Assembly (NCBI GenBank): GCA_000992325.1
Contig: LBTZ01000022.1
Location: 1-51,066, forward strand
DNA from: Parcubacteria group bacterium GW2011_GWD2_38_11
GTDB lineage: Bacteria > Patescibacteriota > Minisyncoccia > Moranbacterales > GWC2-37-73
Length of the DNA stretch: 51,066 nt
Direction: 5' to 3'
Part shown: positions 1 through 51,066 of the stretch, in pieces
Layout: every line of letters starts with the position of its first letter
How positions within the stretch are numbered: position 1 is the stretch's first letter
Position numbers and translations under genes: made by a program
Notes under the pieces: model-generated
What the model was told of the DNA's origin: nothing
The model's input: the letters and a program-made list of their open reading frames with translations, nothing else
The model's database searches: none

Positions 1-1
1 A

Positions 2-1042
2 AAAGTTGCCATTGATAAGGAAATTGAGCATTATTTTGATATTGCCATTAAAGAGGCTCAAAAAAGCGATAAACTTATTGCTGAGGCTTTGACGCATACA
101 AAAAAGATAGCACTTTCTGGAGGAAAGAGGATTCGCGGGGCCCTTTTGTGTCAGGCATATTTTGGATTGGGAGGTAAAGAAAAAAAGAAAATATTGAAAG
201 TTGCTGCTGCAATAGAGCTCGTGCATCTTTTTTTGCTGGTTCATGATGACATTATTGATCGTGGAGATCTGCGGCATAACCAGGACACTTTGCATAAGAT
301 GATTGAAAAGAGATATCGAAAGAATATTTCCACTGAGCAGGCGAAGCATTTTGGGGAATCAATTGCAATTATTGGCGGAGGGATGCTGTATACTATTGCT
401 AATAAAATAATTTTGGAGGCCGGATTTTCTTTGGAAGAAATGACGCGCGCACTTGTTCAGCTGCAAAAAATAGTGGCGACCACGATCATTGGACAATCGC
501 AGGATATCGCAATTGAATATGGCAAAAATGTCACCGAGCAAGAGGTACTGGCGATGTATGAAAATAAAACGGCGCGGTATACTTTTGAAGGACCGATTTA
601 TGTTGGAGCGATGCTGGCAGGTTGCAACGATAAAAAAACATTTACACTGCTCAGTGGTTATGCGATGCCGCTTGGAATTGCTTTTCAGATTAAGGATGAT
701 ATTTTGGGAATTTTTGGATCTAAAAAGAAAATGGGCAAGTCAGTTGCTTCTGATATCGAAGAAGGGAAACAATCACTTTTAGTTATAAAGGCTAGGCAAT
801 TAGCAACAAAAATGCAGAAAAATCAATTCAATTCAATTTTGGGAAAAAAGAAATTGACGCAAAAGGAAATATTGACGTTTCAAAATATTTTAAAATCAAC
901 CGGTGCGCTGGAATATGCTGAAAAACTGGCTGCGCAATATCTGGACAAAGGAAGAGGAGAAATTGAAAAAGCCGTTCTTTTGCCGCAGTCCAAAGAATTT
1001 CTCGTCGGGTTGGTGCAATATTTGGAAAAAAGAGAAAAATAA
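2..1042 (+). CDS. polyprenyl diphosphate synthase (IspA/GGPPS family), 5'-truncated by the window edge
   Basis: GGKRIR, first Asp-rich motif HDDIID, second motif FQIKDD, KTARY; frame is open back to position 2. Confidence 0.9.
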   Translation, partial: KVAIDKEIEHYFDIAIKEAQKSDKLIAEALTHTKKIALSGGKRIRGALLCQAYFGLGGKEKKKILKVAAAIELVHLFLLVHDDIIDRGDLRHNQDTLHKMIEKRYRKNISTEQAKHFGESIAIIGGGMLYTIANKIILEAGFSLEEMTRALVQLQKIVATTIIGQSQDIAIEYGKNVTEQEVLAMYENKTARYTFEGPIYVGAMLAGCNDKKTFTLLSGYAMPLGIAFQIKDDILGIFGSKKKMGKSVASDIEEGKQSLLVIKARQLATKMQKNQFNSILGKKKLTQKEILTFQNILKSTGALEYAEKLAAQYLDKGRGEIEKAVLLPQSKEFLVGLVQYLEKREK

Positions 1043-1140
1043 TAAAAAATTAATCATTTGGATTTGAGTCATTTGTTTGAAATTTGTCATTGAGATTTTG
1101 GATTTAAAATCTGCATTAAAAATCATAAAATATTAAAAAA

Positions 1141-1857
1141 ATGTTAACCGATAATAAAAAAAGTCTTCCTTTGCATATCGCCATCATTCCTGATGGAAAC
1201 AGGCGATGGGCAAAAGAAAAAAATCTTGAGCCGTGGCAGGGCCATAAGGCTGGAGCGGAAAAATTGGAGCAACTCGCTCGCTGGGCTTTTAATAATGGGA
1301 TTTTTTGTCTTTCATTCTGGGGATCGTCTTTAAAAAATCTTGAAAAAAGACCACTCAGAGAAAAACAGGAATTGTTAAAAATTTATGAAGAATATTTCAA
1401 GAAATTAATTGTAGATGAAGATATTCACCGCAACCGCGTAAGAATAAATGTGATTGGAAAATGGGAAAGTCAGTTTCCAACATCTCTAAAAAAGATTATA
1501 CTTGAAGGAGTTGAAAAAACAGCTCATTATGAAGAGCACGAGTTGAATTTCTTTTTGGCTTATAGTGGTGATGATGAAATGTTGGATGCTGTTCGGGCAA
1601 TTGCTGGAAGCGGAATTGATCCTAAAGAAATCACAGCTGAGACGATTAAACAAAACTTGATGACCAGTAAATTGCCAGCAGTTGATTTGCTGATTAGAAC
1701 AGGTGGTGAGCCTCATTTGAGTGTAGGTTTTATGATGTGGGATATCGCTAACTCATATTTATATTTTTCAAAAAAGTATTTTCCTGATTTTAATGAGACT
1801 GAGTTATCCGAAGCTATAAATGAATATTCCGCCAGTGGGAAGAGAGGGGGTAAATAA
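1141..1857 (+). CDS. uppS: undecaprenyl diphosphate synthase (cis-prenyltransferase)
   Basis: HIAIIPDGNRRWA, GHKAG, VDLLIRTGGE motifs. Confidence 0.92.
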   Translation: MLTDNKKSLPLHIAIIPDGNRRWAKEKNLEPWQGHKAGAEKLEQLARWAFNNGIFCLSFWGSSLKNLEKRPLREKQELLKIYEEYFKKLIVDEDIHRNRVRINVIGKWESQFPTSLKKIILEGVEKTAHYEEHELNFFLAYSGDDEMLDAVRAIAGSGIDPKEITAETIKQNLMTSKLPAVDLLIRTGGEPHLSVGFMMWDIANSYLYFSKKYFPDFNETELSEAINEYSASGKRGGK

Positions 1858-1961
1858 CTTAGTCAATAACCAAGAAACAATAACCAAATAAATCTCAAAT
1901 CACAAGCTTCAAAACAAAAGGGATTTGATTATCATATCTTTGTTATTAAGATAAAACTATT

Positions 1962-3074
1962 ATGAAGAAAATGCTCCTGGTGCTATTTTTTACGATGTTG
2001 CTGGTGCCCAATATTTCCTTGGCACAGGAAAAAAAACAGGCTGTTTATTTTTATGCAACTTGGTGTTCGCATTGCCAAAAGGTTGATTCCTTTTTGAAGG
2101 AGAATGGTTTTTATGGTAAATATGACATTAAAAAGTTTAATTTTGATGAAAGGGAAAATAAAATTCTCTTAAAAAAAGTGCTTGATGGCAAGATGATTGC
2201 AGACGGTGGAATTCCGGCGATGATTATTGATGAAGAAGTTTTTCTTGGGGATGTGCCCATCATCGATGCTTTTGAGAAAAAAATGGAAGCTTCAAATGGA
2301 ACAGCGCTGCAATATGTTGAAAAGTTTGGAGCTGGAAAGCAAGATGCAATCAAAGAATCTCCAAAACCAAAAAAAGAAGAATTCAGGGGAAGCAATGATG
2401 GTGTGGCTTTGCCACTATTGTTAGGTGCGGCATTAAGCGATGCAATTAATCCTTGTGCTTTTGCAGTGCTTATTTTGCTCGTTGGAACTGTGCTTAGGGC
2501 ACAAGGCAGGCGCAGGGCACTTTGGGCGGGACTATTGTTTTCTTTGGCGATTTTTATTTCGTATTTCTTGATGGGGTTGGGACTGTATAAGGCAATTACA
2601 ATTTTTAATATTCCAAAATATTTTTCATTGGTTGTTGGATCATTGGCTATTTTGATAGGATTAGCAAATCTAAAAGACACTTTTTGGTATGGAAAATTGT
2701 TTATTATGGAAGTGCCATTGTCTTGGCGTCCTAAAATGCAAACAATTTTGAAACATGCTACTAGTCCATTTGGTGCATTTACGAGTGGACTTCTGGTCAG
2801 TTTATTTTTGCTGCCTTGTTCAAGTGGTCCGTATATTGTGATTGTGGGGTTATTGGCAGAAAAAGTTAATGTGGCAGTTGCGACTTCTCAACTTGCTTTG
2901 TATAATTTTATTTTTGTCTTACCAATGCTTGCGATAACCTTGGGAATGTATTTCTTTAATTTTCAAATGGCCGAACTTGAAAAAATTCGCAGAAGTAATC
3001 TCAAGGTACTTCATGCGATTGTAGGAACTATTATGGTTTTGATGGGAATATATTTAATACAAGGATGGCTATAG
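1962..3074 (+). CDS. thioredoxin-fold domain fused to CcdA/DsbD-like transmembrane electron-transfer domain
   Basis: signal peptide, WCSHC, then TM domain with INPC and LPCS cysteines. Confidence 0.8.
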   Translation: MKKMLLVLFFTMLLVPNISLAQEKKQAVYFYATWCSHCQKVDSFLKENGFYGKYDIKKFNFDERENKILLKKVLDGKMIADGGIPAMIIDEEVFLGDVPIIDAFEKKMEASNGTALQYVEKFGAGKQDAIKESPKPKKEEFRGSNDGVALPLLLGAALSDAINPCAFAVLILLVGTVLRAQGRRRALWAGLLFSLAIFISYFLMGLGLYKAITIFNIPKYFSLVVGSLAILIGLANLKDTFWYGKLFIMEVPLSWRPKMQTILKHATSPFGAFTSGLLVSLFLLPCSSGPYIVIVGLLAEKVNVAVATSQLALYNFIFVLPMLAITLGMYFFNFQMAELEKIRRSNLKVLHAIVGTIMVLMGIYLIQGWL

Positions 3075-3251
3075 ATAAAATTGTAAGTTTAAAATTGCAT
3101 TCAGCTGTATAAGTCATCAGTCATCAGTAACCTGTAATTGATATGGGAGGATGACCGATGACTGATTGCTGATGACTATCATTAATTAATATTAATTTAA
3201 TAAATAATTGCATATTTAAACAGTAAATATCAGTTATTTTGTCACAAAATT

Positions 3252-3569
3252 ATGGAAATGGAGTTTACAGACCAGAATTTTGAACAAGAAGTTTTGAGGA
3301 GCGATGTGCCGGTGTTGGTTGATTTTTGGGCACCGTGGTGTGGACCGTGTCAGATGATGGGACCAATCGTGGAAGAGTTGGCAAGAGAAATGGGGGACAA
3401 GGCAAAAGTTGGAAAACTTAATGTTGATGAAAATGGAGAAATTTCATCAAAATTTGGTATTATGTCTATTCCTGCTATCAAAATCTTTAAAGATGGCGAG
3501 GTTGTAAAAGAATTTGTAGGGGTTCAATCTAAAGAAAATCTCAAAAAAGAATTGGAAGCACTTGCCTAG
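3252..3569 (+). CDS. trxA: thioredoxin
   Basis: VDFWAPWCGPC, SIP. Confidence 0.96.
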   Translation: MEMEFTDQNFEQEVLRSDVPVLVDFWAPWCGPCQMMGPIVEELAREMGDKAKVGKLNVDENGEISSKFGIMSIPAIKIFKDGEVVKEFVGVQSKENLKKELEALA

Positions 3570-3589
3570 GCTCTTTTTTATTTGAATTG

Positions 3590-3620
3590 AAAAATACCCA
3601 ACTTAGTTGGGTATTTTTTT
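3590..3620 (+). terminator. intrinsic terminator after trxA
   Basis: AAAATACCCAACT-T-AGTTGGGTATTTTTTT hairpin plus U tract. Confidence 0.75.
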
Positions 3621-3685
3621 GTTGATTGTGCTTTGATATTGAGGTATACTTTATATGAAATATTAAATACAAAAATATAAAAATT

Positions 3686-4609
3686 ATGTACGACCTTATT
3701 ATCATCGGTGCGGGTCCTGCGGGATTGGGTGCATCAATCTATGCTTCACGTTACAAGCTTAATCACGTTGTGATTGGGGGAGAAATTGGCGGACAAGTAG
3801 TTGAGGCCTGGGAAATTGAAAATTATGCCGGAATAGAATCAATTTCCGGCAAGGACTTGATGGAAAAATTTGTGAAACAAACAAAGGATTTGGGAGGTAA
3901 TATTATTGTGGGAAATGTTAATAAAATTTTAAAGGAAGGCGAATTCTTTTCTATTGCCACTGAAGACGGAAAGAAATATGAAGCAAGGGCTGTCCTTCTT
4001 GCTCTTGGTATGAAAGCAAGAAAGATGAATATTCCGGGAGAAGATAAATTCCTTGGCAAAGGTATTTCGTATTGCGCAACTTGCGATGCGATGTTTTTTC
4101 GCGGTAAGGATGTAGCAGTAATAGGGGGTGGCGATGCGGCGGCAACGGCTGCAATTCATTTGGCCGAATTTGCCAATAGTGTCCAGCTTTTATATAAAGA
4201 CGGGACTAAAACTTTTGAACCAGCTTGGGACGAACAAATGGCCAAGATGGGAAAGATTGCCTCCAGCACGTTCACAAACATCAGTGGCATTGAGGGTGAT
4301 GAAAAAGTGGAGGGCCTAGAATACGAACTCGATGGTAAAAAGAAAGAGTTATCAGTCCAAGGCGTATTTATTGAGATAGGCTCGACTCCAGGTGTTGTCA
4401 TTGCAAAAGAATTAGGTGTAAGCACGGATGAACAGGGTTATATTGCGGTTGATCAAACTCAGGCAACCAATGTTGATAATGTATATGCTGCAGGAGACGC
4501 TACAACTGGATCAAACAAGTTTCGCCAAATCATCACGGCAGTGGCTGAGGGGGCAGTGGCAGCAGGAAGCGTGTATAAGAAAATAAAATTAAACACCAAT
4601 AAAAAATAA
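3686..4609 (+). CDS. trxB: thioredoxin-disulfide reductase
   Basis: IIGAGPAG, YCATCD, IGGGD, AAGD. Confidence 0.93.
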   Translation: MYDLIIIGAGPAGLGASIYASRYKLNHVVIGGEIGGQVVEAWEIENYAGIESISGKDLMEKFVKQTKDLGGNIIVGNVNKILKEGEFFSIATEDGKKYEARAVLLALGMKARKMNIPGEDKFLGKGISYCATCDAMFFRGKDVAVIGGGDAAATAAIHLAEFANSVQLLYKDGTKTFEPAWDEQMAKMGKIASSTFTNISGIEGDEKVEGLEYELDGKKKELSVQGVFIEIGSTPGVVIAKELGVSTDEQGYIAVDQTQATNVDNVYAAGDATTGSNKFRQIITAVAEGAVAAGSVYKKIKLNTNKK

Positions 4610-4777
4610 AGAATTGATGAAGTTTTGAATTTTGTGAGATTAAGAATATTTTTTAAATTTTCAATTTTCAGTTTCCAATTTTCAAATAATTTTCAATTTT
4701 TCAATTTACCAATGATTGAAAATTCAAGTATTGAAAATTAAATGTGAATTGTGAATTGATAATTGATCATTGTTGTT

Positions 4778-5908
4778 ATGGATGCAATTGAATTATCAAA
4801 AAAAATGGGCGGGAAAATTGAGATAAGATCTAAGAAGAAATTAACCAAGGAAAGTCTGTCTATTTTGTATACACCAGGCGTTGCTGACGTTTGTAGAGCT
4901 ATTGCAAAAAACAAAAAACTCTCATTTGAATATACAATCCGTAAGAATACGGTGGCGGTTATTTCTGATGGAAGTGCTGTTTTGGGTCTTGGCAATATTG
5001 GTCCAGAAGCAGGACTACCAGTGATGGAAGGAAAGGCACTTTTGTTTAAGGAACTTGGCGGTGTGGATGCAATTCCGATAGTTTTGGCAACGCAAGATAC
5101 TGAAGATATTATTAAAATTGTGAAAGCTCTCGCACCAACTTTTGGAGGAATTAATTTGGAAGATATTTCTGCTCCGCGTTGTTTTGAAATAGAAAGACGC
5201 TTAAAAGACGAATTGGATATTCCTGTTATGCATGATGATCAACACGGAACAGCTATTGTTGTTTTGGCGGGACTGATTAATGCTCTTAAGGTTGTTAAAA
5301 AAGACATCAAAAAAATTAGAATTGTTATTTCTGGTGCAGGCGCTGCAGGGACTGCTATTATGAATCTTTTGATGAATTATGGCGCTAAGGATATTGTTGT
5401 GGTTGATAGCACCGGCATTATTTATAATGAGCGTCCCAGTGGGATGAATGATTCAAAAATGGAAATTGCAAAAATAACCAATCCTGAAAATTTACAGGGA
5501 ACACTACAGGATGCTTTGTTAGGTGCGGATGTTTTTATTGGCGTGAGCGCTCCTAACTTGATTAATCATCTTGATATTCGCAGAATGAGCAAAGATGCTA
5601 TCGTTTTTGCAATGAGTAATCCTATTCCTGAAATTATGCCAGATGAAGCTAAAAAGGGTGGAGCGGCAATTGTGGCAACCGGAAGATCTGACTATCCAAA
5701 TCAAATTAATAATGTATTGGTGTTTCCTGGCATTTTTCGTGGAGCGCTGGATACTCAAACAAAAAAAATAACAGAAATTCATAAATTGAAAGCAGCCAAG
5801 GCTCTTGCTTCTTTGATAAAAAAACCTACTCGTGATAAAATAATAATAAATGCACTTGATAAACGTGCAGTCAAAGTCGTGGCTAATGTTTTCAAAAAAC
5901 AAACATAA
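4778..5908 (+). CDS. NAD(P)-dependent malic enzyme (short form, no PTA domain)
   Basis: YTPGVA, DGSAVLGLGNIG, PVMEGKA, INLEDI, HDDQHGT, TGRSDYPNQINN; ATG at 4778 preferred. Confidence 0.92.
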   Translation: MDAIELSKKMGGKIEIRSKKKLTKESLSILYTPGVADVCRAIAKNKKLSFEYTIRKNTVAVISDGSAVLGLGNIGPEAGLPVMEGKALLFKELGGVDAIPIVLATQDTEDIIKIVKALAPTFGGINLEDISAPRCFEIERRLKDELDIPVMHDDQHGTAIVVLAGLINALKVVKKDIKKIRIVISGAGAAGTAIMNLLMNYGAKDIVVVDSTGIIYNERPSGMNDSKMEIAKITNPENLQGTLQDALLGADVFIGVSAPNLINHLDIRRMSKDAIVFAMSNPIPEIMPDEAKKGGAAIVATGRSDYPNQINNVLVFPGIFRGALDTQTKKITEIHKLKAAKALASLIKKPTRDKIIINALDKRAVKVVANVFKKQT

Positions 5909-5983
5909 AACATAAAACATGGAACATGGAACAAAGTTGGAGCATTGAAATGCTTTATGATCCATGCTTTATGATCCATAAAG

Positions 5984-6430
5984 ATGAATATAAAAATACA
6001 CAAACAAAAAATTGATTTGGAAAGTAAAAATCAAATTGAGTTTTTTGACATCACTGAGAAAGTACAAGAAATTATTGAGGCTTCGGGTGTTAGAGATGGA
6101 AATGTTGTTGTTTTCGCTCCACACACCACGATGGGTGTTATTATAAATCACAATGAGTCGATGCTTGTTCAAGATTTTATGCGCATTTTGTATAAGATTG
6201 TTCCGATGGATGATCGTTATTCTCATGATTTGTTTGAACTTCGTAGAAGCTCCAAATCAGATGGTAGAAGTAATGGGCACTCACATTGCAAATCATTTTT
6301 AATAGGAGTTAGTCAAACTGTCCCAATTGAAAAGGGAAAATTGTTGATAACTGAAAAGCAAAGTATTTTCGCCGTGGAATTTGATGGTGCTCGTAAGCGA
6401 GATGTTATTGTTCAGGTTATGGGTATTTGA
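5984..6430 (+). CDS. YjbQ/UPF0047 family protein
   Basis: PHTT...NE, NGHSH, EFDG.R motifs. Confidence 0.85.
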   Translation: MNIKIHKQKIDLESKNQIEFFDITEKVQEIIEASGVRDGNVVVFAPHTTMGVIINHNESMLVQDFMRILYKIVPMDDRYSHDLFELRRSSKSDGRSNGHSHCKSFLIGVSQTVPIEKGKLLITEKQSIFAVEFDGARKRDVIVQVMGI

Positions 6431-6536
6431 GAACACGGATTAGCACTGATTGATGACTGATCAAATACGGATTAATGCTAAGAAAAATCTGTGATTCGTT
6501 TTGATCTGTATTTAATCTGTTAAATTAGTTTTATAC

Positions 6537-7157
6537 ATGAGTAGGCTTGTTAATGATTTGATTAGAAAAGGCTATTTGCGCACTGATGATGTCATTAGCG
6601 CTTTTTCAGAAATTCATCGAACAGAATTTATTCCAAGTGATCTGGAAGGTCAGGCAGAAGCTGATATTCCCTTGCCAATTGGATATGGACAAACAATCTC
6701 ACAACCCTTGACTGTCGCATTAATGTTGGAACTGCTTGAACCTCGGAGTGGTCAAAATATTCTCGATGTTGGCAGTGGCAGTGGCTGGACAACTGCACTT
6801 TTGGCTCATATTGTTGGCAGCGCTGGCAATGTTACGGCTATAGAAGTTATTCCGGAACTCTGTAGGAGTGGTGAAAAAAATGTAAGTAAATTCAGTTTTA
6901 TAAAAAAAGGAGTTGTGCAATTTCATTGCCAAACTGCTGAAAATGGATTTGAAAAAAAAGCTCCCTATGACAGAATTTTGGTTTCAGCTTCAGTTGAAGA
7001 AATTCCCAAGGCTTTCAAGGAGCAGCTAGTGGTTGGGGGTAAGATGGTTATTCCGGTTAGAAATGAAATTTGGTTTGTTGAAAAAAGAGGATCTGATGAT
7101 TTTAATATAGAAAAATTTTCAGGATTTGCTTTCGTACCTTTTGTTGAAAAAAATTAA
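6537..7157 (+). CDS. pcm: protein-L-isoaspartate O-methyltransferase
   Basis: PLPIGYGQTISQP, LDVGSGSGW, APYDRI, FVP. Confidence 0.93.
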   Translation: MSRLVNDLIRKGYLRTDDVISAFSEIHRTEFIPSDLEGQAEADIPLPIGYGQTISQPLTVALMLELLEPRSGQNILDVGSGSGWTTALLAHIVGSAGNVTAIEVIPELCRSGEKNVSKFSFIKKGVVQFHCQTAENGFEKKAPYDRILVSASVEEIPKAFKEQLVVGGKMVIPVRNEIWFVEKRGSDDFNIEKFSGFAFVPFVEKN

Positions 7158-7292
7158 ATTATAAGTCATAAAACATAGAGCATAGAACATAAAAAATATA
7201 AAAAATAGCAAATATTTTTTTATTTCCGAGCAATCGCAGATATCAAAAGTTTTGATGCCTTTTATTATTTTATGCTGCGTGATTAATATCCT

Positions 7293-8312
7293 ATGAAGAT
7301 GCGAAGAAAAATTAGTATCATAATCCTTGGTCTAATGCTTGTCATTGGTGGTTTTTTTTATGTTTATGATAGAATTTATTTGGAATCTGGAACTGCCAGT
7401 GAAAAAAAAACAGTACTTATTGAAAAAGGGGATAACGCTTTGGTTGTCGGAGAAAAACTTGCTGGAGAGGGAATTATTGATGGAAAATATTTTTTAGTTC
7501 TCTATTTATTCAACAAGAATCACTTGCATAGTCTTGTGGCTGGCGCATATGAATTCGCGCCTGGTCTGAAAATTCCTGAAGTTGCAAGGATCATCACAGG
7601 AGGAGAAGTGATTTCCACGCGCATCCCAATAACTTTTCCTGAAGGGTGGACAATCAAGCAGATGGCTGAGAGATTGGATGCAAACGGTTTTTCAAAGAAT
7701 GATTTTATTTCTATCGTTAATAATCCTAGTTCAGAACTTAAGGAGAAGTATAAATTTTTAGGCGAAATTCCGAAGGGAAAATCGCTAGAGGGTTATCTTT
7801 TTCCTGACACATATTATTTCTCCAAAGATGCCACCGCTCAGGATATTGTTGAAAAAATGTTGAAGAATTTTGATGTAAAAATTACTGAAAATATGCGCGA
7901 TGATGTTTCGATGCAGAAAAAATCTCTTTATGATGTTGTGACAATGGCAAGTATCGTCGAAGGAGAAGTTAAAAATGATGATGACAGAAAGATTGTAGCT
8001 GGATTATTTTGGAACAGGCTTGAGAATGGAATGCCGCTGCAAAGCGATGCTACTTTGGAATATATTCTTGGCGACAATAAATTTCAACACTCTATCGCGG
8101 AAACAAAAATAGAATCTCCATACAACACTTATCAAAATAAAGGACTTCCGCCAGGACCAGTTTCTAATCCGGGCTTGAATTCTATTATTGCAGCAATTAA
8201 CCCAGCTCAGACAGATTTTGTTTATTTTTTGACTGACCCAAAAACAGGAAATACTGCTTTTGCAAAAACTTTTGAACAGCACATAACAAATAAGGCAAAG
8301 TATGGGTTGTAG
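7293..8312 (+). CDS. mltG: endolytic transglycosylase MltG
   Basis: N-terminal TM, EGYLFPDTY, ASIVEGE, SPYNTY, GLPPGP. Confidence 0.94.
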   Translation: MKMRRKISIIILGLMLVIGGFFYVYDRIYLESGTASEKKTVLIEKGDNALVVGEKLAGEGIIDGKYFLVLYLFNKNHLHSLVAGAYEFAPGLKIPEVARIITGGEVISTRIPITFPEGWTIKQMAERLDANGFSKNDFISIVNNPSSELKEKYKFLGEIPKGKSLEGYLFPDTYYFSKDATAQDIVEKMLKNFDVKITENMRDDVSMQKKSLYDVVTMASIVEGEVKNDDDRKIVAGLFWNRLENGMPLQSDATLEYILGDNKFQHSIAETKIESPYNTYQNKGLPPGPVSNPGLNSIIAAINPAQTDFVYFLTDPKTGNTAFAKTFEQHITNKAKYGL

Positions 8313-8524
8313 AAATTAGGATTTAGGTCGTAGGAAATACAAAAAATAGTAATTACTAAAATTACATAAAAATACTCTCACTTAAAAAGGATGCATAAAG
8401 CATCCTTGTTGCTTTGTTTAAGGTATAAAATACTTAAAATATTGATATTGTACATTATTAATAAGGGATAAATACAATTGTGGGTTTGTACTAAAAACCA
8501 ATTCCTAGCTCCTAAATCCTGTTT

Positions 8525-8553
8525 TTGACATTTTGGCTTACCCAAGCTATGAT
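8525..8553 (+). promoter_or_regulatory. sigma70-type promoter of the mreBCD-mrdA operon
   Basis: TTGACA-17 nt-TATGAT. Confidence 0.65.
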
Positions 8554-8598
8554 ATCAGAAGGTTAAAATGTTAATTTGGAGGGATATTTCATACTATT

Positions 8599-9684
8599 AT
8601 GGGGGAAAAAATAAAAAGCTTTTGGCAAAACATATTTGGAAATTTTTTTGGCAATATCTCGAGGGATATTGGCATTGACTTAGGAACTGCTAATACATTA
8701 GTCTATGTTAAGGGAAAAGGGATTGTGATTAATGAACCTTCAGTAGTTGCAATTAATAAGCGTACTGGACAAGTTTTGGCAATTGGTAGAGATGCAAAGC
8801 GAATGGTTGGAAAAACTCCAGGACACATTGTGGCAACACGACCATTGGTAGATGGTGTGGTAAGTGATTTTGAAGTGACCACTCAAATGCTTAAATATTT
8901 TATTGAAAAGGTTAACAAGGATTCTTTCACATTTTCTCCTAAGCCAAGAGTTTTGATTGGAATTCCATCGCGAATAACTGAAGTTGAAAAAAAGGCAGTT
9001 ATAGATGCTGCTATGAGCGCTGGAGCCAGGGAGGCATTTCTTATTGAAGAGCCAATGGCCGCTGCAATCGGAGCAAGGCTTCCAGTGACTGATGCTCGAG
9101 GGAATATGGTTGTTGACATTGGTGGCGGAACTTCTGAGATCGCAGTTATTTCCTTGGGAGGAATTGTGAGTGCGCGTTCTTTGCGAGTGGCGGGAGATGA
9201 AATGAATGAAGATATTATTCGTTATTGCAGAGATGAATTCAATTTGCTTATTGGTGAAAAAAGCGCAGAAGATGTCAAGATTGCAATTGGCAGTGCATAT
9301 CCGCTTAAAGAACAAATGAAGGTTACGGTTCGCGGACGTGATCTTGTGAGTGGTTTGCCAAAAGAGGTTATTGTAAATGATGAGCAAATTAGAGAAGCAA
9401 TTTCACGTTCAATTCGCATTATCGTGAATAATGTGAAAACAGTTATTGAGGAAACTCCACCAGAACTTCTTTCTGATATAATGCAACGAGGTATAATTTT
9501 GGCAGGTGGAGGAGGACTAATTAGAGGTCTTGATAAATTGGTCGCTAATCAGACGGAAATGCCAGTTCGAATGATGGAAGATCCGTTAACGGCAGTTGTG
9601 CGAGGAGTTGGAATTGTGCTTGAGGATCTCGAGAGTCTAAAAGATGTTCTTGTAGAAGATCAACGTGAGAAATCCTTCAAATAA
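8599..9684 (+). CDS. mreB: rod shape-determining actin homolog MreB
   Basis: IGIDLGTANT, EEPMAAAIG, VDIGGGT. Confidence 0.96.
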   Translation: MGEKIKSFWQNIFGNFFGNISRDIGIDLGTANTLVYVKGKGIVINEPSVVAINKRTGQVLAIGRDAKRMVGKTPGHIVATRPLVDGVVSDFEVTTQMLKYFIEKVNKDSFTFSPKPRVLIGIPSRITEVEKKAVIDAAMSAGAREAFLIEEPMAAAIGARLPVTDARGNMVVDIGGGTSEIAVISLGGIVSARSLRVAGDEMNEDIIRYCRDEFNLLIGEKSAEDVKIAIGSAYPLKEQMKVTVRGRDLVSGLPKEVIVNDEQIREAISRSIRIIVNNVKTVIEETPPELLSDIMQRGIILAGGGGLIRGLDKLVANQTEMPVRMMEDPLTAVVRGVGIVLEDLESLKDVLVEDQREKSFK

Positions 9685-9706
9685 AAAACAAGAAAGTAAG
9701 CACGTA

Positions 9707-9820
9707 CTGCTTGTATGGCTATTTATTTTTTTGGCACGTTTTTGACCGAAAATCTTGGTCAAAAACTCTTGATTACTGTTGTAATCAACGGCCAAAAAAA
9801 CAAACAGCCATACAAAACAG
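9707..9820. repeat. structured intergenic element (outer inverted repeat enclosing two hairpins)
   Basis: TGTATGGCT..TTTTTTTGGC pairs with GCCAAAAAAA..AGCCATACA; inner GTTTTTGACC/GGTCAAAAAC and TTGATTAC/GTAATCAA. Confidence 0.7.
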
Positions 9821-9906
9821 ATAATATTAGAAAGGCAACAAATTTATACATCAAATCTTGTTTGGTGTTTGTATCTTGGTTATTGTATCTTTAGTTTATC
9901 TCAATT

Positions 9907-10716
9907 ATGCAGCAATTTGCAAAAACCAAATTATTTAAAGTATTTTTTGTGGCAGCAATTTTTTTGCTGCTTATTTTTTTGAATCCCTATATTTTTTTTA
10001 ACCCTTTTCGTAGTGTGGTAGGTGCTATCTTCTTGCCTTTTCAAAAGGTTTTTTATTCTGTATCTATTGGCATAGAAAGTGGAAGTGAATTTTTGGGATC
10101 AATCGGACAGCTTAAGAGTGAAAATGAAAAATTGTTTAAAAAAAATCAGGAATTGGTTGCAAAAAATGCAATGCTTAATGATATGCAAAACGAGAACATA
10201 AATTTGCGCGATCAACTAAGATTGCTTCCAAGAGATGAATATGATTTAGTCGCAGCAACAGTTGTGAGTCAGGATCCTCATAGTATGGGAAATTGGTTGG
10301 AGATTGATAGGGGGAGTAATGACGGTATTGTTAGTGGGATGTCTGTCATAGTCTCTGATAGTATTTTGATTGGAAGAATTCAGGAAGTTAACGCGAAGAG
10401 CTCAAAGGTTATGCTTATGACAAATTCAAAAAGCACTGTTAATGTGATGACCTCACAAAATAGTACAAGGGGTGTTGCGAAAGGAGAATATGGTTTGGGA
10501 ATTATTTTCGATATGATTTTGCAGACTGATACTGTTGCGGTTGGGGATGATGTCGTTACCTCCGGAATTGGGGGAGAGATGCCGAGAGGGTTGTATATTG
10601 GATCAGTGCAGGAAGTTCACGCTTCGCCCGATCATTTATTTCAACAGGCTGTAATCGCGGCTCCACTTTCAGTTTCAAAATTGCAAACGGTTTTTGTTAT
10701 TAAAAAAAGTAAATAA
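9907..10716 (+). CDS. mreC: rod shape-determining protein MreC
   Basis: TM, coiled coil, IDRGSNDGI, VVTSG.GG..P.GL.IG; synteny. Confidence 0.92.
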   Translation: MQQFAKTKLFKVFFVAAIFLLLIFLNPYIFFNPFRSVVGAIFLPFQKVFYSVSIGIESGSEFLGSIGQLKSENEKLFKKNQELVAKNAMLNDMQNENINLRDQLRLLPRDEYDLVAATVVSQDPHSMGNWLEIDRGSNDGIVSGMSVIVSDSILIGRIQEVNAKSSKVMLMTNSKSTVNVMTSQNSTRGVAKGEYGLGIIFDMILQTDTVAVGDDVVTSGIGGEMPRGLYIGSVQEVHASPDHLFQQAVIAAPLSVSKLQTVFVIKKSK

Positions 10717-10729
10717 TTTCAAATAAAAA

Positions 10730-11242
10730 ATGAAGAAAAAAATTATTTATTTTCTGCTCTTATTTTGCGCAATTGTTTTGCAGACAAGTGTGCTACCTTT
10801 GATATCTCCCGTATATGTAACTGGAGATATATTGCTGATGCTAATCTTGGTAGGGTCTGTGTTGGATGGCTTCTTTGCATTTTTTTGGTGGGCAATTTTT
10901 GCCGGAATTATTTATGATCTCGCTAGTTATATGGCTGTTGGCGTTCATGCTCTTATTTTCCTTTTGGTTGTTTATTTCGTGAGTTTTTTTTCTAGACGTT
11001 TTTCTGTTGAGATCAGGGGTGTGGGTTTGGCGTTGTTTATGTTTTTTGTCGTTGTTGCAACCCTGGTTTCTCGAGGAATTATAGCCTTGTCGATTGCCTG
11101 GGATTTGCAAACACTCGATGGATATTTTAGAGAATTTGGCAGTTTGAAAATTATTGGTGTTCAAATTTTGTTTAATATATTTTTATTTTTCTTTTGCTTT
11201 TTTCTGCTTAAAAAAGTGAAAAAGTTTTTTGCAATTGAATAA
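10730..11242 (+). CDS. mreD: rod shape-determining protein MreD
   Basis: polytopic membrane protein between mreC and PBP2. Confidence 0.75.
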   Translation: MKKKIIYFLLLFCAIVLQTSVLPLISPVYVTGDILLMLILVGSVLDGFFAFFWWAIFAGIIYDLASYMAVGVHALIFLLVVYFVSFFSRRFSVEIRGVGLALFMFFVVVATLVSRGIIALSIAWDLQTLDGYFREFGSLKIIGVQILFNIFLFFFCFFLLKKVKKFFAIE

Positions 11243-11247
11243 AAATT

Positions 11248-13134
11248 ATGTTCAGGAAAAGACAAAAAATACCAAAAAAATTCTCAGGAATGGAAATTGA
11301 AGACTATGTCCTTACTGCGACAGAAAAAGAAGCTTCAAGAATGGAAAGGCCGCTTGAAAAAAAATGGTTTGATTTTTTGTGGTGGTTTATTGTGGCATTC
11401 ATTGTGATTTTGGGAATGAGGGTGTTTTTTTTAATTGTTATACGTGGTGCATATTATCAGGATGTTTCCAAGGGAAATAGTGTTAGATCGATTGTGATCA
11501 AGGCTCCGCGTGGGAGAATTTTTGATCGCGCTGGTGTGCCGCTGGTAAATAATGTGCCAAGTATTGATGCGGTGATAATCCCGGCAGATATTCCCAGGGA
11601 CAGTGTGAAAACCAAGGAAATGGCTGAGGATGTTTCAAAAATTTTAAATCTCAATATTGAAGAAGTGTGGAGTGCACTTGAGAGCAATACTGCTTCAAAA
11701 TCACTCAATCCTGTTTTATTGAAGGAGCATATTGAGCATAATCAAGCGCTGGCACTTCTCGAAAAGAGTAACGATCTTCCTGGTATTGGTATTGAAAAAA
11801 CCGCAATCAGGGATTATACAGATGGTCCAATATTTTCTCATATTCTTGGCTATGAAGGAAAAATTGAAAAAAAAGAACTTGATCAAAATCAAGGTTATTT
11901 GCTTACTGATTATATTGGAAAGCAGGGAATTGAGAAATCTTATGAAAAATATTTGCGAGGAGTTCATGGCGCCGATCAAGCAGAAGTTGATTCGATGGGT
12001 AACACTAAACGGGAGGTTGGTATTATAAACCCAAAGCCCGGTAGTGATTTGATTATGAGTATAGACGCAGGACTTCAGAAAAAAATTTACGATAGCATTA
12101 ATGGAATTTTGGAAAAAACAGGAACAAAGACTGCAGCTGCCGTGGCTATTGATCCACAAACCGGCCAAGTGTTGGCAATGGTTAATGTGCCAAGTTTTGA
12201 TAATAATTTATTTGCCAACAAAATTTCTGGTAATCAATACGCAAGCTTGATAAATGATCCCAATAATCCACTTTTCGACAGGGCAATTTCTGGAGAATAT
12301 CCGCCAGGCTCAACAATTAAACCTGCTATTGCCTCCGCAGCACTTTCCGAGGGTATCATTGATCCAAACACTGTTATTGATGGGCTTGGCGGAATGTTGC
12401 GAATAGGTAGTTATACTTTTGGAGATTGGAAAACTCATGGACCGAGTGATGTGCGCACAGCAATAGCGGAAAGTAATGACATATTTTTTTACACTATTGG
12501 TGGTGGCTATGGAAACATAGGGGGACTTGGAATGAGTCGAATGAAAAAATGGTATAACTTGTTTGGATTTGGTGAGCTTTCCGGCATTGATATAGGAGGA
12601 GAGGCGACTGGGCTTATTCCAGATGAGAAATGGAAATTGGATACAATAAAGGAAAAATGGTCAGTTGGAAATAGCTATCATGCAGCAATTGGTCAAGGAT
12701 TCGTGACGGCAACTCCACTTCAGGTTGCAAATTATACGGCGGCAGTTGCCAACGGTGGAACGTTGTATAAACCTTATCTTGTTTCTCAAATAAAAAAAAG
12801 CAGTGGGGAGGATATTATTATTGAACCCGAGGTAATTCGCTCAAATTTTGTTTCTTCTGATGTTTTGAATGTTGTGCGCGAAGGAATGAGGCAAACCGTC
12901 TTGGCTGGGACAGCGCAAACACTTAAAGATATGCCAGTGGAAATTGCTGGAAAAACCGGTACGGCTGAATTTGGTAGTGAAGACAAAACTCACGCTTGGT
13001 TTATTTCTTTTGCTCCTTATAATAATCCTGAAATTGCTATGGCTGTTTTGGTGGAGGGTGGTGGAGAAGGTCATTCTAGTGCATTGCCTGTTACTAAAGA
13101 AGTCTATCAATGGTATTTTGGAGGCAGGCAATAG
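11248..13134 (+). CDS. mrdA: penicillin-binding protein 2
   Basis: APRGRIFDR, STIK (SxxK), SND (SxN variant), KTGT. Confidence 0.93.
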   Translation: MFRKRQKIPKKFSGMEIEDYVLTATEKEASRMERPLEKKWFDFLWWFIVAFIVILGMRVFFLIVIRGAYYQDVSKGNSVRSIVIKAPRGRIFDRAGVPLVNNVPSIDAVIIPADIPRDSVKTKEMAEDVSKILNLNIEEVWSALESNTASKSLNPVLLKEHIEHNQALALLEKSNDLPGIGIEKTAIRDYTDGPIFSHILGYEGKIEKKELDQNQGYLLTDYIGKQGIEKSYEKYLRGVHGADQAEVDSMGNTKREVGIINPKPGSDLIMSIDAGLQKKIYDSINGILEKTGTKTAAAVAIDPQTGQVLAMVNVPSFDNNLFANKISGNQYASLINDPNNPLFDRAISGEYPPGSTIKPAIASAALSEGIIDPNTVIDGLGGMLRIGSYTFGDWKTHGPSDVRTAIAESNDIFFYTIGGGYGNIGGLGMSRMKKWYNLFGFGELSGIDIGGEATGLIPDEKWKLDTIKEKWSVGNSYHAAIGQGFVTATPLQVANYTAAVANGGTLYKPYLVSQIKKSSGEDIIIEPEVIRSNFVSSDVLNVVREGMRQTVLAGTAQTLKDMPVEIAGKTGTAEFGSEDKTHAWFISFAPYNNPEIAMAVLVEGGGEGHSSALPVTKEVYQWYFGGRQ

Positions 13135-13139
13135 GCTTG

Positions 13140-13227
13140 ACCCCGCACTAACTTTTCACAAACGCAAAGCGCCAATTTATAAAATAAAAAATCTATTTAA
13201 GTTAAAAGTGAAAAGTTAGTGCGGGGT
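13140..13227. repeat. 20-bp perfect inverted repeat around an AT-rich spacer
   Basis: ACCCCGCACTAACTTTTCAC ... GTGAAAAGTTAGTGCGGGGT. Confidence 0.85.
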
Positions 13228-13255
13228 TGACAAAATGGCTTAAAATAGCTATACT
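13227..13255 (+). promoter_or_regulatory. sigma70-type promoter of rnpB
   Basis: TTGACA-17 nt-TATACT. Confidence 0.7.
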
Positions 13256-13295
13256 GTATCGGTTATGGTATAATCATAATATAGATCTTTGAGAG

Positions 13296-13782
13296 TATAA
13301 TTTATCAAGTCAGTCAGGCAATCGCCCCGATTTATTGGGGAGGAAAGTCCGGACATTTCCTATGTAAATAGGAGCAAAGTAGCGGGTAACTCCCGTCCGT
13401 AGTGATGCGCGAGGTGCGAGCAGAGACGCCTTGATTTGAAAAAATCGGGCACCCTTCGGGGTGAGTCTTGATGGAAACATCAAGAGTGAAACGGCTAAAT
13501 CCTTACTTAAATGCAAGACCGTACTCCGATGCAAAGCATCGGGAATATCTAATTTCTAATATCTAATTTCTAATAAATTTCTAATATTTAATTTCAAATG
13601 TCTAAAATTTTTATTCATTGGTTATTAAAAAATTGGGATTTTATTGGAAATTGGAAATTGGTTATTGGTAATTCTGACGCTTTGCGTCGGTTTGTGTCGC
13701 TCGATCCCAATGGCAACATTGGGATAAGATAAATGATTGTCCCAGACAGAATCCGGCTTATCGGTTGGCTTGATAAATTATA
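13296..13782 (+). ncRNA. rnpB: RNase P RNA (type A-like) with ~165-nt insertion
   Basis: GAGGAAAGTCCGG, GTGAAACGG, P18 hairpin with GCAA loop, ACAGAATCCGGCTTA; ends pair as P1. Confidence 0.95.
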
Positions 13783-13819
13783 AGCTTAAAGACTTTGCAA
13801 TTATTATTTTTGTAAAAAA

Positions 13820-15253
13820 ATGAAAAAACGCAGCGAATTATTTTTTAGTGCAATTCAGGTTCCAATGGATGCTGCTATGTTATTGTTGGCAGCACTGAGT
13901 GCATTTGCGATCAGAAATATTCCAGAGATTATAGCGCTTAAGCCAAAGCTGTATAATTTTCCACTGGATAGTTATTTGAATATTATTTTAACAATAATTC
14001 CTTTGGCACTCCTTATTTACGCTGTGGAGGGATTGTATAATATTAAAGTTACTAGAAAGTTTTGGTATGAGGCAATGAAAGTTTTTTCAGCCACTTCTAT
14101 TGTACTTGTTGTTATTATTGTCACAATATTTCTTAAGCGAGAATGGTTTTCATCTCGCTTTATAATTCTTGCTGGTTGGATTCTAACTGTTGTATATGTG
14201 ACAATGGGCAGATATATCTTGCAAAAGATTCAAAGATATCTCTTGGAAACTAGGGGTATGGGTGTTCATAGACTTCTTTTGATCGGCAGAAACGGTAAAA
14301 TGGATCAAATTTTAAAATTAATCAAACACAATGCATCCCTGGGATATAAAATTGTAGGGCATATTGAAACGGGAAGCATTAGAGCTATTCGTGAGATAAA
14401 AGCTGAAAAAGGTGTTGATGAGATTATTGTTTGCGATGCGTTGCTTACAGATGAAGAACAAGAAAAATTGATTGACTACTGTGCAATCAATAATGTTTCA
14501 TATAAATTTATTCCAACGAAATTGCAGACTGCAAAGTTTGAAGCAGGAATTTTTAATGGCGAACCTATTATTGAAATCAAGCATACCCCTCTTGAAGGTT
14601 GGGGAAAAATATTAAAACGTACTTTTGATATAATCAGTTCAAGTATTTTAATTCTAATCCTTTCTCCGCTGATGCTGCTGGTTTCATTGCTTATAAAATT
14701 TGAATCACTTTTTGAAAACAGAAAAGGTGCACCTATTATTTATAAAAATGAACGCATTGGAAGCGATGGAAAGAAATTCAACGTGTTTAAGTTTCGATAT
14801 ATGAAATGGGAGTTTTGCACGGATCCTAATACAAAAGAAGGAAAGAAGGCGTTGGAATATGAAAAGGAATTAATTGAAAAATTGAGCATTAAAAAAGGTC
14901 CTCTTTATAAAATTAAAAATGATCCTCGCAAAACAAGGGTGGGTGCATTTATTGAAAGATATTCTATTGATGAACTGCCGCAATTTTTCAATGTACTGTT
15001 TGGGGATATGAGTTTGGTTGGTCCTCGTCCACATCAGGAAAGGGAAGTTGAAAAATATAATGAATATCACAGGCGTTTGCTCACCATCAAGCCGGGAGTA
15101 ACGGGGATGGCGCAGGTTTCCGGCCGCTCTGATCTTGAGTTTGAAGATGAATATAAATTGGACGTGTTTTATATTGAAAATTGGTCACTTTGGCAGGATA
15201 TCCAAATTTGCCTTAAGACAGCCTTAGTTTTGTTTAAAAAAAGGAAGAATTGA
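13820..15253 (+). CDS. polyprenyl glycosylphosphotransferase (WcaJ/CpsE-type sugar transferase)
   Basis: [38 protein letters not shown]. Confidence 0.92.
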
Positions 15254-15278
15254 CAAAAACTGTAAAATAGACTATAAT
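15250..15278 (+). promoter_or_regulatory. sigma70-type promoter of the KH-domain gene
   Basis: TTGACA-17 nt-TATAAT. Confidence 0.75.
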
Positions 15279-15369
15279 TAGAGGTAGAGAGGATTAAAAG
15301 GAGAATGGTTTGGTCGACTGTTTTTCGCAATCTTTCTCGGTATTAACCAGTAATTAATGAAACACAATT

Positions 15370-15709
15370 ATGACAGAAGTAAGACCCACAGACCAGGAAT
15401 TTTTAGAGTTTGCTGTAAAAGCGCTCGTTGATAACCCTGGAGATGTAAAGGTTGAAAGAAAAATTGATGAAATGGGAGTTCTCATTACGTTGGATGTAAA
15501 TCCTGCAGATATGGGAATGGTAATCGGCCGAGAAGGTCAGACCGCAAAAGCCCTTCGTACAATTTTGAGAGTTATTGGTGCTTAAGATCAACGAACCAGA
15601 AGGTTCTCTTCGCGGAGAGCGAACACCTAGACCAGAGGCTGCGCCAGTTGCGCCAGCTCCAGAAGTGAAAAAGAGTATTGATGACGTTCTTGGAGATATG
15701 AACATCTAA
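15370..15709 (+). pseudogene. khpA: KH-domain RNA-binding protein KhpA, frame broken at ~15581
   Basis: DMGMVIGREG KH motif; stops at 15585 but the +1 frame continues LKINEPEGS...DMNI* to 15709. Confidence 0.75.
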
Positions 15710-15732
15710 TAGACTTTCAAATCTATATATAA

Positions 15733-15763
15733 TAAAAACCTCGATGAAAGTCGAGGTTTTTAT
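15733..15763 (+). terminator. intrinsic terminator after khpA
   Basis: AAAAACCTCGA-TGAAAG-TCGAGGTTTTT. Confidence 0.75.
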
Positions 15764-15775
15764 ATTGCAAAAATT

Positions 15776-16061
15776 GTCATTCCGGACTTGATCCGGAATC
15801 TAGCATTTCACACGAGACTCTTTTCCACATTTCTTTTTCCGCAAAAGAAACCTGGAGGTTTGAAAGTCACCCAAAGGGTGATCAGCCTCTGGCTGAAAAT
15901 ACTGTGGCAAACTCATTTTGTCATTCCCGTGAAAACGGGAATCCAGGCCCGCATTTTGAACCTGGATCCCCAGTCAAGCTGAGGACGACACTGCTGTGTC
16001 GATTTCTTAACGCTTATCACTCGTTTTTTACCCACGTACTTCATATGGTGCAAAGGAATGC
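15776..16061. repeat. composite repeat copy 1: half dRS3-like palindrome plus ~240-nt element containing a full dRS3/RPE-like pair (15920-15989)
   Basis: GTCATTCC-n-GGAATC units; 37-nt block 15822-15858 identical to 26086-26122; 3' block 16007-16061 similar to 26230-26285. Confidence 0.8.
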
Positions 16062-16082
16062 GGGATGCAAATACATTAGATA

Positions 16083-17516
16083 TTACTCTAGATAAGTGTG
16101 TATTGATGAAATTAAATAGAGCGAACCGGTTATGACGACTGGTTTTTTTGATGCGCGAATAGGCTTGATAATTTCAGATTTTTTGTTTCCGATGATTGAA
16201 AACTTTTTGAATTTTTGGGATTTGAAAAACGCTGAAATTTCTTGATTGTCGATAGAATTCCAGTGATTATCCATTCCTGAAGTGGAAAATTGTGTGAGCA
16301 GGATTTTGTCTGCTAGTGGGATGATATATTTTAGCATTACTTTGAAATCCTTGCCTTTCTTAAAAGCGACAACGAAAGTGAATTTTTGTGAGGGATAAAT
16401 TTTGGCAAGATTGCTGGTAAGAGCTTTCATTTTTTGCGGATTGTGCGCACCGTCGATGATCAATGCTTTGTCATTAATTTTGCGAATTTCTAATCTCCCA
16501 GTGACAGTGATATTTTCGAGCGCATTGCGCAAAGATTTTTCATTGACATCAAATTTGTCACGCGCTGATAATATTGAAAGGCAAGCGAGTGCGAGTGAAC
16601 AGTTTTCAGCTTGATGAATTCCAATCAAGCCTAAATGGATATTTTTTAAAGATAGTTTTTTTTCTTTGTCATTCCGGGCTTGACCCGGAATCCAGCCGGA
16701 CTTTATAGTTATATTGCTAACCGATGATTTTAATAAAGGCCGGATTCCCGTTTTCACGGGAATGACACAATGAAAATTAAAAACAGTTTCATTAGCGGTT
16801 GACGAAATGATGGAATAATTTTTCTTATTTAAAATGTTCAACTCCGCATTTTTTTTCTCGCACCTCGTCTTTATTGTATTGATGACTGATGACTGATGAC
16901 TGATGACTGAATTCCTAGTTCCTATAATTCCAGCTTTTTCAGAAGCGATCTTGGAAATAGTGTTTCCGAGAATTTGAGTGTGATCCAATCCTAGTTTTGT
17001 GATGATGCAAATTTTGTTTTTACTGGTGACTGTGTTGGTCGCATCCAGTGTTCCGCCAAGCCCTGTTTCCATCACAGCGTAGCCCAGTTTTTCTTTGGCG
17101 AACATAAAAAAAGCGAGAGCAACATTTATTTCAAAAAAAGTTGGCATACCATATTTACATTTTTCCATTTTTAAAATAATTGGCAAAATTTGGTTGAAAT
17201 ATTTAAGAACCAGTTTTTCATTTGCCAACTGATTGTTGATTTGCATTCTTTCGCGGATATCAAAAACGTGAGGAGAAATAGAGAGTCCCACAGAAAATCC
17301 TTGGCTTTGCAATATGTGGCTAATAAGGTGTGCAGTCGAGCCTTTGCCAGAAGTCCCAGCTATGTGGATAACTCTGATTTTGTTTTGAGGATTTTTGAGT
17401 AATTTCATGAAATATTTAGCTCTTCTTAAACCAATATCTCCCATAAACAAAGCCTCCCTCGTTGGAATACGGGTTTGTATGAAGGCTTCAAATTGTGCCA
17501 ATGTTGTAATTTTCAT
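16083..17516 (-). CDS. folC: folylpolyglutamate synthase / dihydrofolate synthase
   Basis: IHIAGTSGKGST, SPH....ER, ETGLGGTLDATN, IASEKAGI, IDGAHN, ITGSLY. Confidence 0.93.
   Translation of the reverse strand: MKITTLAQFEAFIQTRIPTREALFMGDIGLRRAKYFMKLLKNPQNKIRVIHIAGTSGKGSTAHLISHILQSQGFSVGLSISPHVFDIRERMQINNQLANEKLVLKYFNQILPIILKMEKCKYGMPTFFEINVALAFFMFAKEKLGYAVMETGLGGTLDATNTVTSKNKICIITKLGLDHTQILGNTISKIASEKAGIIGTRNSVISHQSSVINTIKTRCEKKNAELNILNKKNYSIISSTANETVFNFHCVIPVKTGIRPLLKSSVSNITIKSGWIPGQARNDKEKKLSLKNIHLGLIGIHQAENCSLALACLSILSARDKFDVNEKSLRNALENITVTGRLEIRKINDKALIIDGAHNPQKMKALTSNLAKIYPSQKFTFVVAFKKGKDFKVMLKYIIPLADKILLTQFSTSGMDNHWNSIDNQEISAFFKSQKFKKFSIIGNKKSEIIKPIRASKKPVVITGSLYLISSIHTYLE
16668..16766. 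repeat. dRS3/RPE-like palindromic element inserted in frame in folC
   Basis: GTCATTCCGGGCTTGACCCGGAATCC ... GGATTCCCGTTTTCACGGGAATGAC, 99 nt. Confidence 0.88.
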
Positions 17517-17699
17517 GTCCTGCTATCATAACGGTTCATTCATAAAAAGACAAATTTTAAATGTCGATGGAGTAAATTTTTTAAAAATATTTTCCAGCAA
17601 ATACTATCATGCTCGATAGTGTGATAGTATTTGCCAATCATTACAAACGTCTTTGTGTATTGACTTATTTTGTTTTTGGTGTTAGTTTGGTTTCAATCG

Positions 17700-17860
17700 A
17701 AGGAAGGCTTGTTGATACGGTGTTTTGCGCGAATATCGTTCAGCATTAACCTGTCCTTTTGTTTTGCTCTAGGGTGGACCCCGCCATGTAACCCGAAACC
17801 CTGGAGCGAACCGAATGGGTGCGTGAGGGAGTCGCATTTTGTGCGACCATGGCGGGAATT
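17700..17860 (+). ncRNA. candidate structured cis-regulatory RNA with pseudoknot
   Basis: GC-rich island; 17764-17775 pairs 17798-17809; 17780-17788 pairs 17848-17856 (crossing); hairpin 17831-17847. Confidence 0.55.
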
Positions 17861-17896
17861 CTTTAAAAATCCAAAAAATTGGAGAAAGGAGGCATC

Positions 17897-18982
17897 ATGT
17901 CTGATGACAATCGGTATCCTGAATATGTGCAGATTGAATTTGAAAAATATTTCAAGCGTTTACAGGAAGAAATTGATTGGTCAATGGTGCTTCCGAAATT
18001 TTTTCGAAAAGATCAATTGAAAAAAGTTCAAGGCGCTGCCTATGCATGTTGTCCGTTTCACAAAGAAAGAACGGCCTCAATGCGCTTTCACTTTGCTTAT
18101 CAAATTTTTCATTGCTTTGGATGCGGTGCTGCAGGAAGTCCATTTATTTTTATTGCAAAGATAAAAGGAGGATCTCTTGAAGCAATGCTATTTATTAAAA
18201 AGCACTTTCGGATTCCTTTGCCATTTTCCAGAAAACAATGGCGAGCAATAAAAACAGAAATGGCGATGAAAGAAACTTTAGGATTGAATTCCGATTTTCA
18301 AGTAATTGCTCTTGATGAATGGGAAGAATCCTATATGCTCGAGCATGAGGAAAGGGAAGAAATTGAAACTCGGAAATTTAATTTTGAGTTGTCTTGTGTT
18401 GATCCAACGGAAGCCTTTTTTGATTCGAGAGATGATTATTTTTTTCATCCCACTACTCAAATAAAGGAAATAAAAAAAGTTAATATTCAAAAAAAAGAAG
18501 AACAAGCCTTATTAGATGTGAGTGGGTTATGTTTGAAAAAACTTATAATCATAAGACATGGCATGTATGGTTTTGATGATCGCTTGAACGAACGGGGTCG
18601 TCAACAGATGGAAGAGTTATCAAAAAAAATAAATCCACTTTTGGAAGGTGAAGGTACGCTATTGATTTCTTCAACTGCACCTAGGGCATTAGACAGCGCG
18701 GATGTACTTGAAGAAAAGTTGTTTTTTGAACTGCGCGAAGATCTTGAGTTATTTTGGTCTGACAATAGTCATAATTGGGATATTGCAGCTGCCACAGAAT
18801 TTATTCTTGAAAAAGGAAAAGATTATGAGGTGGTGGTTATCGTATCTCATCTGGAGTATTGCGAATATCTCCCATGGCGTTTTATGAAAAAGGTTTTTGG
18901 TGTAGATTTCCAAGGTTTTTCCATGAATAAGGGTGATGCTTGTCTGTGCGACCTAAAAGAAGAAACATTGATAAAACTGTAA
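17897..18982 (+). CDS. CHC2 (DnaG-type) zinc finger fused to SixA-like histidine phosphatase domain
   Basis: CPFHKERTAS...FHCFGCG; IIRHG, SSTAPRALDS, VSH; SD AAAGGAGG before ATG 17897. Confidence 0.75.
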   Translation: MSDDNRYPEYVQIEFEKYFKRLQEEIDWSMVLPKFFRKDQLKKVQGAAYACCPFHKERTASMRFHFAYQIFHCFGCGAAGSPFIFIAKIKGGSLEAMLFIKKHFRIPLPFSRKQWRAIKTEMAMKETLGLNSDFQVIALDEWEESYMLEHEEREEIETRKFNFELSCVDPTEAFFDSRDDYFFHPTTQIKEIKKVNIQKKEEQALLDVSGLCLKKLIIIRHGMYGFDDRLNERGRQQMEELSKKINPLLEGEGTLLISSTAPRALDSADVLEEKLFFELREDLELFWSDNSHNWDIAAATEFILEKGKDYEVVVIVSHLEYCEYLPWRFMKKVFGVDFQGFSMNKGDACLCDLKEETLIKL

Positions 18983-18988
18983 AATTTG

Positions 18989-19020
18989 GCAGTCCTTGCA
19001 TCGCAAGGACTGCTTTTTTC
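18989..19020 (+). terminator. intrinsic terminator
   Basis: GCAGTCCTTGC-ATC-GCAAGGACTGC followed by T tract. Confidence 0.85.
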
Positions 19021-19173
19021 TTTTATTTTAGCCCTTTTTTATTTTAAAAAACCGTGGTAAAATGATAATAGTTATAAGATTGAGAAAGTTGCAAGTTATA
19101 AAGCAAGAGCTTGTGATTTTTGTGTTCCTAACTTTATAAACCTTAAGAACCTTACAACTTTACAAACTTTTAT

Positions 19174-19833
19174 ATGCGATTTGATATAATTACAATTTTT
19201 CCGAAGATTTTTGATAGCTATTTTGGCGAGTCAATTATTAAGCGTGCTAAGGAAAAGGATGCTGTTGAAATTAATGTGCATAATTTGCGAGATTATTCAA
19301 CCAACAAACATCATAATGTTGATGACACACCATATGGTGGTGGCGCTGGAATGGTGATGCAAGTCGAGCCAATTTATCGAGCAGTGGCTGACATTCAGAA
19401 AGCCAATTTGAAAACCAGAACAATTTTGTTTTCTGCTAAGGGAAAGAGATACAAACAAAAAGATGCAAAAAGATTGTCCCAATATGACCAGCTTATTTTT
19501 GTTTGTGGAAGATATGAAGGTGTTGATGAAAGAGTGGCACAGTTTGTCGTTGATGAGGAAATTTCCATTGGAGACTTTGTGCTGACTGGCGGCGAAATTC
19601 CGGCAATGTTGGTGGTGGACTCTGTCACGAGATTGCTGCCAGGAGTTTTGGGTAATGATCAAAGCGCAGTTGAGGAATCGCACAGCGAAGAAGGCTATTT
19701 GGAATTTCCACAATATACTAAACCGGAAAAATTTTTAAAGTGGGAGGTGCCTAGCGTGCTGCTTAGTGGAAATCACAAGGAAATTGAAAGATGGCGAAAG
19801 GGAAACTCAAAGAATTTGAAATTTAAAATTTGA
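19174..19833 (+). CDS. trmD: tRNA (guanine-N1)-methyltransferase
   Basis: [33 protein letters not shown]. Confidence 0.96.
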
Positions 19834-20015
19834 AATTCGAAATCAATTTTTAATAAATAAATTTTCAATGTTTTTAAAATTAAGACATTGGAATATTAGT
19901 ATTTGATTAAAAATTTCAAATTAAAAATTAAAAATTTGATAGTCAAAATAAAAAGGTAAAACTTTATTATTTAGAGATGTTGAAATAAGTAGAATATTAT
20001 ATAGAAGCGACCAAT

Positions 20016-21122
20016 ATGCAAACAAAATTAGGAGATAGGACATTACTGATAGTTGTTTCGTCGTTGCTTGTTTTCGGGCTTATTATGATCGCAAGTGCTG
20101 GTGTGATTTATTCAGAGACCAGATTTGCTGATGAATATTATTTTTTCAAGCATCAATTGATTTACGGAGTTCTGCCGGGAATTTTCGCTTTGTATTTTTT
20201 TTCTAAACTTGACTATCATTTTTGGAAAAAAGTTGCCGTGCCATTATTTTTTCTTGCGGTTATCTTTTTAATTTTGGTTTTTGTCCCTGGTGTTGGGTCG
20301 CGAGTGTATGGCGCAAGTCGTTGGATTCAACTTGGTCCATTTTCTTTTCAACCTTCCGAAATGACAAAATTAGCAGTAATAATATATCTCGCTGCTTGGC
20401 TTGAAAGTCGTGGAATACAGAGAATTAAAGATGTTTTTGAGGGAATGTTGCCGTTTTTAGGAATAATAGGCTTGCTTGCTTTTTTGATTATGAAGCAACC
20501 AGACACTGGAACATTGGGTGTTATTATTCTCACTTCTTTTGCTATTTTTTTTATTGCTGGGGCTCGTCTTTCGCATCTTGCTTCAATGGGAGTTTTTGGG
20601 ATGTTGGCGCTTTGGATTCTTGTTAAAATTGAACCATATCGATTTAATCGAATTTTGGCGTTTCTTGATCCGAGCGCTGATCCGCAAGGAATTGGTTATC
20701 AAATAAATCAAGCATTGTTAGCTGTTGGCAGTGGTGGTTTTTTCGGTGTTGGCCTTGGCCATTCCAGGCAAAAATTTAATTATTTGCCAGAGCCAGTCGG
20801 GGACAGTATTTTTGCAGTTTTGGGCGAAGAAATTGGGATGATGGGTGCGATGATTTTGATTGCGCTGTTTGTTGTTTTAGCAATGAGAGGAATAAAAATT
20901 GCTAAAAATGCCCCTGATATGTTCGGCAGACTTATGGCAACAGGAATTACATCTTGGATAATATTGCAGGCATTTATTAATATCAGCGCTAATATTGCAC
21001 TGGTGCCACTTACGGGAATTCCGCTTCCATTTATTAGTTATGGCGGAACATCACTTGTATTCTTGATGTCAGCGGTTGGAATTTTGCTTAATATATCCAA
21101 ACATTCAAATTTGAATAACTAG
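20016..21122 (+). CDS. ftsW: SEDS family peptidoglycan polymerase FtsW
   Basis: GASRWI, FQPSE..K, QPD.G, TGIPLPFISYGG; upstream of murG. Confidence 0.92.
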   Translation: MQTKLGDRTLLIVVSSLLVFGLIMIASAGVIYSETRFADEYYFFKHQLIYGVLPGIFALYFFSKLDYHFWKKVAVPLFFLAVIFLILVFVPGVGSRVYGASRWIQLGPFSFQPSEMTKLAVIIYLAAWLESRGIQRIKDVFEGMLPFLGIIGLLAFLIMKQPDTGTLGVIILTSFAIFFIAGARLSHLASMGVFGMLALWILVKIEPYRFNRILAFLDPSADPQGIGYQINQALLAVGSGGFFGVGLGHSRQKFNYLPEPVGDSIFAVLGEEIGMMGAMILIALFVVLAMRGIKIAKNAPDMFGRLMATGITSWIILQAFINISANIALVPLTGIPLPFISYGGTSLVFLMSAVGILLNISKHSNLNN

Positions 21123-21283
21123 CAATTTATGCTGGATTTATTGCGCGTTTGTTGCTATACTGAGTATATAAATACAATTTTCAATTCACAATTTTCAATG
21201 CATAAATTTTCAAACATTTGGAAATTTGGTCATTGGAAATTGTTTAGAAATTGGAAATTAAAAATTAGAAATTATTTAAAAGT

Positions 21284-22393
21284 ATGCGAATAGTATTAAC
21301 TGGTGGAGGCACAGGAGGACATTTGACACCGCTTGTTGCAGTGGCTGATAAATTAAAATCCAAACTTGGTAGTGAAGCTGAGATTCTTTACATTGGTTCT
21401 GGAGCTGAAATGGAAAAAAAAATAATGTCTGAAGAGGGAATTCCAGCAAAATTTGTTGTTACTGGGAAAATGAGACGATATTTTTCTTTTCAAAATTTTG
21501 TTGATTTTTTTAAAGTCCCGATTGGTTTTGTGCAATCATTATGGATATTACTTCGTTTTATGCCGGATGCTATTTTTTCCAAAGGAGGTTATGTGGCAGT
21601 GCCGATTGTGCTGGCAGGTTGGATATATCGTATTCCGATTATGATTCACGAATCTGACAGTGCACCAGGAATTGCAAACCAATTTTTGTCTAAATTTGCC
21701 AACAGGATTGCGGTGGCATATCCAAGCGCTGGGGAATATTTTCCTAAGGAAAAAACAGCATTAGTTGGAAATCCAATACGTTTTCAAATAACCGAAGGTG
21801 ATGCCAAAATATTGCGACAAGAAATTGGTTTTACCGAGTCGCGAAAAACACTTTTGATATTAGGTGGTTCACAGGGATCGCGTGTTATTAATGATGCAAT
21901 TGTTAAAATCCTCCCGCAACTCCTGCAACATTTCCAGATTGTTCATCAAACCGGACAAGAACATTATGATGATGTTTTGCGTGAAGCCGCTTTCGTTGGT
22001 GTTAAAGCTGGGCACAATGGATATTATGCTGTGCCGTTTATGAATGCCAATAAACTTCGAGATGCTTTTGCTTTAAGCGATTTGGTTATCAGCAGAGCTG
22101 GTGCAACATTTATCACGGAAATAGCAGCAAATGGAAAGCCGGCAATCTTAATTCCAATTTCTGAAAGTGCAAATGATCATCAGCGTATGAATGCTTATGC
22201 GCTTGCGCAAATTGGAGCGGCGCTTGTGTTGGAAGAGGCAAATCTTGGCGAACACATTTTACTTGAAAAGATAAATTATATTTTAAATGATAATGAATTG
22301 CAGCAAAATATGGTTGAGAAAATTAAAACTTTTTATCACCCAACCGCTGCAGATGTCATTGCTAATGGTATTATTGAAATTGCTCGCTTATAA
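21284..22393 (+). CDS. murG: lipid I GlcNAc transferase MurG
   Basis: GGGTGGH, KGGYV, GNPIR, GGSQGS, SRAGA, HQRMNA. Confidence 0.95.
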   Translation: MRIVLTGGGTGGHLTPLVAVADKLKSKLGSEAEILYIGSGAEMEKKIMSEEGIPAKFVVTGKMRRYFSFQNFVDFFKVPIGFVQSLWILLRFMPDAIFSKGGYVAVPIVLAGWIYRIPIMIHESDSAPGIANQFLSKFANRIAVAYPSAGEYFPKEKTALVGNPIRFQITEGDAKILRQEIGFTESRKTLLILGGSQGSRVINDAIVKILPQLLQHFQIVHQTGQEHYDDVLREAAFVGVKAGHNGYYAVPFMNANKLRDAFALSDLVISRAGATFITEIAANGKPAILIPISESANDHQRMNAYALAQIGAALVLEEANLGEHILLEKINYILNDNELQQNMVEKIKTFYHPTAADVIANGIIEIARL

Positions 22394-22542
22394 GCGAGCA
22401 CACAGATGAATGCGGATTTGAAACTGATGTACACGGATAACGAAGTTGAAAAGTGTAGCCCGTTTAATTTCTGGATTATCTGTGATCTGTAAAAATCTGT
22501 ATTTAATCAGTATTTAATCCGTCTAAATCAGTTTTTAAATAT

Positions 22543-23928
22543 ATGGAAATTAAAGATATTAAAAAAGCTTATTTTATCGGTATTAAGGGTGCAGGTATGA
22601 CTGCTGTGGCTCAAATTTTGCAAAGCAGAAATATTGAAATTTCCGGCTCCGATACGGGCGAGGTTTTTTATACTGATGCGATATTAAAACGTTTGAAAAT
22701 CCCATACTACGAGGAATTTATAGCGCGGCATATTCCAAGCAATGTTGATGTTGTTATTTATTCCACTGCTTACAACGAAGGAAATAATGTTGAAATGGCT
22801 GAGGCTAAAAAGATGGGTGTTTTGATGCTGAGTTATCCTGAAATTTTGGGACTTTTGTTTGCTGAAAAACTGGGCATTGCAGTTTGCGGAACACACGGAA
22901 AAACAACCACCTCAGCTATGCTTGCCAGTGCTCTTGCCCAAGCAGAATTGGAGCCCAGTGCAATTGTTGGAAGCAATGTTATTTCGTGGGAGGGAAGCGC
23001 GCTTTCGGGTAGTGGAGAATATTTTGTGGCTGAAGCTGATGAATATCAAAACAAACTTCGTTTTTATCAGCCGTGGTCCGTGATTCTTACAAGCGTTGAT
23101 TGGGATCATCCAGATTTTTTTCCAGATTTTATTTCCTATAAAAAAGTGTTTCAGGATTTTGTGAAAAAAATTCCCAAAACAGGTTTTTTGGTGGTTTGGG
23201 GGGATAGTAGTGACACTTTGGAAGTTGCCGACAGTGCAAATTGTAATTTGCTTACCTATGGATTTGGGGAAGATAATGACTATAGAATAATAAACAACAG
23301 ACAACAAACAACAGACAACAAAGTCATACAGAGATTTGAAGTTGAATATGATGGAAAAAATTTGGGAGAATTTAGTTCGCCACTTTCCGGTAAACACAAT
23401 ATTTTAAACGCCGCTTCTGTTATTGCACTTTCTCATAAAATGGGATTGGATTTGGAAAAAATAAAAAAATCCCTGAATGAATTTGAGGGAACCACGAGAC
23501 GTTTTGAATATATTGGAAAATACAAAGAAGCATTGCTTATCGATGATTATGCTCATCATCCAGATGAAATCAAAGCAACGCTTGCTGGCGCCAAAGATCG
23601 CTTTGAAGGAAAAAGAATCTGGACAGTTTTTCATCCGCACACTTTTTCTAGAACAAAAGCTTTGCTTCAAGACTTTGCTCAAAGTTTTGATAACACTGAG
23701 CGTGTTATTATTATTGATACGTATGGAAGCGCGCGCGAAACCGGTGGGGAGGCCACTTCTGAAGATCTGGTAAAATTGATTAATAAATATAATTATGACA
23801 AAGCCGAATATATTCCAAGTATAGAAGAGGCTACGCAGTATCTGAAAGAAAAGTCAGGAGAATATGATGTGCTTATTACTATGGGTGCAGGAGATGTTTG
23901 GAGGGTTGGACAAGCACTTAAAGAATAA
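22543..23928 (+). CDS. murC: UDP-N-acetylmuramate--L-alanine ligase
   Basis: FIGIKGAGM, GTHGKTTT, EADEY, DHPD, DDYAHHP, MGAGD. Confidence 0.94.
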   Translation: MEIKDIKKAYFIGIKGAGMTAVAQILQSRNIEISGSDTGEVFYTDAILKRLKIPYYEEFIARHIPSNVDVVIYSTAYNEGNNVEMAEAKKMGVLMLSYPEILGLLFAEKLGIAVCGTHGKTTTSAMLASALAQAELEPSAIVGSNVISWEGSALSGSGEYFVAEADEYQNKLRFYQPWSVILTSVDWDHPDFFPDFISYKKVFQDFVKKIPKTGFLVVWGDSSDTLEVADSANCNLLTYGFGEDNDYRIINNRQQTTDNKVIQRFEVEYDGKNLGEFSSPLSGKHNILNAASVIALSHKMGLDLEKIKKSLNEFEGTTRRFEYIGKYKEALLIDDYAHHPDEIKATLAGAKDRFEGKRIWTVFHPHTFSRTKALLQDFAQSFDNTERVIIIDTYGSARETGGEATSEDLVKLINKYNYDKAEYIPSIEEATQYLKEKSGEYDVLITMGAGDVWRVGQALKE

Positions 23929-23980
23929 ATTTAAAATTGCTTTTATCTTGGAAAATGTTAAAATTGAATTATCAGCGTGT

Positions 23981-24060
23981 GTCATCCCGCACTTGATGCG
24001 GGATCCAGTCAGTCTCACAAGTTAGGCATAGTTCTGGATTCCCGTTTTCACGGGAATGAC
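23981..24060. repeat. dRS3/RPE-like palindrome pair
   Basis: GTCATCCCGCACTTGATGCGGGATCCA ... TGGATTCCCGTTTTCACGGGAATGAC. Confidence 0.85.
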
Positions 24061-24129
24061 AATAACGTTAATTTTTTTAAAAATTCATTATTCAGAAAAA
24101 TTAAAACATTTTAAATAAATTTTGAATTT

Positions 24130-24561
24130 ATGCAGCAAAAAATAATAATGTACACAGATGGTGGTTCAAGAGGAAATCCCGGACCAGCGGCAGTTGGTGT
24201 GTACATTGAAACTTTGAATAAAAAAATTGGTGAGTGTATTGGAAACAGAACAAATAATGACGCCGAATACGAGGCTTTGATTTTAGGCTTGCAAAAAGCT
24301 AAGATATTTTTAGGCAAAGATAAAGCTAAGAAAACCGAGGTGGAATGCTTTTTGGATAGTGAACTGGTTGTAAAACAACTGAATCACGAGTATAAACTTA
24401 AGGAACCACGCATACAGCAATATTTTATTGAAATTTGGAATTTGATGTTGGAATACAGCAAGGTTACTTTTGTGCATATTCCGCGGGAGAAAAATAAGAT
24501 TGCAGATGCACTTGTTAATGAGGCGTTGGATAATCAATGCAAACAAAATTCACTGTTATAA
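24130..24561 (+). CDS. rnhA: ribonuclease HI family protein
   Basis: YTDGGSRGNPG, TNNDAEY, DSELVVKQ, PREKN..AD. Confidence 0.9.
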   Translation: MQQKIIMYTDGGSRGNPGPAAVGVYIETLNKKIGECIGNRTNNDAEYEALILGLQKAKIFLGKDKAKKTEVECFLDSELVVKQLNHEYKLKEPRIQQYFIEIWNLMLEYSKVTFVHIPREKNKIADALVNEALDNQCKQNSLL

Positions 24562-24568
24562 TCCTTGT

Positions 24569-24683
24569 GTCATTCCCGTGAAAACAGCCTGCCCGCCTTT
24601 GGAGGGGGAATCCAGGTTACGTGTTTATTTATTAAGTCGTTGATATAAAGCGGGGCTGGATTCCCAATCAAGTTGGGAATGAC
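24569..24683. repeat. dRS3/RPE-like palindrome pair with a nested ~20-nt insertion in the left arm
   Basis: GTCATTCCCGTGAAAAC[AGCCTGCCCGCCTTTGGAGG]GGGAATCCA ... TGGATTCCCAATCAAGTTGGGAATGAC. Confidence 0.8.
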
Positions 24684-24716
24684 AATATTATAAAGAATTA
24701 AATCAAAAAATAGCTT

Positions 24717-26021
24717 ATGTCTAAAATAAAAAAATATTCAATTTGGATTATAATTCTAGCTGCAGTTGTTGGCAGCATCTTTTGGTATGTGAAAAGCAAA
24801 AAACCCGTCACGACTTATACGACTGCTGAAGCGACAAAAGGAAATCTCGCGCAAACAGTTTCGGTGACTGGGGATTTGGTGGCAAAAGATGAAATTACTC
24901 TTAATTTTGAATTAGGCGGAAGGGTGAGTAGGGTTTTTGTTAAAGAAAGTGATCAGGTTGCAGCGGGAGACAAGATTGCAACACTGACGGACGCGACACT
25001 TCAAAAGCAGGTTGATCAGGCAAAAGCCGGTCTTGATCAAGCAATTGCAACATCTGGTTCTAATAGCGATACTTTGCGCGAAGCAAAAGTAAGTCTTGAT
25101 AATGCCGAGGATTCACTGGATCAAACAAAAAAATTAAATGATGAAACGGTTGCTTCTGCAGAGCAGACAGTTGAAAATGCACAAAAAGCTTATGACGATA
25201 CGTTGGATTTTTATAATAGCAATGTTTCAAAACAAAACAAGATTACGCTTACAAATGCTGAAAATGCACTTGCAAGTGCCAAGCAAGCGCTGAAAACTTC
25301 CAAAGAACAAACAGACCTTTCTGAAATTTCAGCGGACAATGCTGTTTCCAGTGCTAAGGCCAGAGTTAAAACAGTTGAATCTGATTTTGCCAGAAATGCC
25401 AGAAATGCTCAAGTTGCCGCAGCTCAAGCCGTATATGATATGGCTGTTCTTAATTTGAACAGAGCAACTCTTATTTCCCCGGTAAATGGAATTATTACTG
25501 AGGTTAACAATAAGCCGGGTGAAATTCTTGGAACTGGTGTGATTAAGGAAACATTTTCACGTGTAATGTCACTTGATATGATTATTCAATCACAGGTTCC
25601 TGAGTCGGATATTGTAAAGGTAAAACTTGGCCAACATGCTAGCGTCACTTTTGATGCGCTTACGCCAGAGGATATTTTTGATGCAGAAATTATTGAAATA
25701 AATCCAGCTTCAACAAATGTACAAGGGGTTGTTTATTATAATATTAAGCTTAAACTCAACACTCTTGATATTAGGGTGAAACCTGGAATGAGCTTGAATG
25801 TTGACATCAGAACTGCTGAAAAAAATGAGGTCATTATGATTCCAAGCCGCGCAATCAAAATTGAAGAAAATAAAAAGTATGTGGAAATTTTGAAAGTTGA
25901 TGGAATTACCACGGAAAAAGTTTTTATTGAAACTGGATTAGAAGGGGATGATGGAATGATAGAGGCGAAATCGGGACTTAAAGGTGGAGAGAAGGTCGTG
26001 ACATTTCAAGTGATGAAGTAG
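24717..26021 (+). CDS. efflux periplasmic adaptor subunit (MacA/HlyD-like)
   Basis: N-terminal TM, lipoyl half-motifs, long coiled coil, SPVNG, KPGM. Confidence 0.88.
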   Translation: MSKIKKYSIWIIILAAVVGSIFWYVKSKKPVTTYTTAEATKGNLAQTVSVTGDLVAKDEITLNFELGGRVSRVFVKESDQVAAGDKIATLTDATLQKQVDQAKAGLDQAIATSGSNSDTLREAKVSLDNAEDSLDQTKKLNDETVASAEQTVENAQKAYDDTLDFYNSNVSKQNKITLTNAENALASAKQALKTSKEQTDLSEISADNAVSSAKARVKTVESDFARNARNAQVAAAQAVYDMAVLNLNRATLISPVNGIITEVNNKPGEILGTGVIKETFSRVMSLDMIIQSQVPESDIVKVKLGQHASVTFDALTPEDIFDAEIIEINPASTNVQGVVYYNIKLKLNTLDIRVKPGMSLNVDIRTAEKNEVIMIPSRAIKIEENKKYVEILKVDGITTEKVFIETGLEGDDGMIEAKSGLKGGEKVVTFQVMK

Positions 26022-26028
26022 CGGAATT

Positions 26029-26285
26029 GTCATTCCCGTGAAAACGGGAATCCAGGTTATGTATTGATTTGTGTGATAAAATTTGTTTCCACATTTCTTT
26101 TTCCGCAAAAGAAACCTGGAGGAAAGAAAACTCGCACCGGATGAAGATACTGTGGCAAAAACTTCGTTCTTCGCTAAAATTTACACTGCGTGCCTTCGCT
26201 TGCTAGCGGGCACTACGTTTCAAAATTTTTTAACGCTCATCACTCGTTTTTTGCCTACGTACTTCATATGGTGCAAATGGAATGC
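26029..26285. repeat. composite repeat copy 2 (half dRS3-like unit plus ~200-nt hairpin element)
   Basis: shares 5' and 3' blocks with 15776-16061; internal stem GCACC..TGAAGA.TAC..GGCAAAAAC / GTTTTTTGCC..GTACTTCA..GGTGC. Confidence 0.8.
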
Positions 26286-26403
26286 AGATACAAGAAATAC
26301 TTTGAAAATTTTTATATAAAAAAGCCCGCGTATGTTAACTGTGAAAGATTTCACAATTAATTTCCGCGGGGTTCTGAGCTGGGTAAAAAATATTGAATTC
26401 TAT

Positions 26404-26637
26404 TTAAGGAAAATATGTTATCGATGCAACCATCGCTGCTTCAGTTGCGATTTCAGAGTCGCTCCTGTCCTCAGCCCGGCAACCTTTTTGCAAGAAAATA
26501 ATTGATCCATCATCTTTTATTTCCTTGATTGTATATTCGGGTGAAGTTATTTTTTCTCCTGAGAGCAGGTTGAAGGATTTTATACCGCTTCCGTTGTGTG
26601 TTTTTTGAATAATCTCCCGTATCATTTCTAATTGCAT
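26404..26637 (-). CDS. small hypothetical protein (77 aa)
   Basis: SD AAGGAGG before ATG at 26637; TTGACT-17-TATAAT promoter at 26729-26701; hairpin with U tract at ~26318-26370. Confidence 0.7.
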   Translation of the reverse strand: MQLEMIREIIQKTHNGSGIKSFNLLSGEKITSPEYTIKEIKDDGSIIFLQKGCRAEDRSDSEIATEAAMVASITYFP

Positions 26638-26792
26638 GTTTCCTCCTTGGCTTCTTTGAGCCATTTGTGATATTTGACTGCTAACGAACTGTAATATTCT
26701 ATTATACTCCAAAATAGCCAAAAAGTCAAGCACGCGCTAAGGCGCGAGTAAAAAGCTTTTAAAGTTTGTAAAGTTCATAAAGTAAATAAGAT

Positions 26793-27518
26793 ATGAAATT
26801 GATAGAAGTTGAAAATTTGGTTAAAACTTACGACAGTGAAGGCGTGCAGACTCAGGCAATGAGGGGTCTGACTTTTACGATTGAAAAAGGGGAATTCGTT
26901 TCCATTATGGGACCAAGTGGTTCTGGCAAATCAACTTTGATGCAGATTTTAGGGATGTTAGATCGGCCTTCTGAGGGGGTGTATCTTTTTGAGGGAAAGG
27001 ACATAAACTCTTATTCTGATGATGAATTGTCAAAACTTCGAAATAAAAAAATTGGTTTTGTTTTTCAATCTTTTAATTTGCTTCCGCGCACTACAGTATA
27101 TGAAAACACGGAGCTTCCACTTCTTTACGATGAAGATCATTTGGAAGTGCATAATGAGGAAAAAATAAACAAAGCCCTTGAGGCTGTTGGAATGAGTCAT
27201 CGCACGCAATATCTTTCTAATCAGCTTTCTGGCGGCGAAAAGCAGCGTGTGGCCATTGCGCGCGCTCTTGTTAATGACCCAGAGGTTATTTTTGCTGATG
27301 AACCAACGGGAAATCTGGATTCAAAATCAGGACTTGCTGTGATGAGAATTTTGCAAAAACTCAACAATGAAGGACACACTGTTATTTTGGTCACTCATGA
27401 AACTTATACCGCGCAGCATGCTAAACGTATCTTGAATATGAAAGACGGAATGGTTGTTTCTGACGAATTGGTGAAGGATCGCTTAATTGCAGATGGGGAA
27501 GGAGAACTTTTAAAGTAA
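26793..27518 (+). CDS. ABC transporter ATP-binding protein (MacB/LolD-like)
   Basis: [30 protein letters not shown]. Confidence 0.93.
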
Positions 27519-27692
27519 TTTCCAATAACCAATTTCCAATTTCCAATAAATTCGCCATCCGGCGAAATTGCAATACAGTGAAGTTGTTTTTATTTTGGTT
27601 TGAAAATTTAAAGAATTAAAAATTGATTGAAAATTGAAAATTGTGAATTGAAAATTATAAATTTGATAAAACGCACAAATCTCTAAAATTAC

Positions 27693-28934
27693 ATGAAGCT
27701 TTCTAGCCCGATTAAAATATCTTATAAAAACCTGATGGCGGCCAAGTTCCGCTCGTTTTTGACGATTCTGGGGATTATTATTGGAATTGCTTCGGTGATT
27801 ATCGTGATGGCAATCGGTGCAAGCGCTCAACAACTCATTATTGCGCAGGTTTCAGGTGTTGGTTCGAATCTCGTTGGGGTTTTGCCGGGGGCTTCGGATG
27901 AAAAAGGTCCGCCAGCATCTGCGCTTGGGATTGTGACGACAACACTAAAACAACCTGATCTGGATGCTGTTTTGCTGAAAAAAAATGTGCCAAACGCTGT
28001 AGCAGCTTCTGGATATGTCAGTGGAATAGGAACGGCAAGGTATAAAAATAATTCTAGGCAGAATAATTTTCAAGGTGTTTCCGCGGATTTTATTAATGTG
28101 GAAAAAAACGATTTGGGATCTGGAAGATTTTTTACTAGTGAAGAAAATTCAGGTCTAGCTCGTGTGGCAGTTTTGGGTGCAACTACGGCGAAAGAACTTT
28201 TTGAAACTGAGGATCCGATTGGAAAAATGTTTTCTCTTAAAGATGTGAATTTTACAGTGATTGGTGTTTTGGCGCCAAAGGGTGGATCGGCAGTTTCTAA
28301 TCCTGATGAGTTGGTGTATATGCCATTGCTTACTGCACAAAAAATTCTGCTTGGAATCGACTATCTTAATTTTATGCGTGTTAAGATTGATAATCCTGAA
28401 AACATAACTCGCGCAGTTGCAGATATAAAATATACCATCAGGGTTCAGCATAGAATAAAAAATCCAAGCGATGATGATTTTTCAGTGCGGGATACTGCAC
28501 AGGCACTTAATGTGATCACAAACATAACCAATGTTCTTAAATATTTTTTAGCTGGAATCGCGGCAATTTCTTTGTTGGTTGGAGGGGTTGGTATTATGAA
28601 TATTATGCTAATTTCAGTTACACAACGTATTCGCGAGGTTGGTCTTAGAAAAGCTGTTGGTGCACGTAATCGTCATATTATCACACAGTTTTTGATTGAA
28701 TCTGTTTTTATTACTTTGGTTGGTGGCATAATCGGAATTATTTTTGGAATTTTAATATCACTTTTAGCAGCAGTAATTATTAATGCCTTGGGATATGATT
28801 GGGAATTTTTGATTTCATTTAGTTCGATTATAATTGCAACGTTGGTTTCAGTGCTGATAGGATTGTTATTTGGACTTTATCCTGCAAAAAAAGCAGCCAA
28901 GATTTCACCAATGGAAGCATTGAGATATGAGTAA
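27693..28934 (+). CDS. ABC transporter permease (MacB/FtsX family)
   Basis: RSFLTILGIIIG, GGVGIMNIM, REVGLRKAVGA, P.EALRYE. Confidence 0.92.
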   Translation: MKLSSPIKISYKNLMAAKFRSFLTILGIIIGIASVIIVMAIGASAQQLIIAQVSGVGSNLVGVLPGASDEKGPPASALGIVTTTLKQPDLDAVLLKKNVPNAVAASGYVSGIGTARYKNNSRQNNFQGVSADFINVEKNDLGSGRFFTSEENSGLARVAVLGATTAKELFETEDPIGKMFSLKDVNFTVIGVLAPKGGSAVSNPDELVYMPLLTAQKILLGIDYLNFMRVKIDNPENITRAVADIKYTIRVQHRIKNPSDDDFSVRDTAQALNVITNITNVLKYFLAGIAAISLLVGGVGIMNIMLISVTQRIREVGLRKAVGARNRHIITQFLIESVFITLVGGIIGIIFGILISLLAAVIINALGYDWEFLISFSSIIIATLVSVLIGLLFGLYPAKKAAKISPMEALRYE

Positions 28935-29057
28935 TAGTTTGTAAAGTTTATAAAGTTCATAAAGTTTGTAAGGTTCATAAAGTTTGTAATGTTTGTAAAG
29001 TTCATAAAGTTCATAAAGTTTGTAAAGTTTGTAAAGTTTGTAAGGTTCATAAAGTAA
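28935..29057 (+). repeat. 9-nt tandem repeat, ~13 units of AAGTT(T/C)(G/A)TA
   Basis: fills the whole spacer between the two permease genes. Confidence 0.9.
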
Positions 29058-29058
29058 A

Positions 29059-30312
29059 ATGAGAAGATTAATATTATCAATTAGGCTTGCATTGCATAAT
29101 CTGACGAATAATGTCGGCAGGACTGTTTTAACATTGGTTGGAATTGTGATTGGGATTATGTCGGTGATAGTGGTTTCTTCTAGTGGACAAGGATTGAAAA
29201 ATTATGTGCTTGGCCAATTTGATAGCTTTGGAACTGATGTGATTCAAATTGAAACCAAGGTTCCGGCAACAGGAAAAACTTCTGCGGCAAATGCACAAGG
29301 TCAGGCAACTGGAATTCAAATAACCACCCTAAAGATTTCAGACGGGGAAGCATTAGCGAAAATTCCTAATGTGGCAAGTTTTGCTGCGGGGACAATAGGT
29401 CAAGAGTTGGTTAGTCACAAGGATGAAAATAAAAGGGTTATGCTTTTTGGTGTGGGTGCAAGTTATCCTGAAGTGGATAGTGCGGTCAAAGTTCAGGAGG
29501 GAATTTTTTATGATCAGTCGACAGATGATAGCTTGGGGCAGGTCGCAGTTATTGGTCCTGATATCAAGGAAACTCTTTTTGGCACTGAGGATGCTATTGG
29601 AAAATCAATCAAAATTAAAAATATGGATTTTCGTGTGATTGGCGTTTTGGAAAAAAGAGGAGCTGTCACGTTTTTTAATTACGACGAACTTATTTATATT
29701 CCAGTACAAACTTTGCAAAAGAAAATTTTAGGTATCGATTATGTGCGTTTTATTACGGTTAAAGTTAAGGATCAAAGCCTCATTGAAGTAACAGTGGCAG
29801 ATATTAATGACACACTTAAGCGAATTCATCGTACGTATAAACCCGAGCAAGAGGATTATTCAATCACAACTATTCAAGAGGCGCAAAAAATTGTAGAGGA
29901 TGTTTTTGGAACAATTAATATTTTGCTGCTTGCTCTCACTTCCATTTCTTTGATTGTGGGTGGAGTGGGGATTATGAATGTGATGTATGTGGCTGTATCC
30001 GAGCGAACATTTGAAATAGGCCTTAGGAAGGCAGTGGGTGCAAAGGAGAATGATATTCGCAATCAGTTTTTGTTTGAAGCTGTTTTCCTTACGATTGCCG
30101 GCGGAATGGTGGGGGTGGTGTTGGGATATGCTATTTCACTTGCTTTTTCTTATATTATCAGTTTGCTTGGCTATACGCTTAATTTTTCCCTTACTTTAAA
30201 TTCTATTTTAATAGCAGTTGGTTTTTCAGCTGCCACCGGAATCATTTTTGGATATTATCCAGCTTATAAGGCATCAAAACTTTCACCAATGGAGGCGCTT
30301 CGAAAGGAATAG
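29059..30312 (+). CDS. second ABC transporter permease (MacB/FtsX family)
   Basis: RTVLTLVGIVIG, GGVGIMNVM, EIGLRKAVGA, PMEALRKE. Confidence 0.92.
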   Translation: MRRLILSIRLALHNLTNNVGRTVLTLVGIVIGIMSVIVVSSSGQGLKNYVLGQFDSFGTDVIQIETKVPATGKTSAANAQGQATGIQITTLKISDGEALAKIPNVASFAAGTIGQELVSHKDENKRVMLFGVGASYPEVDSAVKVQEGIFYDQSTDDSLGQVAVIGPDIKETLFGTEDAIGKSIKIKNMDFRVIGVLEKRGAVTFFNYDELIYIPVQTLQKKILGIDYVRFITVKVKDQSLIEVTVADINDTLKRIHRTYKPEQEDYSITTIQEAQKIVEDVFGTINILLLALTSISLIVGGVGIMNVMYVAVSERTFEIGLRKAVGAKENDIRNQFLFEAVFLTIAGGMVGVVLGYAISLAFSYIISLLGYTLNFSLTLNSILIAVGFSAATGIIFGYYPAYKASKLSPMEALRKE

Positions 30313-30594
30313 GTAATTAGGTGCTAGGTATTAGGTGTTAGGAAATGCGAAATACGTAGTTTGAAATTTGTTAAAACCTAATATCTATAACCTAGAACCT
30401 AGCAGAATACTACACAATATTTTCTACAACCTCGCAAGTTGTAGATTTTATGCTGTTATGGTAACATATAAGGACAAATTAATCTGTAAAAAACAGGTTT
30501 ATTCTGGTCATATTAATGTCAGGATTAAATATAATAATTAAATAATGATAAGTTGTTTCTCCAAGAGAGACTCAAATCTTATTTAACAAGGTAG

Positions 30595-30996
30595 ATGCAT
30601 CAAGATAAAAAAAGAGAAGAACGTCAGCAAAAGGAAGAATTTGAACAACTTCAGCAAGAAGAATCTTTTGAGCAAGAAGAAGTTCAACAAAGCACACAAG
30701 ATGAAAATATTGAGGAAAAAGAAAAATTGCAACCAATTGAAAACGAAATGGAGCGTGCAAAAAAGAGAAGACGAGAGGTTGTTTTTGAAATGGCATTATT
30801 TTTTGTGCTAGGCGTTCTCCTTGGGGTTACAATGAAAACAGAAGCGATAAAAAAAATTACAATTGGTTTCAATGATTATCAAATAAGTAAACCACTGGAG
30901 AGTTATAACATTGCTGATTTGAAGAAAAAGCTTGATGATCAAATTGCAGAGCAGCAGCAGATGCAACTGGAGAGTCAAAATCAGCCGCAACAATAA
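30595..30996 (+). CDS. hypothetical single-pass membrane protein with E/Q-rich N-terminus
   Basis: ORF with one TM segment; start uncertain. Confidence 0.65.
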   Translation: MHQDKKREERQQKEEFEQLQQEESFEQEEVQQSTQDENIEEKEKLQPIENEMERAKKRRREVVFEMALFFVLGVLLGVTMKTEAIKKITIGFNDYQISKPLESYNIADLKKKLDDQIAEQQQMQLESQNQPQQ

Positions 30997-31045
30997 AATC
31001 ACAAAAAGACATAATCAGTAACTTGTAACTAATCACTAAAACAAT

Positions 31046-32130
31046 ATGGAAGAAGAAAAAAAGGAAATCAACAATGCTTCTATAGGGGAGGTTGTTGAGG
31101 AAAAAGAAGTTGAAGAAACAGAAGAAGAAAAAAAGGATAAAAAAATTAAAAATTTGATTTCAGCAGTGATTTTGCTTGCCGGTTTGTTTGGAGGTAGCTT
31201 GTTTGTGGATGCAATTCAAATGGCGAGAGGTGGTGGTTTCTCTCAGCGCGTACTTAACGAGGCAGATGTTTTTGCAACAAATGGAAAAACTTGGGTTGCT
31301 TTGTGAAAGTCCAAGTGATTTCTGATGACACCTGCGAAGCTTGTGCTCCAGATGAGGTGCTTGTTGGTCTTAAGCAGGCATTGCCAACAATGCAAAATGA
31401 AAAAATAGATGCAAATTCGGCTCAGGGTCAAAAACTTATTACTGAGTTTAAAATCAAAACAATTCCAGCTTTTGTTTTTTCTAAGGAAATTGAAAAGACT
31501 GAATTATTTGCAAAGGCGCAGCCATTTTTGGATAAGCAAAATAGTGGGTATGCGATAAAATCAGCAGAGGCTGGATTTCCAGTTGGAAAATATGTTTCAG
31601 CCCCACAGATTTCAGATAAAGACATTTCTTTTGGCTCAAGTGATGCAAAAGTGAAGGTTGTTACTTTTGGTAATTTTCAAAATCCAGAGGACAAGCAGCT
31701 TTATCAGACGGTGATTGCTCCAATGCTTAAAGATTATGGTGAAAAAATTCAATTTTCTTTCAAAAACTATCTTCCACCAACATCTGCTCAGGCAATGAGC
31801 GCCGCGCTGGCTGGGTTATGTGCCAACGAACAAGGAAAATTTTTGGAATATGCTGACAAGCTTTTTGCAACGCAAGCTGTTTGGGGAAAAGCTAAGGATG
31901 CAGCTCCTTTACTAAAAACATATGCGAATACTGTTGGGTTGAATGCTGCTGATTTTGGAAAATGTCTTGATAGTAAAAAATATCAGGATTCCATAACTGC
32001 GACTCTTACTGATGGTCAGAGTTTTGGCATCGCTGCAACTCCGGCAATATTCATTGATAATGAGCTTGAAATAGGCGCTGTAAAATACGAAGATATTAAA
32101 AAGAATATTGATCAACAACTTGAGAAATAA
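31046..32130 (+). pseudogene. DsbA/thioredoxin-fold membrane protein split by a frameshift at ~31303
   Basis: TM ORF 31046-31306 overlaps ORF 31291-32130 carrying CEAC and a DsbA-like domain (GI.ATP). Confidence 0.7.
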
Positions 32131-32571
32131 TGCAACCAATCGTATCTTCTTGGTTGAATATTTTGTTAGCTACATAGATTTCAAAAAAACTCACGCACAC
32201 ATTTAATTATGGCGTGGGTTTTTTGAAAATTTAATGACTGTGTATAAGTTGGCAGGTATCTTTTCGTTGCATAACTTTTCATATTGATGTATAATATTTG
32301 CATAGGGGGTTTTCTTTTGATATTTGGTCTTATGATGATTAGATACATCATAATCGCTTGTGTTGTTACGTTTTATTTTAAAAAAAATATAACAGAGGCG
32401 GTCAAAATTTTTCGCAGCAGCAAAACTTATAGCTCGCTTATTATTGGCGCTGAAAATTTTGTTAGTTTAATTGCTGAAAAAAGGGTTTGGTTTGTATTGC
32501 CAAACAAATTAATAATGTAAAACTCATTTGATTTTTTCTGATGGGTTTTTTAAATTTTAAAAAAAAATAAA

Positions 32572-34767
32572 ATGAAAAAAAATCAAAAGTTTGGTTTTAT
32601 TGCAATACTCGTACTGCTAGCGAGTTTTGCATCAAGTGCCTCAGCCACCTATAGTCTGCCAGCTGATCGCAGTGTAACTTGGCAGGGTAATGTGGGTGTT
32701 TCGGGGGATATTCCAAATAGAACTACCGTGTGCAAAACGCTGAGTCCTTCTGGGGGCGACGATGCGGCTGCCATTCAAAGTGCGATTACTGCCTGTCCAG
32801 CGGAACAAGTTGTCAAATTGAATGCGGGAACATTTATCGTAAAGAGTCAAATAAAGTTGAAATCTAAAATTACCCTAAAAGGAGAAGGTATGGGTAAAAC
32901 TATTATCAAAGGTGCTGCTGGTATGACTGGTAAATCCGTCCTAACTATTGGAACTGGATGGTCATTTGGAACACCATTTAATATAAAAAGTGGCCTGTCA
33001 AAAGGCTCGGTTGTCATAACTGTTGCAGCTCCCCATAATTGGGTTGTTGGCGATGTCATAGTTGTTGATCAATTAAATAATCCATTGGGTGATCCTCCTG
33101 TGACAAATGTTGGTAATGGACCGAGTGTTCCAAATTGGACAGGAAGATCTGGAGGAACTCGTTCGCTAGGACAGATGATAAAAGTCACAAAGGTTCCGAC
33201 TACAACCTCTGCAGAATTGGAAATTCCTCTGTATTGGAATTATAATTCTAGCCTGTCCCCACAGGCGACCAAAATCAGTGGCTTAATTCAGAAGGCTGGT
33301 GTGGAGGATTTGACGGTTGATAATAATGATAGTGCAAACATTGGTCAAACTGATGCTAGTGGAGGAACAATAACGATCAATGCGGCTGAAAACTCTTGGC
33401 TTTATCGAGTTGAAGGTATAAAATCCTGGGAGTCATTGCTTAGAATTCAAGCTGCTTATCGTAACACCATCAGAAGTTGCAAGTTTCATGAGGTGTCTTC
33501 CAATACTTACATAGCCGAAACTAAACAGCGTGGCTATGGAGTAACTTGGTATTATTTTGCTTCTGGTAATTTGTTTGAGAATAATCAGTTATATCATTTT
33601 GGAGGCAATTTCTTCACAAGCGGGCAATTTTCGGGCAATGTGGTTGCTTATAACTCGATAAAAAATTCAGTTATAGATCCAACCTCTGCAAATTTTACGC
33701 GGCAAATGTTACTCAATCATGGCGCTCATGCAATGATGAATTTGTATGAAAGTAATGATATGGATGCCAGAATTGCATCGGATTTTTATTGGGGCACATC
33801 TAGTCATAATACTTTTTTTCGCAACCGAGTCAAAAACGTGGCTGGAAAAACGGGTGGTGTTTGGCTGGTTGATTTGATAAAAAATTCATATTATTTCAAT
33901 TTTGTTGGAAATGTTTTAGGGGTCGTGGGGGTAGAAACTGCTTATGAACAGGATGGCGTGACACTTACGGGCAAAAAATCAGTTTATCGTTTTGGTTATG
34001 AGCAGGATGGCGACGGCAGTCCTACGGGAAATGATTCAAAAGTAAGGCAGGTTACTCTTCGTCATGCAAATTGGAGCAGTATCACTGATCCTGTTGGTCC
34101 ACTTAAGGGGGCTGCTGGAATTATGTGGAATGGCAGTGATGATCGCACTTTGCCGACATCTTTCTATTTGACAGCTAAACCAACTTGGTGGGGAAATGGT
34201 GCTTGGCCAGCAATTGGTCCTGATCTTAATCCAATGACTAATGATATTCCGGCTATATCATTAAATACTACTCCAATAACTCCAACAACTCCAACCATCC
34301 CAACAACTCCAACTCCAACCCCAACTTCTGTTGGTTGTAATACTCTTACTTTTGTTTCTGGATTTACAAATCCTGTTTCTGTTGACGCTAATGTTACTTA
34401 TAATATGAGTTGTGATTATGGACTCGGAAATATAAATTCAATCAAGGCGAATAATGATTTGGGCAGTTGCTCATTTGCGGGATTTGTGGGAACGGCGGCA
34501 ACCTTCACTTGCAATGCTGGCATCGCTGGAACTCGCGTTAATACTTGTTCTCTAATTTCTGGAACTACAGCCAACACGTGCGCACAAACAAACCAGATCA
34601 ATACTGTGGCAGTTGGCAGTGCTCCTGTCGCTGTTACATATTCCTTAGTAAATTTTACAAATCTTAACAGTGATTGGCTTAAGACTGTAACTTCTCCTGC
34701 AGATGTGAACCAGGATGGAAATGTAAATGCTAGAGACTTGGGAATTATGATGAGTAATTGGAAATAA
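32572..34767 (+). CDS. secreted pectin-lyase-like beta-helix protein with Pro/Thr linker and C-terminal dockerin-like motif
   Basis: signal peptide, DDAAAIQSAI..C....VVKLNAGTF, Asn-rich coils, PT linker, DVNQDGNVNARDLGIMMSNW. Confidence 0.7.
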   Translation: MKKNQKFGFIAILVLLASFASSASATYSLPADRSVTWQGNVGVSGDIPNRTTVCKTLSPSGGDDAAAIQSAITACPAEQVVKLNAGTFIVKSQIKLKSKITLKGEGMGKTIIKGAAGMTGKSVLTIGTGWSFGTPFNIKSGLSKGSVVITVAAPHNWVVGDVIVVDQLNNPLGDPPVTNVGNGPSVPNWTGRSGGTRSLGQMIKVTKVPTTTSAELEIPLYWNYNSSLSPQATKISGLIQKAGVEDLTVDNNDSANIGQTDASGGTITINAAENSWLYRVEGIKSWESLLRIQAAYRNTIRSCKFHEVSSNTYIAETKQRGYGVTWYYFASGNLFENNQLYHFGGNFFTSGQFSGNVVAYNSIKNSVIDPTSANFTRQMLLNHGAHAMMNLYESNDMDARIASDFYWGTSSHNTFFRNRVKNVAGKTGGVWLVDLIKNSYYFNFVGNVLGVVGVETAYEQDGVTLTGKKSVYRFGYEQDGDGSPTGNDSKVRQVTLRHANWSSITDPVGPLKGAAGIMWNGSDDRTLPTSFYLTAKPTWWGNGAWPAIGPDLNPMTNDIPAISLNTTPITPTTPTIPTTPTPTPTSVGCNTLTFVSGFTNPVSVDANVTYNMSCDYGLGNINSIKANNDLGSCSFAGFVGTAATFTCNAGIAGTRVNTCSLISGTTANTCAQTNQINTVAVGSAPVAVTYSLVNFTNLNSDWLKTVTSPADVNQDGNVNARDLGIMMSNWK

Positions 34768-34808
34768 TTTTTCCATAATTAGCAATACAATTTTTTGAAA
34801 AAATAAAT

Positions 34809-35792
34809 ATGAATAATGAAAAAAAACAGCGACCAATCGACAATTTAACCAGTGAGTCATATGGCTGGCTAAAAAAAAGTTGGACAATTGTTAAAAAAAA
34901 TGATCTTCGTTGGTGGCAAACAGCTTTCATTCTTGCATTTTTTGCAGGCCTGTTTATCGCAATTGTTGTGGCCACAAGGTTGCAGATACAAACCAGCTCT
35001 GTGGCTAGTGGTGAGCAAGCAACACTTTCACTATATCCGGCAAACGCATCGGTTGTTGTTGGAGAATCTTTCAGTTCTGATATTATGTTGGACACAATGG
35101 GAAGTAATGTGGTGGCAGCAATGGCTGTTGTTTATTATAATCCTGATATTTTTGAGCTAACTAATTATAGTACTTCGAATTCAATCTTTGCTGCGGGTAA
35201 TGCTTGTGTATATAATGGTAAGCCATGTCAAATTATTAATAATGATCCATCCAGCGGAAAAATTGTTATAACCTTGGCAAAACCGAGACCAGGGGTAAAT
35301 GCTGCTTCGGGTAAAATTGCTACACTGAATTTCAAGGCACTTAAAGCAATTTCAGCTTCTACTATAAAAATTAATTTCACTTCAGTTGGAGAATATGCTG
35401 ATTCAAATGTAATTTTGGATGATGGTAAGGGAACGGATATATTAGCATCAGTAGCAAGCACAACCATAGCTGTTGCATCCCCATTAGTAACTTGTACAAG
35501 TTTTTCATATTCTGATTGGGGAGTGTGCTCTTCTAGTGGAATTCAATCTCGCACTATTGTGTTGGGTGGTCCTGCTGGATGCACTGGTGGAAGCCCTGTT
35601 TTGACACAGTCGTGTTCTTACGTTGAACTGACAACCACTGCCAATACCTGCACCAGTTTTGTATATTCAACTTGGAGTAAGTGTGTGTCTGGTTTTAAAA
35701 CACGCTCTATTAAAAGTAGCCTTCCTGTAGGTTGCACCGGTGGCAATCCTTCGCTGACTATTGCTTGTCCAATAAAAAACGTTAGAAAATAG
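34809..35792 (+). CDS. membrane-anchored cohesin-like domain protein with two Cys-rich TSP1-like repeats
   Basis: TM; VVVGESF...YNPDIF...SGKI.I...GKIATLNFKA; C.SF.YS.W..C....Q.R.....P.GC.GG.P repeats. Confidence 0.7.
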   Translation: MNNEKKQRPIDNLTSESYGWLKKSWTIVKKNDLRWWQTAFILAFFAGLFIAIVVATRLQIQTSSVASGEQATLSLYPANASVVVGESFSSDIMLDTMGSNVVAAMAVVYYNPDIFELTNYSTSNSIFAAGNACVYNGKPCQIINNDPSSGKIVITLAKPRPGVNAASGKIATLNFKALKAISASTIKINFTSVGEYADSNVILDDGKGTDILASVASTTIAVASPLVTCTSFSYSDWGVCSSSGIQSRTIVLGGPAGCTGGSPVLTQSCSYVELTTTANTCTSFVYSTWSKCVSGFKTRSIKSSLPVGCTGGNPSLTIACPIKNVRK

Positions 35793-35811
35793 TTTTTAAT
35801 GAATTTTTCTT

Positions 35812-36378
35812 ATGAAATGTTTTTATGCTACCAAAAAAGCTTTTACGCTCATTGAGCTTTTGATTGCTATTGCAATTATTGGTATTTTAGCCTCGGTTGT
35901 TTTAGTTAGCACAAGCGATGCCCGCAAAAAAGCTAAGGATGTTTCAATTATACAATCCACCTATTCAATGATGTCGGCAGCGAATATTGATGGCGTGGGT
36001 GGTAACTATTCTCCCTGGTTTGCTGGTAGTGATCCGATCCCGGCTAATCGTGGAAATATTAATTCTGTTGCTGATTGTGATTTGTACTTCAATTTGGCAT
36101 ATCAGGCGACAGCAAAGGCGGCATGCAAAAAAATTATAACTGATATAAATGGTTCTGTCGCAAGACCACTATGGGTGGGTTCGTGGGAAACTCCAACTTT
36201 CGGAAAATATTATTCAATCGTGGCTTGGCTTCCAAGCGCTGGAAAATATTATTGCATAGGATCAAATGAAAAAAATTCAAAAGAAACAGTTGCTGATGGT
36301 AGTGGATGTGGTGGCATAGCTAATAAATGGCTATGTCCTGGCTGCCCAGGCGCACTTAAAGCTACTGATGGCAAATAG
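35812..36378 (+). CDS. type IV pilin / pseudopilin
   Basis: class III signal KKA|FTLIELL with hydrophobic helix. Confidence 0.85.
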   Translation: MKCFYATKKAFTLIELLIAIAIIGILASVVLVSTSDARKKAKDVSIIQSTYSMMSAANIDGVGGNYSPWFAGSDPIPANRGNINSVADCDLYFNLAYQATAKAACKKIITDINGSVARPLWVGSWETPTFGKYYSIVAWLPSAGKYYCIGSNEKNSKETVADGSGCGGIANKWLCPGCPGALKATDGK

Positions 36379-36421
36379 TTTTTTTTGATTATTTTTTGTA
36401 GTTTTGCCTTTAGAATAAAAT

Positions 36422-36994
36422 ATGAAATTTTTTTATGTTACTAAAAAAGCTTTTACGCTTATTGAATTATTGATTGTTATTGCAATCATAGGTATTTTAG
36501 CCTCGGTTGTTTTAGTTAGCACAAGCGATGCTCGCAAAAAGGCGAAAGATGCATCTATTTTAAGTTCCGTTCGCTCACTTTATGCTGCAGCGCAGGTTGA
36601 TTCTTTGGCAGCTGGTAATTATTTAAATTGGTACACAATAAATAATCCAACTAGTAATGCTTGTTCAGTTACAACCGAGGCTCAATGCGACAATTATTTT
36701 GGTAGCACATCAAATCCAGCCTCGGCAAGGGCTGCTTGTAAATCTATAGTTAGAAATTCTGGCTTTGATGGAACTCAGCTTGGTGGAGCTCTGTGTATAT
36801 GGTCTCAGAAAGTGCCATTTAGTATTTATACTGATATTCAAATAGGGGCGTGGCTACCAGCGAAAGATCGCTATTATTGCATTGGGTCTAATGGACAAAC
36901 TTCAATGACTGAAACAAAGGATGGTCACGGTTGCAGTGCGGTTCAGCACTGGAGATGTCCTGGCTGCGCGTATGACCCCACTTCGGCGCTTTGA
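36422..36994 (+). CDS. type IV pilin / pseudopilin (tandem paralog)
   Basis: KKA|FTLIELL; near-identical 5' end to the upstream pilin. Confidence 0.85.
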   Translation: MKFFYVTKKAFTLIELLIVIAIIGILASVVLVSTSDARKKAKDASILSSVRSLYAAAQVDSLAAGNYLNWYTINNPTSNACSVTTEAQCDNYFGSTSNPASARAACKSIVRNSGFDGTQLGGALCIWSQKVPFSIYTDIQIGAWLPAKDRYYCIGSNGQTSMTETKDGHGCSAVQHWRCPGCAYDPTSAL

Positions 36995-37028
36995 TCTCGC
37001 TAAGTTTTTGTTGTGTTTTTTTGTGTTC

Positions 37029-37057
37029 TTGACAGGCTTCATCTGAATTGTTAAGAT
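37029..37057 (+). promoter_or_regulatory. sigma70-type promoter
   Basis: TTGACA-17 nt-TAAGAT with upstream TG. Confidence 0.7.
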
Positions 37058-37069
37058 ATTCTTATCTTT

Positions 37070-37159
37070 ATGCAAAAACAACTCCAAAAATTTTATACAT
37101 TTAGCTTCTTTTGGTTTACTGGCCGCCAAGGTCTGTTTGTTTTTGCGAATAATGAATAA
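37070..37159 (+). CDS. putative attenuator leader peptide MQKQLQKFYTFSFFWFTGRQGLFVFANNE
   Basis: 29-aa uORF just after the promoter, 7 Phe + Trp + Tyr, overlaps the antiterminator strand. Confidence 0.5.
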   Translation: MQKQLQKFYTFSFFWFTGRQGLFVFANNE

Positions 37160-37220
37160 ATAAAAAAATTCATTGACCGCAGACATAAGCTGACCTTGAT
37201 GGGTCAGTTTTTTGTTTTTT
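37127..37220 (+). promoter_or_regulatory. antiterminator/terminator switch
   Basis: 37127-37147 pairs 37178-37198 (19/21 incl. G-U), excluding terminator AGCTGACCT-TGAT-GGGTCAGTT-TTTT at 37188-37220. Confidence 0.65.
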
Positions 37221-37274
37221 CAGGGTTAATTGTTTTTTTTAAAATTTAGCAATCTTTCAAAAGGAGGCAGCAAA

Positions 37275-37601
37275 ATGAATGAAGAAAAATCTGGTCTTAT
37301 GGTGTTTGAAGCACTGGGAGTTAATTGTTGTGATTGTGGGTTTAGTTTGACGGGGCACATATTCCAAGGGGGTGCTGAAATTTGCTCAAAAATAGAACAA
37401 GAACTTCGCAAAGGCACTCTGGGTATAGATGTTCAAGCTGAAGAGATTCATTTTGTTTTTGAGGGTGTTAAGATCACTTTTACCGAAAGACCAGAGCGTC
37501 TTTTGGCGATCAAACAGATGTTGCAACCCGAAAGACATCTTAATTTTAAACCCAGTGGCGATTCTAATTACAAAGGTTTTATTTTGATGGCAGGTGATTG
37601 A
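37275..37601 (+). CDS. hypothetical protein (108 aa, CCDC motif)
   Basis: SD AAGGAGG before ATG 37275; terminator downstream. Confidence 0.7.
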   Translation: MNEEKSGLMVFEALGVNCCDCGFSLTGHIFQGGAEICSKIEQELRKGTLGIDVQAEEIHFVFEGVKITFTERPERLLAIKQMLQPERHLNFKPSGDSNYKGFILMAGD

Positions 37602-37635
37602 GGACATTTTTTGCAAATGCAAAAGATAAAGTCAA

Positions 37636-37725
37636 AAAGGGATTCGAAAATTCGAATCCCTTTTAAATTTGAGCTGGAAAAATTTTGAAATTTTAAAGGG
37701 AGTTTTGCGTTGCAAAACTCCCTTT
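37636..37725. terminator. two hairpins between convergent genes
   Basis: AAAAGGGATTCGAA-AA-TTCGAATCCCTTTT and AAAGGGAGTTTTGC-GTT-GCAAAACTCCCTTT. Confidence 0.75.
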
Positions 37726-37727
37726 GG

Positions 37728-38630
37728 CTACTTTTTTTTGAGTGCAAGCATCTGTTCAGATGCCTTGTTCAATTCTTCTTCGATGGGTTTTTCAAGATCC
37801 AGTATATGTGTGGCAATTGTCACGCTAATTGGAATCTTTTTGTATCCATACGCGGGATTTTCAATAGGAACAGCTAGTGCGTGGATATTGTTGATTCCAA
37901 CTTCCAATCTTTTTTTAATGTAATCTGTTTTTCGAACATTTCCTGGTGATGTGTTTTCATATAAGATGATCATTAAAAATTCATCTCCTCCGAAACGACA
38001 ACCAGGCTCCTCCCTGCGCGCAGTTTCGTGAATAGCTCGAGCAACTTCAATGATAGCCCTGTCGCCGCCGTTGCTGTGTCCAAACTCTGAGTTAATATCC
38101 TTTAATTTATCCAAATCGATAAATAAAATGTGGATCTCTCCCTTTGTTCGCTTTGCTTTGGCGGAGTATTGCTTGAGGGTCCTCACGATACCTCTGCGAT
38201 TCAAAAGCCCCGTGAGATGATCTTCCATAATCAACTCCTCAATCGAATACAATTTTTCCAATAGCAAGTCCTTTTCGTTTTCCCAGTTTAGTTCGGCATT
38301 TTTTACTGTCAGGAATTCTTCATTAAGTTTCTTATGCTTATATTCAGATCTTGCTTCTTTTCTGATAAAATTGGTGTAGATAACTGATCCACAAAACAAA
38401 ATTGCCAGAACTGTGACATCCATACTAATGCGTAATTGGTGTATGCTTAATTGACTCACTTGAAGCATCCCTAGGATGTTCATAAAAATAGAATCAAACG
38501 CAAACACTCCACCGCAAGCAGTTATCGACCTGAAAAGCTGACGATGCCAAGAATCTAAGCTGATCCACCAACTATTGGGACCCTTGCCTCCTTTAAAAAT
38601 CATCACATCTTTAATTTTGTTTTTGCTCAC
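37728..38630 (-). CDS. membrane-anchored diguanylate cyclase (GGDEF)
   Basis: two TM helices, coiled coil, DHLTGLLNRR, FIDLDKLKDINSEFGH..GD, RFGGDEF; GTG start with GGAGG SD; TTGACA-17-TATAAA promoter at 38705-38677. Confidence 0.9.
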   Translation of the reverse strand: MSKNKIKDVMIFKGGKGPNSWWISLDSWHRQLFRSITACGGVFAFDSIFMNILGMLQVSQLSIHQLRISMDVTVLAILFCGSVIYTNFIRKEARSEYKHKKLNEEFLTVKNAELNWENEKDLLLEKLYSIEELIMEDHLTGLLNRRGIVRTLKQYSAKAKRTKGEIHILFIDLDKLKDINSEFGHSNGGDRAIIEVARAIHETARREEPGCRFGGDEFLMIILYENTSPGNVRKTDYIKKRLEVGINNIHALAVPIENPAYGYKKIPISVTIATHILDLEKPIEEELNKASEQMLALKKK

Positions 38631-38864
38631 TCAATCCTCCCGATTTGTTAAAGTGCTGTCAAGTTAATGACATCCTTTTATACACCTTGAAAAAGTTATT
38701 GTCAATGATCTTGAATTTTATTCCGCAGGGTTTCGTAGTAACAAGGGTTGACATTTTCGTGGTAATGTTATATACATAAATGAAGTGTATTTATAAATAA
38801 GTTCTTTATTTTTCATATTGTAGTTGGACAATATTTCAATTTTTGTTAAAAGGAGGAGGAAAGA

Positions 38865-39146
38865 ATGAAAAGGACAATGAGAAGAAGCGCTGTGGTTTTG
38901 AGGTCTAAAATTGAAGAATTGTATGCAAATTATCACAGTAACGACAAAGAAAGATGGGACAAATTTAAGGCTTGCATAATAGTAGCCTTAGAATCTGCTT
39001 TGGTTGTTGAAGTCAAACTTAAGGAGGAAATCCGCGAGCTCTTCCTTACTTTGTGGGATGGGGCATCGGGAAGTTGCAGTGTTCAGCAGAGAAGTTTGTG
39101 GAGTGATGTCCAGCTTGAATTGCAGACTTGCGGCATCATCTATTGA
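38865..39146 (+). CDS. hypothetical protein (93 aa)
   Basis: SD AGGAGGAGG; terminator at 39166-39208. Confidence 0.7.
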   Translation: MKRTMRRSAVVLRSKIEELYANYHSNDKERWDKFKACIIVALESALVVEVKLKEEIRELFLTLWDGASGSCSVQQRSLWSDVQLELQTCGIIY

Positions 39147-39330
39147 TGATCTATCGATGATTGCTAAAAACCTTCAAGAAATAATATATTTCTTGAAGGT
39201 TTTTTTTATTATATTAAAATGATGTTTTATTTATTTGAATGTGATATAATAAAATATATATTATTAAATATAAACTCATTCGCTCGGAAATAAAAAAAAC
39301 TAATTTTTATTTTGCTCGCTCATTTTGATT

Positions 39331-39903
39331 ATGAAATTGAACAAAAATACATTTGAAATAATCTTTTTTGCGCGGGGTGGACAGGGAGCAAAGACTGCTT
39401 CTGAGCTTATTGCTCATAGTGCTGTACGCGAAGGAAAGTTTGTGAAAGCTTTTCCATTTTTTGGACCAGAGCGAAGTGGCGCGCCTACTAAAATGTTTTT
39501 GCGCGTCTCCGATAGGCCAATTCGAACGCAGGAGCCCGTCACTGATCCTGATGTTGTGTTGGTGTTGGATGAAACTGTAATGGATTCTCAGGATGTGGCC
39601 AGAAATTTGGACAAACACGAAGTACTCATAGTGAACTCGGCAAATTCCAAAGAAGAAATCAGAAAAAGAGCACCACATTTTGAAGGCTCGATCCATTGTA
39701 TAGACGGTAATGCAATCTCCACGGAAATAATTGGAAAGCCAAATCCAAATATGGTGCTTATTGGACATCTTATAAAGGTTACGGAAATAGTGGCTCTGGA
39801 AAGTGCTGGTGAAATTTTTCGCGAAGTTTTCACGGAAAAAATTGGCAAAGAATTGACTGAAAAAAATATCCGCGCGATGATAGCTGGATACGACTCGCTC
39901 TGA
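39331..39903 (+). CDS. porC: pyruvate:ferredoxin oxidoreductase gamma subunit
   Basis: RGGQGAKT, FPFFGPERSGAP, PDVVLVLD. Confidence 0.92.
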   Translation: MKLNKNTFEIIFFARGGQGAKTASELIAHSAVREGKFVKAFPFFGPERSGAPTKMFLRVSDRPIRTQEPVTDPDVVLVLDETVMDSQDVARNLDKHEVLIVNSANSKEEIRKRAPHFEGSIHCIDGNAISTEIIGKPNPNMVLIGHLIKVTEIVALESAGEIFREVFTEKIGKELTEKNIRAMIAGYDSL

Positions 39904-40026
39904 CGAGCGTAATTTCGAAGTTTGAATTTCGAATTTCGAATAAAATCACAATGAACAAATGTTTAAAACATTAAAAATTCAATCATTGGAAATTCATTCA
40001 AAATTAAAAATTCAAAATTAAAAATT

Positions 40027-40308
40027 ATGGAACGTGGAGGAATTATAAAAAATGATATTTCTAAGTCTCCCAAAACAGGGGATTGGGCATATTCAAAACC
40101 AGAAGTTGATAAGGATAAATGCATTGGCTGTGAAACTTGTGTTCAATATTGTCCAGATGCTTGTATTGAAATGCAAACTCACAACTCACAACTCACAACT
40201 GACAACAAAAAACAAAAAAAAGTTGCTGATATCGATTATGATTTTTGCAAAGGCTGTGGCGTTTGCGCGCAAGTATGCCCAGTCAAAGCAATTTCCATGA
40301 GGAAATAG
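40027..40308 (+). CDS. porD: pyruvate:ferredoxin oxidoreductase delta subunit (2x4Fe-4S)
   Basis: KTGDW, CIGCETC..YCP, DYDFCKGCGVCAQVCP. Confidence 0.92.
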   Translation: MERGGIIKNDISKSPKTGDWAYSKPEVDKDKCIGCETCVQYCPDACIEMQTHNSQLTTDNKKQKKVADIDYDFCKGCGVCAQVCPVKAISMRK

Positions 40309-40472
40309 CTTTGAAATTTACAATGATCAATTTTCAATTTACATTGAAATCTCAATGATGCAATGAATAAATGAAAAAAGATTTAATTGGAAATTAGAAA
40401 TTGAAAATTTAATGAAAATTGTGAATTGAAAATTGAAAATTTGATAGGCTTAATTTATATCATCTTGAAATA

Positions 40473-41651
40473 ATGGATAAAAAATCTTCAAAAAATAAAA
40501 CTAGTATCAAGGCCTTGTCAGGTGGCTATGCAATGGCGGAGGCTTTGCGTCAAATTCATCCAGATGTTATGGCTGTGTATCCAATCACGCCACAGACAAC
40601 GATTATTGAAACGTATGCCAAATTCAAGGCGGATGGGTTGGTGGAAACTGAAATTATTCAAGTCGAATCTGAACATTCTGCGATGAGTGCAACGATTGGG
40701 GCTTGCAGCGCTGGTGCGCGCGCCGTGACCGCCTCGAGTTCCCAAGGACTTTTGCATATGGCCGAGACTTTGCCGGTTGTTAGTGGTCTTGGACTTCCAA
40801 TTGTGATGTGTGTGAGTTCCCGGGCTCTTTCAGCCCCGCTCAACATTCACGGCGAGCACGGCGATGTGATGGCAATTCGCGACTTTGGTTGGGTGCAAAT
40901 TTTCGGAGAACAAGCTCAGGATGCCTATGACAACACAATAATTGCCCTCAGGCTGGCTGAAATGGCGGGGGTGCCAGTTATGCCCATTATGGACGGTTTT
41001 CACACCTCGCACACCACAGAGCGTGTGGAAGTGCTTGGGGATGAAATTATCCAGAGTTTTGTCGGACAATTCAAGCCCGAAAATGCTCTTTTGGATCAAA
41101 AAAACCCTATAACTATCGGAACTTTGGCTCTGCAGAACACTTATTTTGACTTTAAAATAGATCAAGAAAAAGCCTTTCTAAAAGTGAAGACTTTGTACAA
41201 AAAAATCTGCGCTGAATATGGCAAAATTTCAGGTCGCAAGCATAGTCTTTTTGAGGAATATAAAACAAAAGATGCTGATTTTGTGATTGTAATGATGGGC
41301 GCAACCGCTGGAACCGCCAAAGACGCAGTTGATGTGCTGCGCGCAAAAGGTAAAAAAGTTGGCTTGCTTAAAATAAACTTGTTCAGACCATTTCCATATA
41401 AAGAGGTTGGCAGCGCTCTGGCGCACACTAAAAGTATCGCAGTGCTTGATCGTGCGATGGCTTTCGGATCATTTCCGCCGCTGTATCAAGACATTGTGAC
41501 TAGTATGCAGAGTGCAGGCTCTCGCAAGCACGATGTTGCTAGTTACATCTATGGTATCGGCGGACGCGACACAATGCAATCTCACATTATTTCTGTTTTT
41601 AAAGATTTGGAAGAAGGAGAAGTAAGTAATAAAATTAAGTATCTGACCTAA
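40473..41651 (+). CDS. porA: pyruvate:ferredoxin oxidoreductase alpha subunit
   Basis: YPITPQT, VESEHSA, TASSSQG, FRPFP. Confidence 0.93.
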   Translation: MDKKSSKNKTSIKALSGGYAMAEALRQIHPDVMAVYPITPQTTIIETYAKFKADGLVETEIIQVESEHSAMSATIGACSAGARAVTASSSQGLLHMAETLPVVSGLGLPIVMCVSSRALSAPLNIHGEHGDVMAIRDFGWVQIFGEQAQDAYDNTIIALRLAEMAGVPVMPIMDGFHTSHTTERVEVLGDEIIQSFVGQFKPENALLDQKNPITIGTLALQNTYFDFKIDQEKAFLKVKTLYKKICAEYGKISGRKHSLFEEYKTKDADFVIVMMGATAGTAKDAVDVLRAKGKKVGLLKINLFRPFPYKEVGSALAHTKSIAVLDRAMAFGSFPPLYQDIVTSMQSAGSRKHDVASYIYGIGGRDTMQSHIISVFKDLEEGEVSNKIKYLT

Positions 41652-41795
41652 TTTTATGAATTTCAAATTTCAAATTAAAAATGTCAAATAAAATCCAAAT
41701 GATAAAATGACTAAATTAGAATTAAGGTTTGAAAATTTAATTCATTGGAAATTCAATGAAAATTGAAAATTGTGAATTGAAAATTATTTATACAT

Positions 41796-42704
41796 ATGAA
41801 TAAAGAACTTACAAAAAAATTATCGTCTGGTCATGCGACTTGCCAGGGGTGTGGAATCCCGGCGATTGTGCGTCACGTTTTAGGCGCGACTGACGAACCG
41901 GTTATTGTGGCTAATGCAACGGGCTGTTTGGAAGTGACGACCACAATTTATCCATATACGGCTTGGAAAGTCCCATACGTTCACAGTGTGTTTGGAAATG
42001 CTGCAGCGACTGCTTCCGGAATTGATGCTGCTCAAAAAGCATTGATGAAAAGTGGTAAAATAAAGAAGAAGGCCAAGGTTGTGGTTTTTGGTGGCGACGG
42101 TGGAACATATGATATTGGCTTGCAAGCTCTTTCTGGAGCTTTGGAGCGAGGACATGATTTTTTGTATGTGTGTTATGACAATGAAGGATATATGAACACC
42201 GGAGGACAAAGATCTGGCGGCACACCCTATGGCGCCAACACGGAAACTGCACCGGCTGGCGAAACTTCTTTCGGAAAAGCGCAGCAACGAAAAGATTTGA
42301 TGGAAATTGTCAATGCGCATCATATTAAATATCTTGCTCAATCAAACGTGGCATATGTAAATGACCTCAAAATGAAAGCCAAAAAAGCCTTGGAAACTCC
42401 CGGACCATCTTTTCTTTTGGTTTTGCAACCTTGTACGCAACTTTGGAAATTTCCGACTTCGGAATATGTGGCGGTGGGAAAACTTGCAACTGAAACTAAT
42501 TTCTGGCCCCTATATGAAATTGAAGATGGAAAATATAAAATAAATAATGTTCAGAAAAATCCAAAACCAATTGAAGAATTTTTGAAAGTGCAAGGTCGTT
42601 TCAAACATCTCTTTGCTGATAAGAATAAAGATGTTATTGTGGATATCCAAAATAAAGTTGATGATAATCTGTCCAAGCTTGTCAAAAGAGCTGAAAAAAG
42701 CTAA
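41796..42704 (+). CDS. porB: pyruvate:ferredoxin oxidoreductase beta subunit (TPP-binding)
   Basis: GH.TCQGCG, ATGCLE, GGDGG.YDIG, YDNEGYMNTGGQ. Confidence 0.93.
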   Translation: MNKELTKKLSSGHATCQGCGIPAIVRHVLGATDEPVIVANATGCLEVTTTIYPYTAWKVPYVHSVFGNAAATASGIDAAQKALMKSGKIKKKAKVVVFGGDGGTYDIGLQALSGALERGHDFLYVCYDNEGYMNTGGQRSGGTPYGANTETAPAGETSFGKAQQRKDLMEIVNAHHIKYLAQSNVAYVNDLKMKAKKALETPGPSFLLVLQPCTQLWKFPTSEYVAVGKLATETNFWPLYEIEDGKYKINNVQKNPKPIEEFLKVQGRFKHLFADKNKDVIVDIQNKVDDNLSKLVKRAEKS

Positions 42705-42705
42705 C

Positions 42706-42875
42706 ATAAAGCAAAAGAATAAAATTTTTCTGCGAAATTAAACTCGAGCTCTTTATTTTTTAACTAAAATTTTTTGTGGTCACACGCGTATACCGCGCAA
42801 GGGACAAAAAATTTTAGAAAAAATAAAGGCTCTCAAACAGTAATTTCTTGAAAAATTTCATTCTTTAGCTTTATT
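42706..42875. repeat. long nested inverted-repeat element directly upstream of tRNA-Thr
   Basis: outer arms ATAAAGC..AGAAT.AAATTTTTC / GAAAAATTT.ATTCT..GCTTTAT; AAACTCG...CTCAAACAG junction; inner CTTTATTTTT..CTAAAATTTTTTGT / ACAAAAAATTTTAG.AAAAATAAAG. Confidence 0.75.
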
Positions 42876-42878
42876 AAG

Positions 42879-42951
42879 GCCGATGTAGCTCACTTGGTAG
42901 AGCAATACACTCGTAACGTATAGGTAGCCGGTTCGATTCCGGCCATCGGCT
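42879..42951 (+). tRNA. tRNA-Thr(CGT)
   Basis: acceptor GCCGATG/CATCGGC, anticodon loop CTCGTAA, T-loop GGTTCGATTCC. Confidence 0.93.
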
Positions 42952-43007
42952 CAGCGAATTTTTTGTATATTTGTATTTTTGTATAATTTTGTAATTTTGT
43001 AGACCCT

Positions 43008-43526
43008 ATGAAAACTTATATTTGTGAAATTTGTGGGGATGCTTATATTGGAGAAGGGAAGCCGACCAATTGTCCTTTTTGCGGCGCACGCGGGGCTTTT
43101 ATCAGAGAAGGAAAAGACGCTCATCCTGTTGTGGAGGTCAAGGAATCACTTTCTGATCTTACAGTGAAAAATTTGCAAGAAACTTTGCAGCTGGAATTGG
43201 ATGCCAATGCAATTTATTTATGTATGGCAGCGAAAACTGATTCATATGAAATAATGAAGATGTATAAACGTTTGGCAAAGGTTGAAATGGAACACGCGAT
43301 TATTTGCACAAAAATAATGCAAATTACAATGCCGGAAGCTGGCGCAAAAGAATGCAGCGATGATGACATTGCAAATTTCCAAAAAACTCTTGAATTGGAG
43401 GATCATGCTGCAGAGCTGTATGCAAAATTTGCTAAAGAGGCAATTGAAAAGCATGTGAAGATTATGTTTACCGCACTTAATCAAGCGGAAGTTGACCACA
43501 TTGAACTTATAAAGAGTTACTTGTGA
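43008..43526 (+). CDS. reverse rubrerythrin-like protein (N-terminal rubredoxin-like site plus ferritin-like diiron domain)
   Basis: CEICG...CPFCG; EMEH and EVDH motifs. Confidence 0.8.
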   Translation: MKTYICEICGDAYIGEGKPTNCPFCGARGAFIREGKDAHPVVEVKESLSDLTVKNLQETLQLELDANAIYLCMAAKTDSYEIMKMYKRLAKVEMEHAIICTKIMQITMPEAGAKECSDDDIANFQKTLELEDHAAELYAKFAKEAIEKHVKIMFTALNQAEVDHIELIKSYL

Positions 43527-43545
43527 GAGTCGCTCGATCATCCCC

Positions 43546-43578
43546 GCCTGCATCGCTATGCGAAGCATTGCGGGCAGG
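43546..43578. repeat. REP-like GC-rich palindrome
   Basis: GCCTGCATCGCTATGCGAAGCATTGCGGGCAGG. Confidence 0.55.
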
Positions 43579-43681
43579 GAAAAACAATTGCAACTTTTGA
43601 CACAACACCAATGAGACTTGTTTTAAGTGACAAAAATAAGAATACGCTCTCGCTCTATTTCATCTCTTTAAAGTCTATCTT

Positions 43682-44425
43682 ATGGAAGTTTGGATTTACA
43701 CAATATTAAGTGTTCTGATTGTTAGTCTCCTTTCTCTTTTGGGATTGGCGGCTTTTCCGTTTGGGGAAGAGAAGATCAAAAAGTTTGTGATTTGGGCGGT
43801 GGCATTTGCTGGTGGAACACTTTTGGGAGATGCATTTTTGCATTTGATTCCTGAGGCATACGAAAATGGATCTGGAGTTGGAATTTCTTTTTCAATTCTG
43901 GGTGGAATTTTGGCGTTTTTCGTTTTGGAAAAATTCATTCACTGGCATCATTGTCATGACATTGCCTGTGAAGAACACAATGAAACTTTTTCCTATGTGA
44001 TTATGATTGGAGATGCTGCGCATAATTTCATTGATGGAATGATCATTGCAGCAAGCTATATGGTCAGTATTCCAATTGGAATCGCCACAACTTTGGCGGT
44101 AATTTTTCATGAAATTCCTCATGAGATTGGAGATTTTGCTTCGATGCTATATGGTGGTTTTTCAAAAGTAAAAGCTCTTTGGTATAATTTTTTGGCAGGA
44201 ATTGTGGCTATTTTTGGGGCGTTGCTAGTTTTGATTATTGGTCAAAATTTTGCTGATTTAACTTATTATCTTATTCCATTTGCGGCTGGTGGTTTTATTT
44301 ATGTGGCTAGCGCTGATATCATTCCTGAACTTCACAAATCAACAAAAATTTCACATTCATTTTTGCAGCTCTTGTTTATTATCGCAGGAATAGTCATAAT
44401 GTATGGGCTTTTAATTTTAGGTTGA
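43682..44425 (+). CDS. ZIP family metal (zinc) transporter
   Basis: FLHLIPEA, HWHHCH loop, HNFIDG, HEIPHEIGD. Confidence 0.92.
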   Translation: MEVWIYTILSVLIVSLLSLLGLAAFPFGEEKIKKFVIWAVAFAGGTLLGDAFLHLIPEAYENGSGVGISFSILGGILAFFVLEKFIHWHHCHDIACEEHNETFSYVIMIGDAAHNFIDGMIIAASYMVSIPIGIATTLAVIFHEIPHEIGDFASMLYGGFSKVKALWYNFLAGIVAIFGALLVLIIGQNFADLTYYLIPFAAGGFIYVASADIIPELHKSTKISHSFLQLLFIIAGIVIMYGLLILG

Positions 44426-44457
44426 TTGATTTTTTTAATATGCTGCGATAGTCGTTC

Positions 44458-44555
44458 AACTGTTTTCATTCTTGGCACGCTTTTGGATAAATACTCAATA
44501 TCCAAAAGCTCAAGAAGCCGCTGTCGCCGGCTATTGGCCAAGAATGAAAATAGTT
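44458..44555. repeat. structured intergenic element with the same three-way-junction layout as 9707-9820
   Basis: AACTGTTTTCATTCTTGGC / GCCAAGAATGAAAATAGTT enclosing GCTTTTGGATA/TATCCAAAAGC and AGCCG/CGGCT. Confidence 0.7.
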
Positions 44556-44615
44556 TCACTCCATTTCGTATATTTGTACTTTTGTAAAAATTTGTAAGTT
44601 TGTAGCCAATATTGT

Positions 44616-45711
44616 ATGAAAGAAATATTAGACAGTCTTATCGTGATAAAAAATAAGCTCCCGCTTTTGCGGGACTATCTTTGACGTTGCTAATAAAAAG
44701 AAAAAAATTGTAGAACTAGAACAAAAAACCGCAGAGGATGGTTTTTGGAATGACAATCAAAAGGCGGCAAAAATCTCGCAGGAGCTTGAACTCCTCAAAA
44801 ATGAAGTTACGGGGCTTGAAAATATTGAAAAAAAAGTCGCAGAGCTTATTGAACTCATTGGTCTTTTCGAAGACTCTGAAAGTGAGGAAAAAAAAGAAGT
44901 TGAAAAGCAATTTCTTGAACTTGAAAAAGAATTTGATGCATTGGAATTTAAATCATTGTTGGGAGGTGAATATGACAAAAGTGATGTGATTTTGGCAATT
45001 AGGAGTGGTGCTGGCGGAGTGGATGCTCAAGACTGGGCGCAAATGCTTGAAAGGATGTATCTCAAATGGTCAGAAAAAAATGGTTTCAAGGCTGTTATGG
45101 TTGAGGAGACGCGTGGAGCAGAAGCTGGGATTAAAAGCGCGACAATTGAAATTTCCGGAGCTTATGCATATGGTTATTTGCAGAGTGAAGCTGGCGTGCA
45201 TCGATTGGTCAGACTTTCTCCTTTCAACTCTGACAATTTGCGTCAAACATCTTTTGCTATTGTCGAAATTTTGCCAGTAATCGAAGAAATTGCTGAAGTG
45301 ATTATAAGTCCGCAAGATCTTGTGATTGACACATATCGCGCATCAGGCGCTGGCGGACAACACGTGAACACAACAGATAGCGCAGTGCGCATCACGCACA
45401 CGCCAACAGGAGTCGTTGTTACTTGTCAAAGTGAACGTTCTCAGCTTCAAAATAAAGAGCAGGCAATGAAAGTTTTGAAAGCCAGAATTCATCAGCGATA
45501 TTTGGAACAGCAAAAGGCAGAAAAAGAAAAACTGCGCGGCGAATATAAAAGCGCTGAATGGGGAAGTCAAATTCGGTCATACGTTGTTCATCCGTACAAG
45601 ATGGTCAAGGATCATCGCACAAAATTTGAAACTTCTGATGCGGAAAAAGTTCTCGAGGGAGAATTGCAAGGATTTATGGAAAGCTATTTACGTTGGCAGG
45701 CAGGTGCGTAG
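44616..45711 (+). CDS. prfB: peptide chain release factor 2 with programmed +1 frameshift
   Basis: ATG 44616, 22 codons to CTT-TGA-C (44679-44685); +1 frame joins the ORF with SPF and GGQ motifs. Confidence 0.95.
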
Positions 45712-45834
45712 AATTTAGTGTTACTTTTTTTATATTGCTCTTCGTATTATTTTATTTGTGTGATATAATATAAAAGTAAAACTTTACAAACTTTATAAAC
45801 TTTATAAACTTTACAAACCTTATAAACTTTACTT

Positions 45835-46521
45835 ATGCCAATATTAAAATTTGAAAATGTTTCAAAAACATATCCGGGAAATTTTATAGCTCTCGAAGAA
45901 ATTAATCTTGTCATCGAAAGCGGAGAATTCTTGTCGATTGTTGGTCACAGTGGATCTGGAAAATCAACCTTGCTTAAGCTTATTTATGCTGAGGAACAGG
46001 CAAGTGAAGGTCATGTATATTTTAATGATCGTGCTATAGATTCGATTAATCGTAAACATTTGCCGTATTATCGTCGTAACATTGGAACGGTTTTTCAAGA
46101 TTTTAAATTGCTTCCACAAAAAACAGCTTTTGAAAACGTTGCGTATGCATTGGAAGTCTCAGATGAAACCGAAGAGGAGATCAATGAACTCGTGCCAGAA
46201 ATATTGGAAATAGTTGGAATGAATGATAAAGCTAAAAAATATCCTCGTCAGCTTTCAGGTGGAGAGCAGCAAAAAATTTGTTTAGCTCGAGCCTTGGTAC
46301 GCAAGCCTATGGTTATTATTGCTGATGAACCAACTGGCAATCTCGATCCAGTAGCAACCTGGGAAATCATCCAGCTCCTTTTGAAAATTAATAGTATGGG
46401 AACAACGATCATATTGGCCACCCATAATAAAGATATTGTAGACAAATTGAATCGTCGAGTTATTGCGCTTGATAAGGGAAAAGTAATCAGGGACCATCAA
46501 AAGGGAAGGTATGCTATTTAA
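45835..46521 (+). CDS. ftsE: cell division ATP-binding protein FtsE
   Basis: [34 protein letters not shown]; upstream of ftsX. Confidence 0.92.
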   Translation: MPILKFENVSKTYPGNFIALEEINLVIESGEFLSIVGHSGSGKSTLLKLIYAEEQASEGHVYFNDRAIDSINRKHLPYYRRNIGTVFQDFKLLPQKTAFENVAYALEVSDETEEEINELVPEILEIVGMNDKAKKYPRQLSGGEQQKICLARALVRKPMVIIADEPTGNLDPVATWEIIQLLLKINSMGTTIILATHNKDIVDKLNRRVIALDKGKVIRDHQKGRYAI

Positions 46522-46641
46522 AAATCTGCTGATTTTTAAATAGAATTTTCAAATCCCAATTTCCAATTTCCAAACAAAAGGAATAAATAATTATTTTAAT
46601 GGCTAAAAAGCTAAGAAGCTAAAACCTAAAAAGCTGTTTAT

Positions 46642-47553
46642 ATGAAATTTACAAAACTCAAAAGAACATTTAAAGAAGGAATGGATAACTTTCGTCGTAA
46701 TGGGTGGCTTAGTTTTGCCACTGTTAGTGTGCTGGCAATATCGCTGTATGTTATTAGTGTCACAATAATTTTGGGAGTGACGGCAAATATTGTACTTAAA
46801 AATATTCAGGACAAAATCAATGTAAGTATGTATTTTAATTCTGATGTTGAGGAGAGCAGAATTTTGGAGATAAAAAGTAAACTTGTGGGGTATCAGGAAA
46901 TTGCCTCAATAGAGTATGTTTCAAAAGAGCAAGCGCTAGAACAATTTAAAAAATTGGGAGATAAAAATCCTTCAATAACGCAAGCCCTTGATGAAATTGG
47001 GGAAAATCCATTGCTTGGCGCCTTGGTCGTGAAGGCAAAAAATCCAAATCAATATGAAATCATCACAAAAGCTATTTCAAACGCCAGCTTTTCTGGGGAT
47101 ATTAGTCGTATTGATTATGAGGAAAATAAAACAGCAATTGATCGCCTTACAAATATAATTAAATTGGTTGAACAAGTTGGAATGACGCTTGGAATAGTCT
47201 TTGTGTTTATCGGAGTGCTCATCACGTTTAACGCAATTCGTCTTACTATGTATGCTCATAAACAGGAATTTGAAATAATGCGACTTGTCGGAGCATCAAA
47301 CACTTATATTAAAATGCCATTTGTTTTTGAAGGAATTTTTTACGGGGCAGTTTCTGCTTTTGTTGTGATGATTTGTCTTTATGCTACTTCAAAATTCCTT
47401 TCCCCAATAACTCAAGGCAGCATCGGAGGGGGGGACATCGTTTCGTTTTATTTTGGAAATTTCTTTATTATTTTCGGAGGACTTCTTTTGTCTGGAATAT
47501 TCTTGGGAACACTTAGTGGAATTATTGCAATTAGGAGATATCTGAAAGTTTAA
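46642..47553 (+). CDS. ftsX: cell division permease FtsX
   Basis: YVSKEQAL..F, ENPL, NAIRL, EIMRLVGAS...IKMPF. Confidence 0.92.
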   Translation: MKFTKLKRTFKEGMDNFRRNGWLSFATVSVLAISLYVISVTIILGVTANIVLKNIQDKINVSMYFNSDVEESRILEIKSKLVGYQEIASIEYVSKEQALEQFKKLGDKNPSITQALDEIGENPLLGALVVKAKNPNQYEIITKAISNASFSGDISRIDYEENKTAIDRLTNIIKLVEQVGMTLGIVFVFIGVLITFNAIRLTMYAHKQEFEIMRLVGASNTYIKMPFVFEGIFYGAVSAFVVMICLYATSKFLSPITQGSIGGGDIVSFYFGNFFIIFGGLLLSGIFLGTLSGIIAIRRYLKV

Positions 47554-47593
47554 AAGTCTCAAATGTTATTATTCAAGTTTGTCGCTTTATAAA

Positions 47594-47628
47594 TAAAAAA
47601 ACATTCACGTCAGGTGAATGTTTTTTTA
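47594..47628. terminator. bidirectional terminator
   Basis: AAAAAAACATTCAC-GTCAG-GTGAATGTTTTTTT between convergent genes. Confidence 0.8.
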
Positions 47629-47638
47629 TTTTGCTGTG

Positions 47639-49027
47639 TTATTTGATCCAGACCATACTTGTCTTTGAAGCACTCTTGCCTTTGCCTCCAGATTTGCTGT
47701 AGGCTTTAACCTTTAGAAGATGTGGTCCTCTGCCAACATTCAAAGGCACGATGTAGGAAGCAGTTCTCTTGGTCACTGTTTTTCCATTGAAAGTAACTTT
47801 GTATGATTTTGCATTTTTAGCTTTCCACCAAATGCGATCGCCTCTGTTTTTGTTTAGTGTCACTGGGAGGCTGCTTATTTTTGGTTTTTTGTCTGCAACC
47901 TTCTTCTTATCATTGGAATCACAAGATTGGGTTAATTGAGGATTTCCGCCAACGCAACCAGAAGGTGAAGATGTTGTCACAGTTCTGGTTTGTTGATTGT
48001 TCTCGCAAGAACTCCAATCGGAATAATCAAACAGGGAACATCCAGAAGGTGTATATGAACAAGATTGTGTTAAGATTGGATCTCCGCCGGAGCACTCAGT
48101 AGGAATGCTGGATAAAACTGTTCTTGATTGTGTGCTGTCAGGTTGACATACACTCCAGTCCGTATAAGTAAATGATGAGCAACTTATTTGCAGTGTAGTA
48201 TTGTCTGTCTCTGCAAAGGTGCACTTTTGTGAAAGAATTGGATTTCCTCCGACACAACCGCTGGGAATACTTGATGTGGTTGTTCTTGACTGGGTGCTAT
48301 CTGGTTGGCATATGCTCCAATCAGTATAAGTGAATGATTCGCATTGTTGACCCAGTATAACTAAAGTGTATTCTGTAATATTTTGTAAAATATCAGTTCC
48401 AACCCCATCATCAATAATTACATCTGAATCATCAAGATTACCCGATGCAACAAAGTTTATTTCAATGTCATTTTCATTGGCGGATACTGGCTGTAAGGCT
48501 TTAAAGGTGAAAGAGCCCACATTGCCGGAAGATGTGCTTATACCAGGGGTGGGCTTGCTTAGTGTGATAGCAATTCTTCCATTATCGCGATCATCCTCAA
48601 TAATTTCACAAGCTTTACCGTTGTACTGACAAGGATTATTCGTGGCAAAAACAGAGTTGGATGTGTCCCAATCAATCAATTGCACAGCTTGCTTATTAAA
48701 ATCCAGAATCAGTCTGCTGGCAACAACATTATTTCCTTGTGTGTTTAAAATAGCATCAACTGTAAAAGTGTCACCCACGACAATTTCATCACTTTCTGAA
48801 TATAAAATTAGTGATGCTTGAGGTGTTGTGGCGTCGGAAAATATTTGCAGATCGTAATTTACAGTCCAAATAAGTGTCCCAAAAATTCCTGTTACTAATG
48901 AAAGAATGACAGCACCTTTCCAGGAACTGATTTCCTTTTTGGTTACAAATCTCCAACTTCTACTAAAAAACCCATAAGAATTGTCGGCGATTTCATCTAT
49001 GGGTCGCGTTGATTTTTTTCTTTCCAT
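47639..49027 (-). CDS. membrane-anchored cohesin-like protein with three Cys-rich TSP1-like repeats and basic Ig-like C-terminus; paralog of 34809-35792
   Basis: shared RPID...SYG...SW N-terminus, C.YNGK.C.II motif, C.SF.Y.DWS.C repeats. Confidence 0.72.
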   Translation of the reverse strand: MERKKSTRPIDEIADNSYGFFSRSWRFVTKKEISSWKGAVILSLVTGIFGTLIWTVNYDLQIFSDATTPQASLILYSESDEIVVGDTFTVDAILNTQGNNVVASRLILDFNKQAVQLIDWDTSNSVFATNNPCQYNGKACEIIEDDRDNGRIAITLSKPTPGISTSSGNVGSFTFKALQPVSANENDIEINFVASGNLDDSDVIIDDGVGTDILQNITEYTLVILGQQCESFTYTDWSICQPDSTQSRTTTSSIPSGCVGGNPILSQKCTFAETDNTTLQISCSSFTYTDWSVCQPDSTQSRTVLSSIPTECSGGDPILTQSCSYTPSGCSLFDYSDWSSCENNQQTRTVTTSSPSGCVGGNPQLTQSCDSNDKKKVADKKPKISSLPVTLNKNRGDRIWWKAKNAKSYKVTFNGKTVTKRTASYIVPLNVGRGPHLLKVKAYSKSGGKGKSASKTSMVWIK

Positions 49028-49060
49028 ATTTTTATTTTTTTATTTCAATTTTCTGTAAAC

Positions 49061-49198
49061 AAAAAACCTAAACCAATCATTCCCAATAGGGGATAATCAA
49101 TTTAGGTCGGTTCTGCAAGTCAACTCCCCGCGATTCATTAGCAGCCAGGAATTTTGGCATATAAAGGAATTTCACAACGCGGATCAAAGCTTCCTAAA
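49061..49198 (-). promoter_or_regulatory. c-di-GMP-II-like riboswitch aptamer (49198-49101) with overlapping intrinsic terminator (49107-49061)
   Basis: minus strand: TTTAGGAAGCTTTGAT-CCGCG..GGCTGC..CGCGG-GGAGTTGACTTGCAGAACCGACCTAAA. Confidence 0.7.
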
Positions 49199-49279
49199 AA
49201 TAAAGTATAATACTTTATTTTAGTATAGCATAAATTAAAAATTATACATAGTATAATAATATTTTTTGATATCAAACAA

Positions 49280-49735
49280 TTAGGCGAGTGGGATTTGGAT
49301 AAGTTTCACAATATCAGCAATTGTTATAACTCCAACCAGTTCATTGTTTTCGGAAATTACTGGAACAGTGTGCAGCTTGGATTCCTTTATGAGTTTAAAC
49401 ATTGCTGAGATATCATCATCAGGACAAAGTGTGGTGCAATTTTCAGACATAATATCCACCGCTCTTGCTTCTAGCAATTGTTTGAATTGCTGCTGCTTTT
49501 TTTCATCCATTGAATTCTCAGAGACAGTATTTTTCAAAAAATCAATAAAGAATGGAAGGTAGACTTCATTTTTTGTGAAAAAATCAGTTTCAGTTATTAT
49601 TCCAACCAATTTGGAATCAGAGACCACTGGAACTCCGTGAATGCGATTTGTATGCAAGATTTTTGCAACGTCGGTAATTTTAGTATCGACAGTTACGGAT
49701 ATGACATTGCTCGTCATTGCTTCCTTGATTTTCAT
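49280..49735 (-). CDS. tandem CBS domain protein
   Basis: PVV...LVGIITETD and PVI....LVGVITIADI. Confidence 0.88.
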   Translation of the reverse strand: MKIKEAMTSNVISVTVDTKITDVAKILHTNRIHGVPVVSDSKLVGIITETDFFTKNEVYLPFFIDFLKNTVSENSMDEKKQQQFKQLLEARAVDIMSENCTTLCPDDDISAMFKLIKESKLHTVPVISENNELVGVITIADIVKLIQIPLA

Positions 49736-49856
49736 ATTTATGTATGGTTATTAAATATATATGTATGTATATCTATATTATACACTTTTTTCGGGGTAGT
49801 ACAATTTTTCCCTAAATTAATATGTATCTCATCTTCTTCATTGATGTTGTTTTATA

Positions 49857-50780
49857 TTGGAGTGCCAGGATTTCCGCGTCGCTTGTTCGTCGACACTCAC
49901 AATCTCCTTGTACGCGGTGGCGGAAAATGCTCCTATGGTCGCATCTTCCGGCGTTCGCTGCGAAAAATTCCTGCTGAAATTTTTCTAGCTTACTGCCACC
50001 GGTTCGAATCCTAGCTCAATAAATAAAACAAAAACAAAGGACTCCATAAAAAGAGTACTTTGTTTTTGTTTTATCAGTTGGGGACGTGGGACGCTGTCGG
50101 AAACTATTTGATGTCTATGAAATAAATAAGGCTCCCTAGGAATGATCCATGGGAGCCAGTTTGCAAACTTTTCGGAAAGGGTTGTTTACGCGAAATGCAG
50201 TTTGCGTGCAAGCTCGCGACGGATGATTCCGATGGCCTCATGGAAAATATCCTTGAGGTGACGGCACGGTGAGGGTACCTGAGAGTCATCGTAGTTGATG
50301 ACCGGCCAGATTTTTCCGGCTCGAATCAGGTCGTGCAACTTTACTGCTTCATCAAGATCTGTGAATTTGATGACAAGGCAGTATTCATAGTTTTTGGCAT
50401 TTGGCATGAAATAAAAGTCTAAGACTCCCACGCTATTGCCAAGTCGGTATTCTCCTTTTGTTCGAGTAGCGCCGCGGTCGAAATAGGTGTATGAAGTGAA
50501 AAAATCAAAATTTCCTGCCTCAAGAATTTCTTTTCTGGCAAGAACGAGATCACTTCCAACACTTTTTCCATCCTTCTCATCTTTTTTGAATCCATGAATC
50601 GAAGCCATGATATTCTCCTTTCTTCTTTCCGTCCTGAATCTTTTCAGGATCGGTAGTGGGGAATGAACTTTCACTGGAACCATTCCAATGAATAGATAAT
50701 GGTAGCATAAAAAACAATACCTGTCAATATTGAAAGATTTAAACACAATAAAAGGCTTCATAAAAGCCTTTTTATATTTG
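49857..50780. mobile_element. small island bounded by the tRNA-Gln 3' end and its partial duplicate
   Basis: 49857-49872 TTGGAGTGCCAGGATT matches 50781-50796 at 15/16; no integrase present. Confidence 0.5.
50186..50608 (-). CDS. hypothetical protein (140 aa)
   Basis: SD AAAGGAG before ATG 50608; TTGACA-17-TACCAT promoter at 50727-50699. Confidence 0.7.
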   Translation of the reverse strand: MASIHGFKKDEKDGKSVGSDLVLARKEILEAGNFDFFTSYTYFDRGATRTKGEYRLGNSVGVLDFYFMPNAKNYEYCLVIKFTDLDEAVKLHDLIRAGKIWPVINYDDSQVPSPCRHLKDIFHEAIGIIRRELARKLHFA

Positions 50781-50852
50781 TTGGAGTGCTAGGATTCGAA
50801 CCTAGGGATGGCGGTACCAGAAACCGCTGCCTTACCGCTTGGCTACACTCCA
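50781..50852 (-). tRNA. tRNA-Gln(CTG)
   Basis: TGGAGTGTAGCCAAGCGGTAAGGCAGCGGTTTCTGGTACCGCC...GGTTCGAATCCTAGCACTCCAA. Confidence 0.94.
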
Positions 50853-51066
50853 GGATGATATATAACATATAACATATAACATATAACAAAAATACGAAAT
50901 ACGACACACGTCATACAAAAGCTAGTATAGCATTTTCAATCAAAAAATCAAGATGTGGGCAGCAATACCGTCTTCTATCCAATAGCTTGGAAACACTTAA
51001 CTAAGGAATTTGGGGTTTTAAAGTCTATGCCCATGTGCAGTCTTTCAGTATTGTAAAATTCAAGAT

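Follow-up and report, generated by a model that had tools for sequence, protein, structure and literature searches.

The short-period repeat arrays in the spacers of this groundwater bacterium are best read as paired stem arms belonging to small hairpin-shaped elements, which are lodged in the space that separates one gene's stop codon from the next gene's start codon. On this best reading most copies, including all of those in the window (the whole stretch of 51,066 nucleotides analysed here, on contig C22), are gene-less members of a class of cassette that, when complete, would have a single small gene at the hairpin tip. We put the probability at roughly two in three that these are selfish cassettes resembling the intervening sequences (IVSs) of rRNA, together with their gene-less derivatives, and that they are probably tolerated as RNase III could cut the ~30-bp stem.

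Period and distribution of the arrays

The spacer set comprised 704 spacers (124,563 nt), none shorter than 30 nt, from the whole 936-kb genome, which is 90% complete, and was delimited by crude ORF calls made within the present analysis. Identity at lag 7 is 0.3254 in these spacers (z 29.5), where 30 dinucleotide-preserving shuffles give 0.2873, which confirms the claim, made in a sequence-only reading of the window, that short-period repeats pervade the spacers. Short windows that match at 13 or more of 14 positions number 335 at lag 7 (1.7 expected), 37 at lag 8 (0.6 expected), 137 at lag 9 (0.1 expected) and 263 at lag 14 (0.7 expected), and spacers have 269 lag-7 runs per 100 kb where ORFs have 39. 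The genome holds 203 period-7 arrays that reduce to 75 canonical units, the commonest of which are each seen again 7–13 times; units are shared between loci, contrary to the idea that each locus has its own.

Within the window 26 intervals were each compared with 200 shuffles. The period score is significant in 16 (p ≤ 0.01), the inverted repeat in 15 (p ≤ 0.015) and one or the other in 20. Six intervals, those at 1054, 9858, 41657, 19070, 44565 and 46600, show no significance in either test at 200 shuffles; TRF arrays lie within or overlap 41657, 19070 and 46600, and the other three have 30–55-nt copies, 87–97% identical, elsewhere among the spacers of the genome or its relatives. The estimate of more than 20 affected spacers holds on the looser count, because 22 of the 47 window spacers have a TRF array score of at least 36, and falls short with a stricter detector, which finds arrays in 14 of the 47. 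What had been described as 10-mers are irregular, with a spacing of about 10–11 nt. The elements are listed in Table 1.

Table 1. Repeat elements and related features of the window, with the state of the corresponding sites in relatives
Positions	Strand	Feature	Test or context	Copies and relatives
1043–1140		Lone degenerate arm 1054–1110, TTTGnnn-type heptads	Period p 0.575, inverted p 0.775	Copies in a C7 spacer (87%, 55 nt) and in the relative's element L016 (89%, 37 nt)
1858–1961		Degenerate CAAnAAn-type hairpin element 1863–1950	Inverted repeat above 200/200 shuffles; period score non-significant (200 shuffles)	Copies at 89–97% in three other spacers and L016/L022
3112–3177		GTCATCA / TGATGAC paired arms	Period p 0.005, inverted p 0.005	G007: different element, 9-mer
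4648–4772		AATTTTC-type left arm (about 8 units), GAAAATT-type right arm	TRF and shuffles	G007: four to five left-arm units AATTTCC, right arm unaltered (concerted change of one arm)
5900–5980		AAACATA/AACATGG left arm, 14-nt × 2.1 right arm; begins at stop codon of upstream ORF	Both p 0/200	
6431–6520		Irregular 10–11-nt ACGGAT / ATCTGT arms, PF13366-cassette type	Inverted p 0/200	G007: heptamer element instead
7165–7207		Single CATAAAA array	Period p 0; no partner found	
8313–8520		Outer arms of TAGG type, separated by about 160 nt	Inverted p 0.015	Units resemble arms of C15 four-helix-bundle cassette; G007: five TAGGTTT-type units at left end
9858–9895		Lone right arm, GGTTATTGT family	Non-significant alone	Copies at 93–100% in four other spacers and L016/L022; length of whole spacer 222 nt (G004: 31 nt; G007: 15 nt)
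13306–13776	+	RNase P RNA gene (class A)	RF00010, 127.7 bits	
13544–13673		Gene-less heptamer-armed element inside RNase P RNA gene	Arms 13558–13577 / 13640–13659	
16880–16910	-	TGATGAC × 4.4, 31 nt, 100% matches, within folC-like ORF	TRF; ORF remains open across array	G004, G007: protein sequence different here
19060–19172		9-mer arms, GTTATAAAG / AACTTTACA type	Flanked by trmD and by a terminator with promoter-like site; separate canonical terminator at 18988–19014	G007: conserved with changes
19812–19940		AATTTGA left arm (overlaps trmD stop), AAATTAA right arm	TRF and shuffles	Concerted difference of right-arm units in G004 and G007; empty in six among the relatives listed
21173–21275		AATTTTC / GAAATTN element	murG follows; conserved promoter-like block upstream of element	G004: AATTTCT units; L014: same element plus nested GC-rich palindrome; L017, L019: minimal, 74–76 nt
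22398–22538		Irregular ~11-nt arms, ACGGAT / ATCTGT type	Both p 0	Kept in G004; one arm remaining in G007; spacers only 31–45 nt in L012, L013, L015, L019, L020, L023
23292–23322	+	31-nt heptamer-like array within murC	TRF	Equal length in G004, G007; variable protein loop
26752–26783		Single 9-mer array, AAAGTTTAT × 3.6	Period p 0.01	
27516–27665		AATTTCC left arm (begins in stop codon), GAAAATT right arm	Arms separated by GC hairpin	G007: right arm lacks about 18 nt (two or three units); G004: AATTTTA units
28931–29055		9-mer GTAAAGTTT × 13.8, direct array filling spacer	TRF score 143–179; between two permease genes	G004: unrelated GTATATG / ATACCAA heptamer hairpin
30310–30402		TAGGTAN left arm (unit 1 includes stop codon), AACCTAN right arm	Both p 0; separate terminator-like site at 30423–30445	Retained in G007, replaced in G004
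39910–40027		AATTTCG / ATTCAAA element	Whole-element member of dispersed family	86.6% identity over 119 nt with C10 2830–2929 spacer
40176–40219	+	AACTCAC × 4.4 in frame, small ferredoxin-like gene	TRF	7 extra residues versus G004 and G007
40314–40442		Gene-less AATTTTC / GAAAATT element	Within three-state spacer 40309–40472	83% identity over 137 nt with C9 spacer
41657–41786		AATTTCA / TGAAAAT element	TRF arrays; shuffles non-significant	Three different elements in G000, G004, G007
42960–43001		TTTTGTAA × 4.9, single arm	After tRNA gene	
44565–44605		Weak TTTGTA-type arm	Non-significant alone	Copies at 89–92% in three spacers
45779–45832		AAACTTTAC × 6, single 9-mer array	TRF and shuffles	Other elements in its place in G004 and G007
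46544–46635		AATTTCC × 4.3 and GCTAAAAA × 4.4, unlike arms	TRF and shuffles	G004, G007: 9-mer left arm, right arm same as here
50860–50904		ATATAAC × 4.1, 100% matches	Adjoins tRNA gene	

Arm pairing and arm length

Most period-7 arrays form two roughly complementary arms with about 48 nt between them. Several intervals of the window, those at 7165, 26757, 28935, 45778 and 50860, are single arms. The modal arm is 31 nt long, or 4.4 units: the TRF copy numbers of period-7 arrays include 69 rows at 4.4 and only 7–15 rows per value from 3.0 to 3.9. The complementarity itself is borne out. A unit lies within two mismatches of its neighbour's reverse complement in 37 of 47 adjacent pairs of period-7 arrays, and an antiparallel partner scoring at least 12 lies downstream of 67 of 243 arrays, compared with 4 in a complement-only control.

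These properties bear on whether the arrays could be plain microsatellites, produced by polymerase slippage biased to 7-nt units and with the inverted layout as a secondary matter. Heptamer repeats are over-represented in several bacteria, and a polymerase-footprint idea is cited in Rehm 2015 (PMC4692102). Unit numbers do differ between congeners, with 13.8 copies here and roughly four (read by eye) in G007 at 28931–29055 and a difference of about 18 nt at 27519, so slippage-like change is also at work. As a sole cause, however, slippage is contradicted by a length distribution that has a 31-nt mode instead of a steady fall, by complementarity far over the control (67 vs 4), by the recurrence of whole elements, inner parts included, at other loci and by the location of cargo genes between the arms, and we give it very little credence. 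The exclusion of plain slippage in the sequence-only reading is thus upheld by the length mode, the paired arms and the dispersal, and needs qualifying for the changes in unit number.

Position and folding

The median gaps from element to stop and from element to start are 13 and 14 nt, and paired elements occupy 57 of 529 co-directional spacers, whereas convergent and divergent spacers together have them in 8 of 175 cases (Fisher p 0.015). Adjacent spacers within one operon often hold the same unit family, for example around the S12, S7, L17 and GatC genes. In the minimum-energy fold arm pairs with arm at 78% of arm positions, although folding z-scores are partly built in because the pairs had been picked for complementarity. 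Such features could be expected of RNA hairpins selected by the host as intercistronic processing or stability signals, or for translation coupling, and kept for their benefit to operon expression; the placement exactly at cistron junctions, the enrichment in co-directional spacers, the stable folding and the unit family common to neighbouring spacers all agree with this, and MacGregor 2015 (PMC4679880) proposed translational regulation for TAACTGA repeats lying just upstream of starts.

The details of pairing point elsewhere. Paired elements show neither an excess of G·U pairs on the sense strand nor a strand preference in folding energy: stability divides 25 vs 29 elements between sense and antisense (Wilcoxon p 0.25), 174 of 284 arm mismatches in co-directional contexts are non-wobble, and the sense strand has fewer G·U pairs (41) than the antisense strand (69), which is the reverse of the expectation for a tuned sense-RNA stem. 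Canonical terminators and promoter-like sites stand apart from the elements, copies occur within ORFs and the RNase P RNA gene, and turnover is fast (see below). The hairpin potential is real, but the proposal of operon-wide RNA hairpins as a host device finds no support here, and we consider it unlikely.

Cargo genes and cassettes

Profile searches of the genome return five matches above the family cut-off and one below it for the four-helix-bundle family PF05635, and two for PF13366, the PD-(D/E)XK "GxxExxY" family. There is no match to either family on the window contig, so the statement that none is present is correct for the window and wrong for the genome. Inverted arms are clear at 4 of 5 PF05635 genes and 1 of 2 PF13366 genes. 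PF05635 is found in all nine genomes of the genus, and the cassette loci across the genus have an arm score of at least 12 at 23 of 31, with both flanks showing period 7 at 14 loci, period 8 at three and period 9 at three; arms flank most of the four-helix-bundle and GxxExxY genes in genome and genus. The PF13366 cassettes have irregular arms of 8–11 nt, the ACGGAT / ATCTGT motif class flanks PF13366 genes, and TTTGTA-type arms flank the PF13366 genes L086 and L087.

A cassette and its arms travel together. The arm score is at least 30 in 7 of 9 pairs of cargo proteins with more than 65% identity and in 0 of 358 pairs below 50%, and such high-scoring pairs with similar cargo include ones that map to different sites. 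Arm period changes 6 times on the protein tree against a shuffled mean of 10.1, with none of 200 shuffles as low. In 33 of 40 cassettes the cargo reads the same way as the two genes beside it, and in none of the 40 is it opposed to both.

An arm that follows its protein might be a binding site. A pentameric four-helix-bundle protein would read five cores spaced by 7 nt within the arms of its own cassette, in RNA or single-stranded DNA, and so mark, protect or copy the cassette, gene-less copies using the protein in trans. The 4.4-unit peak equals five occurrences of the unit's first three bases, five chains are present in either entry of the two solved relatives (2gsc, 2rld), and the protein tree is mirrored in the sequence and period of the arms. 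However, linkage alone accounts for the joint divergence of arms and protein, five chains in a crystal entry are not equal to a demonstrated pentamer, the lengths of period 8/9 arms fit a constant copy number and a constant length alike, there are 75 unit types for only 5–6 proteins in the genome, and PF13366 cassettes, which have no four-helix-bundle protein, are armed as well. We therefore regard this as a quite improbable alternative.

Whole elements are also copied to other loci, those of heptamer type having 83–90% identity over 115–137 nt at separate loci. The elements share the palindromic, intergenic, abundant and mosaic character of REP/BIME sequences and differ from them in having tandem-unit arms. 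One reading would be a REP/REPIN-like system in which a Y1 (RAYT) transposase mobilises hairpins of single-stranded DNA; but Y1_Tnp was not found in the 90%-complete genome, where control genomes do match, and the arms are tandem units with no fixed REP sequence, which makes such a system highly unlikely. Neither a target-site duplication nor a known transposase was found, and to our knowledge no mobility role has been shown for PF05635 or PF13366. Several abundant gene-less families (GTCATCA, AACAACT) lack a gene-carrying partner in the 90%-complete genome.

Turnover among congeners

The comparison of orthologous spacers reveals that the state of a site (empty, gene-less or gene-carrying) varies from one congener to another. 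The spacer 40309–40472 is gene-less here, carries a PF05635 gene in G004 (L042) and G006 (L041) and is empty in G007, with 12 nt from stop to start. The cassettes in G004 and G006 have GTATCTN / ATACNAA arms, and the units of the window copy are unlike these, so the three states reflect re-occupation of the site and not decay in place. A PF13366 cassette occupies the G004 ortholog of spacer 44426–44940. Arrays alter by concerted unit replacement and in unit number, keeping the 31-nt modal arm. Element turnover between congeners is fast: orthologous spacers are empty or hold other units or another period although the flanking proteins are mostly 90–97% identical. Throughout, the relatives are kin, so that counts are not independent, and the ORF calls are crude.

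Copies inside genes

Elements also land within genes, at a helix tip of the RNase P RNA and, without breaking the frame, in loops of proteins. In the gene for RNase P RNA, 127 nt stand where the RF00010 model has 15; among the relatives' genes inspected the site is filled in 6 of 16 and unfilled in 10 of 16. Four copies were absent from the sequence-only reading (13544–13673, 16880–16910, 23292–23322 and 40176–40219), and the last three are all inside ORFs.

Origin of the elements

The idea that the arrays are scars of a mobile cassette, one of those raised for the window, is supported by the arms that flank PF05635 and PF13366 genes, the three allele states and the recurrence of elements at other loci. 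In rRNA intervening sequences RNase III cuts a ~28-bp stem of terminal inverted repeats, and the Coxiella IVS has a 28-bp stem cut by RNase III and an S23p ORF in the loop (PMC4990558). The arm stem here is of about 30 bp, and an RNase III gene is present in the genome. By analogy with the IVS, this stem in an operon transcript would be cut by RNase III or simply tolerated, so that insertion between cistrons would cost little, and the cargo gene may be expressed via read-through. Our literature searches turned up no paper that connects heptamer repeats with the cassette, and a cassette origin offers a testable explanation for the old puzzle of bacterial heptamer repeats.

Periodic arrays in the spacers

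The source genome comprises 935,829 bases on 39 contigs with approximately 37% G+C. Open reading frames were called crudely, as the longest ORFs of at least 70 amino acids with greedy resolution, and these calls leave 704 spacers of at least 30 nt genome-wide, 47 of them in the window. The sequence-only reading had proposed that period-7 repeats are enriched in spacers, and this is borne out: lag-7 identity over all spacers was 0.3254, compared with 0.2873 for 30 shuffles that preserve dinucleotides (z = 29.5), and 335 windows matched in 13 or more of 14 positions at this lag where 1.7 were expected. Lags 8, 9 and 14 were likewise far above the shuffle level over all spacers, while lag-7 runs per base were sevenfold rarer in ORFs than in spacers. 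Using our own detector on the whole genome we obtained 203 period-7 arrays, reducible to 75 canonical units that are mostly AT-rich, such as AATTTYN, AACAACT and GTCATCA. Array-bearing spacers number 135 to 240 of the 704, a fifth to a third of all spacers in this 0.94-Mb genome.

Each of the 26 window intervals listed in that reading was set against 200 shuffles, with cut-offs of p ≤ 0.01 for period and p ≤ 0.015 for inverted repeats. Sixteen were significant for period, 15 for inverted repeat and 20 for one or both. Absent from the list were one copy lying in an RNase P RNA gene and another three within ORFs. Three of the six intervals failing both tests (those beginning at 41657, 19070 and 46600) hold or overlap TRF arrays, and the other three (1054, 9858 and 44565) have copies of 87–97% identity elsewhere in the genome or in the elements of relatives. 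A TRF array with a score of at least 36 is found in 22 of the 47 window spacers.

Layout, length and folding of the arms

The period-7 arrays have a preferred length, with a TRF mode at 4.4 copies or 31 nt (69 rows, compared with 7–15 rows per value at 3.0–3.9 copies). Plain slippage would make these arrays a class of microsatellite, a description that does not fit a mode at 4.4 copies with no steady fall, nor arms that are paired. Among neighbouring period-7 pairs, 37 of 47 have units that differ at no more than two positions once one is reverse-complemented, and only 13 of 47 are as close in direct orientation; an antiparallel partner is found no more than 260 nt away for 67 of 243 arrays of period 7–9 compared with 4 in a complement-only control. 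In co-directional contexts the median distance is 13 nt from the stop codon to the beginning of the 5′ arm and 14 nt from the end of the 3′ arm to the start codon, with a median arm length of 30 nt and a median arm-to-arm distance of 48 nt. By eye, the hairpin continues more weakly into the stretch between the arms, and the inner motifs of this stretch are common to gene-less and gene-carrying cassettes within one family. Arm lengths at periods 7, 8 and 9 do not separate a constant copy number from a constant length.

Arm-to-arm pairing occurs at 78% of arm positions in the minimum-energy fold, and the mismatches between arms are mostly non-wobble. Comparison of G·U with A·C gave no support for a stem acting in the sense RNA and was if anything reversed, with 41 G·U in sense and 69 in antisense, while folding energies showed equal stability of the two strands (25 versus 29 elements, p = 0.25). 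The G·U counts and the equal stability of the strands speak against a stem tuned in the sense RNA. Canonical terminators and a conserved promoter-like block adjoin elements but lie outside their sequence.

Turnover at orthologous spacers

To follow the elements between genomes we compared the window with the corresponding syntenic regions of the congeners G004 and G007, in which most flanking proteins are 90–97% identical to those of the window. Empty, filled and ORF-carrying alleles, for which the sequence-only reading had suggested looking, are all found at spacer 40309–40472. In the window this site holds a gene-less AATTTTC element of 164 nt, in G004 and a further congener, G006, it holds a PF05635 gene between GTATCTN and ATACNAA arms, and in G007 only 12 nt separate stop from start. 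The G004 ortholog of 44426–44940 carries a PF13366 gene with ACGGAT-type arms, and a gene-less element and a PF05635 cassette of G004 have a common unit type.

Elsewhere the units or even the period differ between genomes (sites 3075, 6431, 21123, 27519, 28935 and 41652), and spacer 9685–9906 measures 222 nt in the window compared with 31 and 15 nt in relatives. At site 28931 a 9-mer array has 13.8 copies in the window and, by eye, roughly four in G007. Site 4610 shows the same T/C change in four to five left-arm units between the source genome and G007, with the right arm unchanged. Conversion, either between the arms or from one copy to another, could produce such concerted changes of one arm; quasipalindromes are also known to undergo template switching. 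In a set of 30 relatives reaching out to the same order, the ftsW|murG and murG|murC spacers are minimal in some and exceed 300 nt in others, and their units are unrelated; the trmD|ftsW spacer varies over the same span among relatives. Heptamer elements of different loci also match as wholes, with 83–90% identity over 115–137 nt, an example being window 39904–40026 and a spacer of contig C10 (86.6% over 119 nt).

In the G004 and G006 alleles of the three-state site (L042 and L041), the gene downstream, the ortholog of window 40473, seemingly gains a new N-terminus translated from the right arm of the four-helix-bundle cassette, with an in-frame ATG overlapping the cargo stop codon. Metagenome contigs covering window 19000–38999 (runs X1, X3, X4 and X5) include a related strain, approximately 20-fold deeper, that has other sequence at several spacers; 127 other letters replace 21199–21283 in this strain. 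Contigs of the window's own organism in these metagenomes often end at spacers.

Cargo genes and their arms

A profile search of the source genome gave five matches to PF05635 over the cut-off and one below it, together with two matches to PF13366. One cargo gene, for example, lies at C2:8360–8716. The sequence-only reading had stated that no four-helix-bundle or GxxExxY gene is present, which is correct for the contig of the window but not for the genome. Clear inverted tandem-unit arms flank four of the five PF05635 genes and one of the two PF13366 genes of the source genome. Across the genus PF05635 occurs in all nine genomes with 2–7 genes each, and PF13366 in seven of the nine. Twenty-three of 31 PF05635 loci in the genus reach an arm score of 12 or more; among these 31 loci period 7 is found on both flanks in 14, period 8 in three and period 9 in three. 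At the ten PF13366 loci the arms are irregular, of 8–11 nt and of the ACGGAT, TTTGTA or CGCTGAT type. The arm classes of the window, namely heptamers, GTAAAGTTT 9-mers, GCTAAAAA and TTTGTA 8-mers and ACGGAT “10-mers”, thus all have cargo-flanking counterparts in the genus. In 33 of 40 cassettes the cargo gene shares the strand of its two neighbours, and in none is it opposite to both.

The arms follow the cargo. An arm score of at least 30 was reached by seven of nine pairs of cargo proteins above 65% identity and by none of 358 pairs below 50%, a count that leaves out two loci whose frame is atypical for cargo or which are without arms (L053 and L063) and retains L041 after re-centring. Several pairs similar in both arms and protein map to different genomic sites. 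In the tree of cargo proteins one deep clade of 11 rows has period-7 arms only, while the other clade mixes periods 7, 8 and 9, and the arm-period labels change six times compared with a shuffled mean of 10.1. As such labels are common among kin, the signal in the tree reflects heritability and not cause. Complementarity of the flanks was also tried as a means of finding cargo, but most matches were housekeeping genes between two like elements, which makes it unsuitable.

Two further genes stand between arms. An ORF6N-domain gene on contig C18 of the source genome (7092–7739, L068; Pfam E = 1.5e-32) lies between 9-mer arms and may be a third kind of cargo. In the G007 ortholog of window 42705–43007, a small hydrophobic extra ORF lies between TTTGTA-type arms just after a tRNA gene; the right arm alone of such a pair is left in the window.

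Elements inside RNA and protein genes

One window copy interrupts the class A RNase P RNA gene (see table), while all others are in spacers or ORFs. To compare this site we inspected 16 of the 30 matches in relatives, a non-random set made up of eight from the genus, including the source genome, and eight chosen mainly by length. The site is filled in six of these 16 (G000, the source genome, and G004, G006, G013, G014 and G017), with differing units; the other ten have a plain small hairpin there. Going by the layout of the E. coli RNA, we take the arm of the insertion to be P15–P17. The filled alleles (L104, L116, L100, L120, L121 and L108) have an extra small GC hairpin 5′ of the element, which resembles the native hairpin on the 3′ side and could be a trace of the insertion process. 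Three arrays lie within proteins: one of 4.4 units gives a ferredoxin-like protein seven extra residues, one takes the place of a loop in a folC-like protein, and one falls in a variable loop of MurC.

Positions of the RNase P RNA gene, its insertion and further repeat classes. Coordinates without a contig prefix are those of the window; C numbers denote other contigs of the source genome
Feature	Position	Remarks
Class A RNase P RNA gene	13306–13776	Rfam, 127.7 bits; 127 nt where the model has 15
Heptamer element inside RNase P RNA gene	13544–13673	The 127-nt insert
GC-rich GTCATTCCCG...CGGGAATGAC palindromes	23970–24070, 24570–24690, 26025–26060, about 15900–16080	Second repeat class
TTGGCACGCTTTTGGAT-core element, window	about 9730–9800, 44470–44580	Third repeat class
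TTGGCACGCTTTTGGAT-core element	C21:6791–7049	
TTGGCACGCTTTTGGAT-core element	C8:37334–37531	
TTGGCACGCTTTTGGAT-core element	C4:22682–22850	
TTGGCACGCTTTTGGAT-core element	C1:27200–27352	
TTGGCACGCTTTTGGAT-core element	C6:11837–12063	

Other features of the window

Two repeat classes besides the periodic elements are present. GC-rich palindromes are also found inside the folC-like ORF 16083–17516, where they are read through in frame in both the source genome and G007, and some copies are missing from the congeners and from the related metagenome strain. The third class is a palindromic MITE-like element of approximately 130 nt, whose copies share 89–96% identity across contigs and occupy other spacers in G004 and G007.

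Upstream of murG, at window 21123–21165, stands a promoter-like block (TTGC..., 17 nt, TATACT/TATAAT) that is conserved family-wide (loci L010–L021). The murG repeat element separates this block from the start codon and would belong to the 5′ leader. The overlapping ORFs 44738..44989 and 44941..45711 resemble prfB with a programmed +1 frameshift, with a CTTTGAC motif in the spacer text, and the same two-ORF layout is found in the G004 and G007 orthologs. The syntenic regions in G004 and G007 lack counterparts of approximately 7 kb of ORFs at window 32284–39146, which may be a variable island.

Comparison with known systems

A close likeness is to the intervening sequences (IVS) of 23S and 16S rRNA genes with an S23p (23S_rRNA_IVP) ORF, known from Coxiella and Leptospira and reported from CPR bacteria as well, which are likewise hairpins with terminal inverted repeats of approximately 28–31 bp, have an optional PF05635 ORF in the loop and occur as ORF-less versions at the same sites. 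The paired arms here, at a median of 30 nt, could form the stem of roughly 20–30 bp expected of such an IVS. A PF05635 ORF in the loop is found in the source genome and in the G004 and G006 ortholog of 40309–40472, though not in the window. An rRNA IVS sits at the tip of a structural-RNA helix, as does one copy here, in RNase P RNA, but most copies here lie between protein-coding genes or in frame within them; their arms are tandem 7–9-nt units, and there is a second cargo family, PF13366. Insertions in CPR rRNA carry the PF05635 protein family too (PMC11270868). No LSU rRNA was found in the source genome assembly (90% complete), in which the 23S is unassembled.

The STRR repeats of heterocyst-forming cyanobacteria are, like those described here, tandem heptamers of many unit types and mainly intergenic, but the published accounts consulted describe them without the paired inverted layout and cargo genes. 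They belong to another phylum and have other units, and their insertion in the RNase P RNA gene (rnpB) is in P12, that described here in the arm taken as P15–P17. Vioque in 1997 reportedly found STRR heptamers inside the cyanobacterial rnpB. The elements share tandem intergenic heptamers with STRR, but neither the named units nor the cyanobacterial host.

Solved structures related to the cargo protein include 2gsc and 2rld, of which 2gsc (XCC0516) is presumably from Xanthomonas, to judge by its locus tag. In this genus GGGAATC heptamer arrays are intergenic and over-represented, mostly with four or more units, and form 70–75 convergent pairs per genome with the potential for stem-loops; they lie near the end of the neighbouring ORF, and their length and sequence vary between close species (Rehm et al. 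2015; PMC4692102). The single G-rich unit is read there as quadruplex-forming, compared with many units here, and in the available text of that report a cassette or cargo gene is undescribed, unlike the situation here (PMC4692102). TAACTGA repeats are described as standing before start codons (PMC4679880).

REP, BIME and REPIN sequences and MITEs are small non-coding palindromes in spacers that are mosaic, nested and strain-variable, as here, but the arms here are internally periodic. The source genome, at 90.2% completeness, gave no match to a Y1 transposase (PF01797, RAYT). Inverted arms would suit a MITE, while comparison of filled with empty sites showed no target-site duplication and the cargo genes are not known transposases. 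Rickettsia palindromic elements are hairpin repeats read through in frame in essential genes and in this resemble the in-ORF copies; they are longer families of fixed sequence without tandem-unit arms. A diversity-generating retroelement, with an Avd-type four-helix bundle and a reverse transcriptase, is not a fitting class: a search for RVT_1 gave no match in four cassette-bearing genomes of the genus (G000, G001, G004 and G005).

Possible mechanism and significance

The elements combine a paired layout and a preferred arm length with a link to cargo genes, dispersal as whole elements and fast turnover between congeners. In the Coxiella IVS, as the account in PMC4990558 has it, the terminal repeats form a 28-bp stem cut by RNase III, with the S23p ORF in the loop. 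By analogy, RNA processing would make the insertions tolerated, and an RNase III gene (rnc) is present in the source genome, at C1:59509–59901. An improbable but far-reaching idea is that the 31-nt arms represent five recognition sites, spaced by 7 nt, for a pentameric four-helix-bundle protein that would rebuild or copy the arms to a fixed length and move or protect its own cassette. If this were true, the gene-less, in-frame, RNase P and rRNA copies would be parasites of the cargo protein, and a new kind of self-recognising mobile unit would explain the heptamer repeats across bacteria.

In literature mostly outside subscription journals we found neither a link of paired tandem-unit arms to PF05635 or PF13366 cassettes nor a description of such paired arms in CPR genomes. 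The window contributes a three-state site, the test of arms against cargo, the 31-nt mode, negative strand tests and a polymorphic RNase P insertion. Annotation of CPR genomes is affected, as ORFs are lengthened or interrupted by the elements, RNA genes are split, assemblies break and the limits of operons become blurred. Over-representation of heptamers is known from cyanobacteria (STRR), Xanthomonas and Beggiatoaceae, with no agreed explanation in the literature reviewed. Here the heptamers can be tied to a hairpin cassette with the cargo family of rRNA intervening sequences, which makes the puzzle open to experiment.

Follow-up and report, generated by a model that had tools for sequence, protein, structure and literature searches.

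Class II c-di-GMP riboswitches act in C. difficile as ON switches for pilin and adhesin genes. The class is represented by the Rfam family RF01786 (c-di-GMP-II) and by the structure 3Q3Z from Clostridium acetobutylicum, and it combines the helices P1, P2 and P3 with a kink-turn and a pseudoknot of the form GG-NNNN/NNNN-AA-CC. In the 3Q3Z pocket, A61 forms the ceiling, A69 contacts G-alpha of the ligand by three hydrogen bonds, A70 is intercalated between the ligand's two bases, G73 reads G-beta, and the first P2 pair, A14-U60, is stacked on the ligand backbone (PMC13715770). A single-nucleotide-deletion mutant of a c-di-GMP-II RNA has also led to a derived variant that binds cGAMP isomers (PMC13715770). 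Two variant families, c-di-GMP-II-GAG (RF03169) and c-di-GMP-II-GCG (RF03170), belong to the same clan and share its backbone. We searched the literature for natural c-di-GMP riboswitches in Patescibacteria or the Candidate Phyla Radiation and found nothing; the retrieved passages on riboswitches in the Candidate Phyla Radiation mention synthetic ones only.

We analyzed a stretch of 51,066 nucleotides (the window) from Parcubacteria group bacterium GW2011_GWD2_38_11, whose genome assembly of 39 contigs totals 935,829 bases, with a rated completeness of 90%. On the minus strand of this window, the leader of a gene at 47639-49027 contains an RNA of 108 nt that is a genuine riboswitch, with the fold of a class II c-di-GMP sensor in a structurally enlarged form. 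For the aptamer and leader, RNA index i corresponds to window coordinate 49204 - i. The features of the locus, with the evidence for each in brackets, are as follows (R1 and R2 are covariance models described below).

49248..49275, minus strand: candidate sigma-70-type promoter TTGATA-16-TACTAT, weak (9/12 matches)
49096..49203, minus strand: aptamer of c-di-GMP-II type, long-loop subfamily, 108 nt (full-length alignment to RF01786; R1 and R2 scores)
49193..49198, minus strand: P1 5' strand UUUAGG, U6-G11 (sequence; covariation)
49184..49191, minus strand: P2 5' strand AGC (A13-C15), bulge UUU (U16-U18) and kink-turn G.A/A.G step (Rfam alignment)
49178..49183, minus strand: P3 5' strand UCCGCG, U21-G26 (covariation)
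49148..49177, minus strand: P3-loop insertion on the 5' side, specific to the subfamily (Rfam alignment)
49141..49146, minus strand: pseudoknot loop strand GG-CUGC, i 58-63 (covariation)
49127..49132, minus strand: P3 3' strand CGCGGG, C72-G77 (covariation)
49122..49126, minus strand: kink-turn GA and P2 3' strand GUU (G80-U82) (Rfam alignment; covariation)
49108..49121, minus strand: 3' core G-A-CU-U-GCAG-AA-CC-G (Rfam alignment; pocket of PMC13715770; conservation)
Within the 3' core, minus strand: extra junction nucleotide, 49121; A61 equivalent, 49120; pseudoknot strand, 49116-49113; A69 and A70 equivalents, 49112-49111; CC, 49110-49109; G73 equivalent, 49108
49101..49106, minus strand: P1 3' strand CCUAAA, C98-A103, also within the terminator 5' arm (sequence; folding)
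49065..49108, minus strand: intrinsic terminator hairpin GACCUAAAUUGAUUAUC...GAUGAUUGGUUUAGGUU, G96-U139, 44 nt, -20.9 kcal/mol (folding)
49061..49066, minus strand: terminator U-run, U6 (sequence)
47639..49027, minus strand: regulated gene, 462-aa protein (homologue alignments)
37728..38630, minus strand: GGDEF protein (Pfam)

The element shares with c-di-GMP-II the P1-P2-P3 arrangement, the kink-turn, the pseudoknot, the AACCG core, the ceiling adenine and an A-U first P2 pair, as well as an ON-type terminator platform and targets linked to the cell surface and biofilms. The kink-turn is formed by GAAGC-UUU-GA facing GGAG, with the 3-nt bulge U16-U18 followed by G19.A79 and A20.G78, and its G/A columns are kept in 28-32 of 32 members of the subfamily described below. 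In the Rfam alignment, A13-U82 is the first P2 pair and corresponds to A14-U60 of 3Q3Z. The loop sequence GGCUGC can pair with GCAG (88-91) and CC (94-95), between which A92 and A93 are bulged out. As a whole, the leader folds with a z-score of -3.34, and none of 200 shuffled sequences was as stable. In contrast to the known class, the P3 loop is longer in its 5' half, counting 34 residues here against 11 in the Rfam consensus (~23-28 nt extra), the ceiling adenine is separated from the P2 3' strand by one additional nucleotide, the equivalent of G62 is C, the pseudoknot reads CUGC/GCAG rather than GCAC/GUGC, and the host is a member of the Patescibacteria with a ~0.94-Mb genome. P1, the kink-turn, the CCGCG/CGCGG stem, the pseudoknot and a loop much longer than canonical had all been proposed from the DNA letters alone in an earlier sequence-only reading, and all are present on the minus strand.

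A scan of the window at Rfam gathering thresholds returned RNase P and two tRNAs only, with nothing at 49096-49203. With permissive filters applied to 48950-49330, the best match was RF01786 (model positions 1-84), which reached 25.7 bits, less than half of its gathering score of 53.5 bits; the E-value at the element was 0.0014 across the whole genome, and the alignment contains one inserted nucleotide 3' of P2. The similarity to c-di-GMP-II anticipated by the sequence-only reading was thus found, but below threshold, and the variant models scored lower still, with 22.8 bits for GAG (cut-off 40) and 19.2 bits for GCG (cut-off 47.9). Genuine differences close to the pocket, namely the altered G62, the single nucleotide added 3' of P2 and the loop insertion, may account for some of the deficit.

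Of the two variant families, GAG has a consensus loop, GGuCGCC, and an A at position 68 that resemble most of the subfamily from Moranbacteria to which the element belongs. When the variants are defined from the Rfam consensus lines, the GAG consensus ...AgUGGCGAGACCG differs from the parent consensus ...AGUgGUGCAACCG by GAG instead of GCA at positions 67-69, so that the variant swaps A69 for G. These positions read AGA in the window and AAA or GAA in its relatives; position 69 is therefore parent-like throughout, with A in the element and in all 32 relatives, whereas GAG has G there and GCG, taken to read G-C-G at positions 67-69, would have it too. We rejected a GAG or GCG identity on these grounds, both models requiring G at 69 and both scoring under RF01786.

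Relatives of the element occur in the same order of bacteria. Above the Rfam cut-off, canonical c-di-GMP-II copies (54-72 bits) were detected in 4 of 101 genomes of this order, and several of the 101 carried sub-threshold matches of ~108 nt resembling the element of the window. BLASTN located the element in two genomes of the same genus, and the same-genus copies show compensatory P3 changes (CCGCG/CGCGG, CCACAU/AUGUGG and CCGUUUUU/AAAAACGG). A covariance model built from eight long-loop members (R1) yielded 43 matches, often several per genome, in 27 of 150 genomes of the order, two of these 27 carriers (24 bits each) being doubtful in the alignment. R1 gives the window's element 97.6 bits; it also picks up canonical copies, at 24-38 bits, and forms of intermediate length (93-104 nt) exist. 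With a leave-one-out model (R2), rebuilt from 35 members that come from other genomes, the element scores 81.5 bits (E 1e-20) and is the sole match in the window and in its genome.

Three traits distinguish this subfamily. The first is the P3-loop insertion, which lies in the 5' half and is conserved in length (median 27.5 nt). We rejected a conserved hairpin as its general form, given that a stable one is predicted in just 12 of 32 members and that the insertion is essentially unstructured here (-0.5 kcal/mol). The second is the added junction nucleotide, variable in identity, that follows the P2 3' strand; a pairing of this nucleotide with the P1/P2 linker was also considered and discarded, as the two show no Watson-Crick covariation (A/G 10, A/A 8, G/G 5). 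The third lies at the G62 equivalent, where 27 of 32 members have A and the window has C.

Covariation was evaluated on 33 confident members (32 distinct), with a structure consisting of P1, P2, P3 and the pseudoknot, and it supports all four helices. Standard pairs fill 93.1% of the cells as against 83.3% in shuffled alignments, and changes on both sides affect 18 of the 23 pairs (108 cells). On four of five measures, the observed values were matched by none of 500 shuffles, and on the remaining one, further pair types, by 57 of 500. When the partners were slid by 1-3 columns, pairing fell to 32-47%. The helices P1-P3 are 83-96% paired, with double changes in 14 of 16 pairs (all 6 pairs of P1 and 6 of 7 in P3), values that are favoured by the fitting of the alignment to a P1-P3 model. 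The pseudoknot was absent from that model and yet covaries, with 97.3% of cells paired and double changes in 4 of 7 pairs. Its GG pairs hold in 32/32 and 31/32 members, and the central pairs vary as follows (alignment columns): 67/104, U-A 30 and C-G 1, the latter being the window's own sequence; 68/103, U-A 22 and C-G 10; 69/102, G-C 29 and A-U 3; 71/100, C-G 14, U-G 8 and U-A 6. The pseudoknot had been described as fully compensatory from the sequence; this is right in that its pairs covary, but of the four central pairs a single one is unique to this genome, the other three being found in relatives as well. The covariation in related genomes that the same reading had looked to is strong.

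We also asked how far the subfamily extends. A pattern designed from it, which recovers 21 of 33 confident members and none of 12 other rows (canonical or doubtful), retrieved 39 stretches from a collection of species genomes, and R1 confirmed 33 matches. All but one of the 25 matches scoring at least 55 bits come from records titled Moraniibacteriota/Moranbacteria, Patescibacteria, Parcubacteria or Paceibacterota; the exception is a record titled Bdellovibrionales, whose score is identical to that of a Moranbacteria record. The 8 weaker matches lie in records titled Chloroflexota/Chloroflexia, Dehalococcoidia or Proteobacteria, seven of them being shorter (~85-106 nt) and one measuring 110 nt. 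In three of these weaker-match records, the Rfam models recognized five places, of which four were called GAG and one the parent class. When R2 was run on 150 further genomes sampled evenly from the phylum, it detected only forms of 85-91 nt, in 5 genomes, and no ~108-nt form turned up beyond the order in this set.

The long-loop element is a new, lineage-specific structural variant of the class II type of cyclic-dinucleotide riboswitch, and standard annotation misses its subfamily: 1 of 21 copies (20 loci) passes an Rfam cut-off, and this copy, the shortest member, is filed under the wrong variant, as GAG at 43.1 bits. Canonical and long-loop copies occur together in three genomes (G011, G021 and G043). 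Canonical-length copies of the same order, e.g. one in G011 (72 bits) and a tandem pair in G043 (62 and 58 bits), share with the long-loop form the lineage, the core, the overlap with a terminator and similar secreted-protein targets; they differ from it in lacking both the loop insertion and the added junction nucleotide and in retaining AGU 3' of P2.

The sequence-only reading had assigned the P1 3' strand a second role as part of a terminator 5' arm, which folding bears out. A simple terminator scan did not list the hairpin at 49108-49065, which was revealed by folding. Its 5' arm includes the entire P1 3' strand, all 6 nucleotides of which pair downstream in the minimum-energy fold, and the terminator 3' arm GGUUUAGGU nearly duplicates the P1 5' strand UUUAGG, with which it competes for CCUAAA. 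The minimum-energy fold of the 154-nt leader (-43.7 kcal/mol) is the terminator state, suggesting termination as the default; forcing P1, P2 and P3 with the pseudoknot strands left free gives -20.6 kcal/mol. As P1 and the terminator are mutually exclusive, a P1 and pseudoknot stabilized by ligand would act as an anti-terminator, that is, an ON switch.

This anti-terminator design is shared by the subfamily, 26 of 32 distinct members passing a strict test (at least 4 of the 6 P1 3' nucleotides paired downstream in a hairpin, and 5 or more U in 9 nt after this hairpin). Among the six misses, three pair 3/6, one pairs 4/6 with just 4 U in 9, and two pair none. In many members the terminator 3' arm ends in GGYCGG, so that the ACCGRC core would be covered as well. 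The ON logic proposed in the sequence-only reading therefore holds for the design, from which the direction of switching in vivo is predicted. The promoter-like site listed above is not significant, 1 such site being found where 2.9 are expected by chance.

Taken together, we consider it about 75% probable that the leader of 47639-49027 is a transcriptional ON riboswitch whose aptamer has a class II c-di-GMP fold enlarged in a lineage-specific way. In the mechanism that we propose, the P1 3' strand and the adjacent core of the ligand-free RNA would pair downstream to form the terminator (49108-49065 and the U-run), and transcription would end 34 nt upstream of the start codon (end of the U-run at 49061, ATG at 49027). 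Bound c-di-GMP would sit between P1 and the pseudoknot, in contact with the trio A92, A93 and G96 beneath the A84 ceiling. Binding would fix P1 and the pseudoknot and withhold the 5' arm of the terminator, allowing read-through into the gene of a cohesin-like surface protein. The ligand could be supplied by the two GGDEF cyclases of the genome itself.

The 462-aa product of the regulated gene carries a membrane anchor at its N-terminus and a beta domain at its C-terminus, together with a cohesin-like domain and repeats that contain Cys. It has no Pfam match of its own, Cohesin (PF00963) included, even at E<=10. Its identification relies on homologues with 38-47% identity: all 5 that were tested carry Cohesin above the cut-off, this domain aligns to residues ~90-190 of the 462-aa protein, and the Cys repeats align too. 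A paralogue within the window (34809-35792; 42% identity) also passes the cut-off for Cohesin, with 33.4 bits. The target named in the sequence-only reading, a surface protein with cohesin and Cys repeats, is thus recovered through homologues, and the element probably turns on a cohesin-like cell-surface protein in this ultra-small groundwater bacterium.

At 14 loci with homologues of the target gene, the RNA was never present upstream, indicating that the leader is modular; conservation upstream of orthologues is thus lacking, while the leader does recur before functionally similar genes. We took as targets, for each member, the longest ORF starting at most 600 nt downstream, a heuristic that gave 31 ORFs with one near-identical locus omitted. 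Pfam assigned 6 of them to family-2 glycosyltransferases, 6 to Peptidase_M73/TasA-like proteins, 2 to fn3 (one also with dockerin), 1 each to LTD, Kelch, GH81, Gly_rich_2, Ser_hydrolase and PDDEXK_3, and 1, sub-threshold, to F5/8-type C; 11 had no Pfam match. The targets of the subfamily are surface, fibre and polysaccharide genes.

Which ligand the element senses can be approached through the pocket. According to the Rfam alignment, all equivalents of the 3Q3Z pocket are present: A84 (A61), A92 (A69), A93 (A70), G96 (G73) and the pair A13-U82. In the subfamily, the equivalents of A61, U63, A69, A70, C71 and C72 are kept in 32/32 members, that of G73 is G in 29/32 (C in 2, a gap in 1), and the first P2 pair is G-C in 20 and A-U in 6. 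The insertion, the junction nucleotide and the G62 change all fall outside the contact positions. Since the ligand-contact positions are all kept, c-di-GMP is the likely ligand, and judged from these conserved contacts it is the signal most likely sensed by the long-loop element. The term variant, used in the sequence-only reading, hence applies to the architecture but not to the ligand pocket, in which the A61, A69, A70 and G73 equivalents are kept; its offer of c-di-GMP or a related dinucleotide as ligand can be narrowed, c-di-GMP being the better guess in view of the kept pocket, with A69 not replaced.

Two GGDEF proteins are encoded in the source genome, one of them inside the window, and both keep the motif intact (RFGGDEF in one, RLGGDEF in the other). 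EAL, HD-GYP (HD_5), DAC and SMODS domains were not found in this 90%-complete genome. Within the order, GGDEF occurs in 15 of the 27 R1 carriers and in 50 of 123 non-carriers, leaving 12 carriers without it; in one family of 18 genomes, 5 carry the RNA and none has GGDEF. When the 12 GGDEF-less carriers were searched again at E<=10, we obtained just one GGDEF fragment, of 9.8 bits, with DAC in 0/12 and SMODS in 0/12 above the cut-off. Ten of the 12 have a completeness of at least 90%, two being rated 100%, and the GGDEF-less carriers keep an intact pocket and a terminator ahead of fibre, adhesin and polysaccharide genes. It follows that this RNA family cannot rely throughout on c-di-GMP made by the cell itself as its source of ligand. 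The GGDEF-less carriers have no direct bearing on the genome of the window, which has cyclases.

The same fold and the same ON mechanism could also serve a shifted specificity, for another cyclic dinucleotide or a related nucleotide signal. The pocket-adjacent change of G62 to A or C and the extra junction nucleotide are in line with such a shift, as are the A-U rather than C-G at pseudoknot position 68 (G-C here), the 12 of 27 carriers without GGDEF and the binding of cGAMP isomers by a variant derived from a c-di-GMP-II mutant with a single-nucleotide deletion (PMC13715770). The coexistence of canonical and long-loop copies in G011, G021 and G043 points the same way. A precedent is the coexistence of GEMM-I classes with different ligands in one genome. 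Against a shift, the bases that contact the ligand in 3Q3Z are kept, including A69, which is the position altered in the known natural variants; no DAC or SMODS synthase was detected in the source genome or in the 12 GGDEF-less carriers, and the target genes are the classic output set of c-di-GMP. We therefore regard a different ligand as unlikely, though it is the most serious of the alternatives.

A second alternative is that the RNA is a decayed relic, or a constitutive attenuator or terminator that no longer binds a ligand. The Rfam score under threshold, the essentially unstructured insertion and the single copy in the genome would fit this explanation, but a relic would hardly maintain its pseudoknot by a double compensatory change unique to the source genome, keep all pocket bases intact, score 81.5 bits with the leave-one-out model and show compensatory P3 changes among same-genus copies, and we consider decay very improbable. 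A site for a protein, e.g. a kink-turn-binding protein, instead of a small-molecule sensor would account for the conserved kink-turn and can be set aside as the least probable explanation, because passages in two papers describe the kink-turn as integral to class II c-di-GMP aptamers (PMC13715770; PMC4316175) and because the AACCG core and the pseudoknot would have no role in such a model.

Returning to the reading as an ON riboswitch with a class II fold, the finding extends a known riboswitch class into the Candidate Phyla Radiation, where gene regulation is almost uncharted. The subfamily provides a natural experiment for asking how pocket-adjacent insertions tune a cyclic-dinucleotide aptamer, and its cyclase-less carriers raise the question of where the ligand originates. 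These carriers and the remodelled junction are the parts that most deserve experiment. A tentative and rather doubtful idea is that the long-loop switch of Moranbacteria is an orphan sensor, through which host-dependent ultra-small bacteria read a cyclic dinucleotide that they do not make themselves. The signal could then be c-di-GMP derived from the host or the community, or another ligand favoured by the remodelled junction, and the output would be the machinery of surface attachment, here a cohesin-like protein that may dock dockerin-bearing partners. The element ties second-messenger signalling, in a concrete and testable manner, to proteins of the surface or of attachment, among them cohesin/dockerin-type proteins, TasA-like fibres and polysaccharide synthases, in bacteria that are thought to live attached to a host.

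The insertion in the P3 loop of the aptamer (columns 29-64 of A3, our alignment of 33 confident long-loop members, 32 of them distinct; window 49177-49148) is conserved in length, measuring 26-31 nt in most members. Its ends are recurrent and purine-rich, GAGAUGA-like and AUGAUUGG-like, and no consistent hairpin was found within it among the A3 members. Sequences with A in place of G at the variant-naming position, reading GCGAAACCG or GCAAAACCG, score above the cut-off of the Rfam c-di-GMP-II-GAG model (L036:1502-1594, L084:5285-5377, L079:1873-1981, and L089:1444-1529, loci from other genomes); automatic annotation would therefore mislabel them.

Two relatives carry tandem aptamer-plus-terminator units. 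In G129 these lie upstream of one glycosyltransferase gene (L046:1501-1592 and 1662-1754), with C at the equivalent of the ligand-reading position G73 in both copies, and in G043 upstream of one secreted-protein gene (L008:1501-1587 and 1690-1776).

Features of the window
13306-13776 (+), bacterial RNase P class A RNA, 127.7 bits
32572-36378 (+), cluster of three genes
37728-38630 (-), membrane-anchored GGDEF protein, intact GGDEF motif
49280-49735 (-), CBS-pair protein, 151 aa

The CBS-pair gene adjoins the riboswitch on its 5' side, on the same strand. The RNase P RNA has a 127-nt insertion versus 15 model positions, and its helices are shortened.

GGDEF was undetected, even at E ≤ 10, in 12 of the 27 riboswitch-carrying genomes of the order (G021, G027, G043, G064, G075, G095, G105, G117, G126, G129, G132, and G141); in these same 12 carriers, DAC was likewise undetected and SMODS gave no match above threshold. 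Among the 18 genomes of one family of the order, 5 carry the riboswitch and none has GGDEF. The GGDEF gene of the window is separated from the riboswitch by ~10 kb. Searches of the present genome returned neither EAL nor HD-GYP phosphodiesterases.

The three-gene cluster encodes a pectate-lyase-like beta-helix protein (731 aa) with a sub-threshold C-terminal dockerin repeat (18.8 bits; cut-off, 22.9), a Cohesin-domain protein (33.4 bits) that is a paralogue of the riboswitch-controlled gene and is without its own riboswitch, and a pilin-like protein that carries the N_methyl motif. A gene for an fn3+Dockerin_1 protein lies downstream of the riboswitch in G002, a genome of the same genus. Together, the gene content of the cluster and this dockerin target hint that c-di-GMP may control a cohesin-dockerin surface assembly.
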